Part shown: piece after piece, positions 1-64,000 of the stretch
How the letters are laid out: every line of letters starts with the position of its first letter
How positions within the stretch are numbered: position 1 is the stretch's first letter
Source of the DNA: Phoronis australis
Taxonomy: Eukaryota > Animalia > Phoronida
Length of the DNA: 64,000 nt
NCBI GenBank assembly: GCA_002633005.1
Contig: NMRA01000706.1
Span: 28,197-92,196, forward strand
Direction of reading: 5' to 3'
Translations under genes and position numbers: made by a program
The notes under the pieces: generated by a model
The model's input: only the letters and a program-made list of their open reading frames with translations
What the model was told of the DNA's origin: nothing
Database searches by the model: none

Positions 1-192
1 ACTCGAAATATAGATGAGATACACTTCAGTTCGAGTACACTCGAAAACTGAGTACGTGCTCGAAATTTCGAGTACACTTTTTTCGAGTATGACATTGAAT
101 ACACCAAAGCTGAGTCTGTACTCGAGTTGAGTATGAAGTGTGAGTTTGAGCATGATTCGAGTCTGAGTACGGAGATTGGAGACCGGGCCCTG
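1..192. mobile_element. Right end of a related TCGA-rich MITE
   Basis: agattggagaccgggccctg at 173-192, preceded by many ctcga/tcgag motifs. Confidence 0.7.
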
Positions 193-1796
193 ATCTGGAA
201 CTGATCTACCACCAGCCTTACAAATTTATATTCCGTCTGATCTGTCGCCTAAAAATGTTGACCGTCAAACAATTAGATTAGTTGTTGCAACTGAAAATAA
301 GTCAACTGATACTCCAGTGCAGTGATTGAAATTTAATTTTTTAATCAGATGCTCGGTTTACTCTTAAGGTAGGTAATCAACATTTGACAAAATGGACAGG
401 GGCATCTCTTGTCCTCAAATTACGACGGGTACGCTGGCCATTTAGGCACTTTAATTTCATTACAATTACAGCCACCTAAGTACATGTAATTAAAGTCCCA
501 GGATTAAGGTGGGGGATGATGGTCACTTGGGCATGTTGACTGCAACCATCTACTCCATTTAACTTTCTCTACAGTGCTTAAAATCACACCCACAATACAA
601 CGACATATGATTATCCCGTGGCGCAAGCAGTGTCGATTTGGGCAACTGAATGAGTATTCAAAAAATAGGATTACAGGAGTATTTCTTTAAGCTGATAACA
701 AATGAAAACATTAACGCCTCCTAAGGCATCCCTCTACGCGGAAAAGGTACTTCTAAGCTTATAGCTACATGTACATGACTGATGGTCTAATCAGTGTGAT
801 ACATGTACATAATTTGCGGGAAAAGCATCCGGCACATGGAGGACCTACATGTATAGTATCATCACAATCTCTACTGGGCCAGCGGTATTGTCTAAGGCCT
901 GGGCAGCCAAGGGGCTGAACAAGTTAAGAAAACACCTGATGATAATTCTGAACACACTTGGAAAGCACTGATATGTACCTTACAAAAACACATACTTGTT
1001 TTTCGAAGCTATAAAGTTGTCACTTCTTTCTCTTTCTTGAAACGTGGTCGATAATATACTTTTCCGGCTTACAAATGATGTGCTCATGTGTCAGAATGTT
1101 CCAATCTTGTTCATGTTAATTTGGTGTTTCAGATTTTGGAAGTAACTTCTACAGCAGTATAGTTGAACATGTTACATGTATGTCAGTGGGCCAATACTGC
1201 TGTTATCTGCACAAATATTTCTGACACCTCTTCTTCTTGTCGATCTTCACTTATCCACAGCCTTCCACATTCCATCACCCTTCGTCAGGATCCTTCTGTA
1301 AGCTTATTCAAGTTCTGGTTATCACAATTTAGTACTGTTTGATAAACCTTGAACTATACAGGGATCACAATCCATGAGAGCTGCCACATTGAAGTTACTA
1401 AGCACAACCATACAATGTGTCTCTCTGATTGGTCAATTTAATTGACAAGCGCCATTAAGTGGCAGGACTGTGCACAATATTTATTTGAACAAACACCTTT
1501 TAAAAAAATGTGCAAGTGTAAACGTGGGAATTTTTTGGAATTTGATTTATAGGTGCATTATCTAGCCACGTACAAAGAACTAGGTTGCCCCCCTAAAGTA
1601 CTCACAATGATGAATGCTATGAGATCCGGCCCATCGCCTACCAATCTTGATGTCATTAACTGCATTTTCTTCTTAAATTTTGACCTTTTCATTCAACTTA
1701 TTCTGATATGTCAATAGTTAGACTTTGCAATAATTCCACTACAAAGGCTTATAATGCACTGAAAATGGTCAATTAGTGCAAAAGTCATCTAATTTT

Positions 1797-2026
1797 CAAG
1801 ACGTTATTTCTCATACATTTTTCAAGGAATTCTCTTTAATTTCAGCATACATGTGTAATCTTAAGTATCAATTNAGCCTGATGAGAGTGAAGGTGGATAA
1901 ATGCGGTGTTCCTACAGTTTCTTGTTTTAGTGGATGTGTTCACGACATGCAAGACGTTATTTCTCATACATTTTTCAAGGAATTCTCTTTAATTTCAGCA
2001 TACATGTGTAATCTTAAGTATCAATT
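1797..2026. other. 77-bp duplication (1797-1873 = 1950-2026) at N1874
   Basis: Identical copies; the first ends exactly at the N. Confidence 0.85.
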
Positions 2027-3720
2027 ACATGCACTACTTTTCTAAATAATCATGCAATCCTATCAGACAAAATAGATCAAATGCATTGAGTGCAAATTTA
2101 AAGTTTTGAACTAGCACTTCCGATTTACATGTGTGATTGGTACATGTAATTGAGTTCCAATTCCAAAAATTCTGGTCATTAGGTGCAACTTGGGTCACTA
2201 AGTGCAGCTCCTTTTCAAAAAAATGGCCACTGTGATTCTCAACAATAACCACACTTTCAGGGACGTTACCATAGTTTCACTAGAAGGGCTCATTGTGGAC
2301 AGGAAAGGGTCAATTACTATTCAGGAAATCTCATTTCATTCAACGTTATTCTTTGTATACCATTTCTTTTCTACTGTAGCAACAGTTAAACAGAATGATC
2401 CCCGTTTTTAATTTCATGTATGAGTTCTGCTTTGGGGCACAAGCCACCGGAAAGTTTGTGAACTTTTCAAAAAGTCTCACTCGTGCAGGGTCATTATTAT
2501 CAATTTCTGACAGAGTGACCTTTCTAGTTTATAACTATCGTTCATCGTTGAAAATGAAAGGCAAAATACACAAGTCGTCCTATGGTTTGAAGTCATGGAC
2601 ATACTTGAATCTAACGGCACCGACGTCGTACCACGACGCATCGATAATTTACTGCAATTTTGCAAGTGCGTGTCTCGTGTGCCCAAATCTGTGGCACCTC
2701 AGGTTCACATATGTGGTGATTACGACTACCCTTTCGCGATTTTTTGTTGGTAAGGCTTGTTGCCGACGCGAAAGATCAATGAACGTTCTCTAATCGACAA
2801 ATTTATTGGAATAGCTAAAAATGCAACACTCATGCGCATAGTCTATCGAGCCAACCTGATATATGTACACTGTTTTCGTGAAGACGGTCGCTGTCCTCTT
2901 TTGGTGTGCCACTGCATACTAGGAATGATGTAAACGCGTGAGTTCCTACTCTTGAATCGCTGGGACAATTATTACATGTGCATGTACGTAAGACAATACT
3001 ACCGTGTACACGCTAGTGTTTTCGTATGCGCATAGATGTCGTTAGGGTACACGATACAGTACATACATTTAGCAGCAACATGTGAGTGACAGATAACTCA
3101 CATGTGTAGCCCGCGCAGCCCCAGACTGAACAAGGGCTTGAAAATTTCTTGGGGACTTAAAATTACTCCATTGAAAGACAAGTCAAGACCGTCGTTCGGC
3201 AAGTAATGTGATTGTCATTTTCATGTTTGCTGTCCTTTGCAATAAAAAAGCGAAATGGAAATTGATGCAGAATTTTACTTACAATTCCATGTCACGATCG
3301 TCTGCCGGGACATTACACGTAAACAGTGAGACAGACCAGTGCCACAGTGCGATGTTGTTGGGGTTATTGTGAGCGGATAATCAGGACATATTTCATATAC
3401 ATGACAGTATAAAAGTTTTTATACCACAGAGTTTGGTAGGTTCACCGGTTTTAGAATTAGTACGAGACGTCGCTGCTGTATGACGCCTTTACATTGGTTC
3501 AAATACTCGGTTCGCTGTGAGATTGGATAGCGATCACAGATCTAAGTGGCTGTTCAATTTGTTGAGTTCCAGGGACTCATAAAGACGGCGATATTTCTGA
3601 CTGCATGGGGACCTTCCTTGAGCTAAGTAATTAATTTCTACTGTCCCAACCGCCAATCAAGGGTTCAGGCTATGGTAAGTGTGAAAATGTGCTGTCTCAC
3701 AGAGAATTGATGTCAATATA

Positions 3721-4617
3721 ATCAAGGTTTTCCGACAAAGCAGGAACCCCTTTGTAAAACATATATCCCGGAATCGAAAATAGACTCCCGGAGCTTCAAG
3801 ACAGCTAAACAGCCCCAAAAATTCGAACCCTGACTTTTAGAATAGGAATTCCGGTGATCGGACAGGACACCCGGGGACCAAAACACCACTTCCTCAATAA
3901 ATCTTCCTACTTTAAATAGTTGTTCTCATATGTTGTTTTACTATCTGAGAATTTTACACAACTTATGACGAATTGGCGTTCTACGTAATTCTGTTTCTTA
4001 AGTTGCGGTGCAATCTTTTACGTCGGCTTTCGGCGCCATGAAATATTTTGCATTACCTATTGGCTACTTTCTTTTTCCACAATTCTTCAATCAGCTGACC
4101 CTCTTGCACGAGGTTGCGTACACTTCACTACAAATTAATCAACAACAGAACTCAAAAGTCGAAATAATATTTTTGTTTTTCAATTTTGAATATAGTTTTG
4201 GAGAAACTGTTGAATAATCTGAAATTAACTAAATATTCACTGAGATAATAACGTGTACATGTCCATTATGGTGAAATTCGCCGACAGACAAGTTACACGA
4301 GTTTTACCGATAAAAATAAAAAAAGCAAAGTCAATATAAGTTACTTTTCATTATTGACAGTTTTTAACAGTCAAACAAATCCAGAAGAAAACTTGGAAGT
4401 CCTTGAAGATCACTTAACTCAATCTTTGAGGCCACTGACAATCTCTGAAAAACTGAAATATTGTCTAGGTTTCCCGTCCGATCCTCAAAGTTCCTATTTT
4501 AAAGCTCAGGGTTCGTGTTTTTGGCTGGTTAGCTGTTTTGAAGGTGTAAGAGTCTGTTTTCAACTCCGGGACATCAGTTTTACACCGGGGTTCTCGTTTC
4601 GATGGAAAAACCCTGAT
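3721..4617. repeat. Diverged inverted pair of ~150-bp repeats (3721-3872 and 4467-4617)
   Basis: The reverse complement of 4467-4617 aligns by eye with 3721-3872 (gtaaaac, tcccgga, cttcaa.acagctaa, cgaaccctga, aataggaa, gatcggac). Confidence 0.65.
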
Positions 4618-6622
4618 AGTTTACGCTGATTGGTCAAGAACATTAGGGGGTTCCCGATGCGGCCACATAACACGGGGGCACAAAAAGTGTTCTAATTAGT
4701 TGCCGGTTGCGTGGAAAAAAACAAAACAAAAAATTAGCGTAATATTACACGTGTTCAACAAGTCTGAAAAGTAGTTTGCTCGTTTTATCCCGTCTTTAAA
4801 TGCTCGGCTTTTTGCAGCATTGACTGATATCTCTACTAGCAAAATATTGGACTTCGATCGCTGAGGTAGTGTGGGTTTGAATTCGTCTGGGTGAGGATCT
4901 CACAATGTCGCCTGCAATATTGTTCAATTTTGGTAAGACAAACAACTGTTATATCGACAATTAGCTACGATCCCACTGCATGACCAAGCCTGCTATACAT
5001 ATTATCAGGAAGAGATAACCAGGAAGGGACAACTAGCTAAACTGCCGTTTTTGGCTTCCTTCCCCGGACTAATTTCAGCACTTAAGTTTCGTTTAAAAGG
5101 AAACAGATGATTTTATCAGAGAGATTAAAGCTTTTCCTATAGAAGGATATCAAAAAACTCACTTTGCAACCTTAAACAGTGGTGTAATTGTACTTTGAAA
5201 ATATCGACTTCAGCGCACGCAATCGCAACTTCCCACACGCAGTCACGGGTAAAGCTTTTCCGTCGATGCATAGATGGTGCAGTAGTCAAGTACTCCCCCA
5301 TTTGCATATCAAATTTGCATGTGGGAGTTCTGAGACTCGTCAGTCGTTGTCGAGCGCTTGAGTGGATAAAGCGGTGACCTCCCGCTGAGAGCACGCGCTG
5401 ATGAAGATACAACAGCTAACTCGATCGCTTCGCTATCAGGAAGTGAAAACACTCTCACGACCGCAGTTCTGAATTTTAGCTAAGCAAGCCCTATTTCGAG
5501 GAGCGGACTTTGAATTGTTTTCGTCCCCTGACTGTGGTTTGCAGAGAAGATTAGAATGAGGTCAACATCGAACTTTCTGCGGCTACCTGTTATGTTGACA
5601 AAAGTGTCAGAACCATAGACGGAGCGCGCGGGGATGTCTATGATCCCTGTTCTTCTTCAGTTGACGAAAACATTGCTATCGGCATGAAGAATGACCGTGG
5701 AAAATTCATTTTGAGGTGGACACCTGTATCCAAGAATAAATATTAATACTCTGTAATATCCCACCCTCCGCGTTTCGTTTCTTTGACGTTGTTTGAGGTT
5801 GCAGTATCGTGAAACAACGCCGTCGGGTGAGAGAAGTTGCACCGAATAACTGGTATTGGCTGCAGTTCTTTCCTTTAGAATGCCCGGACTCACCTGTGCC
5901 GTTTTCTTGGCAAGTCTCTTGCCTGCCGAAATTTTTCTGAGCATTGAAGTCATCGGCCTTCTCCTGCGCCAATCAACCTGTTATCTGCTGCAGAAATGTT
6001 ATGCCTAATTTTCTACCATTTTAGCACACTTTGTGGCTCTGCTATAGTTAGCACTGCCATAATCGTATTTCTTAATTCCGCCACATTATGCATACTTGGA
6101 AGTTAGTTTTGTTAGGTGTTTTTTCCAAATTAAGCCACAACAGTTGTTCATCATTAAATGCCTTAGATTCCTCGACGCCATGGACATTTTCGTCAACACA
6201 AAACGCACCTTAGCCATTCTTAAAAAATCGTATATATGTGCTATAATAGCTTCGAAGGACCGGCAGTAACAGTGGCTGGAATGTCGGCAGCTTCGCGACT
6301 AAGTCTACAGCTAACTCCTGTTGAAATTCTCCATACTTCAAAATTCTTGTTTGCAGGTGCTGATAATTGCCCCCAGTGGTTTTCATAATAAGAGACTAGA
6401 TATCCGAGTTGTCACACACGCCCACTGGCCTGGTGCTGCCTTAAATTTTCACTGGCCACCTTGCTACTGTCGACTTGCGCAATAGCTGAATTAGTGTCCA
6501 CATTTGTGGTCACGTGCCGGGTACAGGCCCATGAGACAAGTTGCAGCAACAAATTCAGTACGAATCCATAAACCCTTTTACATGCACAATTACATGCGCA
6601 AAACTGCTCCTGTATTTCTTAA

Positions 6623-7708
6623 AGGCGAAGGCAACCTTTTTCATGTCATTTTTAGCAAAAATAAGGTTCGTTGATTATCCCAAACATATTTTTCACTTAT
6701 TTACTGCTTTTCGCAATTTTATCAATTACTCGTCGTCTACTCTGGAAGTGACGTTTTGGGAGGCAAGAATTTCGCGCCAATTTCTTTTCATATAGTTTGA
6801 CTGTGAGAGCAGTCGAGTCAGTCATTGTTCTACCTCGGTTGTGATAAGTTCGGCGTCGTTTGCTTTTGCTTACGAGTCAGTTAACATGCCACGCTGTTGC
6901 TGCGTACTGGGGTGTACTCATTATCGTCTCACGTACAGAGGAAGAACTGTCCCACTTGCCCGAGTGTCCCGCGACACACTCCCACTGGTAGGTGATCTGA
7001 GCACCCAAACTGCTTACATCCCGCCGTGTGACTCCCGCACCACACAAAAGGCACCTTCCAAATAGCTCCAATACAAGTCCACAAAAAACTTACCAAACTT
7101 AGGCTCACCGATCTGTTCATTGGATGTCGAATCGTCCTCTTCACTGGGTGTCGAACTGGGCCTATATTCACTCCCACTACGCAACATCTCTGCAGGGCTG
7201 CTTACAGGCTCTGGGCTAGAGACAACAGCACAGGGCGAATCACTGCTTGTTCTCGGAATTGCACGCAATAGGGTACGTTCGGAGGCACGGGTAACAGTAG
7301 ATGAAGTGTCTCCAGTCACTGTATATAGTGGCCACAGCTCGCGAGGCTTCTCGCTTAAAAACGCACTTCTCGGGCTTGGCGACGGGCTCTGCCGGGAATC
7401 AACTGCGACGGTATGGTACCCTTCTTCAGGCGTTGTTTCGCAGTGACCTTCATCAATTCAGCGTACATATCTGTCATAATCTGACGACAGAAAATGCTTG
7501 CCACACACTCGGTAACCCTCCATTGCTTTGTACGTTGCGTGGACGGGTAGCGCTGACTTCTTCACATGAACGAGCTAGCCAAGTACGGCGAAGTGTGTCA
7601 TCCTTCGGAAAGCGACGCAAGGTACCCAAAGCGCGTGTGAGACGATAATGAGTACATCCCGACACGCAGCAACAGAGTGGCATGTTGACTGACTTGTAAA
7701 CAAAAGCA
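6623..7708 (-). mobile_element. Kolobok-type element with degenerate THAP-transposase 5' part; right end lies in the gap
   Basis: TTAA|AGGCGAAGGCAACC terminus. Minus strand from 7683: MPLCCCVSGC...FPKDDTLRRTWL...RVCGKHF...RLKKGTIPS (THAP, frameshifted), then KFFVDL..ELFGRCLLCG...YQWECVAGHSGKWDSS. Confidence 0.8.
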
Positions 7709-8497
7709 NNNNNNNNNNNNNNNNNNNNNNNNNNNNNNNNNNNNNNNNNNNNNNNNNNNNNNNNNNNNNNNNNNNNNNNNNNNNNNNNNNNNNNNNNNNN
7801 NNNNNNNNNNNNNNNNNNNNNNNNNNNNNNNNNNNNNNNNNNNNNNNNNNNNNNNNNNNNNNNNNNNNNNNNNNNNNNNNNNNNNNNNNNNNNNNNNNNN
7901 NNNNNNNNNNNNNNNNNNNNNNNNNNNNNNNNNNNNNNNNNNNNNNNNNNNNNNNNNNNNNNNNNNNNNNNNNNNNNNNNNNNNNNNNNNNNNNNNNNNN
8001 NNNNNNNNNNNNNNNNNNNNNNNNNNNNNNNNNNNNNNNNNNNNNNNNNNNNNNNNNNNNNNNNNNNNNNNNNNNNNNNNNNNNNNNNNNNNNNNNNNNN
8101 NNNNNNNNNNNNNNNNNNNNNNNNNNNNNNNNNNNNNNNNNNNNNNNNNNNNNNNNNNNNNNNNNNNNNNNNNNNNNNNNNNNNNNNNNNNNNNNNNNNN
8201 NNNNNNNNNNNNNNNNNNNNNNNNNNNNNNNNNNNNNNNNNNNNNNNNNNNNNNNNNNNNNNNNNNNNNNNNNNNNNNNNNNNNNNNNNNNNNNNNNNNN
8301 NNNNNNNNNNNNNNNNNNNNNNNNNNNNNNNNNNNNNNNNNNNNNNNNNNNNNNNNNNNNNNNNNNNNNNNNNNNNNNNNNNNNNNNNNNNNNNNNNNNN
8401 NNNNNNNNNNNNNNNNNNNNNNNNNNNNNNNNNNNNNNNNNNNNNNNNNNNNNNNNNNNNNNNNNNNNNNNNNNNNNNNNNNNNNNNNNNNNNNNNN
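7709..8497. other. Assembly gap
   Basis: N run starting inside a Kolobok arm. Confidence 1.
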
Positions 8498-9887
8498 CTG
8501 CTAGTATAGAATCCGCGCACTGATTGACGGGAAAAGAACTTGCACTGCAGGGGTTGAAGTGTGTGCATTTTTGGGACACGCGTTCCATAGCATTTTCCCC
8601 AGCCGCCCGGCAGAATCTGGACCAGTGGCCGTGTTTCAACAAGGAATTTTGATACAGCTCTATAGGCCAAGGATTTCGGGATCATATCTTTCAAAATGTC
8701 TTCAGGAAATGACCGTATTAAAATGAACTTTTCCCGGAACTGGGTCAAAAAATGACCCTGGAGCCAGAACACGGGCATAGGTTCGAGTTAAGCCGCACGT
8801 CTTAAATGAATCATAGCGGAGCTAACCAGCGGCTAGCATTAGTTCGTCAATTGCACATGCATGGATCAGACTTCCAGGCGACTCGGACGCCACGACACCG
8901 GCCACCGTGACCGTGGCGTGAGCAGCTAATTTCTTCACTAACACCTGCTTCTAAATCTGGATTTAAGCAAAATGACGAAATCCACGCTTACACACATGCA
9001 AGCGTATACATATACAATTAAATGCATTTTCATGTGAAACCATTCAATGTTCAAAGAACATTGACTTGTGCGAGTTCCTAATTTTCTTAGATATGCCCAA
9101 TCATTGAGGTAGAACTGCGTTTCAAGTCATTCACTATAGGCACCTGAGGGTACAAATTCGAAGTTCGCGTCGTATGACATCATATGACGTAGGAGATGCG
9201 AGCCTCATTTGCATATATTATTGACATCTGTTGGTTCAAAAAAGAGGATCATGCCCGAGTACATGCCTGGGAAGAGGCATCTTTTGGAAGGGTAAAATAA
9301 GTCATGTTCAAAGCATCCTAGTGCCATTAATATGCACTCTTTGGGGACCAAAGTGGTGTCATTTTATAGCTAAAGCGTTAAGCTTTCAAACACAATGCTT
9401 GGATTTCAGACGACTGTAACATCTACTTTTGAAAGCACTTTTGAAAACACGTTAAAATGCGCTAAAACAGTTGTCCCTTCCTGGTTATCTCTTCCTGATA
9501 TTATGTAGCTACACATGAGGCTACGGCATTTTGATATGAGTGGAGCAAAATAATGTTTTGTAATCTTCGTTAAAGTGACAATATTTTATGTGTGTTGATA
9601 AATGTACGGGGTGGATCTTTGGGGACCTTCTATTCTAACTACGGGATTGCTTGTCTACAAGAGGGTGAGATTTTTTAACAAAATAACATTCGTGTCTTTG
9701 TGAAGATATAACTCTGCCACGCGGTTGGGGTGACGTCAGTACTAAGATGAGTAGGCCTACATGTACTGCATGTATCCTGGAATGTGACCGCGTGTTTTCA
9801 AGGTAATGCTTATCCCATTGCATAACAAATAAACCAACGCACTATTCACCGATGGTTTTAACTGAAACAAACACAAAAATTGAATAC

Positions 9888-10056
9888 CTTGGCATTTCTT
9901 AATCGACATGGCTTCGCTGCGACCGTAATAATTATTATTGTTGTTATCCGATAGTCCAAATTTGTCAGCCGTTACGAAACTTTCGGGAATGGCACCCTCT
10001 TTAACAGCTTGGTTGAGAAGAATTTTAGCCATTTCTGTCTCGCTCTCGTATGCAAC
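9888..10056 (-). CDS. Exon E16 (last exon that can be placed)
   Basis: ctaattttccag|VAYESETEMAKILLNQAVKEG...SIKKCQ|gtattc. The phase-0 acceptor matches the E15 donor. An alternative phase-0 donor lies at 9850. Confidence 0.7.
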
Positions 10057-13000
10057 CTGGAAAATTAGTTGAGTCTATTGTTTTGTTAACAACGGCGGCG
10101 ACAATGATGGTTTTGGTTATGACGGGAATCGTGATGGTTGTGATGGTGGTAATGGCGGCAGTTGAAGTCCTGGCAGTGGTGGTGTTAATGGTAGTGGTCA
10201 CGACGGCGGTGGTGTTGGTGAGGGTCATGATAAACAAACCTTAAAGTGGCTTTAATCCCGCCTTCAACCACAAAAACTTCGATTTAGACTTTTGAATATC
10301 AATGTCACAAAATTTCCGGCCACGCGGTGACCTTGAATGGCTTGAAATAAAATTCTGTGAGCTTGATCTTAAGAATTAAACAACTGTTGGTTTTAGCAGA
10401 GCCCTGAGACCACGCATAGCGGTAAGTGACCTTAATCAAAACTTAGCTGTTGACAGAAAACACGAGTTCATTTAATCTTTAAGTAGGGCTGCTGTTTGGC
10501 TTTGCACGCAGATTGGTTTGAAAGATAGGCGAATTAAGGTTGAGTCGTATTGAAGCACCCTACGAAACGTTTCAATTCCGTGTTTGCAAGCGCAACGATG
10601 AACAAAACCAGTTGAAGAAAAGTACATTAGTCCAAACAAATGTGACGAAAAGTTAGGGGCTTCGGACGTCTATGCAATACCAGTCTGAGAAAGATACACG
10701 GAGATTTTTTTTTTGGATTTGGGACAGTTGAAGTTGGGAGCCTCAGTTCGGCAAAGTATTAATGTCCAACCTTTATTTCTTTATGGTTATGAAATGGAAA
10801 TTCGAGCGCCTATGGTTACAGCCGTTTAAAAGAAAAGCAATCTAATCAATGTAATTTTCTTGCGTAATCCTCCTCCTTTTCTAACAAAGAAAAGTTATGT
10901 CGTCGACTGAAAAACAGTAGGCTCGTGACATGCACACGCGCCATTTCCTGAACTTTTTGCGACATCTCTCGGGAGATGATGACAGCTTGGCAGCAGCAAA
11001 TTTCTCCTGAAATTCCGTTTGCTGTTATCAAAATTCTAAAAACTTATAATGAAGTGAAACCAGTTCCGATAATTTGTTGTGCCGTTTAGGCAACCACGAT
11101 GAAAGAACAACAGTTGATTGTCGAATCGGCGAAAAGAGGAACTGGCCAATAGATGACGCAATATTTCATGGCTCTGAAAGCCGAGGCATAGGATCGCTCC
11201 ACAACTTTAGCTGCAGATTAACGGTAGAACGCCAATTTTTTCCAACACCGGTAAATAATTTAGTGTACTCAAGCAAGGGTATGATTCTTAATGACACTAA
11301 TTTTGTGTCAGATTTTATTTGCATGCGTGCACCCAGGAGGCATGACGGCGACATCCCGTTGCTCCCAACTTGTTCGATTGTATAGCCCAACAACAAGTTG
11401 GGAAGTCTACCCCCTGTATCCAATTAACTCCATTCTAGCGTTGATGGTTAGAGGGCCTGCGCTCTTTTGTTTGATAATTGCTCTAATCTCCCATCAGATC
11501 GTATATAGCGTGACTGGGGTGGGCTGATAAAAATTTAAGTTAAGTTAAGCCAGATATTTTCGCACGTTCAGCACCCCTAGCTTCTGGAAAAGTTACTGAA
11601 CGACAGGTCTCTGTAATGGGGGCTCGGGGGGGCCAACGCACCCCCCCCCCATTTGGCGAAGTGGGCAAAAAGGTCCGCCTCAGAGAAACAAAAAGTTCGA
11701 GAAAACGTGACAAAGGTGCAGACGCACAGTTCTGAAGGTGGTACCCCGTTTTTTTGTAGTCCTCCCAATATTTTGTCAGCTAAAGGTCTGCAGCGACAGA
11801 AATTCGAGCCCCCCATTTGCAAAGCTGGGTGCGCGCATAATTTGTTCAGTTTTTTATAAACATCGGTGCAAAGCTGTCTATTTAGTATACTACTTTGTAC
11901 CAAGGCTAACATTTAGCGCGCCATACATGTATCCTGCAGTACCTTGGCGAGAAGTAACACGAATTTATCCACTTATATCCAGTAAAGTAACTTTACAATC
12001 ACTAGGTAAGTGAATAAGCCCGTGACCAGTGAGCAGACTGACATTTTGGAAGCATTAAATGCATTGATAAAAATACTGTGTCAATAAAAAATCGATATCG
12101 GGTGGGATCGCCGATTTTTAACTTTGGACTTGCAGGCCTGTGCTCTTATACTGAATTGAAACCAAATTTCCCTTTCCTTGTTAAAAATGAACACACCAGC
12201 GAGTTTAATTTTAACAGTAAACTTAAAAAGTCTCTTTTGTTCGACGTACCTGGAGCAGAGAACATTGAACTAGACCAGAAACTTCTCTTCGCAGTTTGTT
12301 GTGCACGTCCCTCACCTTACTGCCGCTACTTGTCAAGCGATGAATAAAGTCCATAGAAATCTTTGACAAGACATGTCGACACACCTTTTGAACTAATTGG
12401 AAAGCTTGGCGGCTTAGCAGCTGGTGGTTAGCATGCACAGCTTCTTCACACACGTGAGGTGTATCGCACGCGATTTGCTTGTCGTCAGGAATACATATGT
12501 TGCAGAACTGGCAAGTTCCAGAGTGAATTGTGCTTTTGGTTTTTGCTACTTCAGGTACTACTGAGTGCAGCAGTTGGTCAACTATGCTTTGGCACAATGT
12601 TACAACTAGTTCATATGCCTGCGCAAAGTGGTCATCAGCTTGAACAGTATCAAATTTTGTGTCCTGGTTCAAACCTGATGACGGGATCCCATATCCGTGG
12701 TGTGTGATGGGATCGTGCAGTATTTCAGACTTTGGCTCATCGGTGTAAGGTACAGGCATGTCTGATCTACTAGGCTGGCCGCCAGCTGTTGTTGGTTCAA
12801 CTGTTCCCTTCTGCAGCGGTCTACTAGATTCAGTTGCACGATCTAAAACTGATTCACTGAATGACACCTTTTTAGCTAGTTTGGATCGTTCAGAACTAGA
12901 CGAGGTTGTTCCTCTGTTGTAAGAAGTCCCGATAATTGACGACTTTAGGACGCCTTTGCTTGGGAACAAGTCATGTCTGCTCTCAGAGACGTCGTCGCTC

Positions 13001-16000
13001 CACAAAACAGGCCCGTCGTCTCCCCAGGCCGTTTCGTTTTCTGTATCGTGCACGGTTGACCGCTCAACAATAAAAATGCCTGGTTCCTCTGTACATTTAT
13101 CTATCTCTGGCGAACATTGTGTCATTGTTGTAAGTCCTGCCTTTATTTCGCTTATATGCTGTTCGCTATTTTTAGTCACGTTGTTTAGCTTATCATGCTC
13201 TATTGGATCTACGATGCAGTTGATACCTAACTCTGACACACTTTCCAAAACATTTGACGGTTCCAAATCAAATTCTTTGATTATGCCATCGCCACATGTG
13301 TCTTTACTAGTGTCACAGGGAGAAATCGGACCTTCTAGGTGATGCACAGGAAACAAATCTTTGCTTTGTGCTTGAAGTATAGGTTTGAAATAGTTTTGCT
13401 TTTGACTGGAAATTCTGTTCTTCGATGGTGTCTTTCCTCCAGCGCCGTCTTCTGATTCGCTGAACCACCAGTACTCGTCTGATTTTTCGAGTAGTGACTT
13501 TGACAGGGGTTCAACGGAGGTCTGGTGAGAATAAACCTCAGGCAATGTCTCACGCTCATTTGTTCTAAACACTTTGAACGAGTCGTGGACGATCTCGTAA
13601 GTTCTATTACTCGTGAACGTTGATTCGCTGTCCTCTGTGTGGCGTTTCAACTGCGCTGCTGAAGGCACGTCACTGGTTAAGGAGGTGTCGTCCGAAATAT
13701 CCGTAGTCGAAGGTTCATTGGCTACTTCTGTATTGCTTCGCAATTCGCCCAACGATGTGTCTTGTGGATGACACGTTGGCCTTTGGCTAATTATGGACAC
13801 TGCCGTCGTGCTAGAATGTTCAGAAAATTCTGAAGCACGCTTAGAAGAAGGTGACGCGGAGTTGTTATCCATGTGTCCAGTTGGCATTTTAAGCGTAGTT
13901 TGAAAGGTTTCCATGTTGAAATAAGTCTTGGCGTTGTCGAGATATAATCCACTGAACAGTGGGGAGGTTGTTCCGGAGACGGTTTCCGAAGAACACAATG
14001 CCGTATCTTTTACCATTTGACATAAGCCTGTTGTTTGCTCTCCATTTAAGCTAATATCGGCCTGGTCTTTGTACATAGGCATACCTTGACGTGAGTTTCG
14101 TTGTCCTAATGAATGTTTGTTTGTACTGACTATTTTTCTTTGATTAAATTGAGGAGCAAGCGAATTAACGTTTTTTCTTTGCCCTTCGCGGTTTTCTAGT
14201 TCGCTGAAATCCGAGCTAAACTGGCCCTGAGTAATAGCGTCAGATGATGATAAACCGGAAGAAACATTGATAGGGTTATTATTTATTCGACAGCCATTAG
14301 CTAAAAAATCGGAACAACCGCACAATTTGAAATTTCCATTTCCCATTTCGCATGTTCTGCATCCACAAGAATTGTTACTTCTGGTAAATAATGCTGATTG
14401 GGCTGCTGGACAAATAAAAAGTGGCACGTCTGATTGCCTAGTTGACTCGGTCGATGAATAAAGTCGGCAACATTTTGAGTCACTGTTTTCAACTGTTAAT
14501 TTTGGAGGGTGACAGCAATTGCAAAGAGTAACAATTTTCTTGCTGGAAGGCAAATTACTGCTTTGACGAACAATCTTTCGATTCAAAAACCTGTCAAAAG
14601 TAGGTGACGACGAGGCACTACGGATAGGTAAGAAGAAATTTTCTCTGTTCCGCACTGTTCCGGGCTGACTGTGGGATCGTCGCGAGCTGCTTGACTTGTG
14701 ACTGTACGCACTGACAGATTGCTTTACTTTTCGCTTAACTCTTTGCCATAGTCTTGGGTTATCAAACCTGTTACCGCACGAGGTGTACCTGAGTAGCTCA
14801 AGTGTTCCGTTCGTGCTGATGGGCTCTCTCTTTGACGACCAGGGATCGTAGCGATTCTTCATTACAGGCTTGATTTTGCTGGGACTAATGTTCGACTCTT
14901 TTGACAATCTGGTGCGACTTCGTTGACTTGAACACTTCTGGATGTCACTTAAAATTTCATCACTTATCTTTAAAGACAATTGCCATTTTTCGTCAGTGCA
15001 AAGATCCTGCATGCATTCAGTGCAAACATATGACCCTTTTTCTTTAAGTGCTTTCGCCGGTTTATCGCTTTTTACCACGTGGTTAAAGCACTGCAGTGCA
15101 TTTGTTGCGACAGGTTTATTACTGTCAATAATATGATAGCGTTTAAGCCCGTTGGCGACAAGAGAAACTAGGTGTCGTTCTTGTACCGATGCATTGTAAC
15201 CACTTTCAACTCTGTTAGCAATATGTATCCGAGCCATCGATTGTCTTTTGATCGATTCGTCTCTTTCTGAGATAGGGTCTTTGCTAAGACAAAGGCGACC
15301 TTCATTTGACTTATCTTTAGTGTCACACTTACCTTTAGCTTCACATGACCATGCCGATTCTTTAGTTGTTTCTGAATTATCAGTTTCCAAATTGCATTCC
15401 NATTTATCTTTAAAGACAATTGCCATTTTTCGTCAGTGCAAAGATCCTGCATGCATTCAGTGCAAACATAAGACCCTTTTTCTTTAAGTGCTTTCGCCGG
15501 TTTATCGCTTTTTACCACGTGGTTAAAGCACTGCAGTGCATTTGTTGCGACAGGTTTATTACTGTCAATAATATGATAGCGTTTAAGCCCGTTGGCGACA
15601 AGAGAAACTAGGTGTCGTTCTTGTACCGATGCATTGTAACCACTTTCAACTCTGTTAGCAATATGTATCCGAGCCATCGATTGTCTTTTGATCGATTCGT
15701 CTCTTTCTGAGATAGGGTCTTTGCTAAGACAAAGGCGACCTTCATTTGACTTATCTTTAGTGTCACACTTACCTTTAGCTTCACATGACCATGCCGATTC
15801 TTTAGTTGTTTCTGAATTATCAGTTTCCAAATTGCATTCCTCCGGACGCCTGGTATCGAAAGTAATTCGCTGTGTTCCAGCATTAAAATCGCTGCTACTA
15901 GACCACTTGGGAGACTGTAAATTTCTAATGCTTCCACGAAAATCACCAGAGTCTTCAGCCCTTTTGGCCAAAGGCTTCACTTTATTTATCAAATCGTCTA

Positions 16001-19000
16001 CTTCGGTGACACTGACATGGTCGTCTCTTTTTCGAGAAGGCACTGGCGGCTTTCGTCTCATCCAACTTCCGCTTTTGCTACCTTTCACTATGTTATCGTG
16101 GCTTTCTGACTGCGTTTGGCGCCTCACGTTTCCCGGATGCGGGGTTGTTCTGTCTTTGCTAAGTCCTTGTCTGCTACCATAAAACGTTTCCGAGTGGTTT
16201 GCCTCAACTGGCGGCACTGCATCGTTTTCCCCATCGTTCTGTTGCTTGCTGAAGTCGCTCTGATTTTTAATATCATCACTCATGTCCTCAACGAGCTCTG
16301 TTCTGTTAATTACTTCATGTTCGCCCGATTCCTTTTTCTTATAAATTTTCTTTTCAGGTGTAGGACTTGCTAAGACTTGAAGGAGATTTTTCAGAACTAT
16401 ATCGTCAATGCTTGTATCGAGACTGTGGATATCTTCATTTTTGCTTGAATTCTTTCTTGCCGAAGATGAATTATTTTTGCTATATTGGCTCCCCGCTGAG
16501 TGGGAATGTTCTTTGTGTCTTTGCCTTCTGTTGTTCCTTGGTCCATTGTACGTTGATTTTGATTTTTTACTCTTATTCTCACTTTTCCTACGTGAAGGTT
16601 TACGTCGTGTTTTAACCGAACTCGGTGATGCAAAGGTATGTACCGGAAGTGGCTTGGAGTCAGGTGGTATCCAATTTGGATACATTTGAGCTTCATATTG
16701 TGGGACTTGTCCACGTGTTGAAGCAGCCACATGGTGATTATTTTCGGGCGTGTAAATATTTTGAAGGTTGTTCGTCGTTTGCAATCTTTTTGCTAAGCCT
16801 TTTTGATTTTGCCCTTCCTTGGATATATTCAAGTGCATGTTTTTCTTGGTACGAAATGAGTTTGTGGGTACAACTCCACCATCGGATTCAATAACACACT
16901 TGACAAATACAGTGTCAGACTCACTCCCGTCGTCAGCTGCAAGACGAAAAAAGTCAATATCGCGTACTGATGGTTGATCTTCTACAGACGTTTTCAGAGA
17001 ATGCCCAACAGCTCGAGTGGTCTCATTTCGCAGACCACATGTCTTTCTTGAGGATTTGTCTCGGCTGTAATGACGCATTTGTAGACGCTTCTTGTCCGAA
17101 CGTTCTCGTTTCCTGTTCTTTTCTAAACTTGTTTTTTGTCGTCTTTTGTATCTACTTTTTCGCTTAGTACCTAGTTTCAGGTGTTCATCTGAACAACGCT
17201 CTGACGTTTTCGTCCGTCCTCTGTCGTTGCTTTGATTGCGATTTTTTGCAGGCTTTGAGGTTGTTAAGAAGTTGCCATACATTCTATGTGGACTAAATCG
17301 GTCTGCCTGGTGGAATCTGTTTGGTTGTCGAACCGAGTTGTTTCTGTTTTTATGCAACGGAAATGGCGAATTAAAATACGGCAACGGATTAAGTGGCTGG
17401 TCTTTCAAATAGTTTTCAAACTGCTGCAACATCATTTCTTTCCTTAATCTGCTTCCTTCCTGCTGACCCGGTGACAACGTCCATTCGCCAACCCAGTTTT
17501 CAAAGTCGCAATCGTTACTACGTACTGGTCTCGATTCTTCTGGAATTACTTGTAGCCGTCGGGGCTCGTACAACCGTTCTGAATTTCGCTGGCTATATGT
17601 TTCGCGTTCGCCATTGTGCACCATTGACCTCCCCAATAATGGCGATTCTATGAATGGTTCATCCATTGACCAATTGTATTCATCTTTTGACGGTGAGCAA
17701 CCACGCAGTGATGGTGGCGGGTTTCTAGGAGCTGGGCTGGAAGACAGTAGCTGAAACTGTTGTGGAAAAGATGGTGGAAGTGGTGGTGGTGGTGCTCGTG
17801 GTGNGGTATCTGTTGTGGCGGCTGATGCATTGGTTGAATGGTTTGTGGAATATGAGGCATGTGCATTAACGAAGCCTGACGGGGATCAACGTCGTACGGT
17901 GAATGGAATGGCGGTGTATTCAACCCAAACGGCGGTAGACATGTTGACGCCGGAGGTAGCTGCTTTGGTGCAGGACTGCCCTGAATCACGATTGTTGGCT
18001 GACCAGACTTAAATTCTATGCTTGCAGGGTTTTCATTATTGTTTGTTTTATTGCCTGCGTTTTGCAGCTTGTTTGACTTGTTATTCAATTCTATCATATC
18101 TCCGATAGCGTCAAAGATATGATCGATATGTCGCTTTCTAGGCCTGTAATACCGTCTGTATTCACTGCTACTAGACGTGCTCCATCTCCTTCTACGAGAT
18201 CTACTAGTCTTCCTGGATCTTTCGCTTTCTCGTGTTTTACTGTTATTCCTGTTCTTGCGACCACCTCTCGTGGGCATCAATTCGTCGATAGCTTCAAGCA
18301 CCGACTCCTTTGTTTTCTCAACTAAATCGTCGTCATAAAATTTGGTGGTTGGGAGATCTTCGATGTCCAATCCAAGAGTATTCATTGGGGGTCCATTGAA
18401 AAACGCCATCGGTTGAGGAGGCTGAAGCCCCTGGTTTTGTGGAAATGGGGCTGTATTGAAAGGTATTGGTGGGCCGGGTGGAAAAGGTGGTCGTGGCAAC
18501 ATTATTTGCATCGGTGGAAATGGTGGTCTTAGTGGTACTGGGCCGAGGGATGGCCCGGGTGATTCGTTTGCATCAAGATTCTTTCGTGTTGGACTGCTGG
18601 GTAACATAGTGGAGCCATTAAGACTCTTATGAGAATGTTCGCTTATGATTGGACGACTTCCTCGTGAATCACCGTGTCGTGGGTTATGATGGTGATGGTG
18701 GTGATGATGATGTCTATTTCTCTTACCACTTCCCCTGCGATGCCTTGATTTTCTTCTCTTCTTTGTCTGTGGGTGCCTACTCATCGTACTTCCTTTTTGT
18801 GAAGCGGACAGCGATGAAGTTGATGCGTCATTGTGATTGTTTGCGGATCTATTGCGGTTGTGATTAGTAGACACGTTCCTTGGAGAAACAGTAGGCCATC
18901 GGTTCCAGTCGGAAAACCCTAAAAAATATGACAAAAAGGAATATTAAGTATACATTAAACATAGCAAATTATTCTTCAATTGATTTTTCAAAGTAGCCGC

Positions 19001-22000
19001 CATCAGCAATTTGCGAGTGAAATCTTTTAAGTAACGCACTGTCCACGTTTTATTGATTTCCGCAATACCAATGTCATTGACCACAATGTACCATACAAAT
19101 TACATAACGTTACTCATATTACAAGTACTAATTTAGGTCGCAAATTTGTACAATAGCTCCCACACTTTGTCTCGCAAAAACGTAAGCGGTAATTAGTTGC
19201 GTCTTTTGCGCAAATACATTCACTTGTATGCGCAATGTTATAAGTAGATTGATACAACGCCATTTAGTTATCAGTGATAAACTTACAGTAGGGTCAGTTA
19301 CAATAGGTGAAAACTGAATGCAAGAAAACTGACTACGATATCGCATTCTTCCATTACACGCCTACTAGGTGCCATCTGCTGGCAAAGTAACCATGTCCGC
19401 AATTCACAAACGTGAAAATTTATATTCATGTGGATTGACCAAAAGTGCACTTATACTGTTCTGAATATTTCTGAGATGGGAACGAGTTGGTCCGGCCGGA
19501 AGTTGTTTGTAATTGTACTTGAAATAGATTGATCAGCGTAAGGGTAGCTGTCAAGGTCACAAATCAGGCATAAGTGTTGAAATCTCGTATTGTCTCCAGT
19601 GCTGTTTTTTGTGACCGGGGCACTCGTTTTGGCGTCAGTACGTCATCAGTGGCGCCCTCGGTGTTAATAGATTACCCAAAAATATTCACGTTTATAGAAC
19701 AAGAATTTGTAGCAACATCTGGAGCGCTGTTCATCCATTTCGAATGACTTATGTAAACACAATATGCTCTTAGCACCGAACAGTGGACGAGATGTTGTCC
19801 TTGCCAGATGCACGCAATAAACTCCACTCCCTCTGCAAACATAGCGTTCGATTCCAATCACTTACAGTTTGTCTGAACTTGATCTTGCCCATATTAGCAA
19901 CCCTATGATCTATGCTAGGTCCACGCTAAAATCTAGTCCAACTCACATGTTCTCATTTATAATACACGGCAATATCTATCACAATCTCGCGATGTCGTGC
20001 TTTTTAGTAAGGTCCTAGCGTTCCTGAAATTAGGACAGGTGTGGTCGTTGGGCTTTGAGGGTACAACTGTCCTATCATCACTCAAGGCTAGGTTCAACAA
20101 GCTCCAGGCTTGCCATGCCGGCTCATTTCATGCGACGAGCATGGTCTAAGGTACTGACAGTATAAATCTTTCCAAACACCAAAACCGCTGATTTTCAATT
20201 CTCAAAAGAAAAAAGCTGAGATCAGTTTTAAAGTGGTCTAAAGTGGTAACTCTGGTTTTTGACATCAACGAGGAGTCATAGTAGCCTTCAGTGCCTACGG
20301 AGTTTGAACCAAGTCTCCATTCCGTAGACATTACGGTGTTTTCCCGTTACACCCAACTTGTTCAATTCTATAGCCCAACAACAAGTTGGGAAGATGACCC
20401 CTGCAACCAATATCTTACACGACTGATTAACTCCAGTCTGGCATTTAGGGTAGGAGGGCCAACTTCTTTTGTTCGATAATTGCTCTATTCCCCAATAAGA
20501 TCGTATCTAGCCTGACTGGGCTGTTCTGTTAAAAACAAAAGTTAAATTATAATATATTTGAACATAAACCAATAGCATTTCGGAATTTCTTGTCGAATGC
20601 TGGTCATGTTTAGTTTTTGAATCACTAAGATCGCCCAACTACATGTGTACAGACGAAGATACGACAATCTATTCTTTCCGACCGCTCTGGGGATGACTAC
20701 AAGGACTTTCCAGAAACAAAGTAAAGTACCCTCGGTGCCTAAACAATACGAATTTTGATAAATAATAAATTGATTTGCAATTTGAGGGCCAACTATTAGC
20801 AAATATTCACTTTTTGTTGACGTTTGTCGGCACTACTCATTGTGGTGAAATGGCGTAACCACCAGTCACTTTGGACTTCAAGTGACATGAAATCCGTTAG
20901 CGCCAGAGGATTTTTGTGTCTTATTTTGTAGATCTACGATAGCTAAAATGCTCTGAAACCTGTGCCAGCTGAGATACTGGGGTACGAATTTAGCCAATCA
21001 CAATAATCACTAAAAGTACTCATTTCATGCAGCTCTAAAAACAGACAAAAATTATCGAAATCTTTAAAATTTGCATGAATAAAGTAGTCGAAGGTCACAC
21101 CTGATCATTAACATACGTTCAATATTTCCACCTTACGTCCACTGCGTAACGTAACTGTCTCAATTTTACTAAATCTCAACTGCCGCCAGGCTCAAAACTT
21201 GCAGGAAAAAATCGTATCCATGGAAACCAAAAGAGGCGCTTTGAAAAAAATAAAGGTGGTCTTGAGTCAGTGGGGCCAGTGTCATCACACAGAGAAAATA
21301 TAAAAGAATCTGTGACATAGCGTTTATCACCCTCGGCCTGGTCCATTCGCGAACATGTTCTTAAGGGGCCAAACACAAATACATGTAGGGCTATCATGAC
21401 CCATTTGGTTTCAAGTCATTTTTGCTTGATGTGTCCTGTTAATTGGAACAGTTCAGTCATGTTTCTGAAACATTCACGGCAAGAACATTCGTATAATTAA
21501 GAATCGTACACTTTCACTGCTACCCACATTGCCTTCTAGTGACCGGCAGTTTTTGATTGCATGACATTAAGTCGAAGAGTGCACTGTTGATATCTGTAAA
21601 ATATTTAAATATCTATATCATAGAACTCTCGTCCTCGAAGGCCAACCCCGCACCTGGGCCCGGTCTCCAATCTTTTTTACTGGAAATGGAACTCGAAATT
21701 AGGTTTGGCATTTTCTACTCTACTTTTGGGCGAACTCAAGATAAGTGTCTATTATTCTATGGTCGAGTACACAATAACTTACGGAGATAATTTATTGCCC
21801 CTAGTTCACAGTTTGTAAACCCAATATTAAAGCAATAAGTTCGAGTTTGAACTCGAAATTTCGAGTTTTTACTCGAGTTTGTAGCACGAATATAAGGGTC
21901 TTCAAGGGCAAACTTGAACTAGAAACTCCTATGCATAAACTATAATGTACAGTATTCGAGCACAGTCTGATAACCAATCATCTTAAGTTCTCACAAAAGG

Positions 22001-25000
22001 AGCAGAGAAATTGCCAAAAAGAGTTTCGAGATCGTTTCGAGTACAAAGATTAGAGACCAGGCCCTGACCTATTGTTAGAGCTCTGCCACCCCGAAACTAG
22101 CCGCAAGGTTTTGCACTGAGAATTTCCGGCTGTCAGCTCGACTGAGTTTTGAGAGTTGTAGTTACCAGATCAAGCCTAATTTCATAGCTTCAGTTTTATT
22201 TTGCTATTGTTCATAAATCAAGACTCTTGAGGTGCGGTTCCAAAAATCAACGATTTCTTGGCAAAGTTAGTCAACAAACCCGAAAATTACACTTGTCTGG
22301 TCATTCCTTATAAGAACCAATCTGTGGCCTTGGTTGGATGCCGGGAGTAGTTTGGCCTCTGATATCTTTTCAGCTTCAGTCGTAGAACTATTTTCATAGG
22401 CGGATTTAGGGGGGGGGGGCCNACACAATAACTTACGGAGATAATTTATTGCCCCTAGTTCACAGTTTGTAAACCCAATATTAAAGCAATAAGTTCGAGT
22501 TTGAACTCGAAATTTCGAGTTTTTACTCGAGTTTGTAGCACGAATATAAGGGTCTTCAAGGGCAAACTTGAACTAGAAACTCCTATGCATAAACTATAAT
22601 GTACAGTATTCGAGCACAGTCTGATAACCAATCATCTTAAGTTCTCACAAAAGGAGCAGAGAAATTGCCAAAAAGAGTTTCGAGATCGTTTCGAGTACAA
22701 AGATTAGAGACCAGGCCCTGACCTATTGTTAGAGCTCTGCCACCCCGAAACTAGCCGCAAGGTTTTGCACTGAGAATTTCCGGCTGTCAGCTCGACTGAG
22801 TTTTGAGAGTTGTAGTTACCAGATCAAGCCTAATTTCATAGCTTCAGTTTTATTTTGCTATTGTTCATAAATCAAGACTCTTGAGGTGCGGTTCCAAAAA
22901 TCAACGATTTCTTGGCAAAGTTAGTCAACAAACCCGAAAATTACACTGGTCATTCCTTATAAGAACCAATCTGTGGCCTTGGGTGGATGCCGGGAGGAGT
23001 TTGGCCTCTGATATCTTTTCAGCTTCAGTCGTAGAACCATTTTAGACAGCTATCATGTCAGAAAGTTTTCGGGTTTTAAGATCACTGTTGATACAGGCCG
23101 TGCATGTAGTGTTTCACAATTATCCCAGAGATGGCGATCTCAATCTCCTAGTGCCTCAGTTATATATTTTGGAGGCGTTGTCTCGGGGATAAGTCGTGAT
23201 TTAATCAACCCCCCCTTTCGGTTGTATTATTTTCATTGGTGGTGTAAAGTTGAGATACTGTCAGGGCCAATCAACTTTCTAGAATTTCGCGGGGTATTTA
23301 TACGTCCGTATAAGCACCAGTTGCCTTATTATCTCCTAGGTTTTCAAATGTATCGTGTGTTGATTACCGGGCTGGTTTTTTGAAGCAAACGCTGTAAGTT
23401 TATTTATTTGGTTACCGTTCAACGTTAGATGCCGATTTTGGATAGCTGTGCATTCGTACATGTAGTTTGCGTTCTGTCAGTGTTGCTGTAAACTGGACTA
23501 TTATTTGTGCTAACCTGGGTATGTTGTTACATTGCAACCCTTGTGCTTTTGCTGAAAGTCAATTACTATATTTACGGATTTGTTGTTGTATGCATATTTC
23601 TATTTTGTGAACTAGTTTTGCGGAACGCTACAGTAGTTTATAAGAGTTGTCTAGTCTCGGAAGTTTAGTGGTTTATTCCGCCATGTTTTTCCCGAGTTTC
23701 TGTTTTCTCAGGTGCGGTTTCCGTTTGTCAGTAATTAAACATTACGTAGAAGGTGTAACGGTATCGTGGTGGTTGCTTAATGCTAATGTCATACTTCAGA
23801 CAGTCAACGTAACTTAGACTAATCTTGTAACGTTTCATATTACCGATATGAACACCGATGCAATGCTATACACCAACTACAAACGATGAACGTAATAAAG
23901 TGTATCGAATGGTAGACGCCTCTTTCTCTATTGCATCAACGTTTGAGCAGAAATAATCGCGTTTACGGAAAAAAGTTACATTTGTGTTTGCATAAATTCC
24001 GAAAAATTACTGCTTAGCTCAGTTTGTGCGTGTGCGTGTCTGTATGTGCGTGCGTGCGCGCGCGTGTATGTGAGTAAGTTTGCATATTATTACTTTTTTC
24101 ATTTGTTTCTAAAATTCATTTGTGCAATGTTCACCTGTTTTCCAGATGCTGTTTTTTGTTAATTCGATTTCTGAGAAGTAGGGATATTTCTTTCTGTAGT
24201 ATTTACCTACATTATACCCGTTAAATATAAATTTAAGAAATAAAGTTTACCTTGTAAAAGAACCCAATCCAGTACTTCATGTTGGTGACAGCATACAATG
24301 TATATGCCAGTTGCCCGGCTCTTGGCAGACTGTCCCATTTTTTAGTTTTTCTGCCATCCAGCCATACCATCTGATTGTCCACGCTTTTTGACACACGGCC
24401 AAATTGACATTATTATCATATACTATTGAAATTTTCCACGTCACATAGCCAAATTTTCCCAGTCGACTAAAAAGAAGAAACGGGACATTTCATTGGTTTT
24501 TATGGCACCCACAGTTTCCCGTTCAACTGTAAAAACGCTCTCGAGCATTTTTGGTTGTACTATCTCTCGTTCGACAAAAAACTCTGTCGGTTTGTCTTTT
24601 GGTTTGTTGCAGTGAACATTTCACCCTTAGGTTTCGGCTTAGATCACGTGTCACGGTTTTTATCCTGAAGTACCGCTTTTCAGTGCAGTTGTACCGTTCT
24701 CTAGCTGTAATGACTGATGCGACAACAAGTGTTCAAAATACGATTGTCTTTTTTATGAATATATGTTGCAGAGTCCGCTTTCTTTAGTTACATAAATTAA
24801 AATCGTAAAACATGCGTTGCAATGCCAAATTTCAGATAGTGTACTTGGAGTAGTTTATCGCTTTTTTCGTAAATGCCACTGCATTCTCAATTTTTTACTG
24901 GAAAATGTACTTGTATTAAACGGAACAAAAGGTCCAGTTAATTATAATAAATAAAAATGCGTAATTTTGGATGAATGCCCGACTAAGGCGGGGGTCCAAA

Positions 25001-28000
25001 TTCCAAAACCTTTGTCTTTACTGTATAGGGTAGAAATCTTTTGAATCACTAAAATTTTTTCCTTGATGTCTTATCTGGTCATTTATATAAAGTATCGGGT
25101 TCATTTCTTTTTTATGACACTATTACACGCTCTTATTTTTCGCATTTGGTAACACTCTTGGTTTTAAGAATTAAAAAATACATTCAAACAGTTAGATATG
25201 CAAAATGATTATTACTTATGAATTAAATTATTTATCCTTTGCTTTTGATATCATCATGAAGAACTGACAAAGGGCTTTCAAGTGATATGGCTCTTATGCA
25301 ATTCTGTAGAAAAACGGCGGAGTTTCGAAAAGTTTTAATGACGGGGAATTCCGTAGCATGTACGGTACATACACCGGAACAAATGAATGCAAACAGCTCT
25401 GACGCATGTGCAGCGCAACCCCAGCAGTTATGAGATATGAGTTGGCATTCCAGGGCTAGAGTTCTACGCCTATATACTTACTGAAGAAGCCACCAGACGA
25501 CACGTGGTACCCGGGTGAACGATTTGAAGGTGCGTGATTTCTTAGCATTGCTGGTTCGATCATTTGTTGCCGCTGTATTTTTGTGTTGACTGGTTGGTTT
25601 GCTATGAGAAAACCGTCATGATGCATATGGGACAAACGTGTTGGTCTGTAAAAATGCCTTGGGGGAGTAGAGTACACGTGACCGTCGTACCCGTAGCGTG
25701 GTCGAGGATTGCAAAGCCACTCTGATGGCATCTCCTGATACGGGCGGATGCTGGCCTGTGGTGCATAAGTATTATGTGACCGCGGCACCGACGGTGATGC
25801 ATTCTGGGATCGGTTACATGTTCTGGATACTCGCCTTGTGTTGTTTGCCTGCAGGGGCATGCTTACAGAGCCGTGAGTTACCAATTGAGAGGGTTGTGTA
25901 CTCCGTGCAATACGCCTATCTGACATTGTGCGAAATGCATAATCAGTGGTCAACGGATGATCAAAATAATCTCTGCTTTCTTGATTATTAGCGTCAGAAA
26001 AATCAGTTTTGCACATAGAACTCGATGTTTCATCATCATCTCTGTTCTCTGAAGCAGTTTCGTAGCTTTGCGATGTAAAGCTACCAGAACTACTGCTATT
26101 TGACCGTCCTGTTACCGACGGCGACCGCCTGTTGTCATAGATACTACTATTATTTTCGTCGTATGCGCCTTCATTGTCGTCAGTATCGTCGTATGCGTCC
26201 TCGCTGTCTTCAAATCCATAGTCACTCTCGTCATTTGTGTAGTCGTCTGCTTCACTCGACTCTTTTCTCGACTTTTTCCTGTCGGCTTTTGGTGATTTGG
26301 AGGGAGTTTCTTTAGATGTTTTAGCCGATGCATTCTTCTTAGGGCATTTCAACCATACACATGGTTTGCCCTGACCTGTAATACGAATTGCTAGCCGTTT
26401 AATGTGATGTATTCCTGTGTGACGATACTTGGCATTTTATTCATTGACATATTAGCTTTTGCCTGATAAGGTCATGGAATAGCCGAGCACAAGGAATAAA
26501 GAAACCCATGCCAATAACTGTCCATCAAGTTAAGTATTCGCCAGAGAACACTGTAAATGGAAAAGTATAACTCGTGAAGTTTTTCGTTGTCATAGAAACA
26601 TGACATTTTGTTTGCTAAAGAGAGAATGCAGAAACGTTGGTTGAAAGACCAAACGTAGATTGTCCCTGAAAATTTAAAGTTTCCAAATGTTCGAATGCTA
26701 TGAATTTCGTGATTTGCAACGAATTTGAAAGCCTTAAACTGTTAGAAAGTCCACCGTGAAATATATTCACAATCGATTATTTGCTACCTTTCTTGTCATC
26801 CGTTCCTGGTGAGCACATCGTGAAACACGGGAAGGGCGTACACGGAGGCGGCGGGGGTAGAATAGGCGGTGGAGGTGGTGGCATTTGAAACACACTCGGC
26901 GGTTGTTGGTTGAAGATTTGGTGGATTGATGGCGGAGGTTGCTTTCTGTTCTCCCGAGTATTGTACTTCCGTGGAGGTCTAAGTGGACGCCTGGACTCTT
27001 TTTCAATCATTAGACTTTTTGTCAAGCCTTCTTTACCGGCCAAGGCTGAACCCCCGGTTGTGGTTGTTCCAGCAGTCGTCGCTGTTATCACTTCCGGACG
27101 TCCAAACATTGTCTTTGCACGAACTGTTCTGTTCGATGAATTGGCACTTCTGAACGCGCTTGCCATTCCTCCGCGCCACAATTCTCTCAATTCATTTACT
27201 GCCGTATCTCTCTCCTCGTATGTGTCATGGACTACCTCCCTAGGCATCCCTCTCCAGTTTCTCCTAGCGCAAGGTACTTTCTTAATAACAATTCTTTTCG
27301 ACCTTTGTTCGCCCAACACGTCATCTTTGTCTTCTTCGTCTTCCTCATCTTCAGTTTGGCTTTTTTTGCGTGTCTTCAAGCCAAGTATTTTTTTCATTTT
27401 ATTTCCAAAGCCACCAGCACTGACATTCCTGTTGGGCGACCAATTTACTTTTAACCCAGACAAGCTTTGCTTATGACGTGACGGATGACCACTCCGAAAG
27501 GAAGGCTTTGTTCTGATGAGGTCAAAGAATGACCGCCTGTCACGATGCTTAATTTCCATTGGTTTTCTCATTCCAGGTGGCCTTTTAGAAAAATCGTTCG
27601 AAGACTTGGGTTTTCCAATAGCTTTGCGTGACATATTGACAATTTCTCTGTCTTTTTCGGTTTTAAGTTGTTTTTTAATATACCTTCGGCTTTTCTTTAA
27701 CGATAAAAGTGATGACGACGTTCCCCACGGAAGCCATGAAAGAATACGATCATTATTTTTTTGAAAGTCACTTTTTGTAACAAAACCCAGAGAACTTTTC
27801 ACCTGTCTTTCGCGTTGATGTTGTGGGAACTTGCTTGCACCAATCCGTGGATTGTCTTCCTTCTTGAAGTACGAACACTGATTACGTTGATCTGGCCAGC
27901 TTGTTGATGGTCTCAGGACATTCTCAAATCTCTGGATTTTAGATTTAATTTCCGACCTTTTGACTATTTTCTCAAGGGATTCCAGTCGTTTTAATCTGTC

Positions 28001-31000
28001 TTGTTTGATGTCTGACGTCACCCTGTGCTTAGTTCGCATTTCTTCACCTACATTTTTTTGTTTGTGGAAAGCGGCACCCCTGAGTTCACTGTCCGTGTTA
28101 ATGAAATACTGCATGGGTTGATGTTTCCGAATTTCATTTTCTAGCCATACCACCTTCTTTGCAACTCTTTTAGAAATTTTCCGATTTCTGCTCTTCTGTC
28201 GCCCCTTCAACACTTCGTCCCAGCGCCAAGGTCTCACGAACCATTTATCTGTTTTTTTGCTTTGGTCAGTTCTTATGCTAGCGCCATGTCCTCTTTCTCC
28301 CGTTTGCTTGTCATTGGTATTGAGACCTTTTTTCGTCGTCGATGTTAACTTTCCTTTGCGTTTTACTTGGAAATTCCCCTGTTTAATAGAAGCACCTTTT
28401 CTGTATTGCATTGTTTCCCTGCCATCCCGATGTCCTTCTTTCAGTCTCGTTCCTTCTCGACTGGTTTTAATCACCTTACAGTCATCGATATCCCCTTGAC
28501 GGTGTTGTTTCTTTATTCCGCATTTCTCTCTTACATGTTTTTGTCTCCCATTAACAATATACTCTTTGCTTGCTGCCTCTCCTCTGTTAGTCACTTCTGT
28601 ACGCTCTTTTTCAGTCGGGTTATGATTGCTGTGGGAATTGTTGCCGGACATAGTTAGCACTGCTCCTTTTACTGCAAAAAGTATTTGGACAGTTTTTTGT
28701 GTAACTGGTGATGCCTCAACGCTATTTTTAAAGTAGTATTCACTCTAATACAGCTCTGTGAACGCACAATAACAAGACTATGAACAACAAAATGACAATT
28801 AGAACAACAACGTAAACAACAACAGCCACGATTCGTAGTGTATTTAATGAAAGCATTTTTCGTTTTATTGGAAGCGCTGAAAAGACTTGTAATTTACGTA
28901 CATATTTTATTCACTCCAATTTGCCACAAACTTGGTTTTGGTTTTTCCTTATTGGATATCGTCTTCAAAGTGTCATCGTGGCGAACCTGTCTGGCCGAGT
29001 TGTTGGTTGAAACTTTCCGCGCTACTGAAAAATTGTGTCCACAACCCGGGGGCGTGTTTGAATGGAAAAAGTTGTGTAATCGTGCCAAGAGTCTTGTAGT
29101 TTTTTTACGATAGTGGGTTCCGATTGCCTCTAGAGGAATGGCTGATATTTTCGCATCGACCTTCTTCTTTTTCAAGGCTCTGTTTGACTCATCCATGTAC
29201 TTAAACGTCCTCAGTAAATTGCGTGCCGTCAATGGAACAAATGCAGCTTCGCTGATACCGCTGATTTGGCAGGCATCTCCAGCACTAAAATTCATTTCGT
29301 ATGGGAACCAAACATTGTCCTTGTTTTCTATTACGGTAATGGGCTGTCCGGTGGTTTGTGACGCCGTTTTCAAATGACAGGTCGAAATGGCGTCTCCGCT
29401 ACAACTCAAGCTCATTTCAGTTGTTCTATTTAACATGTTTTTCAGATGAATACTTTTACTGCATCCCAAAAGGGAATGCATAAATGACTTTGGATTCTTT
29501 ATGAATCTAGTCATATCAGCAAACTTGTCTGAAAACACTGGTTTGGCATCTAAAATAAATGGACAAACAATAGCGTCAGGTACACGTTTTCTTCCTTTAT
29601 TCGACTCTGATTTTGGTTCATATGTGTCCATAAACGGGTCTCCGAAGTTGTCGAATCCGACAGATATAGTCCTCAACACTTTCGTTCCTTTCTTCTTCCC
29701 ACCCTGATCTCTACTGCTTCTTATACTGTTGTTTTGACGTGGTTGTGAAAAATGCGACCATCCTTTGGAATTGTGTCGAGTTCCTGGAAAGTCGATTGTT
29801 TGTATGATTTCTTTGGATGGTTTCACGCGCCCTTCATTGACGAATGATTCAAGTTTTCTCCAAGCCTGTGTCTTTGCTTTTTGAGGATGCGGGTTAATCA
29901 CAAGCTTTTTCGGACTTCTTGAAATCACTGCCGCTTTGACATCATCGTTCATTTTGTCCGATTTCTCTGAATTTATTGGACTTTGATCTGACGTGCCATG
30001 CTCATCAGCACTTAATTCATCATCAGATTCTCCTTCTTGGTCATCGGTGTTGTCATTTCTATCGTAATAGTCACTCTCAACTTCATGAACGTCATCGTCA
30101 TCTTCATACACACTATCGCTTCCATCGCAGTCGTACTGGTTTGTGCTCGAAACACTGTTGTTGGAATCTGATGCAGTATCTCCAACCACTTGCCCTGCCT
30201 CCTCACTCTCGAATCTCTCTTCGTCGTCACTGAACTCGTCTTCTTCGCCACTTTCAAAGTAGGACAGTGAATCTGTGTTGTCAGTAGTGGTCGTTGTGAT
30301 GCTGCAGGAGCAATCAGAAACGCTGTTTGTTTCCAGAGTGTTGGATACAGAAGTGCACCGTCTCGCTCTATGTTTACTTGCGGCAGGTCGTTTGTACATA
30401 GACACTTCGCCGTCATTGGAGCAGAAGTAGCTATCCGTGGTCAAGCAGCTGGAGGATCTCTGGCAATTGTTAACATTGTCGTCTTTCTCTTTGCACGTTC
30501 GACATGCCCACTTTTGACCTAAACGAAACAGTTACGTGGTCACCATACTGAATGGTAACGCTCGGTTGATCGGTACCAAAGTAAGTTGAGTTAACCAACG
30601 TAAAATTATTTTGAATGTGAATATATTCCACAGCAGAGGCAAGTTCTAGATGAACGGGCATAACAAGCAGAAAACACGCAAATCGCTTATCAACATGCGC
30701 CCACATTGGTGCATCGCAAACGCCATACATACACGGAGGTATTAGGGCCCTACATTTCTATCGGAAACACACGCATCAAGTGATTGCGCTAATTTATTTT
30801 GAAAAGGATTTTTTCGTGCTTTATCAAAAGTTTTTTCCTTACACCAGGTTCGTTTTCTTGTCATTTTTTCTGTCCTGAAGGATATCTGACTGGTCGGCAT
30901 TTTACTTTGGGATTTTTCTGTCAGCACAATTCATGTGAAAATCAGTTTTAATCAAATGAAGGTTGTGTTAGCACTCCGCAGGTAATTGCTTTAATCGGCA

Positions 31001-34000
31001 TTTTAAATACTTTGCACTCCGTGAAGCGTTTTCAAAATGTCATGGTTGTCATTTTCGGTTGATACCTGTGAATGTGTCGCATTTTGATTAGATATCGTAA
31101 TGGTGTGACCTGGCCCCGAAATTATCGTTAGAAACAGGACAGTGCGACATCTCTGGATTCGCAGAAAAGAGCAATAAATTCTGCAATAAGTCACATTTGT
31201 TTCATTACATGTGGCGGAACATACAGTGTAGGTCCTTTCTTATAAACACTGTTCACTGTCCTATTATCTCAGCTGAGTGACACGCAAGCTTTTTCTCGGA
31301 CCCACAAACATTGACCACTAACTGCCGCACACCCCGTTTACAGGTGGTATGTGAGTCATGTTTGCAAGTTGGGAGCAGTGTTCTGAGGGTGCAAAAGTCA
31401 TGATGTGTGAGGCCGCGTACCACGTTTGCCGGTTGGTGATCTGTGCCTTTGAGTTGGCAATCTTAGCTGAAACGTGCTTTTAAGGGATTAAATATTTCAG
31501 GAATGCGAAAGCCGCACACTAAACGAGGAATTGGAGTGTCTTCTTCCTACTTGATTGGATATTGTTCCTTCTAAATGCATTTGGGAATATTAAAGCGAAT
31601 TTAGTGTTCCACCTGCTAGAGCTACGAAAGTCCAATTTGATATAAGGGTGGCAAAAGTCTTTGAGAGGCAGTTGAATTTACTTTACCTTTTCAATTTAGA
31701 GATAATCTGTGAAGGGATGGTATGTTGCTTAAAGGCGAAGGCAACCTTTTTCCATGTCATTTTGAGCGAAAATAAGGTTGGTTGGTTATCCTAGACATAT
31801 TTTTCACTTAATTACAGCTTTTNNNNNNNNNNNNNNNNNNNNNNNNNNNNNNNNNNNNNNNNNNNNNNNNNNNNNNNNNNNNNNNNNNNNNNNNNNNNNN
31901 NNNNNNNNNNNNNNNNNNNNNNNNNNNNNNNNNNNNNNNNNNNNNNNNNNNNNNNNNNNNNNNNNNNNNNNNNNNNNNNNNNNNNNNNNNNNNNNNNNNN
32001 NNNNNNNNNNNNNNNNNNNNNNNNNNNNNNNNNNNNNNNNNNNNNNNNNNNNNNNNNNNNNNNNNNNNNNNNNNNNNNNNNNNNNNNNNNNNNNNNNNNN
32101 NNNNNNNNNNNNNNNNNNNNNNNNNNNNNNNNNNNNNNNNNNNNNNNNNNNNNNNNNNNNNNNNNNNNNNNNNNNNNNNNNNNNNNNNNNNNNNNNNNNN
32201 NNNNNNNNNNNNNNNNNNNNNNNNNNNNNNNNNNNNNNNNNNNNNNNNNNNNNNNNNNNNNNNNNNNNNNNNNNNNNNNNNNNNNNNNNNNNNNNNNNNN
32301 NNNNNNNNNNNNNNNNNNNNNNNNNNNNNNNNNNNNNNNNNNNNNNNNNNNNNNNNNNNNNNNNNNNNNNNNNNNNNNNNNNNNNNNNNNNNNNNNNNNN
32401 NNNNNNNNNNNNNNNNNNNNNNNNNNNNNNNNNNNNNNNNNNNNNNNNNNNNNNNNNNNNNNNNNNNNNNNNNNNNNNNNNNNNNNNNNNNNNNNNNNNN
32501 NNNNNNNNNNNNNNNNNNNNNNNNNNNNNNNNNNNNNNNNNNNNNNNNNNNNNNNNNNNNNNNNNNNNNNNNNNNNNNNNNNNNNNNNNNNNNNNNNNNN
32601 NNNNNNNNNNNNNNNNNNNNNNNNNNNNNNNNNNNNNNNNNNNNNNNNNNNNNNNNNNNNNNNNNNNNNNNNNNNNNNNNNNNNNNNNNNNNNNNNNNNN
32701 NNCCGGTACGCAGCAACAGTGTGGCATGTTGACTGACTAGTAAATGAAAGCGAACGACGACGGAACTTAACACAACCGAGGTAGAACAATGACTGACTCG
32801 GCAGCTCTCACAGTCAGACTATGTGAAAAGAAATTGGCGGGAAGCGCTTGCCTCCTAAATCGTCATTTCCAGAAAAGCGGACGAATAATTAATAAAATTA
32901 CGAAAAGCTGTAATTAAGTGCAAAATATGTCTAGGATAACCAACCAACCTTATTTTAGCTCAAAATGACATGGAAAAAGGTTGCCTTCGCCTTTAATTTT
33001 AGTGTGTTGTAACAGAAACATATAAAAGTACTGATCCTTAGACATTTTTTTCAACCGTGACTTTACTTAAAAAGGCACTTAACCCGCTCTCTCTCTCCTC
33101 TGTCTCTCTCCCTCTCTCCCTCCCTGCCTGTGTAAGCGAATTCGAATGGTGGTTTCAGGGATAAAAACGACAGATTTTGTGTATTTCTGATCGTTGATTG
33201 AAGTCGGTAGACGTTTATAACAAACCTGACCCTCTGCACAAAGACTTTTAAACTCTCTTTATTTCCGTGAATCTAAATAAAACAATCATTCTAGACTTAC
33301 ATGTATATTTCCATTGATGGTCATCAGCTTTGTTACACCAACATCGTTAATGAGGCTGGGGTAATTTTTAATGTTTTTAAATGCTGCACCTTAAAATCGA
33401 CGAAATCACATGGCGGTCAACGACAAACTACCAATTCCGTAAACTAAAACAGTGAAGTGACTGCTACCATGATTTTTCTCAAACCAGTAAACACAGTAAG
33501 CATCTTCTAATACATGTAGCATTAAGCTAGGTGCGTAGCTTTAGCCGGTTGTGTCGCCCTATACCATAGAGACCTGTATAGAAACCTATTGTGTCATATT
33601 TAACGAAACATCCTCCAACTTCGGTGATCGTGGGAACTGTAGAAAACCTACGGTTAGACAGACGGACGGACCAGGGTCCTCGATCCCTCAAAATTGGGAC
33701 CGAACATCGGTCCCATTCCTTTCTCAAAAATATTTAAAAATTCAGGCAAAAGTATCCAGTCTGAACGATCAAAAATCCCTCTCGTGGTTTCAAACTGAAG
33801 CAATCTTAAAAATAACGTCTTCAATTCCTCTGATTTTGATCACGAAGCAGCTACACGGGAAAAGTCACAAACTGGTTTCTTTATGAAGCAAGTGTCACAA
33901 ACAGTGCTACTACAACCAGTAGACGAACGGACAGACGGTACATTGTACATGTAACTCACTATGATCTCACATGTCTGAATGTGGGCACATACATGTGACA

Positions 34001-37000
34001 GGTTATTTCGGTAAAGCATTAAACACGGCGACAAACTTTGAATTATCCTGTAGGGTTTTAATTTGCATGTAAATGTGCAAGGCAGTTCTACATGTCGTCA
34101 ACTTACCGTTGTTGCACGGGCTTGGATTGCAAAAAGGAACTGGTGGACAGCTGGGGAACGGAGGGCATGGCATTGGTGGTGGCGGCGGAAGTATTGGCGG
34201 CGGAGGAGGCGGCATCTGAAATACACTTGGTGGTTGCTGGTTGAACGTCTGTACGATGGTTGGCGGCGGGGGCGGCTTTTTCTGTTTGTATCGACGAGGC
34301 GGTCGTAATGGCCGCGTAGTTTCCTTTTCAACAACAATTCGTTTTTCTAAACCCTCAGCACCCGTCGTATCAAAGCCCATGTATCCCCAGTTAGACCTTC
34401 CTCTGTCGCCCGTGCTCGATCTAAATTTTGAGACTTGCCTGTTCTTCGTTCTACTTCTTTCTGACACGCGATCAAACTTCCGAACAGCATTTCGAATTCC
34501 ACCGCGACAAAGGTCTTTGAGCTCTCCGATCACTGTGCCTCTGTCCATGTCGTCGACAATACAGTTGTCAGGTGCACAGTGATTTTTCCGGACAAAACAT
34601 GTTCGCCGGGCCGTGGGAACTCGTCGGATAACCAAACTTTTTCTCCCAGGTAGTTGCGGCGTGCCATCCTTTTTACTGGCGGCACGCTTGTTTTTAACTG
34701 AAGATTTGTTTTTCGACTTTGACTTTTGTTTGCGTTTGGAGGATTTTGCGTTTGCCGACACGTTTGGTCTAAAAAAATCCATTACGGATCTTTTCTTAGA
34801 GGTGTCTGGTCCGCTTGACCTTAGCGCTTCTGACTGCCTTGAGGATTTTGTGCTGTTGGACCTGTTGATCCAAGCCTCTGGTACTTGACCAGTTTTTCTC
34901 AAGTATCGCTTACTCGGCGGTCTGTTCGTTAATGAACCAGATACACTCCACGAGAACCAAGGAATGCTTTTACCACGCCTCTTCCCTTCTCGTGTGTTTG
35001 CAACGCTAGCACTGCGTATACTTTTCATACTCGTGTCATTGTGTTTTGGTCCCAAATTACCATCTACCGTTTTACTTATCTGCTTATTGCCGGCCTCGCT
35101 TGGATTTCCATTATCTACTTGACGTGAAGATTGAGACATTCTGGGATGTTTTGACTTCGAGAAAAGCCAGTTAGGTAAGGTTTTTGTCACGTTAGAAAAG
35201 ATATTTGGTTTTTTGTCTGACCTAGGGTTCCCTTTTTCACTTCTTTCCCCGTCTCTAGTCTTGCAAGTGCCTTCAAGTGATGTCATCTTTTCCGTCTCCG
35301 TCGTCGTAGATTTCATGTCGTTAGTGTGTGCCTCGGAAGAATTTTCGTCCACGATGTGGCGCCTTAGTGAATTGTCTGGGATTGACGTAGACTTGCTTTG
35401 CTGTGCCGTTTCCACCTTTACGTCCTCAGTTGTCGCCCTGCCCTTGTGTCGGTGGAGTTCAGAAGTTTCGTTTCCTTTCGAATTTCTCTTCCGTTCTGCC
35501 CTCGCTTTTGCTTCTTCTCGTTTTAATTTCGCCCTAGTAAGTCGTGACAACTTTTTGTTCACCGGCTTTCGATCTCTTGAAGCACCTAAATTATTGTAAA
35601 TAACGGAGGTACGTGGAATTAAATTATGGAAACCAGGTTTTTTTAAAATCGTCATAAAATTTCAGTCGCAATATCGCCACATAGAGATCGTTTGGTTAGC
35701 GTTACCATTGTCCACTTTCTGTTGCTTTGTTACATGTGTATAACAGAGATAATGGTGAGCATTTATCGGTAACCGGCTGATGTGCGCCCAAGATACGATA
35801 TCCATGTGACTTGCATTGTTTTATCCAACAAAGACCCAACGAAGTCCCATAGGTGATAACCATGCTACACGCTTAGTCTCGTCTCATGGATGTCGCAAAT
35901 TAATCAATACCTTGCGAGCTACATACGACGTGACTTGGCATGGGAGCTGCTGAGTGCTTGTAGTGACAATTTTTTATTTTGTTACACCGGCAGAATTTCA
36001 GTTACTGTGGGTGATTGATGGCCAACAATCACTTCACAGTAAATCACTCAGAAACTCATAATTCTCTCTTTGTCAACCCTTAACTGAAAGGAGCATGCGA
36101 CCGAAAAAAACACCTAATCTGTATCAATTTAGATCGAGTAGCTGTACTGCTTAATGTCACGTACGGTTGCGTTACCCGACACCTGACGGCAGACGGAGGT
36201 GTTGAAATTACCCATTGACGTAATTGGTTTCGTACGCAGTCTGTTCAGCAGTTCACAACACATGTAACTGGTGTCAGCTTATCGCTTGAATTCATCGTTT
36301 AGCACCGATAAATCATCAAACTTCGATGTAAAACCCTTAAAAATGCACCGAGTTCTTATAAAAACGTGTGGTTTTATTTCCCTGTTACGGATTTATTGGT
36401 ATTTGGACACACCGTAAATGTAGCTTCCAAAGTTCGGCAGGTCAATAAGGTTCGTAGCAGGAGTCTGTTTGGAGACAAATTCGAATTATTTTCCGTGAGG
36501 TACAGACAGGAGAACCCAGATCTGTGTAGTTTAGACTTGTGATTCTTTGAGTTCTAAACACACAAAACGCTTGTTATCCTGGCTAGTAGCTCGGAGCCCG
36601 ATCAGACCCGTCGCGGCCGGCCGGATCAGTTGACTCGTTTTCCCGGCCAGTGGCTCGGAAACTGATCAGACATCACGAACATAAACCAGCCAAAGTTGGA
36701 AACTAAACTCCCAGTCAAGAAAATACTATACTAGTGAGCCAAAGTAACTCGCACGTGATTATGTTGGTGAATTACCCACGAAACTACAAATCTACTTACT
36801 CGTCGGGAGCCGCGAATTTAGGTTCTGCTTTGGTCACAGCACCGTCAGGGCGGAAGTTGTACATTCACAATCATTATTTTAATAATGTAAATGTAAATAA
36901 AGACTCCCCTAACACCAGCTGGCCGTGGGGTGGAAATCGCCTGAGTTGTTTCTCAACAGTTTCTGCCAGCAAACCCTAAATTAGTATGAGCTCAAACGGC

Positions 37001-40000
37001 GTTTGTGTCCCGTCAATTAATTATTGCACCTAAAGCCATGACGTACAGTAGTGATTTATTCATTGCTGGCTTCTCAAATCATTTGCACTCACGAACACTC
37101 CAAAGGTATTACAAATTGCATCTAATGAGCCAGACTTTGTTTCAGTTTTATATAAGTATTGGTTAGGGCGAGAATAATTCATTTTGAAACACAACGCTCA
37201 GTAATAAACATCAACATGGCAACTGAGTTGCAATCCCGACTTAGACGAGAGCTCATCACTCGATCCCTACGAAGACTTCACAGGTGGATCGTTAAGTTTC
37301 ACAGACTATCAATCCGAACAGGAATACAGTGATGAAGAAATACTAGAGAGGCGCCGTGAACAAGCTCAGACAACGGAACGTATGGATTGGATAGTTATTT
37401 GATAAGCCGGCATTCGTCAGGCACTGTCGACGACTGCAGACAACAGACACGGCCTCATACGTGCTATTTACAGCTTACTTTTCATGCTTTACTACCACGA
37501 GCCATATCCTAAGCATTTCGGTCTCTCGAGGAAGTCTAAAAAACAATATACCCGTTTTCCTCGCTGCTGCACAATTCGGACAAGCGGGAACGATGCACCG
37601 CAACATAGCGGCATTCACTCTGCAGATGAACCACTGACGTCGCTTGCGTCGTTGCTCACCTTCCTCAAAGTTAACGCGACACCTCTTGGAAAAGTAAGGT
37701 CGACCGTATGCGAGGCAATGTGGATATAGACCGATTAAGACGGCAAAAAGACGAGTGGCATTCTCCTTTAAGACGACTTCCAAAGCAATCGCGTCATTAT
37801 TGCCAACACAAAAAACGGATTTGGTCTGTTGGGCAATTAAAGACTATTTTAAATACAACAAATTTGTTACGAACTGATTGCACAAAATATAAAGCATGTA
37901 ATAAGCATTACAAAAAGAAGGTTTCGCGCGCAAACGCTTTGGACCATAAACAAAAAGGTCTCTTAGTATCGAATTAGGAGTTAAATCGTCGCGGTGCAGT
38001 GGTAAAGCACGCGCGTTCTGTCCGCCAAGACGTGAGTTCGAGTTTGTTTGCCTTTTTTCTTGGATAATATTTCGGGAATCATGGAAAATGCTTGATTTTT
38101 AGATGAAAAAACACCAAAATTTCCTGGCAAAACCCCCCTCCCGAACTCCCCCCATTCGGTGCTATGCGCATCTACAATCGTGCTTTGAGCAAATGCTTAT
38201 AGACAAAATGTTGCACCCCCTTGTGATATCCTAGATCTGCCACTGGTGTTGTTTGCTTTTTCTCTAAAGTACAAACTTTTACGCCGCTTTTGCAAGCTAA
38301 TTGCACGTTCCAAGAGGACCCCTATTGGTGGTTGAGGCAACTGAGAACAGGCAAATAGGACGAAGTGCAGTTCGTGAGCAAAAACTACCGACGGGGGAAT
38401 GACTAAACAAATTATTATAAGATCAGTTTTTGAAAAGGTGTAATGTGGCTGCTACAGAGTGCCAAATTTGGTCGAAAATGGTTTGAGTGATGCCTGCTAT
38501 GCGTCTCGACAAATATTGTTTTTTCGGGCGAATAAAGAGGCGCGACACTTCATGCAGTTTTGGTGATGTAACATTCGAGGTGGCAAGCGGGAGCAAACAT
38601 GTCAGATTTAAAATAAAAACGCACCACCCCAAGAAGAAATGCGTCACTAGCTTCAAGCTTCTGTTTTCAAAGTTCCAAAAATGCATCGGTTATAATACAT
38701 GAATCCATCTTTGTGGCTGTATTCCACCCTTTGATGGGCCATATACTATAAATTCGTTTTAATTTCCATTTAACCCAGCACTGTTCACCGAATTGTTTAG
38801 CAGCGACATTTGACGAAAGGCCAATTGACTGAGTCCCCGATTGCTTAGAGTTTATTTGATTCATCATTGCCTTTTGCATATGGGTAGCATATGACTGTAT
38901 CATTGGCATAGATGAACGTTCTAGAACTAATGACTGCAATAATTGAAGTAGAAGGTAGAAACAGCGGATGTCCCGCGATGGTATTTTCTGGTGCCCCTGC
39001 GTTGAAGTACTGAATGCTATATTTGTGTTGACAATACGCCGTCTTCTCCGGCTTTACATACTAAGTTTTACAGACGGGAATAAGTATGCGAGGTTCCATA
39101 AACGAAAAATTGCCAACTTATAGCTACATGTATGAGGTGATTAGAGGGATTTTAATAACACTGTTTAAAGCTGTATTTGCATGCTAATGTATAGCAGTAA
39201 CTAAACGACAATGGTAATTGAACAACATCTACATGTACGATAAACAAGGTGTAGTTGTACTCACTGACAACTTGTAAATGTAAAAACAGTTCTAAAAATA
39301 GGAAAATCTACCACTAACGACGTGCCTTGGGGGATCACATAGCCAGCATTATACAGTGTTATCCAACACCAAGTCACGATACTTACTGGACATGGTTCAG
39401 GGATTTACGGTGGATCATTTTCGACAAAAAATCGTTCTTAAAACATTTGGCAATTTTCAAGGTACTTCACATTCATATTGTCGCTGTGTTGTGTTTGTAA
39501 CGAGTTTGACCATGCAGTCACAGATACATGTATAAGGAATTTGCGTGCAAGGTCAGCTTTTACATGTAGGTCTAGATTTTACTTACCTTGGCTGTGCTCT
39601 TGAGCCGAATTGTTTATTGATGCGTGTCTAGCAATGATGTGATTAACACCTTTCTTACATCTGTGTGATGATTCGCCACATCCAAAGCTCTGCATAGCTC
39701 TAACCAGGTTCGTGAAACTCCTAACTGGATGACCGCGCTTCTGTCTTTTTGATCTCAAATTACAGCACGATTTGCTTCTGACTTGTTCTTGTTGCCTTGT
39801 GCATCCTGCTCTTTTAGGAAGAAAACGCCTCAACACTGCAGCGCCACGAAGTTTATGTTTTTTAATATCTAAAAAATAACTATGCTGCTCATCACTGTTT
39901 GTCAGAGTTTCTTGTGACATTATTGCTTCACGTTTTGCCTTCTTTGCTATATCTCCTGACAGTACGTGACATGGTTTAACTTTCATCGCGCTGTAGCCAA

Positions 40001-43000
40001 ATATCTCGGCTAGATGCTCGGAAAATGGATTTTGAATCACATTCGGAAAGCTTGTCCACACAGGAAACACATATGGCTTTTTTATAATTCCTTTCAGTTT
40101 TACCTTGGGGTTCCAAGGGTATTGTTTCTTTGTTTTACCTCTTGATGACCTAGGCACACGTTTCTCTTCCGTTGATGGGTTTACAAACATGTCAAATCCC
40201 AAGTGTGCAGTTTTCACCATATTTAGCCGTCTTCCATTGTCGTCATAGTCCAAAGACTTCCAAATCTTGTTGAATTCTCTTTCATCGCGTTGTAGGTTGG
40301 CGCAATAATTTGGACATTGCCAGTTAGGTATAGAATATGGTACATTCTGGTTGAACCAGTTAGGTATTGCAACTTGAGGATTGGGATTGAAACAAGAAGC
40401 TGTTGATGCCGAAACGTTATGAGGGTTGTTTGAATTGAATGAAGTTTCACCAATTTCTGAACAGTACGTGTTGACTGGTCTGCCTTCATTAATATATATG
40501 GTTCTTTGGTACGGTGATGTTGCCTTTCTTTCGTTCCTGTCAAGCTTCAGTGACACCTTCTTTTGTCTATAGGCCGATGAAGCACGTTTTACTCGTTGCA
40601 CCAAATATCTCCTTCTAATAAAATCATTATGCGAACTTAATGCTCTTGACAGATAATCAGCTTTTGATGGCTTCTTTCTAGTGCCTCTGCCAAGCTCCCT
40701 ACGGTCAAAAGTGATAGGGTGATCGGGTATGAACGCTTTCCTTTTTGTTGAAATTTCTTTTGTTTGATTCTTCCTATGTGCTTTCTTAGGGGATTGCATT
40801 TGCACCTTCTTTGGCAAAGGTGGCACCATCCTAGGGTGCTTTGTTAACCATACTGAAGTATTTGAAGATTCGACTGGCAATGAATTGTTGTAGTTTTCTA
40901 AATAACATTTACTCTGTAACTCGGGAATGGCTGCCAAGGAGGAAGCAGCTTGAACAGAGTCCATTTTTTTACTCTTGTCTTTATTGCTAGCTTTATTTTG
41001 CGGCTTCCTTATAAACTTTTTGCGGCGTTGACGTTTTTGAGAAGATGTTATATTCGCTGACTCGTTCTTTCGTTTTAGTGGTTTCGTCGGTGCGGACTTC
41101 TTGACAGGTGAAAAAATGCCAGTTGGAAAATCTGAGCAAAAATCAACAATACCATTGATAAATGGAAGCGATCTCGTCGTCCTTCTCGTATCCCGTTCTT
41201 GTTTCAACACTTTTCTACGAGGGGTTCCTACTTTGTTATTCATCGACTTAAATACACTGTCCAAATGATTGTCTGGGCAGTGTTCAGTTATCAAATTCTT
41301 TTTGGGAACTGTTTTCCTCTTGAAATGGGGCCTGTTCAAACTGTGTTTATAACTAATACGTGTTCTTTTTTCTCGGTTTTCTCCTTTTTGGGAGCTATAC
41401 AGGACAGTGCCAGTGGATGTAGTGGATGTCATTGAGGTTTCCGACAACATGTTATCAGAAAAAACAGCCACAACTTGTGAGGAACTGTCGTTTGCGATTG
41501 TTTTGTAACTTGACATATTCTCCTCTGAGTTGGCGCTGCCTTCCTCTGAACTTTCAGAACTACTTAGAGACCAATCACTAGAAAATTTGTCTGCACTGCT
41601 ATCTGGGGGTTGCGTAGCAATGAACCCCTTTTGTCGACCTTGAAAATCAGAGCTTGAACTTTGTCTTTTAGTAGACGGCGAGCCACTTGGGTTATTATTG
41701 CTCCTACTTCGTTGTCTTGTGCAACGCGCATGTCTGGGAGTCGGTGAAGCACTAACACTTCGCCTTCGCTCCGGACACTCCGGTACTCCAGGAAGGAATT
41801 GCCTATCACTTGGTAATGTGAGCAGAGACATGTCGCTGACGTGGTTCAAATCTTTTTCTGTTCCAATTCCAACAGAGACAAACTTCCGTGAACCACTGTG
41901 TGTCGCCACTTCCATCTGTTCTCTGTTCTCTTTGTCCGATTTCCCGTTAGCCTCGTCCTCTTCCATTATGACGTAGCACTTATTATTGTTCACAGTTTCA
42001 CTAGGTACAGACTCTTGCCCTTCTACTGAGGGTTTCTGAATTTCAAGGGCCACGCGTGAAATTTCCGACACGCCTTCACTGGTTACGGAGTCGTCCGACT
42101 GGTTTGATTTGGAGTCTGGTGATTGTTTCCATCTCGGGTCACTTCGGATTATATGCTCAGCATACGAGAACATGTCCATTTGCTTTTGCAATTCTAAACT
42201 TTCCGATTCTCTTGGAATTAATTTGCCGAATACGTCTCTTACGCTATGAAACCAATGACTGTTTGATTTTACTTCCTCTGGGTTGACCTTAGATACAGCC
42301 GAATTACTCTCCGTTCGACAGCTGACGTTTTCGTTTTCAAAGAAAAAATGTTCATCTTCGGGAATTACGTGCTGCTCTAAACGTAAAATAGCTCTTACCA
42401 AACGTCGAGAACATCCGTGGTTTTCTAGGGTTGCTTTTGCGACGCCTTTAAAGAAATTCGGTGGTATTTTTTTATTCGAAATTAAGTCGTAATAAGCTTT
42501 GGTGAAGTTCAATGCATCCTGAATTAATCGTCTTGATGAATATTTGTTTTGTTTAATGATCCGCTTTCGCCAGAGTCCATGTTTTGCAACCCAGTGTCTG
42601 TTGTGGTGAACACAAGCAAAATGGGGCATTCGTACTTTTTGGCCTTGCAACGTTAAAGCCCGACGATTATCTTTAGTTTCCCTTGTTATGTTATCCGGGT
42701 CATACAAGATTTCCCCTGTGCTTCTGTTACTGACTACTTTAACATCAGGATTTAAAGTGGACGAGCGAGGTTGGAGGTTGTGGACCATCTTTTGAACGTC
42801 CGGAATTCCCAGACTACTGACAGTGTCCCGATAAGTGGAAGCCTCCACTTTCATTATTTTCGGAATGTCTGCCCTCCTGTGGATGCGCCCAACCATAGTA
42901 AAATCGTTGTGAGTGAAATCCGGCTGCTCGTTTCGAACGATTGGTTCACCTTTCAATGTCTCCACGGTTTTTCTCCAAAAACGATCATAAATTGAGATTT

Positions 43001-46000
43001 TCTTCCTTCGGTAAATACCCATGTCGGAATTTGACGCGCTCTTGAATACTTCCACAAGCTCCCAGTCGTTTTTTAGCTTGTCAATATCGACATTGGACTG
43101 TCTCTCCTTCTTCCAGACCTCTCGCTTTATTTCCATGAGTTGTGGATCGTCTTCTATGCCCCCGTTTTCGTCTATACGTACTCGACTGTGTCGGCGTAAC
43201 TTATTTTTTATAGCTGAAACTGCCGATGATACAATTTTGGAAGGAATGAACATGCTTCTGTCTGGGTATATGATAACGCTGTCATCAGAGTCTCCATGGG
43301 AACTGGCTGAAATGAACGAATTTGTTTGATTTATGTTGCACTGAAATTACGTGCGTCAACGAAATTTTGTTATCAATAGCAGATAGCAAAGTGCACAACT
43401 AAAAAAGACATAGGTACATGTATTTAATTGCAGTAATAACAAAACAAGATCGGGACTGGTGTAACATTCATAAGTGGGTGTAGCGGAAGCAGGGTTGAAT
43501 AAATTTCAGTGTAATCGAATATTAAGATTTTCATACATGTTCCACGAACACTCGTCATAGCTTTTGCGATTTCTTTACAAATGCATTTGTCTTTCAATTC
43601 CTCTTTTACGGCGCTCGTTCCCTCTTCAATCTGGAAGAAATAGCCCAGACATCTCAAAAGATAAAGGAAGTATTTCATTATATGCTGAAAGCGGACACGA
43701 ACAGCCAAAACAAATTCACGCTTTGTATTCATAAAATACACTTGCGGTATCCAGTGGAAGCCCATTTAAAAAATCAATTAGTGACTGTTTTATTTCGACA
43801 TATGCTCGACTAAACTGGGCAATAGTACTGTCACGTGCTGTAATTCGTACCAAGTTTGGCGGTGTCTGGTTAAATTCTTTCTAAGTATGCAATGTAATTG
43901 TACAAGTTGTTAAGTTATGCATCACTCTGTAAAGCTTAGTGGGGCCAGTCCTTATCAAGATGTGACGTTTCGCCATCTTAACCATCAAATATGAGTCAGG
44001 AGATATTGTACAGGTTATTACTTGGAGTGGTAAATCGTACATTCACTGGCACCCGTGGCATAAGTAGAATCTACCTCTCGTGACGTGTAAAGGTACGCGC
44101 CCTATCAGTGATGAATTTGCAGTGTCAGACATTACTCATTTTTAAATCAGTGCATTTTTGTGATTTGAAAGGACTCCAGTTTCGCTAATTGATGCGGCTG
44201 TATTCTTGGTTTTCTTTTTCGAAAAGACTGTTTAGAGTTAAAGGCAGCAGGGCTACATTTTACTAGGGAGTTAGTTTGCCACGGAGAAAATACCGATCCG
44301 CCACCTTACGAAAGATGACTTTTACATGACTTCCAATGGGGATGAATAAAAACACTGCGAGAACATCGTATACTAATGTTTGTAAAAGATTTTTGTTTGA
44401 AAACTGGGCGGACATGAAAAGACTAACGCATTTCTTTTACAAATATCTTAGTCGAAACACGAATGTTCTAGTGTGCTCGAAAATGGCGACCATGTGACGA
44501 GAATGATGACTCGGATGGAATGAGCTCCGATACCTACCAATATGGGCGTAGGTTTCCTTCCTACCGCTTTATCAAAAGCTGTGGTAACTAGTTCTGCGAG
44601 AGTTTTTTCCGGTCCTTTCTTAGTCCTCCAAGTTTTCGTCTGCGTCTCCTGGTCAAACATGTCCGCCCAGAATGGTGGCTCCTCCTCACGCGCTGGCACA
44701 TCTAATGATGCCAGGGCGGTTGCGTCCACTTCGACGTCTTTGAATTCCCTTTTTTCGGGTGAATCCTCGGAATCAGCAATTGCCTATGCAAATGTATCAA
44801 GGACTATTGCGAATTAGACATTTCCAAGTTGCCCCTAAGAGTTGTAAGACTTAACAAATGTTGGAAATGACTTTCAAAACACTACAATCGACCCAGTTCG
44901 TGTGATTTTTTGTTTGACATTAATGGAGGAACGATTATCGAAAAATGCCCTAAGCCCACTGATTGAACGAGCGACGTGAAAGATTCATTTTTTTAAATCT
45001 ACACGGTGTCCGAAAGTAGTTAAAAACGTAGATAGGGTTCAAGTATTAACAGAAAAGCCTTGCCAAAACCAATAAAATGGCATGCTGAGAGATGACATTG
45101 AAACAGTCTTCGTAATAGTCACCCCCGAAATCAACTGATTTTATGACAGACATTTTTTGAGGTTGGTTGAATCAAATCCGTGATTACGTCCAGAAGCAGC
45201 ACGTGCAGTAATGTTGATGATTAAGTGGACATCAAAACACAGAAAACTATACTAACGCACTCAATATCAAATTTAAAACCGCCATACAGTAGTAGTTCTA
45301 GACTTAAACTGTAGCACTCGTGTTGCGAACTTGTTTATTCTTAAGTTTTTTAAGATTGCAATACTTCTGTTTAATGAGTACATCTCGGTACGCAGCAACA
45401 GTGTGGCATGTTGTCTGACTTGTAAACAAAAGCAAATGACGACCGAACTTGTTACAGCCGAGGTATAACAATGACTGACTCGACAGCTCTCACGGTCACA
45501 CTATATCAAAAGAAATTGACGCGAAATTCTTGCCTCCCAAAACGTCACCTGCGGAGTAAATGGTGAATACTTAATTAAATTACTAAAAGCTATACTTCAG
45601 TGAAAAAGATGTCTGGGATAATAAAAAAACCTTGTTTTTGCTAAAAATGACATGAAAAGTTTGCCTTGCCCTTCAACAGCGTTTGTGAGAGATATCGGCA
45701 AGTTTTCATTTAAATAAGGTTTCATTAAAATCGACCAAATTGTGTTTTAGTATTGTACCGTTGCTGAAAATGAAAACTTGACCTAAAGAGAGCGGCCACG
45801 TTATATTGACGATGGCACGTATGTATAAAGTGTATTTTTATAATCTATCATCTTTCTACACATACTGAGTTACAAAATATACTTTTATAGACATTATGTT
45901 GAATGCACACATTTTGTCGATATGGTCCTACATAATATTAAGCTTGGCTTAATAATAATTTTAAAATTTAAGTTCACATTGCGCAGGTTGTTAAGTTCAC

Positions 46001-49000
46001 TTACATGTATTTGAATTCATGCTATTACCTGTGCTCTTTTACGAAGTCTCCTGTAATATTCTCCCATTATAATGGGGTGAAAGAAAATTTTAGTCAGCCT
46101 GCCAGGTACATAGTGCCGGATGGACAAGTGACGTACTATGCCCTCCCATACTAGTCCGATGCCGAAAGACAACACAGACAGTACGAGGAAGCTCGTCCAC
46201 AAGGCCTTCGATGAAAAAGCAAACTGTTCCCACACCTCGACGCGTTTATCTTCCATGTTGGAAATAATCTTACTCATCGACTGGGTAGAGCTGAGTAAAT
46301 AGGCGTTCAGGAATAACACATTAGCTACTATGCCCATCAGTAAAGTAGCAGCGGCAAACCGTGGAATACATGTAATTGTGTGGGTGCCGGAGAAGATGTT
46401 TAGCCAAAGGTGATACTCAAAGAAGCGCTCTATAAAACACCTTTGGAACAACCTGAAAATATTCGTTTTATCTTGATAGTTGGTCGAATATTGGCATTTC
46501 TGATACAGCGCAGAGTAGCGTGGATGCAACACCAAACAATAACCTAATTCATTACTTTAAGTGGACTGTTGGTCAAATTCTAACTTGGCAACACGTAGCC
46601 ATTGCCATTATCTTCACCAGCATCACCATCTGCCTCAGCGTCACTATTACCATCATATTCATCATCATATTATCATAACCACAACGTCTACAGATGCCAG
46701 TGGTGATTGTGATGGTGGTGGGGGCGGCGGCGGTAGTGGTAATGACGATGGAAATGTTGGTGACATTGGTGATGACAACCATCTTCGCAATCACAATAAT
46801 CACAATCAGCTTCGATATTAGCAGTGAAATGTTCGATCTTAAACACCTGCAGTATAATTTCCCTTAGGTCGTATTAGCCTCAATATTTTTGTCAGCCTCT
46901 TGCCTCATAAATGCTATTTTATTATCCTCATGAACATGTAGGTGGTGCACATCTTTGTGTTCCGTCGAGGTGCGAATCCACTTTTGAGCGGGGAAGTAGA
47001 AATTGGCCTTCGTCACCGGATCATACACAGTGATATCACAACAGTACCTACAAAAAGTAATAGACCGGGAAGACCAATAGTTGGGAATATCGTTTTATCG
47101 AGGAGTGCTGTGATTGCAGTGAACAACAAAACGTCGGTTAAAATACAGAAACGTTTTGAAATTGTATATACTGCAATTATTTTAGTCAGCGGCACCATTT
47201 GCTAGGATATCACTCTAGAGAGCACATCAGCAACCCATTTCTTTAAGTTTTTGGAGTGTATGTTTTAACTGGTCTGCGAGGAGAACAGCAGCCTCCACAG
47301 ACGGTTTGACCCAAAGAATGACAAAGTGAGAACTTAGGATTTACAGGTGAAACTTCTAGCTTCACGTTCAGTCCTTACTAAAAAACAGAATGTTTGTAAT
47401 GAAGGACTAACGTTATTTGCTGTAAACTACACTCGTCGCCTGCGCCGTGAAATTACAAAGAAAAGCGGATTTGAGGTTATTACTTTGCTCAAATGTCGAA
47501 GAAAATAACAAACTTCAGCACTAATGGGCATGGTGCAAGCACGCAGGCAGGATTATAAAAGTATTTCAAATTTCTTAAATGTACAAGCATTTATAAAAAA
47601 GTTAGTCCAAAAAGTGAAGACGCTTAAGCCGTGCTAAATACTTACCTTCCGTAAAAACTGATTTTTAAGTTAAACCACGTACCGTTACAAAACCGGAGTT
47701 GGGAATAGTTTACAATTCTTTCTAGGTTGAAACCAGGCTTGTTACATAAAATAACCAGTCTGACAAGCTAAATTGCTAAACTGGCTCTCAACTGATTGCC
47801 ATAATAAACTGTCATTTCTTTGCAATCCCGGAAATCGTTAATAATTTGAAGAGGGAGGAACTGGAGATTAGCTACATGTGTATATGACAGTATGGGAATG
47901 ATTAAACAATCGCTTGTGACAGATGCCTCTTTAAATGATAACAACTGTACAGAGAGCCGGAAAATGTGAGTTATTGTTACGTGTGTGTATATGGACAGGG
48001 GTGTACTGTGTGATAGTGCCTCTGAAAGTAGCTGAACTCTTGATGGTACTAACCAGTCAGAAAATCCCTTTGCGTCCCCGTAGTTTTTAACTTCAAGTTT
48101 CAGGATTTTTCCCAGGCTGACTGAAATATAACCGAATAATTATACGGAAAACAGAATAAACTAATACCTCATGTACGCCTCTTCAAACTGAAAAGCAATT
48201 ACGAGTGATAACACCACAGCAGTGTGCTGTTAAATGCACAGTTGGTAAAGCGGCGAAAAACCCGTGCTTTCTATCAAAAACAAGTTTTGGTAAATGCCAA
48301 AATGGGTGTGTTATTTCGTACTAAGTTTAGAAATGATCTTTGGGGCTTGTGAAGGAATAAAGAAATGTCTGAGGGAATCTGTTCTGGCTAAAGAACAATT
48401 TGAGACCATTCTCCTAAAGGTGTTTTTGGCAGAAAAGACGGTTAAATGTCGCTTTAAAACGATAACTTAACACGATGTCATCGGGTATATCAGAAATGGG
48501 ACTGTAAGAGTTAAACATTTTCAAAAAAAAAATTCAACAAATTTCCTCCTAAATGGGTTATGGTGTTCAGGGAGATTTTTTTCGAAATTAGTCATTCGGT
48601 GATTGAGTCGACACTAAATGGCGCATGATTTCACCAAGCCACCAGTGCTCACCAAGCTCCTTGACGTATTCATGTATATCGGAGGCAGGCAGATATACAA
48701 ATTCACAAATGACTTATTTCAGACCAAGTACGAAACATATCGACAAGGACATACAAAAAGCTGTAACACTGTTCTTAACGATACAGTATGCCGATCAGCT
48801 TAGGGTTCTGTGTCATGGTGCAGCCACAAATGTATTGCGTGTCGTTTTTTCACAAGCACACGTATATTGCGCATGTGTCGGCGTCTGATAGCACGGCATT
48901 GTATAAAACAAGTTCATTTAATTAGTTCATACCACTGGGAATAAAATGCCAATTGTGCGATTGCACGCCCGACTTGGATAAACTAAAGCAAAATTGAAGC

Positions 49001-52000
49001 TACTTTTCTCGACGTTTAATTTTCTCTTGGCAACGATCATTTGTCACTGGAGGGTATTGCCAGCGGGTGCCGTCCGTAATGTGAGGCTCTTGCGAGTTCT
49101 GCTAAATCACGCACTCAAGAGAAAGGATAGTTTTTCGCGAATGACCTTACGATTTTTCATTGTACTAATGCGAAAAGACATTCACTAATAACAGCTTATT
49201 TTTTAATTTTTATTAAAATGGCATAGGCAAGAAATTGAATGTCTAACCTTTGTATTAATATGGGGCTTTCCACTTGAAGGTGGGCAAAGAGCGATTCCTC
49301 CTTAATATGTAGAGGCCCCACCGGAAGGCAGCCAAGGAGCAAAGGGGAGATTCGCTCTCAGGCCGCCTTCCAGTGGGGCCTTTAAATTGATATAGGCGGC
49401 CCACCTTTTGAAGCCCGAAATTCAATTTCTTTTTCATGTCATTTTAATAAGAATAAATCATTTAAATAATAAGCTGTTTGAACACATTCGAGGGCGAGGA
49501 TTTACCTTTGAACTAAAAGAGAGATGTGTAAGTCAACACACTACATACATTTCGCTAGGCAACATTTCTTCCTTTCTACCTAATCCCCATGTCTCTATTT
49601 CTCTCCTCCTTGTCTTTCCCTCTTTCTATCTCTCTACCTCCTCCCTCCCCCCTNNNNNNNNNNNNNNNNNNNNNNNNNNNNNNNNNNNNNNNNNNNNNNN
49701 NNNNNNNNNNNNNNNNNNNNNNNNNNNNNNNNNNNNNNNNNNNNNNNNNNNNNNNNNNNNNNNNNNNNNNNNNNNNNNNNNNNNNNNNNNNNTCTCACGT
49801 AATCTCGCGAAGTCTTGCTTTTAGCGAGGTCCTAGCGTTACTGAACGGGAGGCAGTTATCTATCCCCATGCGAGGCAGAATGTCCACCAGAATTCCGTAC
49901 CTTCTGTGAAAACAATGAAGACGTCGCGGTTGCCTATCTGAAGCGGGGTTACATTGGGGCGAGATCGGTGCTCTGGATCAAGCGGCTCGTAGAACTCATG
50001 CAGACTATACCATCGTGACACCTGCTTTCCTTCGCCACACAAACGTATGCTAATTTCTGTTACAGTGGATGAGCCTGGTTCAAAGATCCATCTTTAGTCA
50101 GAAGAATTCAAGAGGCAGTTTTATCTGTTATGTAAATTTGTAGCATGCAGTTTGTTCATAAAATTTAAATGTGAAAAATTATTTGTCATTTGGATGTCTT
50201 AGCAATAAATGTCCTGGCTGACTCTCGGATCTAGGACTTTGTGAGTAGTGCACAACACCATTTTTCTAAAGAAGGATATCCGTCTCTAAAATGGTGTGTA
50301 GGGTGAGGGAAATTGCTGCGTTTCCCTATATCTGCCCATGTAACTCTCGTCAAAATTTGCAGTGAGGGAACGTTAAGACGTTAGTGGCCCTTATGCGGCA
50401 GTTGCCACCTTCAGGTCAAGCTTTACTCTAAGGTCACCGTCGCACTTACCTACGTTTTGTACACCGGCTTTGTTGCTATTTGGTAGTAAGTCCAGAGAGT
50501 AGTGCGGATTTTTAGAAAAAATCCCTTATTCAAAATTGCACAGCTCGCTTGCCAAAGAGGGCAATGAGTTTTAATAACTCTGTATTACTTTTCAATACGT
50601 AATTCATGCCAGCGTTTTTCAATATTATCCAGCAAATATCCTATTTGTTAGCAATTAGCAGGCAAGAACAGCGTCAAAGAACCAAATGGATGTAGTAGAC
50701 TGTCACTTTTGGTTTTGCAAAATTCCGATGATTACGTGGTACATGTAGCCAACGTTTGAGAATGAAAAGAGAGATACACTGTACTTGTGTTGTAAAAATA
50801 GGACATACACGTATGCATATAATGAAATAGGCATCAAAGGTCTGTTTTATTAAAAAAACATTTAAGATTGAAGACAAACTGGTCTTGCGTTTCACATGCA
50901 TGTATTACTTCTGAAAAATAATTAAATCTCATGTGAGCAACCGTTGTAAAGTCTCTGAGAATGTACACGCAAGTGCTTGTTAATAAGCAAATTACTGCAA
51001 ATTATTTCTAGAGTTTGTTGTGCTCATGATTACTTTGTTAAACCTTTACTCAACAAAATCTCTGACAATGTACTCACAACTAGGAATTTATTGAAATTAA
51101 TAGTTACCATAAATTGTTTCTTAGACTGTATGCAATCATAAGTACATGGCTGAAGCTTAAATATGAAGTGTGGGCGTAAGACCCACTTTCTGTTTTACTG
51201 TAAGTCTTAAATCACCAACAGAAACAGACCCCAGGGTCACTACATAAACACAAGTGTGGATTGTGCCCGGTGAACAATCGAAAACGCCCCAATGGTGTAA
51301 TAGGGATGAATTGGGTGGTGAATCCCAAACATGTACACTGTTATGTGTAGTAAGTCAAAATTCGAGACCTTTTGACGGTGTGGTGGGATGTGAAGCAAAC
51401 CTTTCAGCGGCTGCAATGTCCACCAAATGCGGGGCTCTGAAACTAATGCTAACCATTGAACCTGCAGCAACCGTGATCACAAACAAAAAAAAAACACTCA
51501 CCTGGCCAAGCCCCTGTGCGAACGATTAGAATGTATGGTACAACCTCACATTGGCCTTTCTTGAGTGGAATAATGCAGCTCTAGTTGAAAAGACAGAATT
51601 CAAAAAACCTGTACTTGAGGCTTCTTACGTTTTCCTATGGCCATTTAATGTTTTGTTGCCTAAGGTGTCTTGTTTAACGTACTCTTGCGTTCGCCGGATA
51701 AAAAAGCTTCTATGAATGTTAATGAAATAAATTTAATCAAAACGTATTCCCAAATGGCACTCTTTTAACTTAACGTTGGTTTTTATCGTAATAGACAGTA
51801 ATTAATAAAGAATTATAGGCTTAATTTCTGAATTGCTTTTGGTGCATCGAGGGATGGGGCTTCCGATTGGACAAACGCATTCTGTTATTCAAACTGATGA
51901 AAGTAACGGCATTTACGAGTCTCAACCATTCGGACAACATGTCATCAATTAGGTGTTGTTCGAAAATATTACGCAGGAATGGTAAAACCACTGAATTTAC

Positions 52001-52594
52001 TTTCACTAATGTCTTGTCACATAATTTGCTCAAAAGTTTAGAACACGTGACGCAGTAAAAGATTTGGTGGTTCACCTAGGGATAACATGGCATGTTTACA
52101 TTTGTATTCGGCAGTATTTAGTATTTTGCACAGCCTGCGGTATTTACCTTCTGATTAAAACAGAATTGCTCATCTCTACCCTATCTAGATGTTTGACACG
52201 TCTGGAGAAACGGGCACCCCCTTCAGATGCTGTGTTATCACAGTGCATGTTTTGCAGGTGTCTCAGAACTTCCCTGCGCACTATAGTATAGAGTGCTCTT
52301 GAATAGTCCTTCTAAGCTCACCTTTCGTTCGTTGCCATACTTCTGAGTCATGTAGAGCAGGACTGCAAATAACCCAAGAATCACTCCTGCAATCATGGGC
52401 GATAAGAAACGAATGAAGTCTTTTTGGGGGTTAGACGGCTTTGGAACAACGATGTCGTAAGGGGAGAATCTTTCGACTTCCGCTGAAGGGTCTTTATGGT
52501 CCGCTGGGGGACTAATGCTGTCACTGATGGTAATAATGGTGCTCAATATGACGGCAATACCCAGGTGGAAAAGGTATCCAGCCATTTTGAGCAT
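9888..52594 (-). CDS. Giant spliced polycystin-1-like protein (signal peptide-TM1-PLAT-TM2-TM3 plus ~5,400 aa disordered region), ~5,800 aa, 3' end unresolved
   Basis: 15 exons chained with matching intron phases: 52594-52322, 51580-51502, 50074-49901, 47721-47646, 47047-46904, 46452-46029, 44783-44538, 43630-43537, 43306-39587, 35585-34107, 30518-28902, 28671-26788, 26375-25482, 18918-12316 (after repairing N artefacts), 10056-9888. The sum is about 17,434 nt, with no in-frame stop once the two artefacts are repaired. PLAT and TM2 motifs were recognised by eye. Confidence 0.75.
10085..10230. repeat. Degenerate (GGT/GAT)n low-complexity tract in intron
   Basis: Visible trinucleotide periodicity. 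Confidence 0.8.
11345..11522 (+). repeat. Dispersed repeat with cccaacttgtt/aacaagttggg hairpin, copy 1
   Basis: Direct, diverged copy at ~20333-20520. Confidence 0.7.
11616..11838 (+). repeat. Dispersed MITE-like repeat, copy 1
   Basis: Shares G/C-tract ends, gcctcagagaaacaaaaa and gctgggtgcg(c/a)gcat with 53756-54001. Confidence 0.65.
12316..18918 (-). CDS. Exon E15: ~6.16-kb single exon, split into three ORFs by N artefacts at 17804 and 15401
   Basis: Acceptor tcctttttgtcatattttttag|GG (phase 1), donor AAG|gtgagg (phase 0). After N17804 a shifted frame reads PRAPPPPLPPSFPQQF...YNWS directly into MDEPFIESP. Collapsing the 440-nt offset duplication at N15401 fuses the 832-aa and 1067-aa ORFs in frame. 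Confidence 0.8.
14964..15840. other. Artefactual/allelic duplication (14964-15400 = 15404-15840) across N15401
   Basis: 437-bp copies identical by eye except one synonymous substitution (15031 t vs 15471 a). Confidence 0.9.
20333..20520 (+). repeat. Dispersed repeat with hairpin, copy 2
   Basis: Similar to 11345-11522. Confidence 0.7.
21654..22066. mobile_element. MITE with ~20-bp TIR C(A/T)GGGCC(C/T)GGTCTC(C/T)AATCT and TCGA-rich interior
   Basis: ctgggcccggtctccaatct ... agattagagaccaggccctg. The same terminus occurs at 173-192. Confidence 0.75.
21769..23043. other. Allelic duplication (21769-22394 vs 22423-23043) across N22422
   Basis: Near-identical copies with a 5-bp indel and three substitutions near the right end. 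Confidence 0.85.
22395..22421 (+). mobile_element. Terminus of a CATAGGCGGATTTAGGGGG element, truncated at the N joint
   Basis: Resembles the reverse complement of the 56870-56891 terminus; absent from the duplicate flank at 23043. Confidence 0.65.
25482..26375 (-). CDS. Exon E14: acidic-tract exon (module copy B2)
   Basis: tcgtattacag|(G)QGKPCVWLKCPKK...GGFF|gtaagt; 894 nt, phase 1-1. Confidence 0.85.
26788..28671 (-). CDS. Exon E13: basic exon ending in Pro/Cys-rich motif (module copy A2)
   Basis: actttttgcag|TA AAA GGA GCA GTG leads into the 627-aa ORF; donor AAAG|gtagca; 1,884 nt, phase 1-1. Confidence 0.8.
28902..30518 (-). CDS. Exon E12: acidic-tract exon (module copy B1)
   Basis: tgtttcgtttag|(G)QKWACRTCKEKDD... 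continues in frame into the 516-aa ORF; donor ATAT|gtacgt; 1,617 nt, phase 1-1. Confidence 0.8.
31733..32992. mobile_element. Kolobok-type non-autonomous element, same family as 6623, with TTAA TSD
   Basis: TTAA at 31729-31732 and 32993-32996. Inverted ends match for all 90 bp visible before the gap. The right arm carries the THAP start MPHCCCVP (ATG 32727, minus). Confidence 0.85.
31823..32702. other. Assembly gap
   Basis: N run inside the Kolobok element. Confidence 1.
34107..35585 (-). CDS. Exon E11: basic exon ending in Pro/Cys-rich motif (module copy A1)
   Basis: Within the 550-aa ORF. Acceptor aataatttag|GT, donor AACG|gtaagt; 1,479 nt, phase 1-1. Paralogous to 26788-28671. Confidence 0.85.
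36089..37767. mobile_element. Second Kolobok family element (internally deleted), nested in a CAGTGGCG-ended element
   Basis: Imperfect TIRs AGGAGCATGCGACCG / AGGAGAATGCCACTCG, flanked by TGAA (36085-36088) and TTAA (37768-37771). THAP N-terminus MLRCIVPACPN...GILFFRLPRE..MLRIWL on minus from 37606. Converging plus-strand remnant from ~37216 (DYQSEQEYSDEEILERR...RMDW), resembling a KolX start. Confidence 0.7.
37768..38245 (-). mobile_element. Second copy (terminal part) of the 55857 element
   Basis: Reverse-complement similarity to 55857-56405; ends ...gatatcctagatctgccactg. Confidence 0.8.
38789..39016 (-). CDS. Possible optional exon (228 nt, phase 1-1)
   Basis: Open frame AFSTSTQGHQK...MQKAMMNQINSKQ...AAKQF with donor TCG|gtgaac. 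The acceptor aatatag is weak. Not counted in the CDS length. Confidence 0.3.
39587..43306 (-). CDS. Exon E9: 3,720-nt basic/Ser-rich exon
   Basis: Contains the 1224-aa ORF. Acceptor ttcgttcatttcag|CC, donor CAAG|gtaagt; length divisible by 3, phase 1-1. Confidence 0.85.
43537..43630 (-). CDS. Exon E8 (small linker exon)
   Basis: tatttcttccag|IEEGTSAVKEELKDKCICKEIAKAMTSVRGT|gtatga; 94 nt, phase 0 to 1, the only open frame after this acceptor. An alternative phase-1 donor 4 nt further on in E7 could skip it. Confidence 0.55.
44538..44783 (-). CDS. Exon E7
   Basis: tttgcatag|AIADSEDSPEKREFKDVEV...KPTPIL|gtaggt; 246 nt, phase 0-0. Confidence 0.75.
45373..45672 (-). mobile_element. Single terminal arm of the same Kolobok family
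   Basis: Similar to 32703-32992 and to the reverse complement of 6623-6920, including gcagcaacagtgtggcat and a degenerate terminus. Confidence 0.8.
46029..46452 (-). CDS. Exon E6: polycystin-1-type TM2 and TM3
   Basis: attttcag|LFQRCFIERFFEYHLWLNIFS...RFAAATLLMGIVANVLFLNAY...FAFSSKALWTSFLVLSVLSFGIGLVWEGIVR...RKRAQ|gtaata. The F..LF......HLW..F motif after PLAT is characteristic of the PKD1 family. 424 nt, phase 2 to 0. Confidence 0.8.
46600..46810. repeat. Degenerate (CAT)n/(GAT,GGT)n low-complexity tract in the GC-AG intron
   Basis: Visible trinucleotide periodicity with a strand switch. Confidence 0.75.
46904..47047 (-). CDS. Exon E5: end of PLAT domain, with GC donor
   Basis: ttactttttgtag|YCCDITVYDPVTKANFYFPAQKWIRTS...NKIAFM(R)|gcaaga; 144 nt, phase 2-2. 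Matches the PLAT C-terminal pattern IxVxDxxT...YFPxxxW. Confidence 0.85.
47646..47721 (-). CDS. Exon E4: PLAT domain
   Basis: tttcaacctag|(E)RIVNYSQLRFCNGTWFNLKISFYG(R)|gtaagt; 76 nt, phase 1 to 2, bridging E3 and E5. Consensus donor. Confidence 0.75.
49654..49792. other. Assembly gap
   Basis: N run after a CT-rich tract. Confidence 1.
49901..50074 (-). CDS. Exon E3: PLAT domain
   Basis: aaccag|(G)SSTVTEISIRLCGEGKQVSRWYSLHE...PLQIGNRDVFIVFTE|gtacgg; 174 nt, phase 1-1. Fits the PLAT pattern GxxTxxxVxIxLxGxxGxS...FxxGxxDxF. Confidence 0.85.
51502..51580 (-). CDS. Exon E2: start of PLAT/LH2 domain
   Basis: ttctgtcttttcaactag|SCIIPLKKGQCEVVPYILIVRTGAWP(G)|gtgagt; 79 nt, phase 0 to 1. YILIVRTG matches the PLAT N-terminal Y-x-I-x-V-x-T-G strand. 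Not in the ORF track. Confidence 0.85.
52322..52594 (-). CDS. Exon E1: signal peptide, short stalk and TM1
   Basis: MLKMAGYLFHLGIAVILSTIITISDS (signal-like) ... DFIRFLSPMIAGVILGLFAVLLYMTQKYGNERK. Acceptor ttttcccgtaacag 2 nt upstream of the ATG (exon starts 52596); donor AAG|gtgagc, phase 0. Confidence 0.8.
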
Positions 52595-52672
52595 TTCTGT
52601 TACGGGAAAACATAAGTCTTATTACCTTTCGAACTAAAAGTGTTAAAATATGACGTTTGTCAGTTCATCGTA

Positions 52673-52852
52673 ACAGTAGTTGTGATGGTAGTGGGGGTGG
52701 TGGTGGTGGTTGTTGTTGTAGCTGTCTATCAGTTGTGGCAGCAGTAGCGGTAGTGGTAGTGGTAGTAGCAGTTGGTAGTGGTCATGATGGTGGTGGATGA
52801 TTTTTGTTGTTGTCTAATAGTTGTTGTGGCAGCAACAGTAGTAGTAGTAATG

Positions 52853-52895
<43 letters not shown>

Positions 52896-53170
52896 CAGTA
52901 GTAGTGGTGGTGGTGGTGGTGGTGATTGGTTGTTGTTGTTGTCTACTAGTTGTTGTAGCAGCAGTTGTAGCATCAGTAGTAGTAGCAGTAGTAGTAGTAG
53001 TAGTAGTAGTAGTACATGTAGTAGTTAGTAGTGATGGTGGTGGTGGTATTAGTGGTAGTAGTAGTCGTAGTAGTGGTATTAGTTATTAGTACTTAGTATA
53101 AGTGGTAATTGTTGTTGTTGTTGTTGTTATTGTTGTCTACTAGTTGTTGTAGCAGCAGCACCAACAACAC
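52673..53170. repeat. Compound trinucleotide microsatellite (GTA/GTG/GTT/GCA)n
   Basis: Long (gta)n runs, with a recurring ttgttgttgtctactagttgttgtagcagcag-like higher-order unit. Confidence 0.95.
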
Positions 53171-53329
53171 AAGCTGTAGTGGTTTTTTTGAAAAAGATAA
53201 TCGGAGTCGGTCTGATACACCTTATATCAGACGTGCGCCGGCCGCACATGTGGGCATATTGCACCGATCATATGGAATCACTTTTATGCTTTATTAATAT
53301 ATAGTTAAAACAGAACTGAATACATAGAA

Positions 53330-53427
53330 ACATGACTCAAGGGTTTAGCAGTGTGACCCAGTGGCATTTGAACCCACGACCTCGAGTTAATAAAGCGGGC
53401 ATCTATCATACTGGGCCACACTGCCTC
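53330..53427 (-). mobile_element. tRNA-derived SINE head (degenerate)
   Basis: Minus strand GAGGCAGTGTGGCCCAGTATGATAG...GAGGTCGTGGGTTCAAATGCCACTGGGTCAC with Pol III box A-like and box B-like motifs. Confidence 0.6.
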
Positions 53428-53755
53428 CTCAGTATTGAGTTAGGCATACATGCTCTCCATTTAGCACGACCAGTGGGGAATTTTCCGCCCCGGGCGTATA
53501 TTCGGGAAAAAAGCAGGGGTGAAATATAAGTATCCTCTTTCCAACTAAACATGAACACCAAAATCGTAGGTAATATAATTTTTCAGCAATAAACTGTTAC
53601 CTCTGAGTACTTATACATGTGCATTGTCGTATATGGGCCATCTCGGTTTCAGTTTACATCTACCTACACAGTATTGAGACGCTCAAACGTATGTTCATTA
53701 TTCATAAAAGCTCGGGTACCGTATGTATCTGTATCTTGGTTTTCAGTTTATAAAC

Positions 53756-54001
53756 CATGCAGGGGGGCTTCGGGGGGCTCGAACGAGCCCCATTATTTGG
53801 TGAAGAGAGTAAAAAGTCTGCCTCAGAGAAACAAAAACTCCAAAAAATACAAAACGAGACAAAAGTCCGCTAAAAAGGCAAGAACAATCAAAATTTGGCA
53901 AATGACCAATTCATAGCTTCGAACGTACCCCGTTAAATCTTAGTGAAAGGTCAACATTCTCAAAATTCGATCCCCCCATTCTTAGGCTGGGTGCGAGCAT
54001 G
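53756..54001 (+). repeat. Dispersed MITE-like repeat, copy 2
   Basis: Same family as 11616-11838. Confidence 0.65.
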
Positions 54002-55856
54002 CTCTAAACTGATATTTTACGAATAGAGGCATGCAGTAAATTCTTGCAGTAGTCTAGTACAGTATAAGTAACCGCACTGGTAAAAGCATGACAATTTTGA
54101 GACATCCAGTTGAGAAAACAGATCAAGTTTGAGTCTAATACTGAAATGAAAAAAATTACTAAAAATGATTTCTCTAACAGCACTAGTGGCAGTAAGAGTA
54201 TTTCAACACTCCGTTTCAAAGAACTTGTTAAAACTAGTTCTTTGAAAGGGCTTGATTTCCGTGAAGTTGCGTTCGCCATATACTGTACTTTCTTCAGATA
54301 AATTTCTTCATGCGGTTTTAATTTTGACGTCCACGAGGTAATATTTAAATGCGATGTTAAAATCGGTTTTGGCCTATTAACAGATACTAAATATGACTTT
54401 ATTGTCTAGTTCTCTGACAACCTCAGGGATTTGAAGGAAACTTTGAAAACTCCTTTCAAAATCCGCTTATGGGGCAAGCGTGAACTGCGCTTTTGGCAAA
54501 TTACGCGGTAACTATGGAAAAAGTCCTTCCACCAAGGATCATAAGGTCCATTTTTGAAATAAGGGTATGCGCTTTAAGTCGATTCCTGCTTTTATCTTTC
54601 AAGATTGACACCAATCCCTGCCTTTATATTTCAAGGTTGACGCCAATGATTTATTGAAATCATCAAAAACGGAAACTTGGGTATCTTTTTAATATGAGGT
54701 TAAGCACTTTCAATGCAGCGGCTGGTTTATCAACTACAGTAGCAGAAGTCTGTTAATGGTAGTGCTTGTGCGAGTAGCAGTAGGAGGAGGAAGAGGAGTA
54801 GTCATGGCAGCAGCAGCAGCAGTGCCAGTAGGGTTGGAAGTCTGTTCGCTCGTAGTGTAACACTTAGTAATATACATTAATCGCATTTGCATTGCACTTG
54901 TAATAATGACCAGGGCATGCCCAAGTTCATTTTAAGATATTAGACATTATACAATTTCTTTCAATTCCTCCATTTGCACATTATATTTACTGAGGGTAAA
55001 CTCATGAAATGTATGGATGTACTTGGTTCATTGCTCAGCATTCAGGTCACTGATACACAGTAATTATAATATGACGTCATTAGGTCAAATTTTGGGGCAT
55101 AAGATGACTGACGGCCTAATTATTCGTTGTGCAATGAGATAAAGAGAGATGAAATATAATACTTGTATTATTCCATAAGTGTTTCAGGGACTTTGATTAT
55201 GTTAATAAACACACTAAGCAAGTGTTTTGCCAAAACACTGGAAACATCGTCCGATTTATGTCCATTTAACAGTCTCTGTGGACTTTTTCGATGGACCTTC
55301 AGCTATGTTTCAGCTCAGATCAAAGACAACAGATACGCAACTCAGATCTTCCAATTGGAATCCACAGAAGACTTTCCGGCTAGTGAGCAGACGACTTACT
55401 TTGTTAGCGGAAGTAAAATTGTGATTATCACCAGGTTCCGATATTGAATAATAACCCCGTGGCCAATAGTGTTGGTCGCGCCGTGTGCGTAATATCGCAA
55501 TTTTTTGTCCATCGAGAATAAACAGCGTTGACTGTCAATGTACTACAGTATATGGTTTGAGGTGAGTACCATCAGTGATCGAAGTAGAACTTAAAGCAGC
55601 AGTACTAGTCTAGTAAAAGTAGAGGGGGTAGCGATTTAGTAACATTAGTAGTATCAGATGTAGTATTAGTTTGTTGTTGGAGGAGTACGAGTAGCCTATA
55701 TTCACCCAAAGCGAGTATTACACAAAAATGAAATGACATCAGAGCACTTAAAACAGATTTTTAAAGTACATATACCAAAAGAATGGGAGGAAAATATAAT
55801 TTTCAGTGTTTTAGTTTCAACCAAACCAAATTCCCACCTTGAAGTACATGTATTTA

Positions 55857-56891
55857 CAGTGGCGGATCTAGGATATCACAAGGCGGGGGGGCAACATTTT
55901 GTCCGGCTGTAAACATTTGCGCAAACTGAACCACGATTGTAGATGCGCATAGCACCAAATGGGGTGAGGTCGGGAGGGGGGTTTGCCCCCCTCCCGCCCA
56001 GGAAATTTTTCTGTTTTGACCTCTAAAAATCAAGTATTTTCCTTGATTCCTGAAGTATTAACCAAGAAAAAAAAAGGCAAAAAAAAAAACACGGAAAACG
56101 TGTCAAACAGGAAAAACTGCAAGTACCAAAGACTCCATCTCACGACCTTGCGCATAGAGCGCGCGTGCGTTACCACTACACCACCACGATTTAGCTACTA
56201 ATCTCATACTAAGAGACGTACTTGTTTATGGTCCACAGCGTTTGCGCGCGAAACCTACTTCTTTTTGTAATGCTTATTACACGTTTTGTGCCATCGATTC
56301 TTAACAAATTTTTCGTATTTAAAATAGTCTTAAAATGCCCAAAAGACCAAATCCGATATTCGTGTTGGCAATAATGACCGGGGATTGCTTTGGAAATCGT
56401 CTTAACATAAGGTTTGACAAAGAGAGCATTGCGAGTTTCTGAGTGATTCACTAAGGCTTCTATTAAAATTCCCATCTTACCAGCAGCTTCTGTTTTTTCA
56501 TCGTCACTCAGATTCCATTTTCTTTAAAAAATGAAGTAAATTTTCTTCATTGCACAGTGGAGCAGACGACGGAAACTGAGTCGTAGTGCGCAGCGCCACT
56601 GCCGGTCGCTTGGGATATCGTGGGAGAGCCTATACTTAGCCATAGTTCCGTTACGAATGCGCCGTGTTCCGAATTTGACACTTGAAATTGGATTTGAGCC
56701 CCCCCCAACACTAAAACTGCACACATTTAAATCTTTTTTCATCCGTATACTTTTAATTACCGGGGTTAATTAATAAACTCAACATTTATTTCCCTACGCT
56801 CTTACTGTTTTATTTTTTTTGCAGCAGCCAAGGGGGGGGGGGGGCGGGGGGCCGGGCCCCCTGGGCCCCCCCCCCCCTAAGCCCGCCTATG
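55857..56891 (+). mobile_element. Non-autonomous DNA transposon with CAGTGGCGGATCTAGG / CCTAAGCCCGCCTATG ends and 5-bp TSD
   Basis: Imperfect TIR with G/C-tract subtermini; ATTTA at 55852-55856 and 56892-56896. An inverted paralog lies at ~36035-36088 plus 37768-38245. Confidence 0.7.
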
Positions 56892-57034
56892 ATTTAGGTA
56901 ACCGCAGACGATCACACCGGATATATTTTTCATCGTTTTACCTTTCTCTAACAACGAACGATCACATCGTCTTCCAACTTGTAATCTCAGTGTTGACCGA
57001 AATCACGCCACACAATGGTCCGAATGCCAGCCAA

Positions 57035-57320
57035 TCAGCCAATTGAATGACTCAGCTTACGAGTTCACAAAATGTAAATGACGGAGTGCCAAAACGAAGA
57101 GTAAAAAGGAAAATCTTCGAGTTCATAAACTCTGTCGAAGGGCATGGTTTCTTTGCAGTTAAAGTCGACGCCTATTTCAGCACATAAATGTGTTCAAAAG
57201 ATGGCAATTTCGACGTGTGCAAGTTAATATTTGATGTACAAATCGAGTATGGTGTTTATGACTTAATGTTACGCTTTCAATGTGCGGACTTCCAATCGTG
57301 TTTTAGGGTTTGTTTACCCA
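57035..57320 (+). repeat. Dispersed ~285-bp repeat; inverted copy at ~63615-63897
   Basis: ctttcaatgtgcggacttc, aatatttgatgt and ataaatgtgttca are all found reverse-complemented in 63615-63897. Confidence 0.65.
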
Positions 57321-58380
57321 CTGGAGAAGGGAAAGTTATACCCGGTGCTTAAGATAGCAGTTGACAAGGACCCTGTTATGATTTATGATGCTAAAGATGA
57401 CAGTTGACACTGACCCTGACATTAGTTACGAATCAACTAGAAATTAAGAGTTCTATACACGTTGTAAATTCTTCTGGATGGACAAAGTCTTTGGTATACC
57501 ATACTTACTTGTAAAGAGTTGTTCTTCACTTTCGATTGTTTTTCCGTGATGTAAGCTCGTGAGGCTTAACGTAAAGCATCACATTCACGTGTTCGATCAA
57601 TGACAAAGTTACGCAATCAAACGTATTTAGAGAAGTTATGATACAACTCTACACATTTCTATAACGCATGTTGTGCAGCAGCTTACATAATATTTACTTA
57701 GGTGCACGCGCTGGCCATTGTGTGTTAATAATATCAAGATTAGTGATATGCAGGTCCATTTAAAACAAGGAAAAAGCCTGGTTTCTAATAGAACATGGAC
57801 TTGTCATTTTAATCTTTTGAACCTGATAAAGTCAAAAATTTTGACCCACCACTACAAAACGAGTCTTGAGTCGGGATTTGTCATTTTTTTAATTGTTATT
57901 TTTTCTGAAAATACAGTGTTTTCTGATCATTTTGAGGTATGAAACATGTCCTTATCTTCACAAGTGACCGAGTTATTGCCAATTCTAGTCGAGGAAAGCG
58001 AAAATTTAGAGCTTCAAAAGTCAAGGAAAATGGCCGACAAAAAGTGCCAATAGTGTCTTTAAAATTTCCATAGCAACCTGCAGTTGAATGCTACATTTCA
58101 GACTTATTAGTATACACAACAACATAAACAAATAAAAGGAATCAAAAATTAGACAGAATATAGACCTTATTATGTAATCTCAGCCAAAAAGGAGTGATAT
58201 TCATGTTGGGTTGCTGCAACTGAGTCAATAAATTTCCCAGCTAATGCATACAGGGTCAGTCCACTTGTGGCAGGAGGGGTTACCGCAAGTAAAACAAGAA
58301 GTTAAAGTGTATTTCGGAGAAGTTTAATAAAATTACAAAATACACGTTCCTGGCTGATTTTTGTTCAAAATAATTCAAAA

Positions 58381-58500
58381 TTTTACGCNTACGCCGTAAA
58401 GAATTGAATTACGCTCGTAATTTTACGGCGTAATTAACGGCGTAAATAACGGCGTAAATAACGGCGTAATGTACATAATTACGCTCGTATTTTTCCGGCG
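58381..58500. repeat. 12-bp tandem repeat ACGGCGTAA(A/T)TA around a single-N joint
   Basis: acggcgtaattaacggcgtaaataacggcgtaaataacggcgtaat, with an inverted unit tacgccgtaaa at 58390. Confidence 0.85.
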
Positions 58501-59570
58501 ACACTTCCCCCCCAACGGCCCATGATACGATTTCCTCGACTTCTCACCGAGTGATTCAGCCCTATCGAAGATTGTTCTGTCTTGCAGTAATATTCAGCTG
58601 CTTGCACCCCGATCGACTATCTTTGCAGATACAAGACATTGTTGTGCGATTAAGCTAATCCGGACTGTTTTCTTCAAGTTCTGTTTGTTCCAATCCAATG
58701 ACTTGGAAACAAACGTAACCGTATTCTCGATGGGTCGATCATGAAACTCCTCTGGCGACGAGTTGCTGCCGTCACACGACTCGTCTTTATCACGAAATCG
58801 CTCTTTGTCTCCATCAACAAATGTGCTTTTTGATGAGTTCAGTTAATTCTCGCTGATCTTGATACGGCAGTCAGAGGCAAGAGTTAATCACTGAGATATC
58901 AGCCACACGGCGACCAGCCATCTTACTGTCTTGAAAACATGCCGTGACATCACGACCCCACAGTTTCACACCCACTTAACTAGTTCTAGCGAATGAGGTC
59001 AGCGATGCATTAGGTTAAAAGGTCGTTGCTAGCTAAAAGACTGGTGAGTGACACTTCTGTTGAAAATACTCCGAATGCAAGAAGTGAAATAACGACTGAT
59101 GATTGGACGAAAAACTCAAAGAGCTTACTACATGCATAATGAGCAGAGTTTGACCTTTCTGTTGATGTGTTTACGAGCGAATTGGGTCATCGAAAGACTG
59201 AGCAATGAGGACACGAAAACCGGCAAATTTCGATGAAAATTTCACAAGATATGCAGTCGTGGAGAAGGTGATTTTTTCAAAATGAAATAAATAAGGTTTA
59301 AAATGAAGTTTGCTTGTTTTAAAGTATTGTTTTGTGAAGTAGAATGAATAAATAATCATATTCTGCAATAAAAAAATTTGACCTAATTTTAACTGATAGC
59401 AACTGTTTGCAGTCTTGTCAGGAAATGGAGTTTCCGACTTAAGACTCATTTTGTCGTGGTGGGTCACAAATGACAAATTAAAAACTACAATAATGCATGT
59501 ACCTATGTCAGATTTACGTAGCATTGTAAATTACGAAGCACTTTGAAAATTATTACTTGAATATGGACCT

Positions 59571-59790
59571 GGGCCCTTTTCCGAGAAACTGACTTCATTT
59601 ATACCTTAAGCCTAACATTTTTCTTAACTTCCGAACTCTGAAACTTCCGCATTAGCTTAAGTAGTCAAAATTAAGACAAAACTTCAGTCAAACTTAAGAT
59701 CTCTTTCTTGAGACAAATTTAAGTGTTATCTTAAAATTTACTAAAGTTTAAGATTTTTCTTAGCTGAGTCAGTTCTGTTGAAACGGGCCT
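59571..59790. mobile_element. MITE with GGGCCC-type imperfect TIRs and TTAAG-rich interior
   Basis: gggcccttttccgagaaactgact ... agtcagttctgttgaaacgggcc. Confidence 0.55.
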
Positions 59791-62700
59791 CTGATCAATC
59801 TTATTCCTCGACTCCCCGGAAGCATACAATGGGTGCAACCGTTGTCGGAGATCCAAACATAGTTTTGTAAAAAAATTAAGTGCTAAATTACCCCTATCAT
59901 TACTTGTATCAGAAAAAATTCAAAACGTATATTTTTGATAAAGTAATGGGACTATGTATTTCCATTCTTTTGTGTGGGTTCAATTCGAGTCATCAGTAAA
60001 TATACGAATTGATGAACACGAAATAGTGTGGCTGAAATAAAAACCGTAGGTCCTTTGACAAAAACACGACGTCTAATAGAATCCCGGGCATCCATAAAGT
60101 TGATTCAGCCTTTTGCTGCTAATGTGCTTATAACATTTTGTTGATAATAGACGATTCCTTATACATGCGACGTGACAATACCGCGCAGACGACGGATGGC
60201 AAAGGGATTTTTCCTGTTTATCGTCGTAGTGTTGACAATTTAAAAATGTCGTGTCTCTAATATTTGCCAGAGCTTCCATTAAATGCTTAGTGGTATACTG
60301 TACGGGTCGGTATACCTGCGTACTTTGGTGGGGCTGCAACAACATTGTTGTGCGTTGTTGTTTAGGACAAAAGGCCTCGTTTTAAGATCAATTTTAAGAA
60401 CGCAAACGTAAAAATGCGTGTGTTCCAAGCACCCATAACCTTTGTAATTAAGACAAAACACCTCTTTTTCAAGCATAATCGCGATTTGGTGCGAGTAGTG
60501 ATTATCAGGCGACAATATTATCACTAGGAAATTTTATGTTGTTCTGGTAAGGGATTCGACCAAGTTTTAATTTATAGTTGAATTGACTTACATGTAATTG
60601 AAGTTTTTGCCTATCAGAATTCTGCAAAACAGTGTACGGGGTAACCGAATTAGTTTTCTCGTTTCAGTCGCTCAAAACAGCAGCACATCGTGCGAAAATA
60701 TTTTCTGAGAACTACTCAGGAAGGTATTACCACCAACAATTCTTTCGTATAAAGGTTTCGAGCAAATTTGGGCAAACTGCTTGAATATTCCAAGAGAGCT
60801 ATTACGAAGTTTAGAAAATACACATGCACTTACAGAACACATTATTCGAAGTCTTAAATTTACAACCTGATACTTTATTATGCACTGCCATTTACTTACA
60901 TTGAAATTTGTATTATAAAATAAAATTTGATACCTGCACTTTTTTAATTCGAAAGATCCCAAAAGACAATTATAATTTCCATGTATTATCTTAAATGGAA
61001 AACCTTAAATTTGTTGACTGAACTGTTGATGGCATTAGGTTTCAAATTTTACTGAAATTGTGTTTTTGTCTCAACGTCCCTTGTCAACTCGAAAGCTCTC
61101 AAGTATGAGTACTTTTTGAAAAAGGTTTGGTGGTCGTCATTTCTCAGCTAGCCAGAACAAGTAGTAAATAAATCTAATATAAGAGTCTGAGTAAAGTAGA
61201 TGGACATGAACGCAGTATTAGTCAGTATTAGTTTTAGAAGCTCATCCCATGCACACGATCGTTTTGGTTTAAATAAGGCTGTACATGCTCGCTGAAACGT
61301 TTGCGTTTTACTAGCACATGCGCTCGCAGCAGAAACGTCAGTAATGTGAACGGTCGCAAGGATCACTTATGCTGAAGGTTCGAAATACCTCGAAACTACT
61401 AGCGTTAACTTTTTAGCCAGAATGCTTAATTCCAAGGACATATACATGTATGCGCATAGGTAAGGTGCCTTTGTACTATCGTCATATCGATCAGTGTATG
61501 GCAGAGCTCAAACGTGTTTTGACCAAAATTTTTCCTTAAAAGCGACCGTCGGCAGCACTCGTTAGCGGCAATAATGACCGCTCAAAAATAGGAGTCATAA
61601 AGACTTATTTGCCACTCGTATCTCCGGATTTGGTCATTTCAGCTTCGAGTTTGTGATTAGATACTTCAATTTCAAAGGCCATGGGTCACCAGGGCGATTC
61701 TCCGGCTCAGCGGTTAGGCGCTCACTCCTCGATTTCCAGGCTCTGCGGAGCTTTACCCCAGCTGGAATGTTTAAGGTTATTTCAAACCCTATTTAGTGAC
61801 CGCCATCTTAATTCATGAATCAAAACCAGTCAATGTCAACTAGTAAAGTATATATATTCTTAAAGAAAAAAGTTCTAAAATTAGAAAAATTATTGCGTTA
61901 TATTTATGTGCCATTATTAATTTTATTACGTTACCACCTTTGTAAGTCAAAATTTCATTTCGAAGTAAGGTACATTCATAGCAAAACATCTCTGCTTCGA
62001 TTTTAACTAAACCTGATTTAAATGAAAATTTCACAATTTATCTCCATAAGAATTTTTAATTACTCATTTAGCCTTGTTTCTATGATAAATTAAGTCGCAA
62101 AACGTAAAGTATTCTTTAAAAAATATCACTCCTATTTGTCTATATAACGGTACGCAAAACCTAGGCGTTTAAAATAAAATGCTGGCATATTTTTAAAATT
62201 AAAGATTAAACATTGGAATGTTTAAGTAAAATTCACTGAGTCGTTTTCGAGAGCTCGTGTTCAAACTAAGTCCATTTGCCGAAGCTGAGAAAACGTGGAA
62301 AACGTCAAGAGTCTTAAAAATCTGACAATCATAATGTTTAGTTAATCGCCGAAAACTTGTTTTTGGTGCATATAACATATACATGACTTAACCATTTTCA
62401 ATATTTTAGCATTCACTCGAAATGCCAACTGAAGTTACAGTGCGCAGTTAACTTAATTATCACTAAAACGTTTCAACTTTGTAAGAGGGGTTTCGTGTAT
62501 CTTGAGTCAACCAGGGGAGTCTGGCCGTAAGTAGGCCAACAGTTCATTGTGTACAGGCCACTCGCCGGGGAGAATGGTATCAAGAAACCATGCATGAACG
62601 AAATAAACAATAGAAATCGTATCGGTGGTTGAAGAGCGCAGTGAACACGAGACTGATCCAGTGAAATGTCAAGTTATAGATAAATTATGAATTTCGGGGA

Positions 62701-63614
62701 GGATTTGTCTTTTTGAACAACTCGTTGTGTTAGTGAAAACAAAGTCACTGAGGCAGTTAAGAGACTTTGGCTCAGTGCATTCCTTCTCAACGGTCGTATG
62801 TATGAAGGATAAAAACTACGTTTTATCTTCGTTTTCTGGGCATCTGTCCATGGTACGTACACCTCGTTTCTCAATACTATGGCGATTCGGTGAATGAAAA
62901 GACTGAAGGTGCTTACATAACTGCTCTATCCTTTTAACCAGGAGATTTGATTTGATTGACAGTCCTGTAACCTTTGACCTCGGATAAGTAATAATCAAAT
63001 ATATTATTTCCACCCTGTTAAAATTTGTTGCGCTAAATATACTTTTTCTCTCTGCGTGGTAAACATTTCATATTTGAAGTTCCTCGAGAAATAAAATATG
63101 GTGTTTTGCTAGTCACATTTGAAATATTGTAAGAGCTGTCAAATTTGTGAATATGGTTTGAGATATTGTTCAGTGGAAAGTACAGTGTACTAAAGAGTTC
63201 CGAACATGCATTTTTTTAGTTTTTGAAGTTTCAGTTAAATAATGTGAAATGAATATTTTATAATCGAACTAAACAAGCTTTTTTATGCCAAATGATCGCG
63301 ATTTATTTTTAATTTTGAAAATATGTTGTTTCCAAGTTTCCCGCCATATGATGACGTCAATAATCACTTTGAATTAATGAGTCGACAAAGAGCGCTTTTT
63401 GCTCTTAACGTGGATACGTGGCCATTTTTTCGAGCTCGTAATCGCTGATCACGAGATATTGGATTTTGAAGCTGCTTATGTACCCCCTGAGAGCTAATTA
63501 TACATAAAGATGATTTTTTACCAGCTTAATAGAGATAAAGGTAACTTACAGGTGAGTAATGCAATGAGAACTAAAGGAATTAGGTTAAGTCTTGATGATG
63601 TTAGTAGCTACGTA

Positions 63615-63897
63615 GTCAATAAACCAAAACAGGGTTAGAAGTCCGCACATTGAAAGTGTAGAACAAGTAAAAAATATCACACGCGAATTGCACATCAAAT
63701 ATTGACCAGCACACATCGAAATTGCGATCGCGTGAACACATTTATCTGCTGAAACAATATGGTGAATTCAACTGCGAGGAATCAACCCCTCAAAAGCACT
63801 TATTCAGTTAAAGATTCCACTTTTTACTCAATTCGCTTGTCGCTCGGCATTTCCATCTTTGTACATGTAGCATCGTAACCTGCATTCACTTGGCTGA
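63615..63897 (-). repeat. Inverted copy of 57035-57320
   Basis: gaagtccgcacattgaaag, acatcaaatatt, tgaacacatttat. Confidence 0.65.
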
Positions 63898-64000
63898 AAC
63901 ATCTTTCGTTCAGCAGCTTGGCCGTAGAGTAAAGGTTCTTAATATCGCCTTTCACTGCAACCGTTTGTACTTTTGTTCACAAGCACTTGAGTTTATCTGT

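Follow-up and report, generated by a model that had tools for sequence, protein, structure and literature searches.

Do the large open reading frames on the minus strand of this locus belong to one gene, and is its product a relative of polycystin-1? Polycystin-1 is a kidney-disease protein, and the usual view is that polycystin-1 proteins detect signals with a very large extracellular domain and a site at which they cleave themselves. The first-pass annotation of this DNA claimed a different layout: one spliced gene of about 5,800 aa in which a front module of the PKD1 type (TM1-PLAT-TM2-TM3), with a tiny ectodomain, is fused to a giant, largely disordered cytoplasmic region. We re-examined the claim in the whole stretch analysed, a 64,000-nucleotide window of Phoronis australis contig NMRA01000706.1. 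The DNA is of animal type and rich in introns, with a GC content of about 40%, and is interrupted by three N gaps and five single Ns.

Exon structure and RNA support

Large ORFs lie on the minus strand at 43346-39582, 35661-34006, 30531-28897, 28744-26780, 26436-25459 and 18943-12226. These long frames are beyond chance expectation; for instance, the chance of 1,240 codons staying open is about 1e-29 at the intronic stop rate. Fifteen minus-strand exons can be placed between 52594 and 9888 with AG acceptors and GT donors, the sole exception being a GC donor after E5, and E9-E13 are symmetrical phase-1 exons. Their phases chain without conflict, as had been claimed, and the spliced exons give 5,831 codons and no stop after two assembly repairs. 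One repair writes X for the lone N at 17804, at which the frame is shifted (the RNA data listed leave the N there standing). The other removes one copy of a 440-bp, 99%-identical duplication around the N at 15401. RNA depth over the duplication drops from about 70-95 to 37-54, and reads there fit two places. Given that the depth is roughly halved, we regard the duplication as an assembly fault and the transcript as carrying one copy. Six of the seven short peptides that we searched for were found where the first-pass annotation had put them, and the seventh, FMRLF, crosses the GC-donor junction between E5 and E6. The features are as follows.

E1, coding part, 52322..52594, minus strand: predicted signal peptide aa 5-23 and TM1 aa 63-81 (hydropathy); RNA joint to E2
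E2, 51502..51580, minus strand: start of PLAT; RNA joints on both sides, profile match
E3, 49901..50074, minus strand: PLAT; RNA joints, profile match
E4, 48054..48120, minus strand: PLAT; RNA joints, profile match
E5, 46904..47047, minus strand: end of PLAT, inferred GC donor; PF01477 at E 0.071, below cut-off; E4-E5 joint
E6, 46029..46452, minus strand: H-L-W motif, TM2 aa 278-296, TM3 aa 334-352; hydropathy, motif order by eye, depth 44/42
E7, 44538..44783, minus strand: start of the giant cytoplasmic region; E7-E8 joint, depth 43/50, level with E6
E8, 43537..43630, minus strand: 94 nt, phase 0 to 1; RNA joints on both sides
E9, 39587..43306, minus strand: 3,720 nt, 1,240 aa; ORF, RNA joints, without a Pfam family
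E10, 34107..35585, minus strand: 493 aa, basic, with a Pro/Cys-rich module at its end in common with E12; RNA joint, sequence comparison
E11, 28902..30518, minus strand: 539 aa, an acidic block and then basic; ORF and phase 1-1 splice sites
E12, 26788..28671, minus strand: 628 aa, of which about 150 aa are paralogous to E10 (39% identity, E 2e-19); splice sites
E13, 25482..26375, minus strand: 298 aa; 3' end read as a loose end joined to 18918
E14, 12250..18918, minus strand: a single exon (about 6.2 kb; about 2,080 aa); stranded depth without a break, at half level in the duplication
Assembly breaks in E14, minus strand: N at 17804; 440-bp duplication at 14964-15840
E15, 9888..10056, minus strand: last exon found in the window, phase-1 donor spliced onward; E14-E15 joint, loose end at 9887
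E15, minor read-through, 9450..9887, minus strand: reaches an in-frame stop at 9759 and may be an alternative last exon; stranded depth, molecules begin at 9450

We compared the model with three raw-read RNA runs (X1, X2, X3) and one contig set (X4) carrying the same species label. Coverage was read over 34000-53900 and 1-19990, and junctions E10-E11, E11-E12 and E12-E13 fall in 19991-33999. In the regions read, every exon has cover in both X1 and X2, with the strandedness that minus-strand RNA should show. X3 has zero cover on any exon there, although repeats are covered as in X1 and X2, and the X4 contigs lie on repeats only. Expression is thus strongly sample-restricted, being found in two of the three raw-read libraries. 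Per exonic base the depth over E1-E10 is 36-82 in X1 and 33-62 in X2.

At least 9 of the 14 junctions appear in RNA, eight as joints and one (E13-E14) as a loose end equal to the end of E13 (51 reads in X1). The joints toward the 5' end (X1/X2 reads) are E1-E2 (60/30), E2-E3 (39/21), E3-E4 (41/39) and E4-E5 (36/35); those further along are E7-E8 (30/33), E8-E9 (27/23), E9-E10 (64/42) and E14-E15 (122/105). Two of the three junctions that the first-pass annotation had named for an RNA check, E8-E9 and E14-E15, are therefore spliced as predicted; the third, E6-E7, is absent, as is E5-E6, among the 15 of 93 joints listed. Depth is level across these two joints (X1/X2, 45/42 in E5, 44/42 in E6 and 43/50 in E7). 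Based on the equal depth across E6-E7 and the fitting phases, one gene is likely, with the E6-E7 link inferred, and the single spliced gene of the earlier account is supported by phases, RNA joints and depth.

The front module and the N-terminus

Hydropathy of the spliced model marks four segments, at aa 5-23 (signal-like), 63-81, 278-296 and 334-352, and none from there through aa 5,831. To look for PLAT we used a profile built from all 25 PF01477 matches in bacterial genomes. In the spliced model it has a single match, aa 111-219 (22.5 bits, E 3e-5); the top score was 8.2 bits among 2,000 shuffles and 4.4 bits among 2,041 unspliced six-frame ORFs. The first-pass annotation had staked its reading on such a match over E2-E6. 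With Pfam on single exons, PLAT is matched weakly and on E5 only (E 0.071, 14.3 bits against a cut-off of 23). The PLAT/LH2 domain thus directly follows TM1, and an H-L/I-W motif comes after PLAT, followed by TM2 and TM3, as judged by hydropathy and by eye against a published alignment. That alignment is the PKD1 alignment of 121 sequences in supplement 5 of PMC6294549, and the comparison is unscored. The order of TM1, basic juxtamembrane residues, PLAT strands, H-L-W, TM2 and TM3 agrees with it by eye, and the family motifs near TM2 are worn here relative to most of its rows. Profile, hydropathy and motif order together support a PKD1-type TM1-PLAT-TM2-TM3 module. In its trimmed version the same alignment retains no block from TM3 until TM4 begins (PMC6294549), which marks the TM3-TM4 loop as the variable site of the family.

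The ectodomain is predicted to be tiny. From hydropathy, the segment at aa 5-23, directly after the Met, is a predicted signal peptide, and about 36-40 aa would lie between it and TM1. A GPS or GAIN domain was not found: the 62 aa ahead of TM1 in E1 hold no Cys, no Pfam match and no Cys/Trp GPS pattern. The H-L dipeptide at aa 10-11 bears a slight likeness to a GPS cut site and was rejected, as it lacks the Cys/Trp frame. No large ectodomain of the REJ, PKD-repeat or lectin kind was found in E1 or the upstream ORFs, a probable upstream exon being outside our view, and none of the 66 upstream ORFs of at least 42 aa matches GAIN, REJ, PKD or lectin families, although shorter exons would escape this search. 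The tiny ectodomain that had been proposed is supported as a prediction, and no GPS goes with it in E1 or these ORFs.

RNA depth stops within a few bases of the AG at 52597 (the bin 52592-53255 has a depth of 0.47), and a splice acceptor 2 nt ahead of the ATG is probable, with the exon starting at 52596. This sharp stop makes an upstream exon beyond 53900 probable; E1 probably has an upstream partner, which could be coding.

The predicted cytoplasmic region and the 3' end

From aa 353 to at least aa 5,831 (at least 5,479 residues) the protein has a high content of Ser, Lys, Arg and Pro and contains acidic blocks. By FoldIndex, a crude measure, 79% of windows after aa 400 score negative, compared with 3.5% before aa 390, and about a fifth of the later windows are not of the disorder type. 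With no membrane helix after TM3, these values support a giant cytoplasmic region that is largely of the disorder type. No Pfam family scores above its cut-off in any large exon. E10 and E12 have about 150 aa in common at 39% identity (E 2e-19), suggesting that part of the giant region arose by exon duplication. Among the variants listed in E10 and E14, 8 of 22 are synonymous and none creates a stop; neutrality is not rejected (p 0.18). The giant region keeps its frame, while its sequence looks loosely constrained. Single-sequence AlphaFold2 models gave a pLDDT of 50 for the end of E14 and 37 for the start of E9, values too low for fold searching; helices at the end of E14 are no more than suggested.

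The first-pass annotation took 9888 as the end of the gene. This position is instead a phase-1 splice donor from which most reads continue into a further exon, and the size of about 5,800 aa gives way to a minimum of 5,831 codons. The frame has no stop at 9888, and 104 reads in X1 and 78 in X2 share one loose end at 9887 that carries the frame on for ten codons. The 30 letters of this end have no match in the readable sequence of the window and none in metagenome contigs, and 1-9300 shows no stranded depth specific to X1 and X2. The next exon is therefore outside the window or in the N gap at 7709-8497. A candidate at 5894-5977 was rejected: it lies within a THAP element, has the wrong phase and no stranded depth, and differs in sequence from the loose end. 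In a minor form, transcripts read through E15 to a stop at 9759, with a stranded depth of 24/13 at 9498 (range about 13-24); at 9888, X1 has 104 reads spliced onward in frame versus about 20 reading through. Depth climbs toward E15, to 160-170 per base. None of TM4-TM11, and no polycystin cation-channel domain, is found in the 5,831-codon model, and TM4 onward is probably encoded beyond the window. The C-terminus, the place of the coiled coil in family members that assemble with a PKD2 subunit, is likewise outside the window.

Relation to polycystin-1 and rival readings

Homology searches add little to this picture. No relative of E6 was found at E 0.001 or at E 10 among 265 candidate proteins of 248-2,000 aa, nor of E9 among 3,568 proteins of 2,170-5,000 aa, longer relatives being outside both ranges. 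A phmmer search with E6 against 1.84 billion representatives gave two matches, both tandem-repeat sequences unrelated to polycystins. None of five stretches was confirmed in viral contigs. In metagenome contigs, the 1 match in 183 is an ORF that shares a single 8-mer and is not a homologue; it resembles a phage YqaJ-type nuclease. A PDB sequence search with E6, E5 and E3 returned nothing relevant, and in the ESM Atlas E6 reached a best score of 0.78 and E9 aa 1-430 had no usable match. We found no description of such an architecture in the open-licence literature.

Comparison with known systems is more informative. The protein shares with the PKD1-like family (PC1, PKD1L1-3, PKDREJ, SpREJ) the series TM1, immediate PLAT, H-L-W, TM2 and TM3, and a variable loop after TM3; PLAT follows TM1 in planarian and human members (PMC11291080). 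PKD1-like proteins are described as having 11 TM, a large ectodomain, a GPS, PLAT and 1,700-4,300 aa (PMC5318412), whereas here there are at least 5,831 aa with three TM in the part within the window. In fish Pkd1l2a, about 500 aa separate the end of PLAT from the channel domain (1512 to 2019; PMC5318412), as against more than 5,600 aa past the end of PLAT without TM4. The cleaved C-terminal fragment of PC1 starts with a short stalk, and the stalk-bearing fragment signals alone (PMC9672506). Our protein likewise begins a few tens of residues ahead of TM1, but its short N-terminus would come from a predicted signal peptide rather than from self-cleavage, and PC1 is without the giant loop. We conclude that the protein is PKD1-derived: PLAT and TM2-TM3 are present, GPS and ectodomain were not found, and we do not claim membership as a full polycystin-1.

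We lean, with modest confidence, toward a divergent polycystin-1-family protein without GPS, whose TM3-TM4 loop has grown about tenfold and whose TM4 onward probably lies beyond the window. The first-pass annotation had left two options, a loop that is expanded or one that replaces the channel, and expansion is the likelier. Its rival, which we consider somewhat unlikely, is a channel-less derivative, a structural or scaffold protein with three (or five) helices and PLAT as anchor and the giant region as C-terminal tail. The 5,479 aa after TM3 without TM4, the minor form that ends at 9759 and the worn family motifs fit such a protein. So does the depth climb toward E15, as near a 3' end, which fits 2-3 kb of further exons equally well. 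There are also published precedents in teleost Pkd1l3, a channel-less PKD1 relative (PMC5318412), and in channel-less SpREJ proteins with 1-6 TM (PMC1934368). On this reading our protein would be like the Pkd1l3 remnants and SpREJ1, 2, 7, 8 and 9 in having a PKD1 front part without the channel domain; unlike our protein, they keep the GPS and most of them an ectodomain, and no giant inner region is described for them in the parts of these sources available to us (PMC5318412, PMC1934368). Against this rival, reads at 9888 in X1 mostly splice onward in frame. The front bundle of the PC1 structure has five helices, of which three would be an incomplete part.

Two further readings fare worse. That upstream exons encode a normal ectodomain, leaving the loop alone unusual, is improbable. 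It draws on the sharp stop of depth 2 nt ahead of the ATG and the probable exon beyond 53900, and has to contend with the signal-peptide-like run directly after the Met, the missing Cys/Trp GPS pattern ahead of TM1 and the upstream ORFs (shorter exons excepted) that match no ectodomain family. Two co-expressed neighbours, one a small membrane gene with PLAT (E1-E6) and the other a giant disordered gene from E7, are very improbable. The E6-E7 joint is indeed absent among those listed, but E6 runs open to a phase-0 donor, E7 begins at a phase-0 acceptor and lacks a Met, depth is equal on either side, the intron between them has no depth except over a repeat, and both halves are off together in X3.

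Under the expanded-loop reading, removal of the signal peptide would leave three membrane passes, with PLAT and the giant region on the cytoplasmic side. The loop would have grown as symmetrical phase-1 giant exons were gained and duplicated. The PLAT domain of PC1 has phosphatidylserine, PI4P and beta-arrestin as binding partners and directs trafficking (PMC9672506); here too PLAT and the helices may target the protein to a membrane domain, and the basic, Ser/Pro-rich region may serve, in one cell type or state, as a membrane-anchored spacer, tether or scaffold. Should the channel half be present, the protein would supply the PKD1-type subunit in a PKD1/PKD2 channel, with regulation or tethering coming from the inside and not from a ligand-binding domain on the outer side. 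In its boldest form, which we offer tentatively, this is an "inside-out" polycystin: a complete 11-helix PKD1-type channel subunit without ectodomain and GAIN that begins as the cleaved PC1 fragment does and whose 0.6-MDa disordered TM3-TM4 loop came from duplicated giant exons. Such a channel would be tethered, spaced or gated on its cytoplasmic side in one specialised cell type, for example sperm. A role in sperm is a guess that would fit family precedent (PMC1934368) and the on/off expression.

The gene is real, well expressed and unusual. Gene finders and homology searches would split such a gene into unrelated orphan ORFs. Its value hinges on the 3' end beyond the window and on whether relatives have the same layout. 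It offers a test case for the role of PLAT and the front helices when there is no ectodomain, and for whether any length is acceptable in the TM3-TM4 loop. As a well-expressed natural relative with almost nothing outside the cell and more than 5,400 residues inside, it shows how far the polycystin-1 design can be turned round.

5' side of the gene and its splice sites

On the 5' side of the minus-strand polycystin-1-like gene (exons E1-E15), inspection by eye of 56940-57600 picked out a good minus-strand donor site near 57509 and another near 56941; a CCAAT-like box precedes one of the two. We propose these donors as candidates for the unseen first exon upstream of E1. Immediately upstream of E1 lies a degenerate 3-bp repeat (82 copies, 52837-53083). 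This repeat could be mistaken for a Thr-rich ectodomain; in-frame stops lie between it and E1. Within the gene model, the predicted E5-E6 junction requires a GC donor at 46903.

Intronic repeats and E15 read-through

Two repeat features lie in introns of the gene:

4996-9507: element of 4.5 kb with a 39-bp inverted repeat at either end, in the intron 3' of E15
35900-38650: cluster of repeats in the E9-E10 intron, with RNA cover on both strands in all runs

The terminal inverted repeats of the element (4996-5034 and 9469-9507) are 97% identical, and inside it are a second inverted pair of 72 bp (6861-6932 and 7637-7708) and a THAP-like ORF (7477-7707; E 1e-4, slightly below cut-off). A second THAP-like ORF (37478-37843; E 3e-4) lies in the repeat cluster. 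Nearly the whole element, 5018-9480, is skipped by five RNA reads of X2, which with X1 is one of the two raw-read runs covering the gene's exons. Read-through of E15 (9450-9887) is a minor form, in which a stop at 9759 gives a 5,873-aa protein, and in both X1 and X2 the molecules start at 9450. Given that this region overlaps a terminal repeat of the element, part of its RNA depth may come from other element copies.

Contig joins and a Piezo-like match

Single Ns at 1874, 15401, 17804, 22422 and 58389 mark contig joins. Sequence is duplicated across the N at 15401 and, judged by eye, near 1874 too; ORF breaks at such Ns in assembly GCA_002633005.1 are therefore suspect. A 110-aa ORF (60675-61004) weakly matches Pfam Piezo TM25-28 (E 3e-4; 20.4 bits, cut-off 27), probably by chance.

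Modules in the giant tail

In the giant, mostly disorder-type tail following TM3, E10 and E12 have a common terminal module (34107-34640 and 26788-27300; 39% identity over 156 aa) whose end is poly-proline and Cys-rich. E14 contains a Cys-rich cluster at approximately 14300-14530 (about residues 5018-5090 of the spliced model), and several C-x-x-C pairs occur elsewhere in the tail. The E14 cluster and these pairs are possible small metal-binding knots.

Follow-up and report, generated by a model that had tools for sequence, protein, structure and literature searches.

Polyproline docking regions are familiar from formin FH1, WASP/WAVE and Ena/VASP ligands. In the polycystin-1 family, according to the excerpted text of PMC1934368, the PLAT domain of PKD1 proteins comes after TM1 and invariably lies inside the cell, the GPS is located just before TM1, and members with fewer than 11 TM helices exist, such as SpREJ7 with six; the excerpts of a further source describe s-Themis-A, from which the channel part is missing (PMC7018956). 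At the level of gene structure, SH3- and EVH1-type patterns are enriched in symmetric disordered exons, as stated in the excerpts of PMC3632108. Here we compare with these systems a gene on the minus strand of a 64,000-nucleotide stretch of the Phoronis australis genome (the window), in which four large exons, E11 to E14, had been singled out from the sequence alone.

All four exons have AG/GT ends and phase 1-1, within a run of five consecutive exons of that phase, and E11-E12-E13-E14 are spliced in frame in stranded RNA reads from two runs, X1 and X2, whose alleles agree at every listed exonic site and which may represent one animal or pool. The 5' joint of E11 is covered by 64+42 reads (X1/X2), E11-E12 by 43+43, E12-E13 by 61+39, E13-E14 by 36+62 and the 3' joint of E14 by 56+34, the last joining 25482 straight to 18918. 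A candidate small exon near 24400 was rejected, with no joint to it among those listed and the reads skipping from 25482 to 18918. The outer ends of E14 and E11 agree with the span 25482-35585 given in the original prediction (Table 1). A third RNA run contained no reads for the splicing of E11-E14, and expression is on/off between RNA runs, being present in X1 and X2 and absent in the third. Thirteen GT/GC-AG joints give a single open frame of 4,069 aa, so the read-placed ORF has at least this length, and the full length is estimated at ~5,800 aa. Indels are multiples of three in 3/3 listed exonic cases and in 0/20 listed intronic cases, the intronic ones being mostly reads from other repeat copies.

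Table 1. Features of the gene in the window; positions count from the first letter of the window.
Feature	Position	Strand	Details
Module copy 1 (E11)	34108..34965	-	IPWFSW ... RSVMDFFR ... LVIRRVPTARR ... IGELKDLCRGG ... PLRPPR ... polyproline block ... Cys/Pro tail
Module copy 2 (E13)	26789..27742	-	LSWLPW ... RSFFDLIR ... IVIKKVPCARR ... VNELRELWRGG ... PLRPPR ... polyproline block ... Cys/Pro tail
Invariant 24-codon block, copy 1	34174..34245	-	from ORF residue 2188; donor 22 codons downstream
Invariant 24-codon block, copy 2	26843..26914	-	from ORF residue 3359; donor 18 codons downstream
First read-supported coding exon	52322..52596	-	Met at 52594; hydrophobic aa 5-23, 63-81 (TM1)
PLAT/LH2 domain	46939..51529	-	ORF aa 109-234; four exons 51580-51502, 50074-49901, 48120-48054, 47047-46904
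Exon with two predicted TM helices	46029..46452	-	aa 278-296, 334-352; entered via GC-AG intron
Two small exons at tail start	43537..44783	-	44783-44538, 43630-43537; RNA joints
Exon preceding E11	39587..43306	-	3,720 nt, phase 1-1; joints read-supported
E11 (copy A1)	34107..35585	-	1,479 nt, phase 1-1; basic, pI 10.8; ORF residues ~1741-2233
E12	28902..30518	-	1,617 nt, phase 1-1; GQ start, two early Cys, acidic tract 30135-29956
E13 (copy A2)	26788..28671	-	1,884 nt, phase 1-1; basic, pI 10.5
E14	25482..26375	-	894 nt, phase 1-1; GQ start, two early Cys, acidic tract 26313-26134
Large exon 3' of E14	12223..18918	-	RNA read depth down to 16100; single Ns in assembly at 17804, 15401

A single frame-preserving (phase 1-1) exon gave rise long ago to E11 and E13, which display both the equal flanking phase and the copy homology by which symmetric-exon tandem duplication is recognized. 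They share a colinear block of ~280 aa, in which the motif pairs claimed earlier are present in the same order, and align with a Smith-Waterman score of 386 vs 114±18 in 300 locally shuffled controls (maximum 174). When all 28 pairs of eight tail segments were compared, E11/E13 reached z 14.5, above all 60 shuffles; the only other pair beating all 60 was E11 with the opening part of the next exon (z 3.8), which is proline-rich. Likeness is marginal in the region before the LVIRR/IVIKK motif (78 vs 59±10; reached by 20/500 shuffles). No third copy was found in the window's six frames with a two-copy profile at E 1, and the 3,720-nt exon preceding E11 has no significant similarity to E11-E14. 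It could be argued that the two copies are convergent low-complexity Pro/Lys-rich sequence or an assembly duplicate, since 13 of the 24 residues of the invariant block are proline, BLASTP with low-complexity masking weakens to E 5.5e-6 over 55 aa, and false tandem duplicates do exist elsewhere in the assembly. However, without the proline block the pair still scores 192 vs 45±7 (0/500 shuffles as high), six motifs are colinear, BLASTN finds no match of copy to copy at E 1e-5, and both copies lie within one spliced chain of joints; the proline-free score and the joint chain refute these explanations, which we regard as practically untenable.

The original prediction had described a duplicated two-exon module (A1-B1-A2-B2), and this held for the A exon (E11/E13) but failed at shuffle level for the B exons (E12/E14). 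As had been reported, both B exons open with GQ and have two Cys and an acidic tract; the GQ is encoded by GT CAR behind a phase-1 acceptor, the two Cys fall within ~10 residues, and the tracts hold 25 and 21 D/E per 60 aa in E12 and E14, respectively; moreover, both are near neutral while both A exons are basic. On the other side, the local score of E12 against E14 was 78 vs 74±9 (17/60 shuffles reach it), anchored global alignments were matched by 319/500 local shuffles over the first 40 aa and by 195/500 over the first 200/140 aa, the Cys spacing is unequal (CxxC vs CxxxxC), and the lengths are 538 vs 297 aa. E12 and E14 thus do not align beyond composition, and A1-B1-A2-B2 is therefore unsupported. 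That an A-B unit was duplicated in tandem and B1/B2 then diverged past recognition is a tentative reading, to which we give somewhat less than even odds. We hold much the same view of its functional version, in which the module would cross the junction (polyproline, Cys/Pro tail, GQ-Cys-Cys, acidic tract) and possibly bind metal or form disulphides. The two-exon reading is compatible with duplication of the A exon by itself, the sole difference being the size of the duplicated unit.

Selection on the common part was assessed by codon comparison. The 19-codon core FNQQPPSVFQMPPPPPPIL has 11 synonymous and 0 non-synonymous differences between E11 and E13, reproducing the earlier count, and the full identical stretch of 24 codons has 15 and 0. 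Gene conversion as the source of the invariant block was ruled out, because 15/24 of its codons differ between the copies. Its non-proline residues are identical at 11/11 positions vs 38% identity just upstream. Over the 157-codon C-terminal block, pS is 0.795 and pN 0.367, 77/157 residues are identical, and the third base is common to both copies at 15/50 fourfold sites; the upper bound of dN/dS is ~0.20, or 0.32 after dropping the invariant block and the tail. Judged from these codons, the saturated synonymous sites together with a conserved protein indicate that the module is under purifying selection, and the proposed old duplication under such selection was borne out, with dN/dS below ~0.2-0.3. 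The same comparison had been called direct evidence that the exons are translated; the codon pattern makes a strong case, but an indirect one, and that wording does not stand.

The module proved unnamed, as predicted, in curated families, solved structures and 1.84 billion representative proteins: the best E values were 0.11-0.13 against Pfam and 0.51 against PDB sequences, and its profile gave 0 matches at E 0.001 among the representatives, where the host protein itself is evidently unrepresented and close relatives may be too. Three exons, each searched singly against PDB sequences, returned no useful match. In word-indexed protein searches the E11 block had no match among 4,156 candidates of 514-2,000 aa, and the TM2-TM3 exon none among 265 candidates of 248-2,000 aa, size ranges outside which a 5,800-aa orthologue falls; the last PLAT exon had none either. 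Such a protein was likewise not described in the titles and opening lines of abstracts surveyed, a scope that lies outside most subscription papers. AlphaFold2 returned pLDDT 45 and pTM 0.13 for the module from a two-sequence alignment, for which a low score may reflect disorder or the shallow alignment alike, and hydrophobic residues make up 18-22% of the region. With pLDDT 45, the block does not show folded-domain behaviour and is better described as short motifs strung along a probably disordered tail. Each copy contains PLRPPR and LPPPP, which fit LIG_SH3_2 and LIG_EVH1_1, respectively, in the patterns as printed in the excerpted text of PMC3632108; the SH3 class II pattern has 9 occurrences across the ~5,800-aa ORF, and such patterns are common. 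The flanking FNQQPPSVFQ corresponds to no described motif in the libraries searched.

The host architecture was absent from the original prediction: E11-E14 are part of a protein headed by TM-PLAT-TM-TM, the order of TM1-PLAT-TM2-TM3 in polycystin-1 proteins, with one more hydrophobic segment in front. The PLAT domain scores 22.5 bits on the spliced ORF with a local profile built from 20 bacterial PLAT domains (single-target E 4e-9), and its region scores 30.5 vs a maximum of 8.4 in 2,000 shuffles (1,446 scored; 0/2,000 reach it) and -1.1 when reversed; a single exon alone gives E 0.075 and 14.2 bits with Pfam PLAT, below the cut-off of 23. The only hydrophobic segments in the ORF are aa 5-23, 63-81, 278-296 and 334-352. 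We take the TM2-TM3 exon to resemble PKD1; it has no polycystin match by sequence or fold, with an AlphaFold2 pLDDT of 63, no Foldseek match, only generic helical hairpins in VIA-align (best Z 8.2) and an uninformative best score of 0.78 against the ESM Atlas. The assignment of the host to PKD1 proteins, a putative one, thus rests on PLAT and the architecture.

The window yielded no GPS, REJ or channel part, and the RNA reads cover 16100-53900, with both gene ends outside this coverage. The host might accordingly be a complete 11-TM polycystin-1 member with ectodomain and channel exons outside the window or unseen, and with a giant loop after TM3. An unseen exon upstream of the first read-supported one is likely, because the 5' edge of the latter is sharp and, like an acceptor, preceded by AG; at the downstream end, outside read coverage, a possible donor near 12250 and a candidate exon at about 10057 would also fit a complete member. 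Against this, the hydrophobic aa 5-23 and ~40 polar residues occupy the GPS position, and Pfam gave no GPS match at E up to 10 in the 62 residues before TM1 (one exon), which include the hydrophobic segment aa 5-23 and contain zero Cys; a Cys/Trp motif of GPS type is presumably lacking there. Furthermore, the ~5,400 aa from TM3 to the stop at 12223 are of low complexity without a further hydrophobic helix, and a scan of 1-12300 and 52600-64000 yielded no convincing multi-TM frame. We consider a complete 11-TM member improbable.

Our preferred interpretation, to which we assign a probability of roughly 0.55, is that E11 and E13 are exon copies whose common part is a disordered docking-motif cluster in the cytosolic tail of a polycystin-1-like protein. 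As modelled, the module would best be read as short linear motifs (PxxPxR, LPPPP, polyproline) that form a disordered cluster, restricted to one lineage, in a divergent PKD1-like host. Duplication of a symmetric phase 1-1 exon would have doubled the cluster with the frame kept. The tail of more than 5,000 aa would be cytosolic, because PLAT is cytosolic and two helices come after it. PLRPPR (a class II SH3 pattern), LPPPP (an EVH1 pattern) and the polyproline runs may bind SH3-, EVH1- or profilin-type partners, with a second copy doubling valency, and the host, rather than being a receptor-channel, could then be a scaffold that is tethered to the membrane and gathers cytoskeletal or signalling proteins, in one tissue or stage. 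Expression in the germ line or sperm is guessed by analogy, because other PKD1-family members are so expressed. The W-motif, RSxxDxxR, VIxxVPxARR and ELxxLxRGG pieces are also conserved, yet are unexplained by proline-binding partners.

The tail could instead be a structural or condensate-forming polymer whose conserved block lets it self-assemble or cross-link in the manner of sperm accessory structures. Net charge alternates along the ORF from about +20 to -34 per 100 aa, a Cys/Pro tail resembling sperm Cys/Pro proteins follows each invariant block, and expression is all-or-none between RNA runs; but FNQQ..SVFQM is conserved exactly, which suggests a specific partner over bulk composition, and we find a polymer rather unlikely. 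Equally speculative is an undescribed polycystin-1 derivative that would have lost ectodomain, GPS and channel, with TM1-PLAT-TM2-TM3 as a mere anchor and the FNQQPPSVFQM-polyproline block of the tail as a new actin-regulator motif in a sperm-like cell type.

The duplication acts as an internal control, as copies with saturated silent sites pinpoint 24 key residues in a very long orphan tail, and the 24-residue block could be used directly as a peptide in screens for partners. To date the motif has been found in one gene of one animal. Duplicating a symmetric exon within a disordered region is a mechanism of a known and ordinary kind, whereas the host architecture is unusual; if that architecture holds, the polycystin-1 membrane core would have been reused without receptor or channel parts.

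Compared with formin FH1, WASP/WAVE and Ena/VASP ligands, the module similarly has runs of 5-6 Pro between hydrophobic residues (MPPPPPPILPPPPP), but the host exons scanned contain no FH2, WH2 or EVH domain. Like the polycystin-1 family (PKD1, PKD1L1-3 and PKDREJ, sea urchin SpREJ1-10, Ciona s-Themis-A/B), the host carries PLAT/LH2 directly after a TM helix with more helices beyond, and its on/off expression may parallel the restricted expression of some members (testis for PKDREJ and SpREJ1). Different from this family, its ORF as seen, with both gene ends outside coverage, lacks REJ, GPS/GAIN and the channel part, has a hydrophobic segment ~40 aa before TM1, and continues for ~5,400 low-complexity residues past TM3 with no helix predicted. 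With the symmetric-exon disordered proteins of Schad, Kalmar and Tompa (2013), as represented in the excerpts of PMC3632108, the exons share phase 1-1, predicted disorder, internal duplication and SH3/EVH1-type patterns; the motif counts in those excerpts come from short human exons, whereas the exons of the host measure 0.9-3.7 kb, and here another exon lies between the copies, whose synonymous sites are saturated.

The window is eukaryotic (GC about 40%), with long frames on the minus strand, and the duplication linking its exons E11 and E13 is real, expressed and under constraint. One symmetric exon has been duplicated: the alignment of E11 with E13 spans 411 columns (30% identical), and its E value is 2e-42 unmasked, weakening to 3e-20 (150 aa) under soft masking and to 5.5e-6 (55 aa) under hard masking. 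The pair scores 386 locally against 114±18 in 300 composition-preserving shuffles, and 192 against 45±7 without the proline block, a score reached by 0 of 500 shuffles. The ordered motifs named in the original prediction, which form a module running from a W-motif through a polyproline block to a Cys/Pro tail, are colinear in both copies. BLASTN between the copies gave no match, indicating that the duplication is neither recent nor assembly-made, and we regard convergence or artefact as an extremely improbable source of the likeness. The donor lies 22 codons past an invariant 24-codon block in one copy and 18 in the other. The exon that follows E14 opens, on the minus strand at 18428-18808 and about 18330-18200, with what may be a faint third echo of the module or composition only: PRPPFPPGPPIPFNTAP is similar to PCPPFPSCPPVPFCNPSP of E11 (z 3.8 versus local shuffles) and SVLEAIDELMPTRGG to TAVNELRELWRGG, in reversed order relative to the module. 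Three near-perfect tandem duplicates with an N between or beside the copies are probably contig-overlap artefacts. Copies of one dispersed repeat carry the beginning of a frame, MPxCCCVxGC, which we take to resemble the start of a THAP-type transposase, and assembly gaps are flanked by two copies.

Exons, supporting joint reads and repeated segments of the window
Feature	Position	Strand	Details	X1 reads	X2 reads
E11	35585-34107	minus	AG/GT ends, length multiple of 3, phase 1 both sides		
E12	30518-28902	minus	AG/GT ends, length multiple of 3, phase 1 both sides		
E13	28671-26788	minus	AG/GT ends, length multiple of 3, phase 1 both sides		
E14	26375-25482	minus	AG/GT ends, length multiple of 3, phase 1 both sides		
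Joint preceding exon-E11				64	42
Joint E11-E12				43	43
Joint E12-E13				61	39
Joint E13-E14				36	62
Joint E14-next exon				56	34
437-bp duplicate	14964-15840		single N at 15401		
626-bp duplicate	21769-23043		single N at 22422		
77-bp duplicate	1797-2026		single N at 1874		
Dispersed repeat	6619-6923, 7637-7708, 31729-31822, 32703-32996, 45372-45676		copies 80-98% identical		

Over the 19 codons singled out by the original prediction, its count of 11 synonymous and 0 non-synonymous differences was reproduced, and the full identical 24-codon block has 15 and 0. Starting at the LVIRR motif, 157 codons can be aligned, with pS 0.795 and pN 0.367; 77/157 residues are identical, and fourfold sites share a base at 15/50, near random. 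dS is not estimable for this pair, and a ceiling was derived from its lower bound: dN/dS is below about 0.20 for the 157 codons and 0.32 for the 124 preceding the invariant block; with silent sites saturated, this ratio and the similarity of the proteins are not independent measures. That this similarity survives beyond silent-site saturation implies constraint, in agreement with the purifying selection proposed earlier. The invariant block is the most constrained part, since 11/11 of its non-proline residues are identical compared to 38% identity just upstream. Among the variants listed, at least 11 are exonic substitutions, 7 of them amino-acid-changing (5 in the N-terminal part of E11), while 2, both silent, fall inside conserved blocks; 3/3 exonic indels are multiples of three, compared to 0/20 intronic ones.

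The unit was originally thought to comprise two exons (A1-B1-A2-B2), of which the A part stands. E12 and E14, the B exons, each start with GQ and have two Cys near that start plus an acidic tract, as duplication of two exons as one unit, Cys-rich junction included, would have it, but their local alignment (78 vs 74±9 shuffled) shows nothing beyond composition, and 319/500 and 195/500 shuffles reach the scores of anchored alignments. Such a unit, compatible with a docking scaffold, is a serious if somewhat doubtful possibility.

Four RNA sets under the same species label were aligned: X1 and X2 (stranded), X3, and the contig set X4, examined over 16100-36000. X1 and X2 cover all exons on the expected strand (mean depth roughly 30-80), and their reads join E11-E14; no exon-skipping joint occurs among those listed, 4 and 50 weaker ones aside. 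At the exonic sites listed, X1 and X2 have alleles in common, and they may be non-independent. No read of X3 falls in an exon, despite intronic repeats as deep as in X1, and host-gene exons are absent from X4 contigs on 16100-36000; the rough expression level is ~30 reads per kb per million versus zero. Intronic repeats at 21412-22739, 35992-38647 and 49793-49857 are deeply covered on both strands in every RNA run, also in the one without reads of the gene. By analogy with PKDREJ, SpREJ1 and s-Themis, germ-line expression might be guessed (PMC1934368, PMC7018956, both in part).

Thirteen joints leave one frame open for 4,069 aa, starting with a Met at 52594 and running as far as one N at 17804, where the frame shifts inside a read-covered exon and flanking reads leave the true letters undecided. 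Beyond it, ~1,700 more residues reach a stop at 12223 (counting the apparent 437-bp assembly duplicate once), for an estimated total of about 5,800 aa. The only hydrophobic 19-mers lie at aa 5-23, 63-81, 278-296 and 334-352. Pfam PLAT matched one exon weakly (E 0.075). A local profile from 20/23 PLAT matches in bacteria, three having been left out as short or weak, reached 22.5 bits (E 4e-9, one target) at aa 109-234, spread over four exons; this region scores 30.5 bits against a maximum of 8.4 among 2,000 shuffles. Five environmental bacterial genomes encode ~450-530 aa proteins with two tandem PLAT domains (L122/L137, L124/L140, L126/L139, L127/L138, L128/L141). According to the available text of PMC1934368, PLAT immediately after TM1 is a polycystin-1 hallmark and always intracellular; PC1 PLAT binds phosphatidylserine, PI4P and beta-arrestin (PMC9672506, in part). 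If PLAT is intracellular, the chain is back in the cytosol after the next two helices, which would make the entire tail, with both modules (aa 2188, aa 3359), cytosolic.

The ORF seen contains neither REJ nor channel parts, and ahead of TM1 no GPS was found. That the gene encodes a full 11-TM polycystin carrying a giant loop is unlikely; because the edge of the first exon resembles an acceptor and read coverage stops short of the 3' end, the assignment is kept at a polycystin-1-like head. Read depth stops sharply at 52596, after an AG, which points to a further exon upstream, past 53900, that was not found. Also noted were a GC-AG intron (46453-46903; 14 and 24 supporting reads), a possible donor at 12250, close to where the last long frame ends, and candidate exons downstream of it, predicted at 10057-9890 and ~5976-5893.

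The module proved unnamed, as first described: it has no Pfam family, no relative among solved structures and no match in a profile search of 1.84 billion representative proteins. Its predicted fold is not confident (pLDDT 45, from an alignment of two sequences only), and it is basic with few hydrophobic residues; it is probably a motif cluster, not a new folded domain. The late tail (12223-14963) holds KKVSF at about ORF residue 5566, an RVxF-type pattern, a type known as a PP1 docking motif. Both module copies keep PLRPPR and LPPPP, plus runs of five to six prolines, and the two motifs match the patterns given for class II SH3 and EVH1 in PMC3632108.

At a probability of roughly 0.55, the sequence suggests a membrane anchor, a scaffold tail and a doubled predicted docking cluster. 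The PLAT-TM head would anchor the host protein at the membrane, the long tail would serve as a multivalent scaffold, and the duplicated exon would provide its docking cluster for proline-binding proteins twice over. That the tail instead plays a structural or self-assembling part appears rather improbable.

A literature search by titles and abstracts found no account of this architecture. Its likeness to the polycystin-1 family is the PLAT right after TM1. PMC3632108 describes disordered proteins, rich in such motifs, built from symmetric exons by internal tandem duplication; the event here, with its SH3/EVH1 patterns in a motif-rich segment predicted to be disordered, is of this already described kind.

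What the first reader, a model, noticed from the sequence alone, without database searches (positions are those of the whole stretch)
52322..52596. Signal peptide in place of the REJ/GAIN ectodomain: a genetically pre-cleaved polycystin fragment?
Seen in sequence: a hydrophobic N-terminal segment (residues ~7-23) lies only ~40 aa before TM1. The stalk FSPYDIVVPKPSNPQKDFIRFLSP loosely resembles the post-GPS stalk (F.V.PN.IDF...NP) of invertebrate PKD1-like proteins. I found no REJ/GAIN-like exon in the 11.4 kb upstream. Established: PKD1-family proteins self-cleave at the GPS to give a C-terminal fragment that starts with this stalk. Inference: signal peptidase could yield an equivalent fragment directly, without an adhesion or sensor ectodomain.
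Basis: partly seen in the sequence, partly recalled or inferred. Interest (0 to 1): 0.7.

Follow-up and report, generated by a model that had tools for sequence, protein, structure and literature searches.

The report
Polycystin-like protein born without its ectodomain
RNA reads show this animal gene spliced from a short upstream exon with no start codon straight into a predicted signal peptide, so its protein, likely a relative of the kidney-disease receptor polycystin-1, would be made without the large outer sensor region, and it likely runs on into a huge inner tail where the ion-channel half normally sits.

Summary
Observation confirmed, interpretation partly supported. Exon E1 (52596-52322, minus strand) encodes a hydrophobic N-terminal segment, a 40-residue spacer and TM1. 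Stranded RNA reads (2 of 3 raw-read runs) splice it to five further exons giving a PLAT-like domain and TM2/TM3. They also show the missing upstream exon: 48 reads join acceptor 52596 to a donor at 57509. That exon has no in-frame ATG, an in-frame stop lies 72 nt upstream, and short overhangs put the transcript start about 20-45 nt above the joint. So no GAIN/REJ exon joins in these samples. The stalk matches human PC1 in register (26 residues to TM1, F-x4-hydrophobic-V-x-P). But it is not shown to equal a cleaved C-terminal fragment. Signal cleavage would leave 13-16 extra residues before the stalk. No TM4-11, TOP or pore was found in the window; after TM3 come phase-compatible giant exons of at least 5,300 hydrophilic residues (not read-checked). 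No homologue was found, SignalP was not available, and PKD1 kinship rests on one sub-threshold PLAT hit plus motifs and spacing. Verdict: a real, unusual ectodomain-less PKD1-derived gene; new variant of a known kind.

The parts
57509..57536 (-). Exon 0: short upstream exon, likely first and non-coding; donor GTAAGT after 57509. Read letters reach at least 57536; likely start about 57530-57555. No in-frame ATG; in-frame TGA at 57581-57579.
   Evidence: Loose ends of 24+24 reads map uniquely to 57513-57536; frame analysis; overhang simulation
52597..57508 (-). Intron 0, 4912 nt, GT-AG, phase 1
52322..52596 (-). Exon 1: ATG 52594, leader, spacer, stalk-like segment, TM1 (91 codons)
   Evidence: 3 of 3 read polymorphisms in E1 are synonymous
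52526..52576 (-). Hydrophobic core (residues 7-23) of predicted signal peptide; -3/-1 sites after residues 24 or 26 most plausible
   Evidence: hydropathy, -3/-1 rule; single-sequence AlphaFold helix 2-27; no SignalP run
52397..52474 (-). Stalk-equivalent, residues 41-66 (26 residues to TM1), with F43-x4-I48-V49-x-P51
   Evidence: human PC1 stalk 3049-3074 and its peptide in PMC9171645, PMC12513491
52343..52396 (-). TM1 (about residues 67-84)
51502..51580 (-). Exon 2: linker and first PLAT-like strand (PLAT starts at residue 107)
   Evidence: joints with 60/30 and 39/21 reads in X1/X2
49901..50074 (-). Exon 3: PLAT-like, strands 2-4
   Evidence: joints; ESM Atlas nearest named clusters are beta-sandwich domains, not PLAT
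48054..48120 (-). Exon 4: PLAT-like middle
   Evidence: joints 41/39 and 36/35 reads
46903..47047 (-). Exon 5: C-terminal third of PLAT-like domain; GC donor (GC-AG intron)
   Evidence: top Pfam hit PLAT, profile 80-111 of 117, E 0.075, 14.2 bits, cutoff 23; joint 14/24 reads
46029..46451 (-). Exon 6: TM2 (about 278-296) and TM3 (about 334-352)
44534..44783 (-). Exon 7: start of hydrophilic region; acceptor read-supported, donor (44538 or 44534) not resolved
   Evidence: joint 18/14 reads
9888..43340 (-). Inferred continuation: giant exons 43340-39587, 35585-34107, 30518-28902, 28671-26788, 26375-25482, 18918-12250, then 10056-9888; at least 5,300 hydrophilic, low-complexity residues, no TM segment; 3' end not found
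   Evidence: GT-AG ends, matching phases, 3,580 codons without a stop, maximum KD19 1.35; not checked with reads; small exons 44020-43430 unresolved

Best explanation
This expressed, spliced gene likely descends from a PKD1-like gene that lost its REJ/GAIN ectodomain, and it likely uses a new first exon and a predicted signal peptide to keep the front membrane module (stalk, TM1, PLAT-like domain, TM2, TM3) the right way round, so that it would act as a membrane anchor for a giant inner tail rather than as a ligand-gated receptor-channel. Steps: (1) shown: exon 0 splices to exon 1 and carries no in-frame ATG; exons 1-7 splice in one frame; expression in 2 of 3 raw-read runs. (2) inferred: exon 0 is the first exon, so translation starts at 52594 or 52585. 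(3) predicted: the leader sends the 40-residue spacer out of the cell and is cut after residue 24 or 26, so TM1 runs out-to-in and PLAT faces the cytoplasm as in PC1. (4) from the family: PLAT binds phosphatidylserine and PI4P and directs trafficking (PMC9672506). (5) inferred: after TM3 the chain stays in the cytoplasm as at least 5,300 basic, Ser/Pro-rich, probably disordered residues that serve as a tethered scaffold. The stalk is then likely a vestige kept as a spacer, because its known target (TOP) was not found.
For: 24+24 reads cross the acceptor into exon 0 with median loose length 9 and 13 nt, against 39 and 36 at the 3' joint; depth halves towards the 5' end of E1. A long upstream transcript would give equal overhangs and flat depth. 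Unique map to 57513-57536 with donor GTAAGT; in-frame stop 72 nt up. Six read-supported joints give a stop-free 469-codon frame. PLAT, named in advance, is the top Pfam family for exon 5 in the expected register. Stalk register: 26 residues to TM1 as in PC1, and 66 to the PLAT start against 71-73 from Pfam GPS end to PLAT start in three zebrafish proteins. No GPS, TM4-11, TOP or pore motif in six frames; no channel-family hit in 99 minus-strand ORFs of 1-9841. Channel-less PKD1 relatives exist (SpREJ1, 2, 7, 8, 9: PMC1934368).
Against: No homologue found in any search, so conservation of the leader is untested. The PLAT hit is below Pfam's cutoff, tied with an unrelated family (E 0.078), and 15 of 99 mostly non-coding ORFs got some Pfam hit at similar or better E; exons 2-4 gave no PLAT hit. 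The PLAT and stalk motifs were written after seeing the sequence. The giant exons are chained by phase only. The 3' end is not found, so a channel half may lie left of position 1, in the N gap 7709-8497, or be too diverged to see. RNA-seq is not cap-based, and only two expressing samples from one study were seen.
Confidence: 0.5

Rival explanations
1. A true natural C-terminal-fragment mimic: the gene goes on beyond the window into TM4-TM11, so the giant region is an enlarged TM3-TM4 loop, and the protein is an 11-TM, permanently unsheathed partner of a PKD2 channel with its stalk always exposed.
For: The last inferred exon (10056-9888) ends at a phase-1 donor without a stop. The TM3-TM4 loop is cytoplasmic by topology (recalled). 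The stalk register is kept and its polymorphisms are silent. Engineered signal sequence + CTF constructs work and raise calcium permeability (PMC12513491).
Against: No TM4/TM5, TOP or pore candidate in the 9.9 kb after the last exon, although exons elsewhere in the gene lie at most about 6.6 kb apart. A 5,300-residue loop would be over four times the whole PC1 CTF of 1,255 residues (PMC12513491). The mature N-terminus would carry 13-16 extra residues before the stalk.
Confidence: 0.27
2. Same gene structure, but the leader is an uncleaved signal anchor (an extra TM0), so residues 25-66 form a short outer loop and there is no free stalk end at all.
For: The hydrophobic stretch is long for a signal peptide (17 residues, KD19 1.95, close to TM2's 1.92) and is modelled as one helix over residues 2-27.
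Against: Short basic n-region, small residues at -3/-1 after 24 and 26, then a Pro-Pro break fit a cleaved signal peptide.
Confidence: 0.1
3. An internal-promoter isoform of a longer PKD1-like gene whose ectodomain exons lie beyond 64000 and are used in other tissues.
For: Precedents: short form of human PKD1L2 from exon 12 (PMC1934368); CTF-only transcripts of adhesion GPCRs (PMC6667449). The intron is phase 1 and the frame is open for 23 codons, with two weak AG sites at 57564 and 57555. DNA beyond 64000 was not available.
Against: E1 itself has no GPS: the positions equal to the C-x-C-x-H-L hold none of these residues, and a hydrophobic helix stands where the end of GAIN should be. An upstream GAIN spliced on would be cut off from the stalk by it.
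Confidence: 0.06
4. Not PKD1-derived: an unrelated membrane protein with a beta-sandwich after its first TM segment.
For: No significant database, PDB or fold match.
Against: Order leader-stalk-TM-PLAT-TM-TM, PLAT hit in register, stalk spacing equal to PC1.
Confidence: 0.07

Closest known systems
Polycystin-1 family (human PKD1, PKD1L1-3, PKDREJ; sea urchin SpREJ3-6)
   Same: Stalk of equal length before TM1, PLAT-like domain directly after TM1, then TM2 and TM3; N-terminal signal sequence.
   Different: No REJ, GAIN or GPS; the leader is 40 residues from TM1 instead of hundreds to thousands; TM4-11, TOP and pore not found; at least 5,300 hydrophilic residues after TM3.
Engineered signal sequence + PC1 CTF constructs (sCTF, PMC12513491)
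   Same: Signal sequence placed directly before the stalk and TM1.
   Different: Natural here; 13-16 extra residues before the stalk; channel half not found.
Channel-less PKD1 relatives: SpREJ1, 2, 7, 8, 9 (1-6 TM; PMC1934368), partial zebrafish pkd1l3 (PMC5318412)
   Same: PKD1-type proteins without the six-TM channel domain.
   Different: Those keep the GPS and the ectodomain; this gene has lost them.
CTF-only transcripts of adhesion GPCRs (PMC6667449)
   Same: Ectodomain removed at the level of the gene or transcript, not by proteolysis.
   Different: Those are isoforms of intact genes and lack an obvious signal peptide; this one has its own predicted leader and no GPS in its first coding exon.
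Drosophila Brivido-1 to -3 (PMC4843867)
   Same: Diverged PKD1-like proteins with fewer than 11 TM segments.
   Different: Brivido has 8-10 TM segments; its N-terminal architecture was not in the passages read.

Membership tests
PKD1 / SpREJ family | REJ domain (about 600 aa) in the ectodomain | tested here: not met
   Transcript start inferred 20-45 nt above E1's acceptor, no in-frame ATG; no REJ hit in 38 upstream ORFs
PKD1 / SpREJ family | GAIN domain with GPS cleavage motif before TM1 | tested here: not met
   No strict GPS motif in six frames; two loose matches lie on the other strand or in an intron (motif recalled)
PKD1 / SpREJ family | PLAT/LH2 domain directly after TM1 | tested here: met
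   Exon 5: top Pfam family PLAT, profile 80-111/117, E 0.075, below cutoff; only single exons could be scanned. 6 of 6 recalled motifs in order, 0 of 20,000 shuffles above 2, but motifs were set after seeing the sequence
PKD1 / SpREJ family | 11 TM segments with TOP and TRP-like channel domain | tested here: inconclusive
   Only TM1-3 found; no channel motif or Pfam hit in the window, but the 3' end of the gene is not resolved
PKD1 / SpREJ family | N-terminal signal sequence | tested here: inconclusive
   Hydropathy and -3/-1 rule fit; SignalP not available
PKD1 / SpREJ family | Significant sequence or fold match to known members | tested here: inconclusive
   No hits with single exons; fold searches of a single-sequence model of exon 6 gave only generic helical rows; the full HMMER search did not run
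PC1 C-terminal fragment (tethered agonist) | Stalk of 26 residues before TM1 | tested here: met
   Residues 41-66; F-x4-hydrophobic-V-x-P at the same offset as PC1; 697 of 100,000 shuffles hold the motif (post hoc)
PC1 C-terminal fragment (tethered agonist) | Free N-terminus at the first stalk residue | tested here: not met
   No -3/-1 site between residues 29 and 39; the plausible sites after 24 or 26 leave 14-16 extra residues, the last site (28) leaves 12 (prediction only)
PC1 C-terminal fragment (tethered agonist) | TOP domain and pore loop as the stalk's target; G-protein-binding tail | tested here: inconclusive
   Not found in the window; 3' end unknown

The most novel reading that the evidence does not exclude
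A natural 'pre-cleaved' polycystin: evolution replaced GAIN autoproteolysis by a signal peptide, giving an always-exposed stalk on an 11-TM PKD1-like subunit whose TM3-TM4 loop has grown to more than 5,000 residues. It would be a constitutively active, ligand-independent PKD2 partner that also scaffolds the inside of the membrane.
Probability: 0.25. Interest if true: 0.75.

Novelty: new variant of a known kind. Interest (0 to 1): 0.52.

Why it matters
PKD1-family proteins are defined by a large ectodomain that is cut at the GPS, and their stalk is studied with engineered signal-peptide + fragment constructs. A gene that encodes this layout naturally shows that the ectodomain and GAIN can be dropped while stalk, TM1 and PLAT are kept. 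It offers a natural test of what the membrane module does without its sensor: whether the stalk still signals, and whether TM1-PLAT-TM2-TM3 works alone as a targeting anchor. Short PKD1-like gene models in invertebrates could be dismissed as incomplete; here reads support the short 5' end.

Tried and rejected
Protein searches with exon 6 (248-2000 aa candidates, 0 of 265), the 1,255-aa exon (2198-5000 aa, 0 of 2,766) and exon 1 (50-160 aa, 0 of 3) found nothing; the length limits exclude a full-length orthologue of about 6,000 aa. The full HMMER search of representatives never ran, so homologues remain untested. Metagenome locus L001 is a chance match in a nuclease-like ORF (label recalled) and was dropped. 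PDB sequence searches with exons 1, 3, 5, 6 gave nothing significant; a weak kainate-receptor match of the stalk (E 1.2) is chance. ESM Atlas: no useful hit for exon 6. Fold searches of the exon 6 model (pLDDT 62.8) were uninformative. I first read ORFs at 4899-4699 and 2698-2480 as channel helices S3 and S6; motif and Pfam scans did not support this. 'HL' at residues 10-11 as a GPS relic was rejected: it is 53 or more residues from TM1 and lacks the cysteines. A trans-spliced leader was rejected: the loose letters match genomic 57513-57536 before a canonical donor. The sigma-70 scan is irrelevant to an animal gene. No RNA holder was listed by index; the raw-read runs came by species label. 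Literature searches (open-access library only) listed no description of a natural PKD1-like protein that starts with signal peptide plus stalk; supplements were not read.
Full report
The finding is exon 1 of a minus-strand gene. Its frame reads from ATG 52594: six residues with one lysine, a hydrophobic stretch (7-23), a polar Pro-rich spacer, and a second hydrophobic stretch from about residue 63-67.

Expression and splicing. Three raw RNA runs and one contig set were laid on 44001-64000. In X1 and X2 the exons are covered on one strand only; X3 and X4 show no exon coverage, although X3 covers the repeats of the region as deeply as X1 and X2. Six joints are read-supported (X1/X2 reads): 52322-51580 (60/30), 51502-50074 (39/21), 49901-48120 (41/39), 48054-47047 (36/35), 46903-46451 (14/24, a GC-AG intron) and 46029-44783 (18/14). 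Joined, they give a frame of 469 codons without a stop with four hydrophobic segments: leader, TM1, TM2 (278-296) and TM3 (334-352). The three read polymorphisms in E1 are synonymous; of the others shown, I checked the two that fall in exons 3 and 6, both Val to Ile (842 further differences were not shown by the tool). The tissue of the runs is not given.

On 52250-52850, 24 reads in X1 and 24 in X2 run past the acceptor into other letters. These map once in the window, to 57513-57536, before a GTAAGT donor at 57509. The intron is in phase 1 and the frame stays open for 23 codons, but it holds no ATG and meets TGA at 57581. Loose lengths are short (median 9 and 13 nt against 39 and 36 at the 3' joint of the same exon), and depth falls from 95 to 49 (X1) and 59 to 35 (X2) towards the acceptor. 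A crude simulation gives such overhangs only if the RNA begins about 20-45 nt above the joint; 150 nt or more gives equal overhangs and depth ratios of 0.8-1.0. The simulation did not reproduce the 3' median (60 against 36-39) nor, in one model, both overhang and read count, so the range is approximate. If overhangs were uniform up to 80 nt, medians this low would have probabilities of 3e-6 and 1e-4. Inference: exon 0 is a short first exon, and 52594 (or 52585) is the start. Two weak AG sites (57564, 57555) leave room for a rare longer form.

Kinship with PKD1. Only single exons could be handed to the search tools. Exon 5 alone has PLAT as its top Pfam family, matching profile positions 80-111 of 117 (E 0.075, below the cutoff). 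Such E-values are common here (15 of 99 mostly non-coding ORFs had some hit up to E 0.16). What counts is that PLAT was named beforehand and falls in the right third of the domain. Six recalled PLAT motifs occur in order over exons 2-5 (post hoc). The human stalk spans 3049-3074 (PMC9171645, passages) and its printed peptide has F, F-V and P at positions 3, 8-9 and 11 (PMC12513491, passages). Here F43, I48-V49 and P51 sit at the same offsets, and residue 41 is 26 residues before residue 67 where the TM1 core begins (697 of 100,000 shuffles hold the motif). The distance to the PLAT start (66) is close to 71-73 from Pfam GPS end to PLAT start in zebrafish Pkd1l1, 1l2a and 1l3 (PMC5318412, passages). 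No GPS motif exists in the window. No homologue was retrieved, so kinship is likely, not proven.

A GPS cut exposes the first stalk residue. Signal peptidase sites by the -3/-1 rule fall after 18, 19, 22, 24, 26 or 28 and none between 29 and 39, so roughly 13-16 residues would precede the stalk. The PC1 stalk acts through the TOP domain and pore loop (PMC9171645; PMC9672506, passages). These were not found. After exon 7 lie very long minus-strand frames. Six of them have GT-AG ends and matching phases and join into 3,580 codons without a stop; the sixth goes on across two single-N assembly breaks for about 1,700 more residues and splices in phase to a small exon at 10056-9888. The total is at least 5,300 residues, rich in S, K, R, P and N, with no 19-residue window above KD 1.35. 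None starts or ends like a separate gene, but none was checked with reads. In 1-9888 no TM4/TM5, TOP or pore motif and no channel-family Pfam hit appeared. The gene may end there or go on past position 1.

Mechanism. Without an ectodomain, TM1 still has to run out-to-in for PLAT to face the cytoplasm; a leader 40 residues upstream does this whether cleaved or not (inference from standard membrane-protein biogenesis). PLAT in PC1 binds phosphatidylserine, PI4P and beta-arrestin and controls trafficking (PMC9672506). The TM2-TM3 hairpin returns the chain to the cytoplasm. I therefore favour (0.5) a targeted membrane anchor carrying a giant disordered scaffold, with the stalk as a conserved spacer. 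The main rival (0.27) is a full 11-TM natural CTF mimic with the channel half outside the window. Restricted expression and the basic low-complexity tail suggest a specialised cell such as sperm, where REJ proteins act (PMC1934368, parts 1-2 of 4 read), but the tissue is unknown.

Comparison and novelty. All SpREJ and human PKD1 proteins but SpREJ10 have a GPS; several SpREJs lack the channel domain; PKD1L3 lacks REJ but keeps GPS, PLAT and 11 TM (PMC1934368). Adhesion GPCR genes make CTF-only transcripts without an obvious signal peptide (PMC6667449, passages). Planarian PKD1-like proteins all keep PLAT (PMC11448475, passages); Brivido proteins have 8-10 TM (PMC4843867, passages). Eight searches of the open library listed no natural leader + stalk + TM1 + PLAT protein; subscription papers and database annotations were not covered. 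It fails the GPS and REJ tests, so it is not filed as a canonical member; it is best called a PKD1-derived variant. Interest 0.52.

Noticed in passing
window 35585-34107 and 28671-26788 (-): Two of the giant exons are paralogous over about 440 residues (local score 386) and end in the same Pro-rich motif, so part of the tail grew by exon duplication.
   Followed up: partly
window 46902-46452 (-): Read-supported GC-AG intron between exons 5 and 6.
   Followed up: yes
window 52596-44538 (-): Read depth is highest at the 5' end and falls downstream in X1 (about 82 on E1 to 42 on E7), less so in X2 (52 to 46); unexpected for a very long poly(A)-selected mRNA and may point to shorter transcripts.
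   Followed up: no
window 14964-15703, 21769-22722, 1797-2026: Identical tandem duplicates flanking single N bases; likely assembly artefacts, one of which breaks the 18918-12250 exon.
   Followed up: partly
window 6637-7708, 31729-32996, 45372-45658, 37478-37843: Repeated elements with terminal inverted repeats and THAP-like frame starts (Pfam THAP E 3e-4 at 37478-37843), next to the large N gaps.
   Followed up: no
window 768-923 (-): Short Cys-rich ORF with a weak ADGRF3_N Pfam match (E 4.5e-4, below cutoff); possibly a mini-exon of this or another gene.
   Followed up: no
window 60675-61004 (-): ORF with a weak Piezo_TM25-28 match (E 3e-4, below cutoff) and only about two same-strand reads in X1; probably chance.
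   Followed up: no
window 57842-59468: Repeat transcribed in all three raw-read runs (reads mostly from other copies), about 300 nt upstream of exon 0.
   Followed up: no
window 2200-6300 (+): Several plus-strand frames look exon-like but had no Pfam hit; a convergent gene here would bound the 3' end of the PKD1-like gene.
   Followed up: partly
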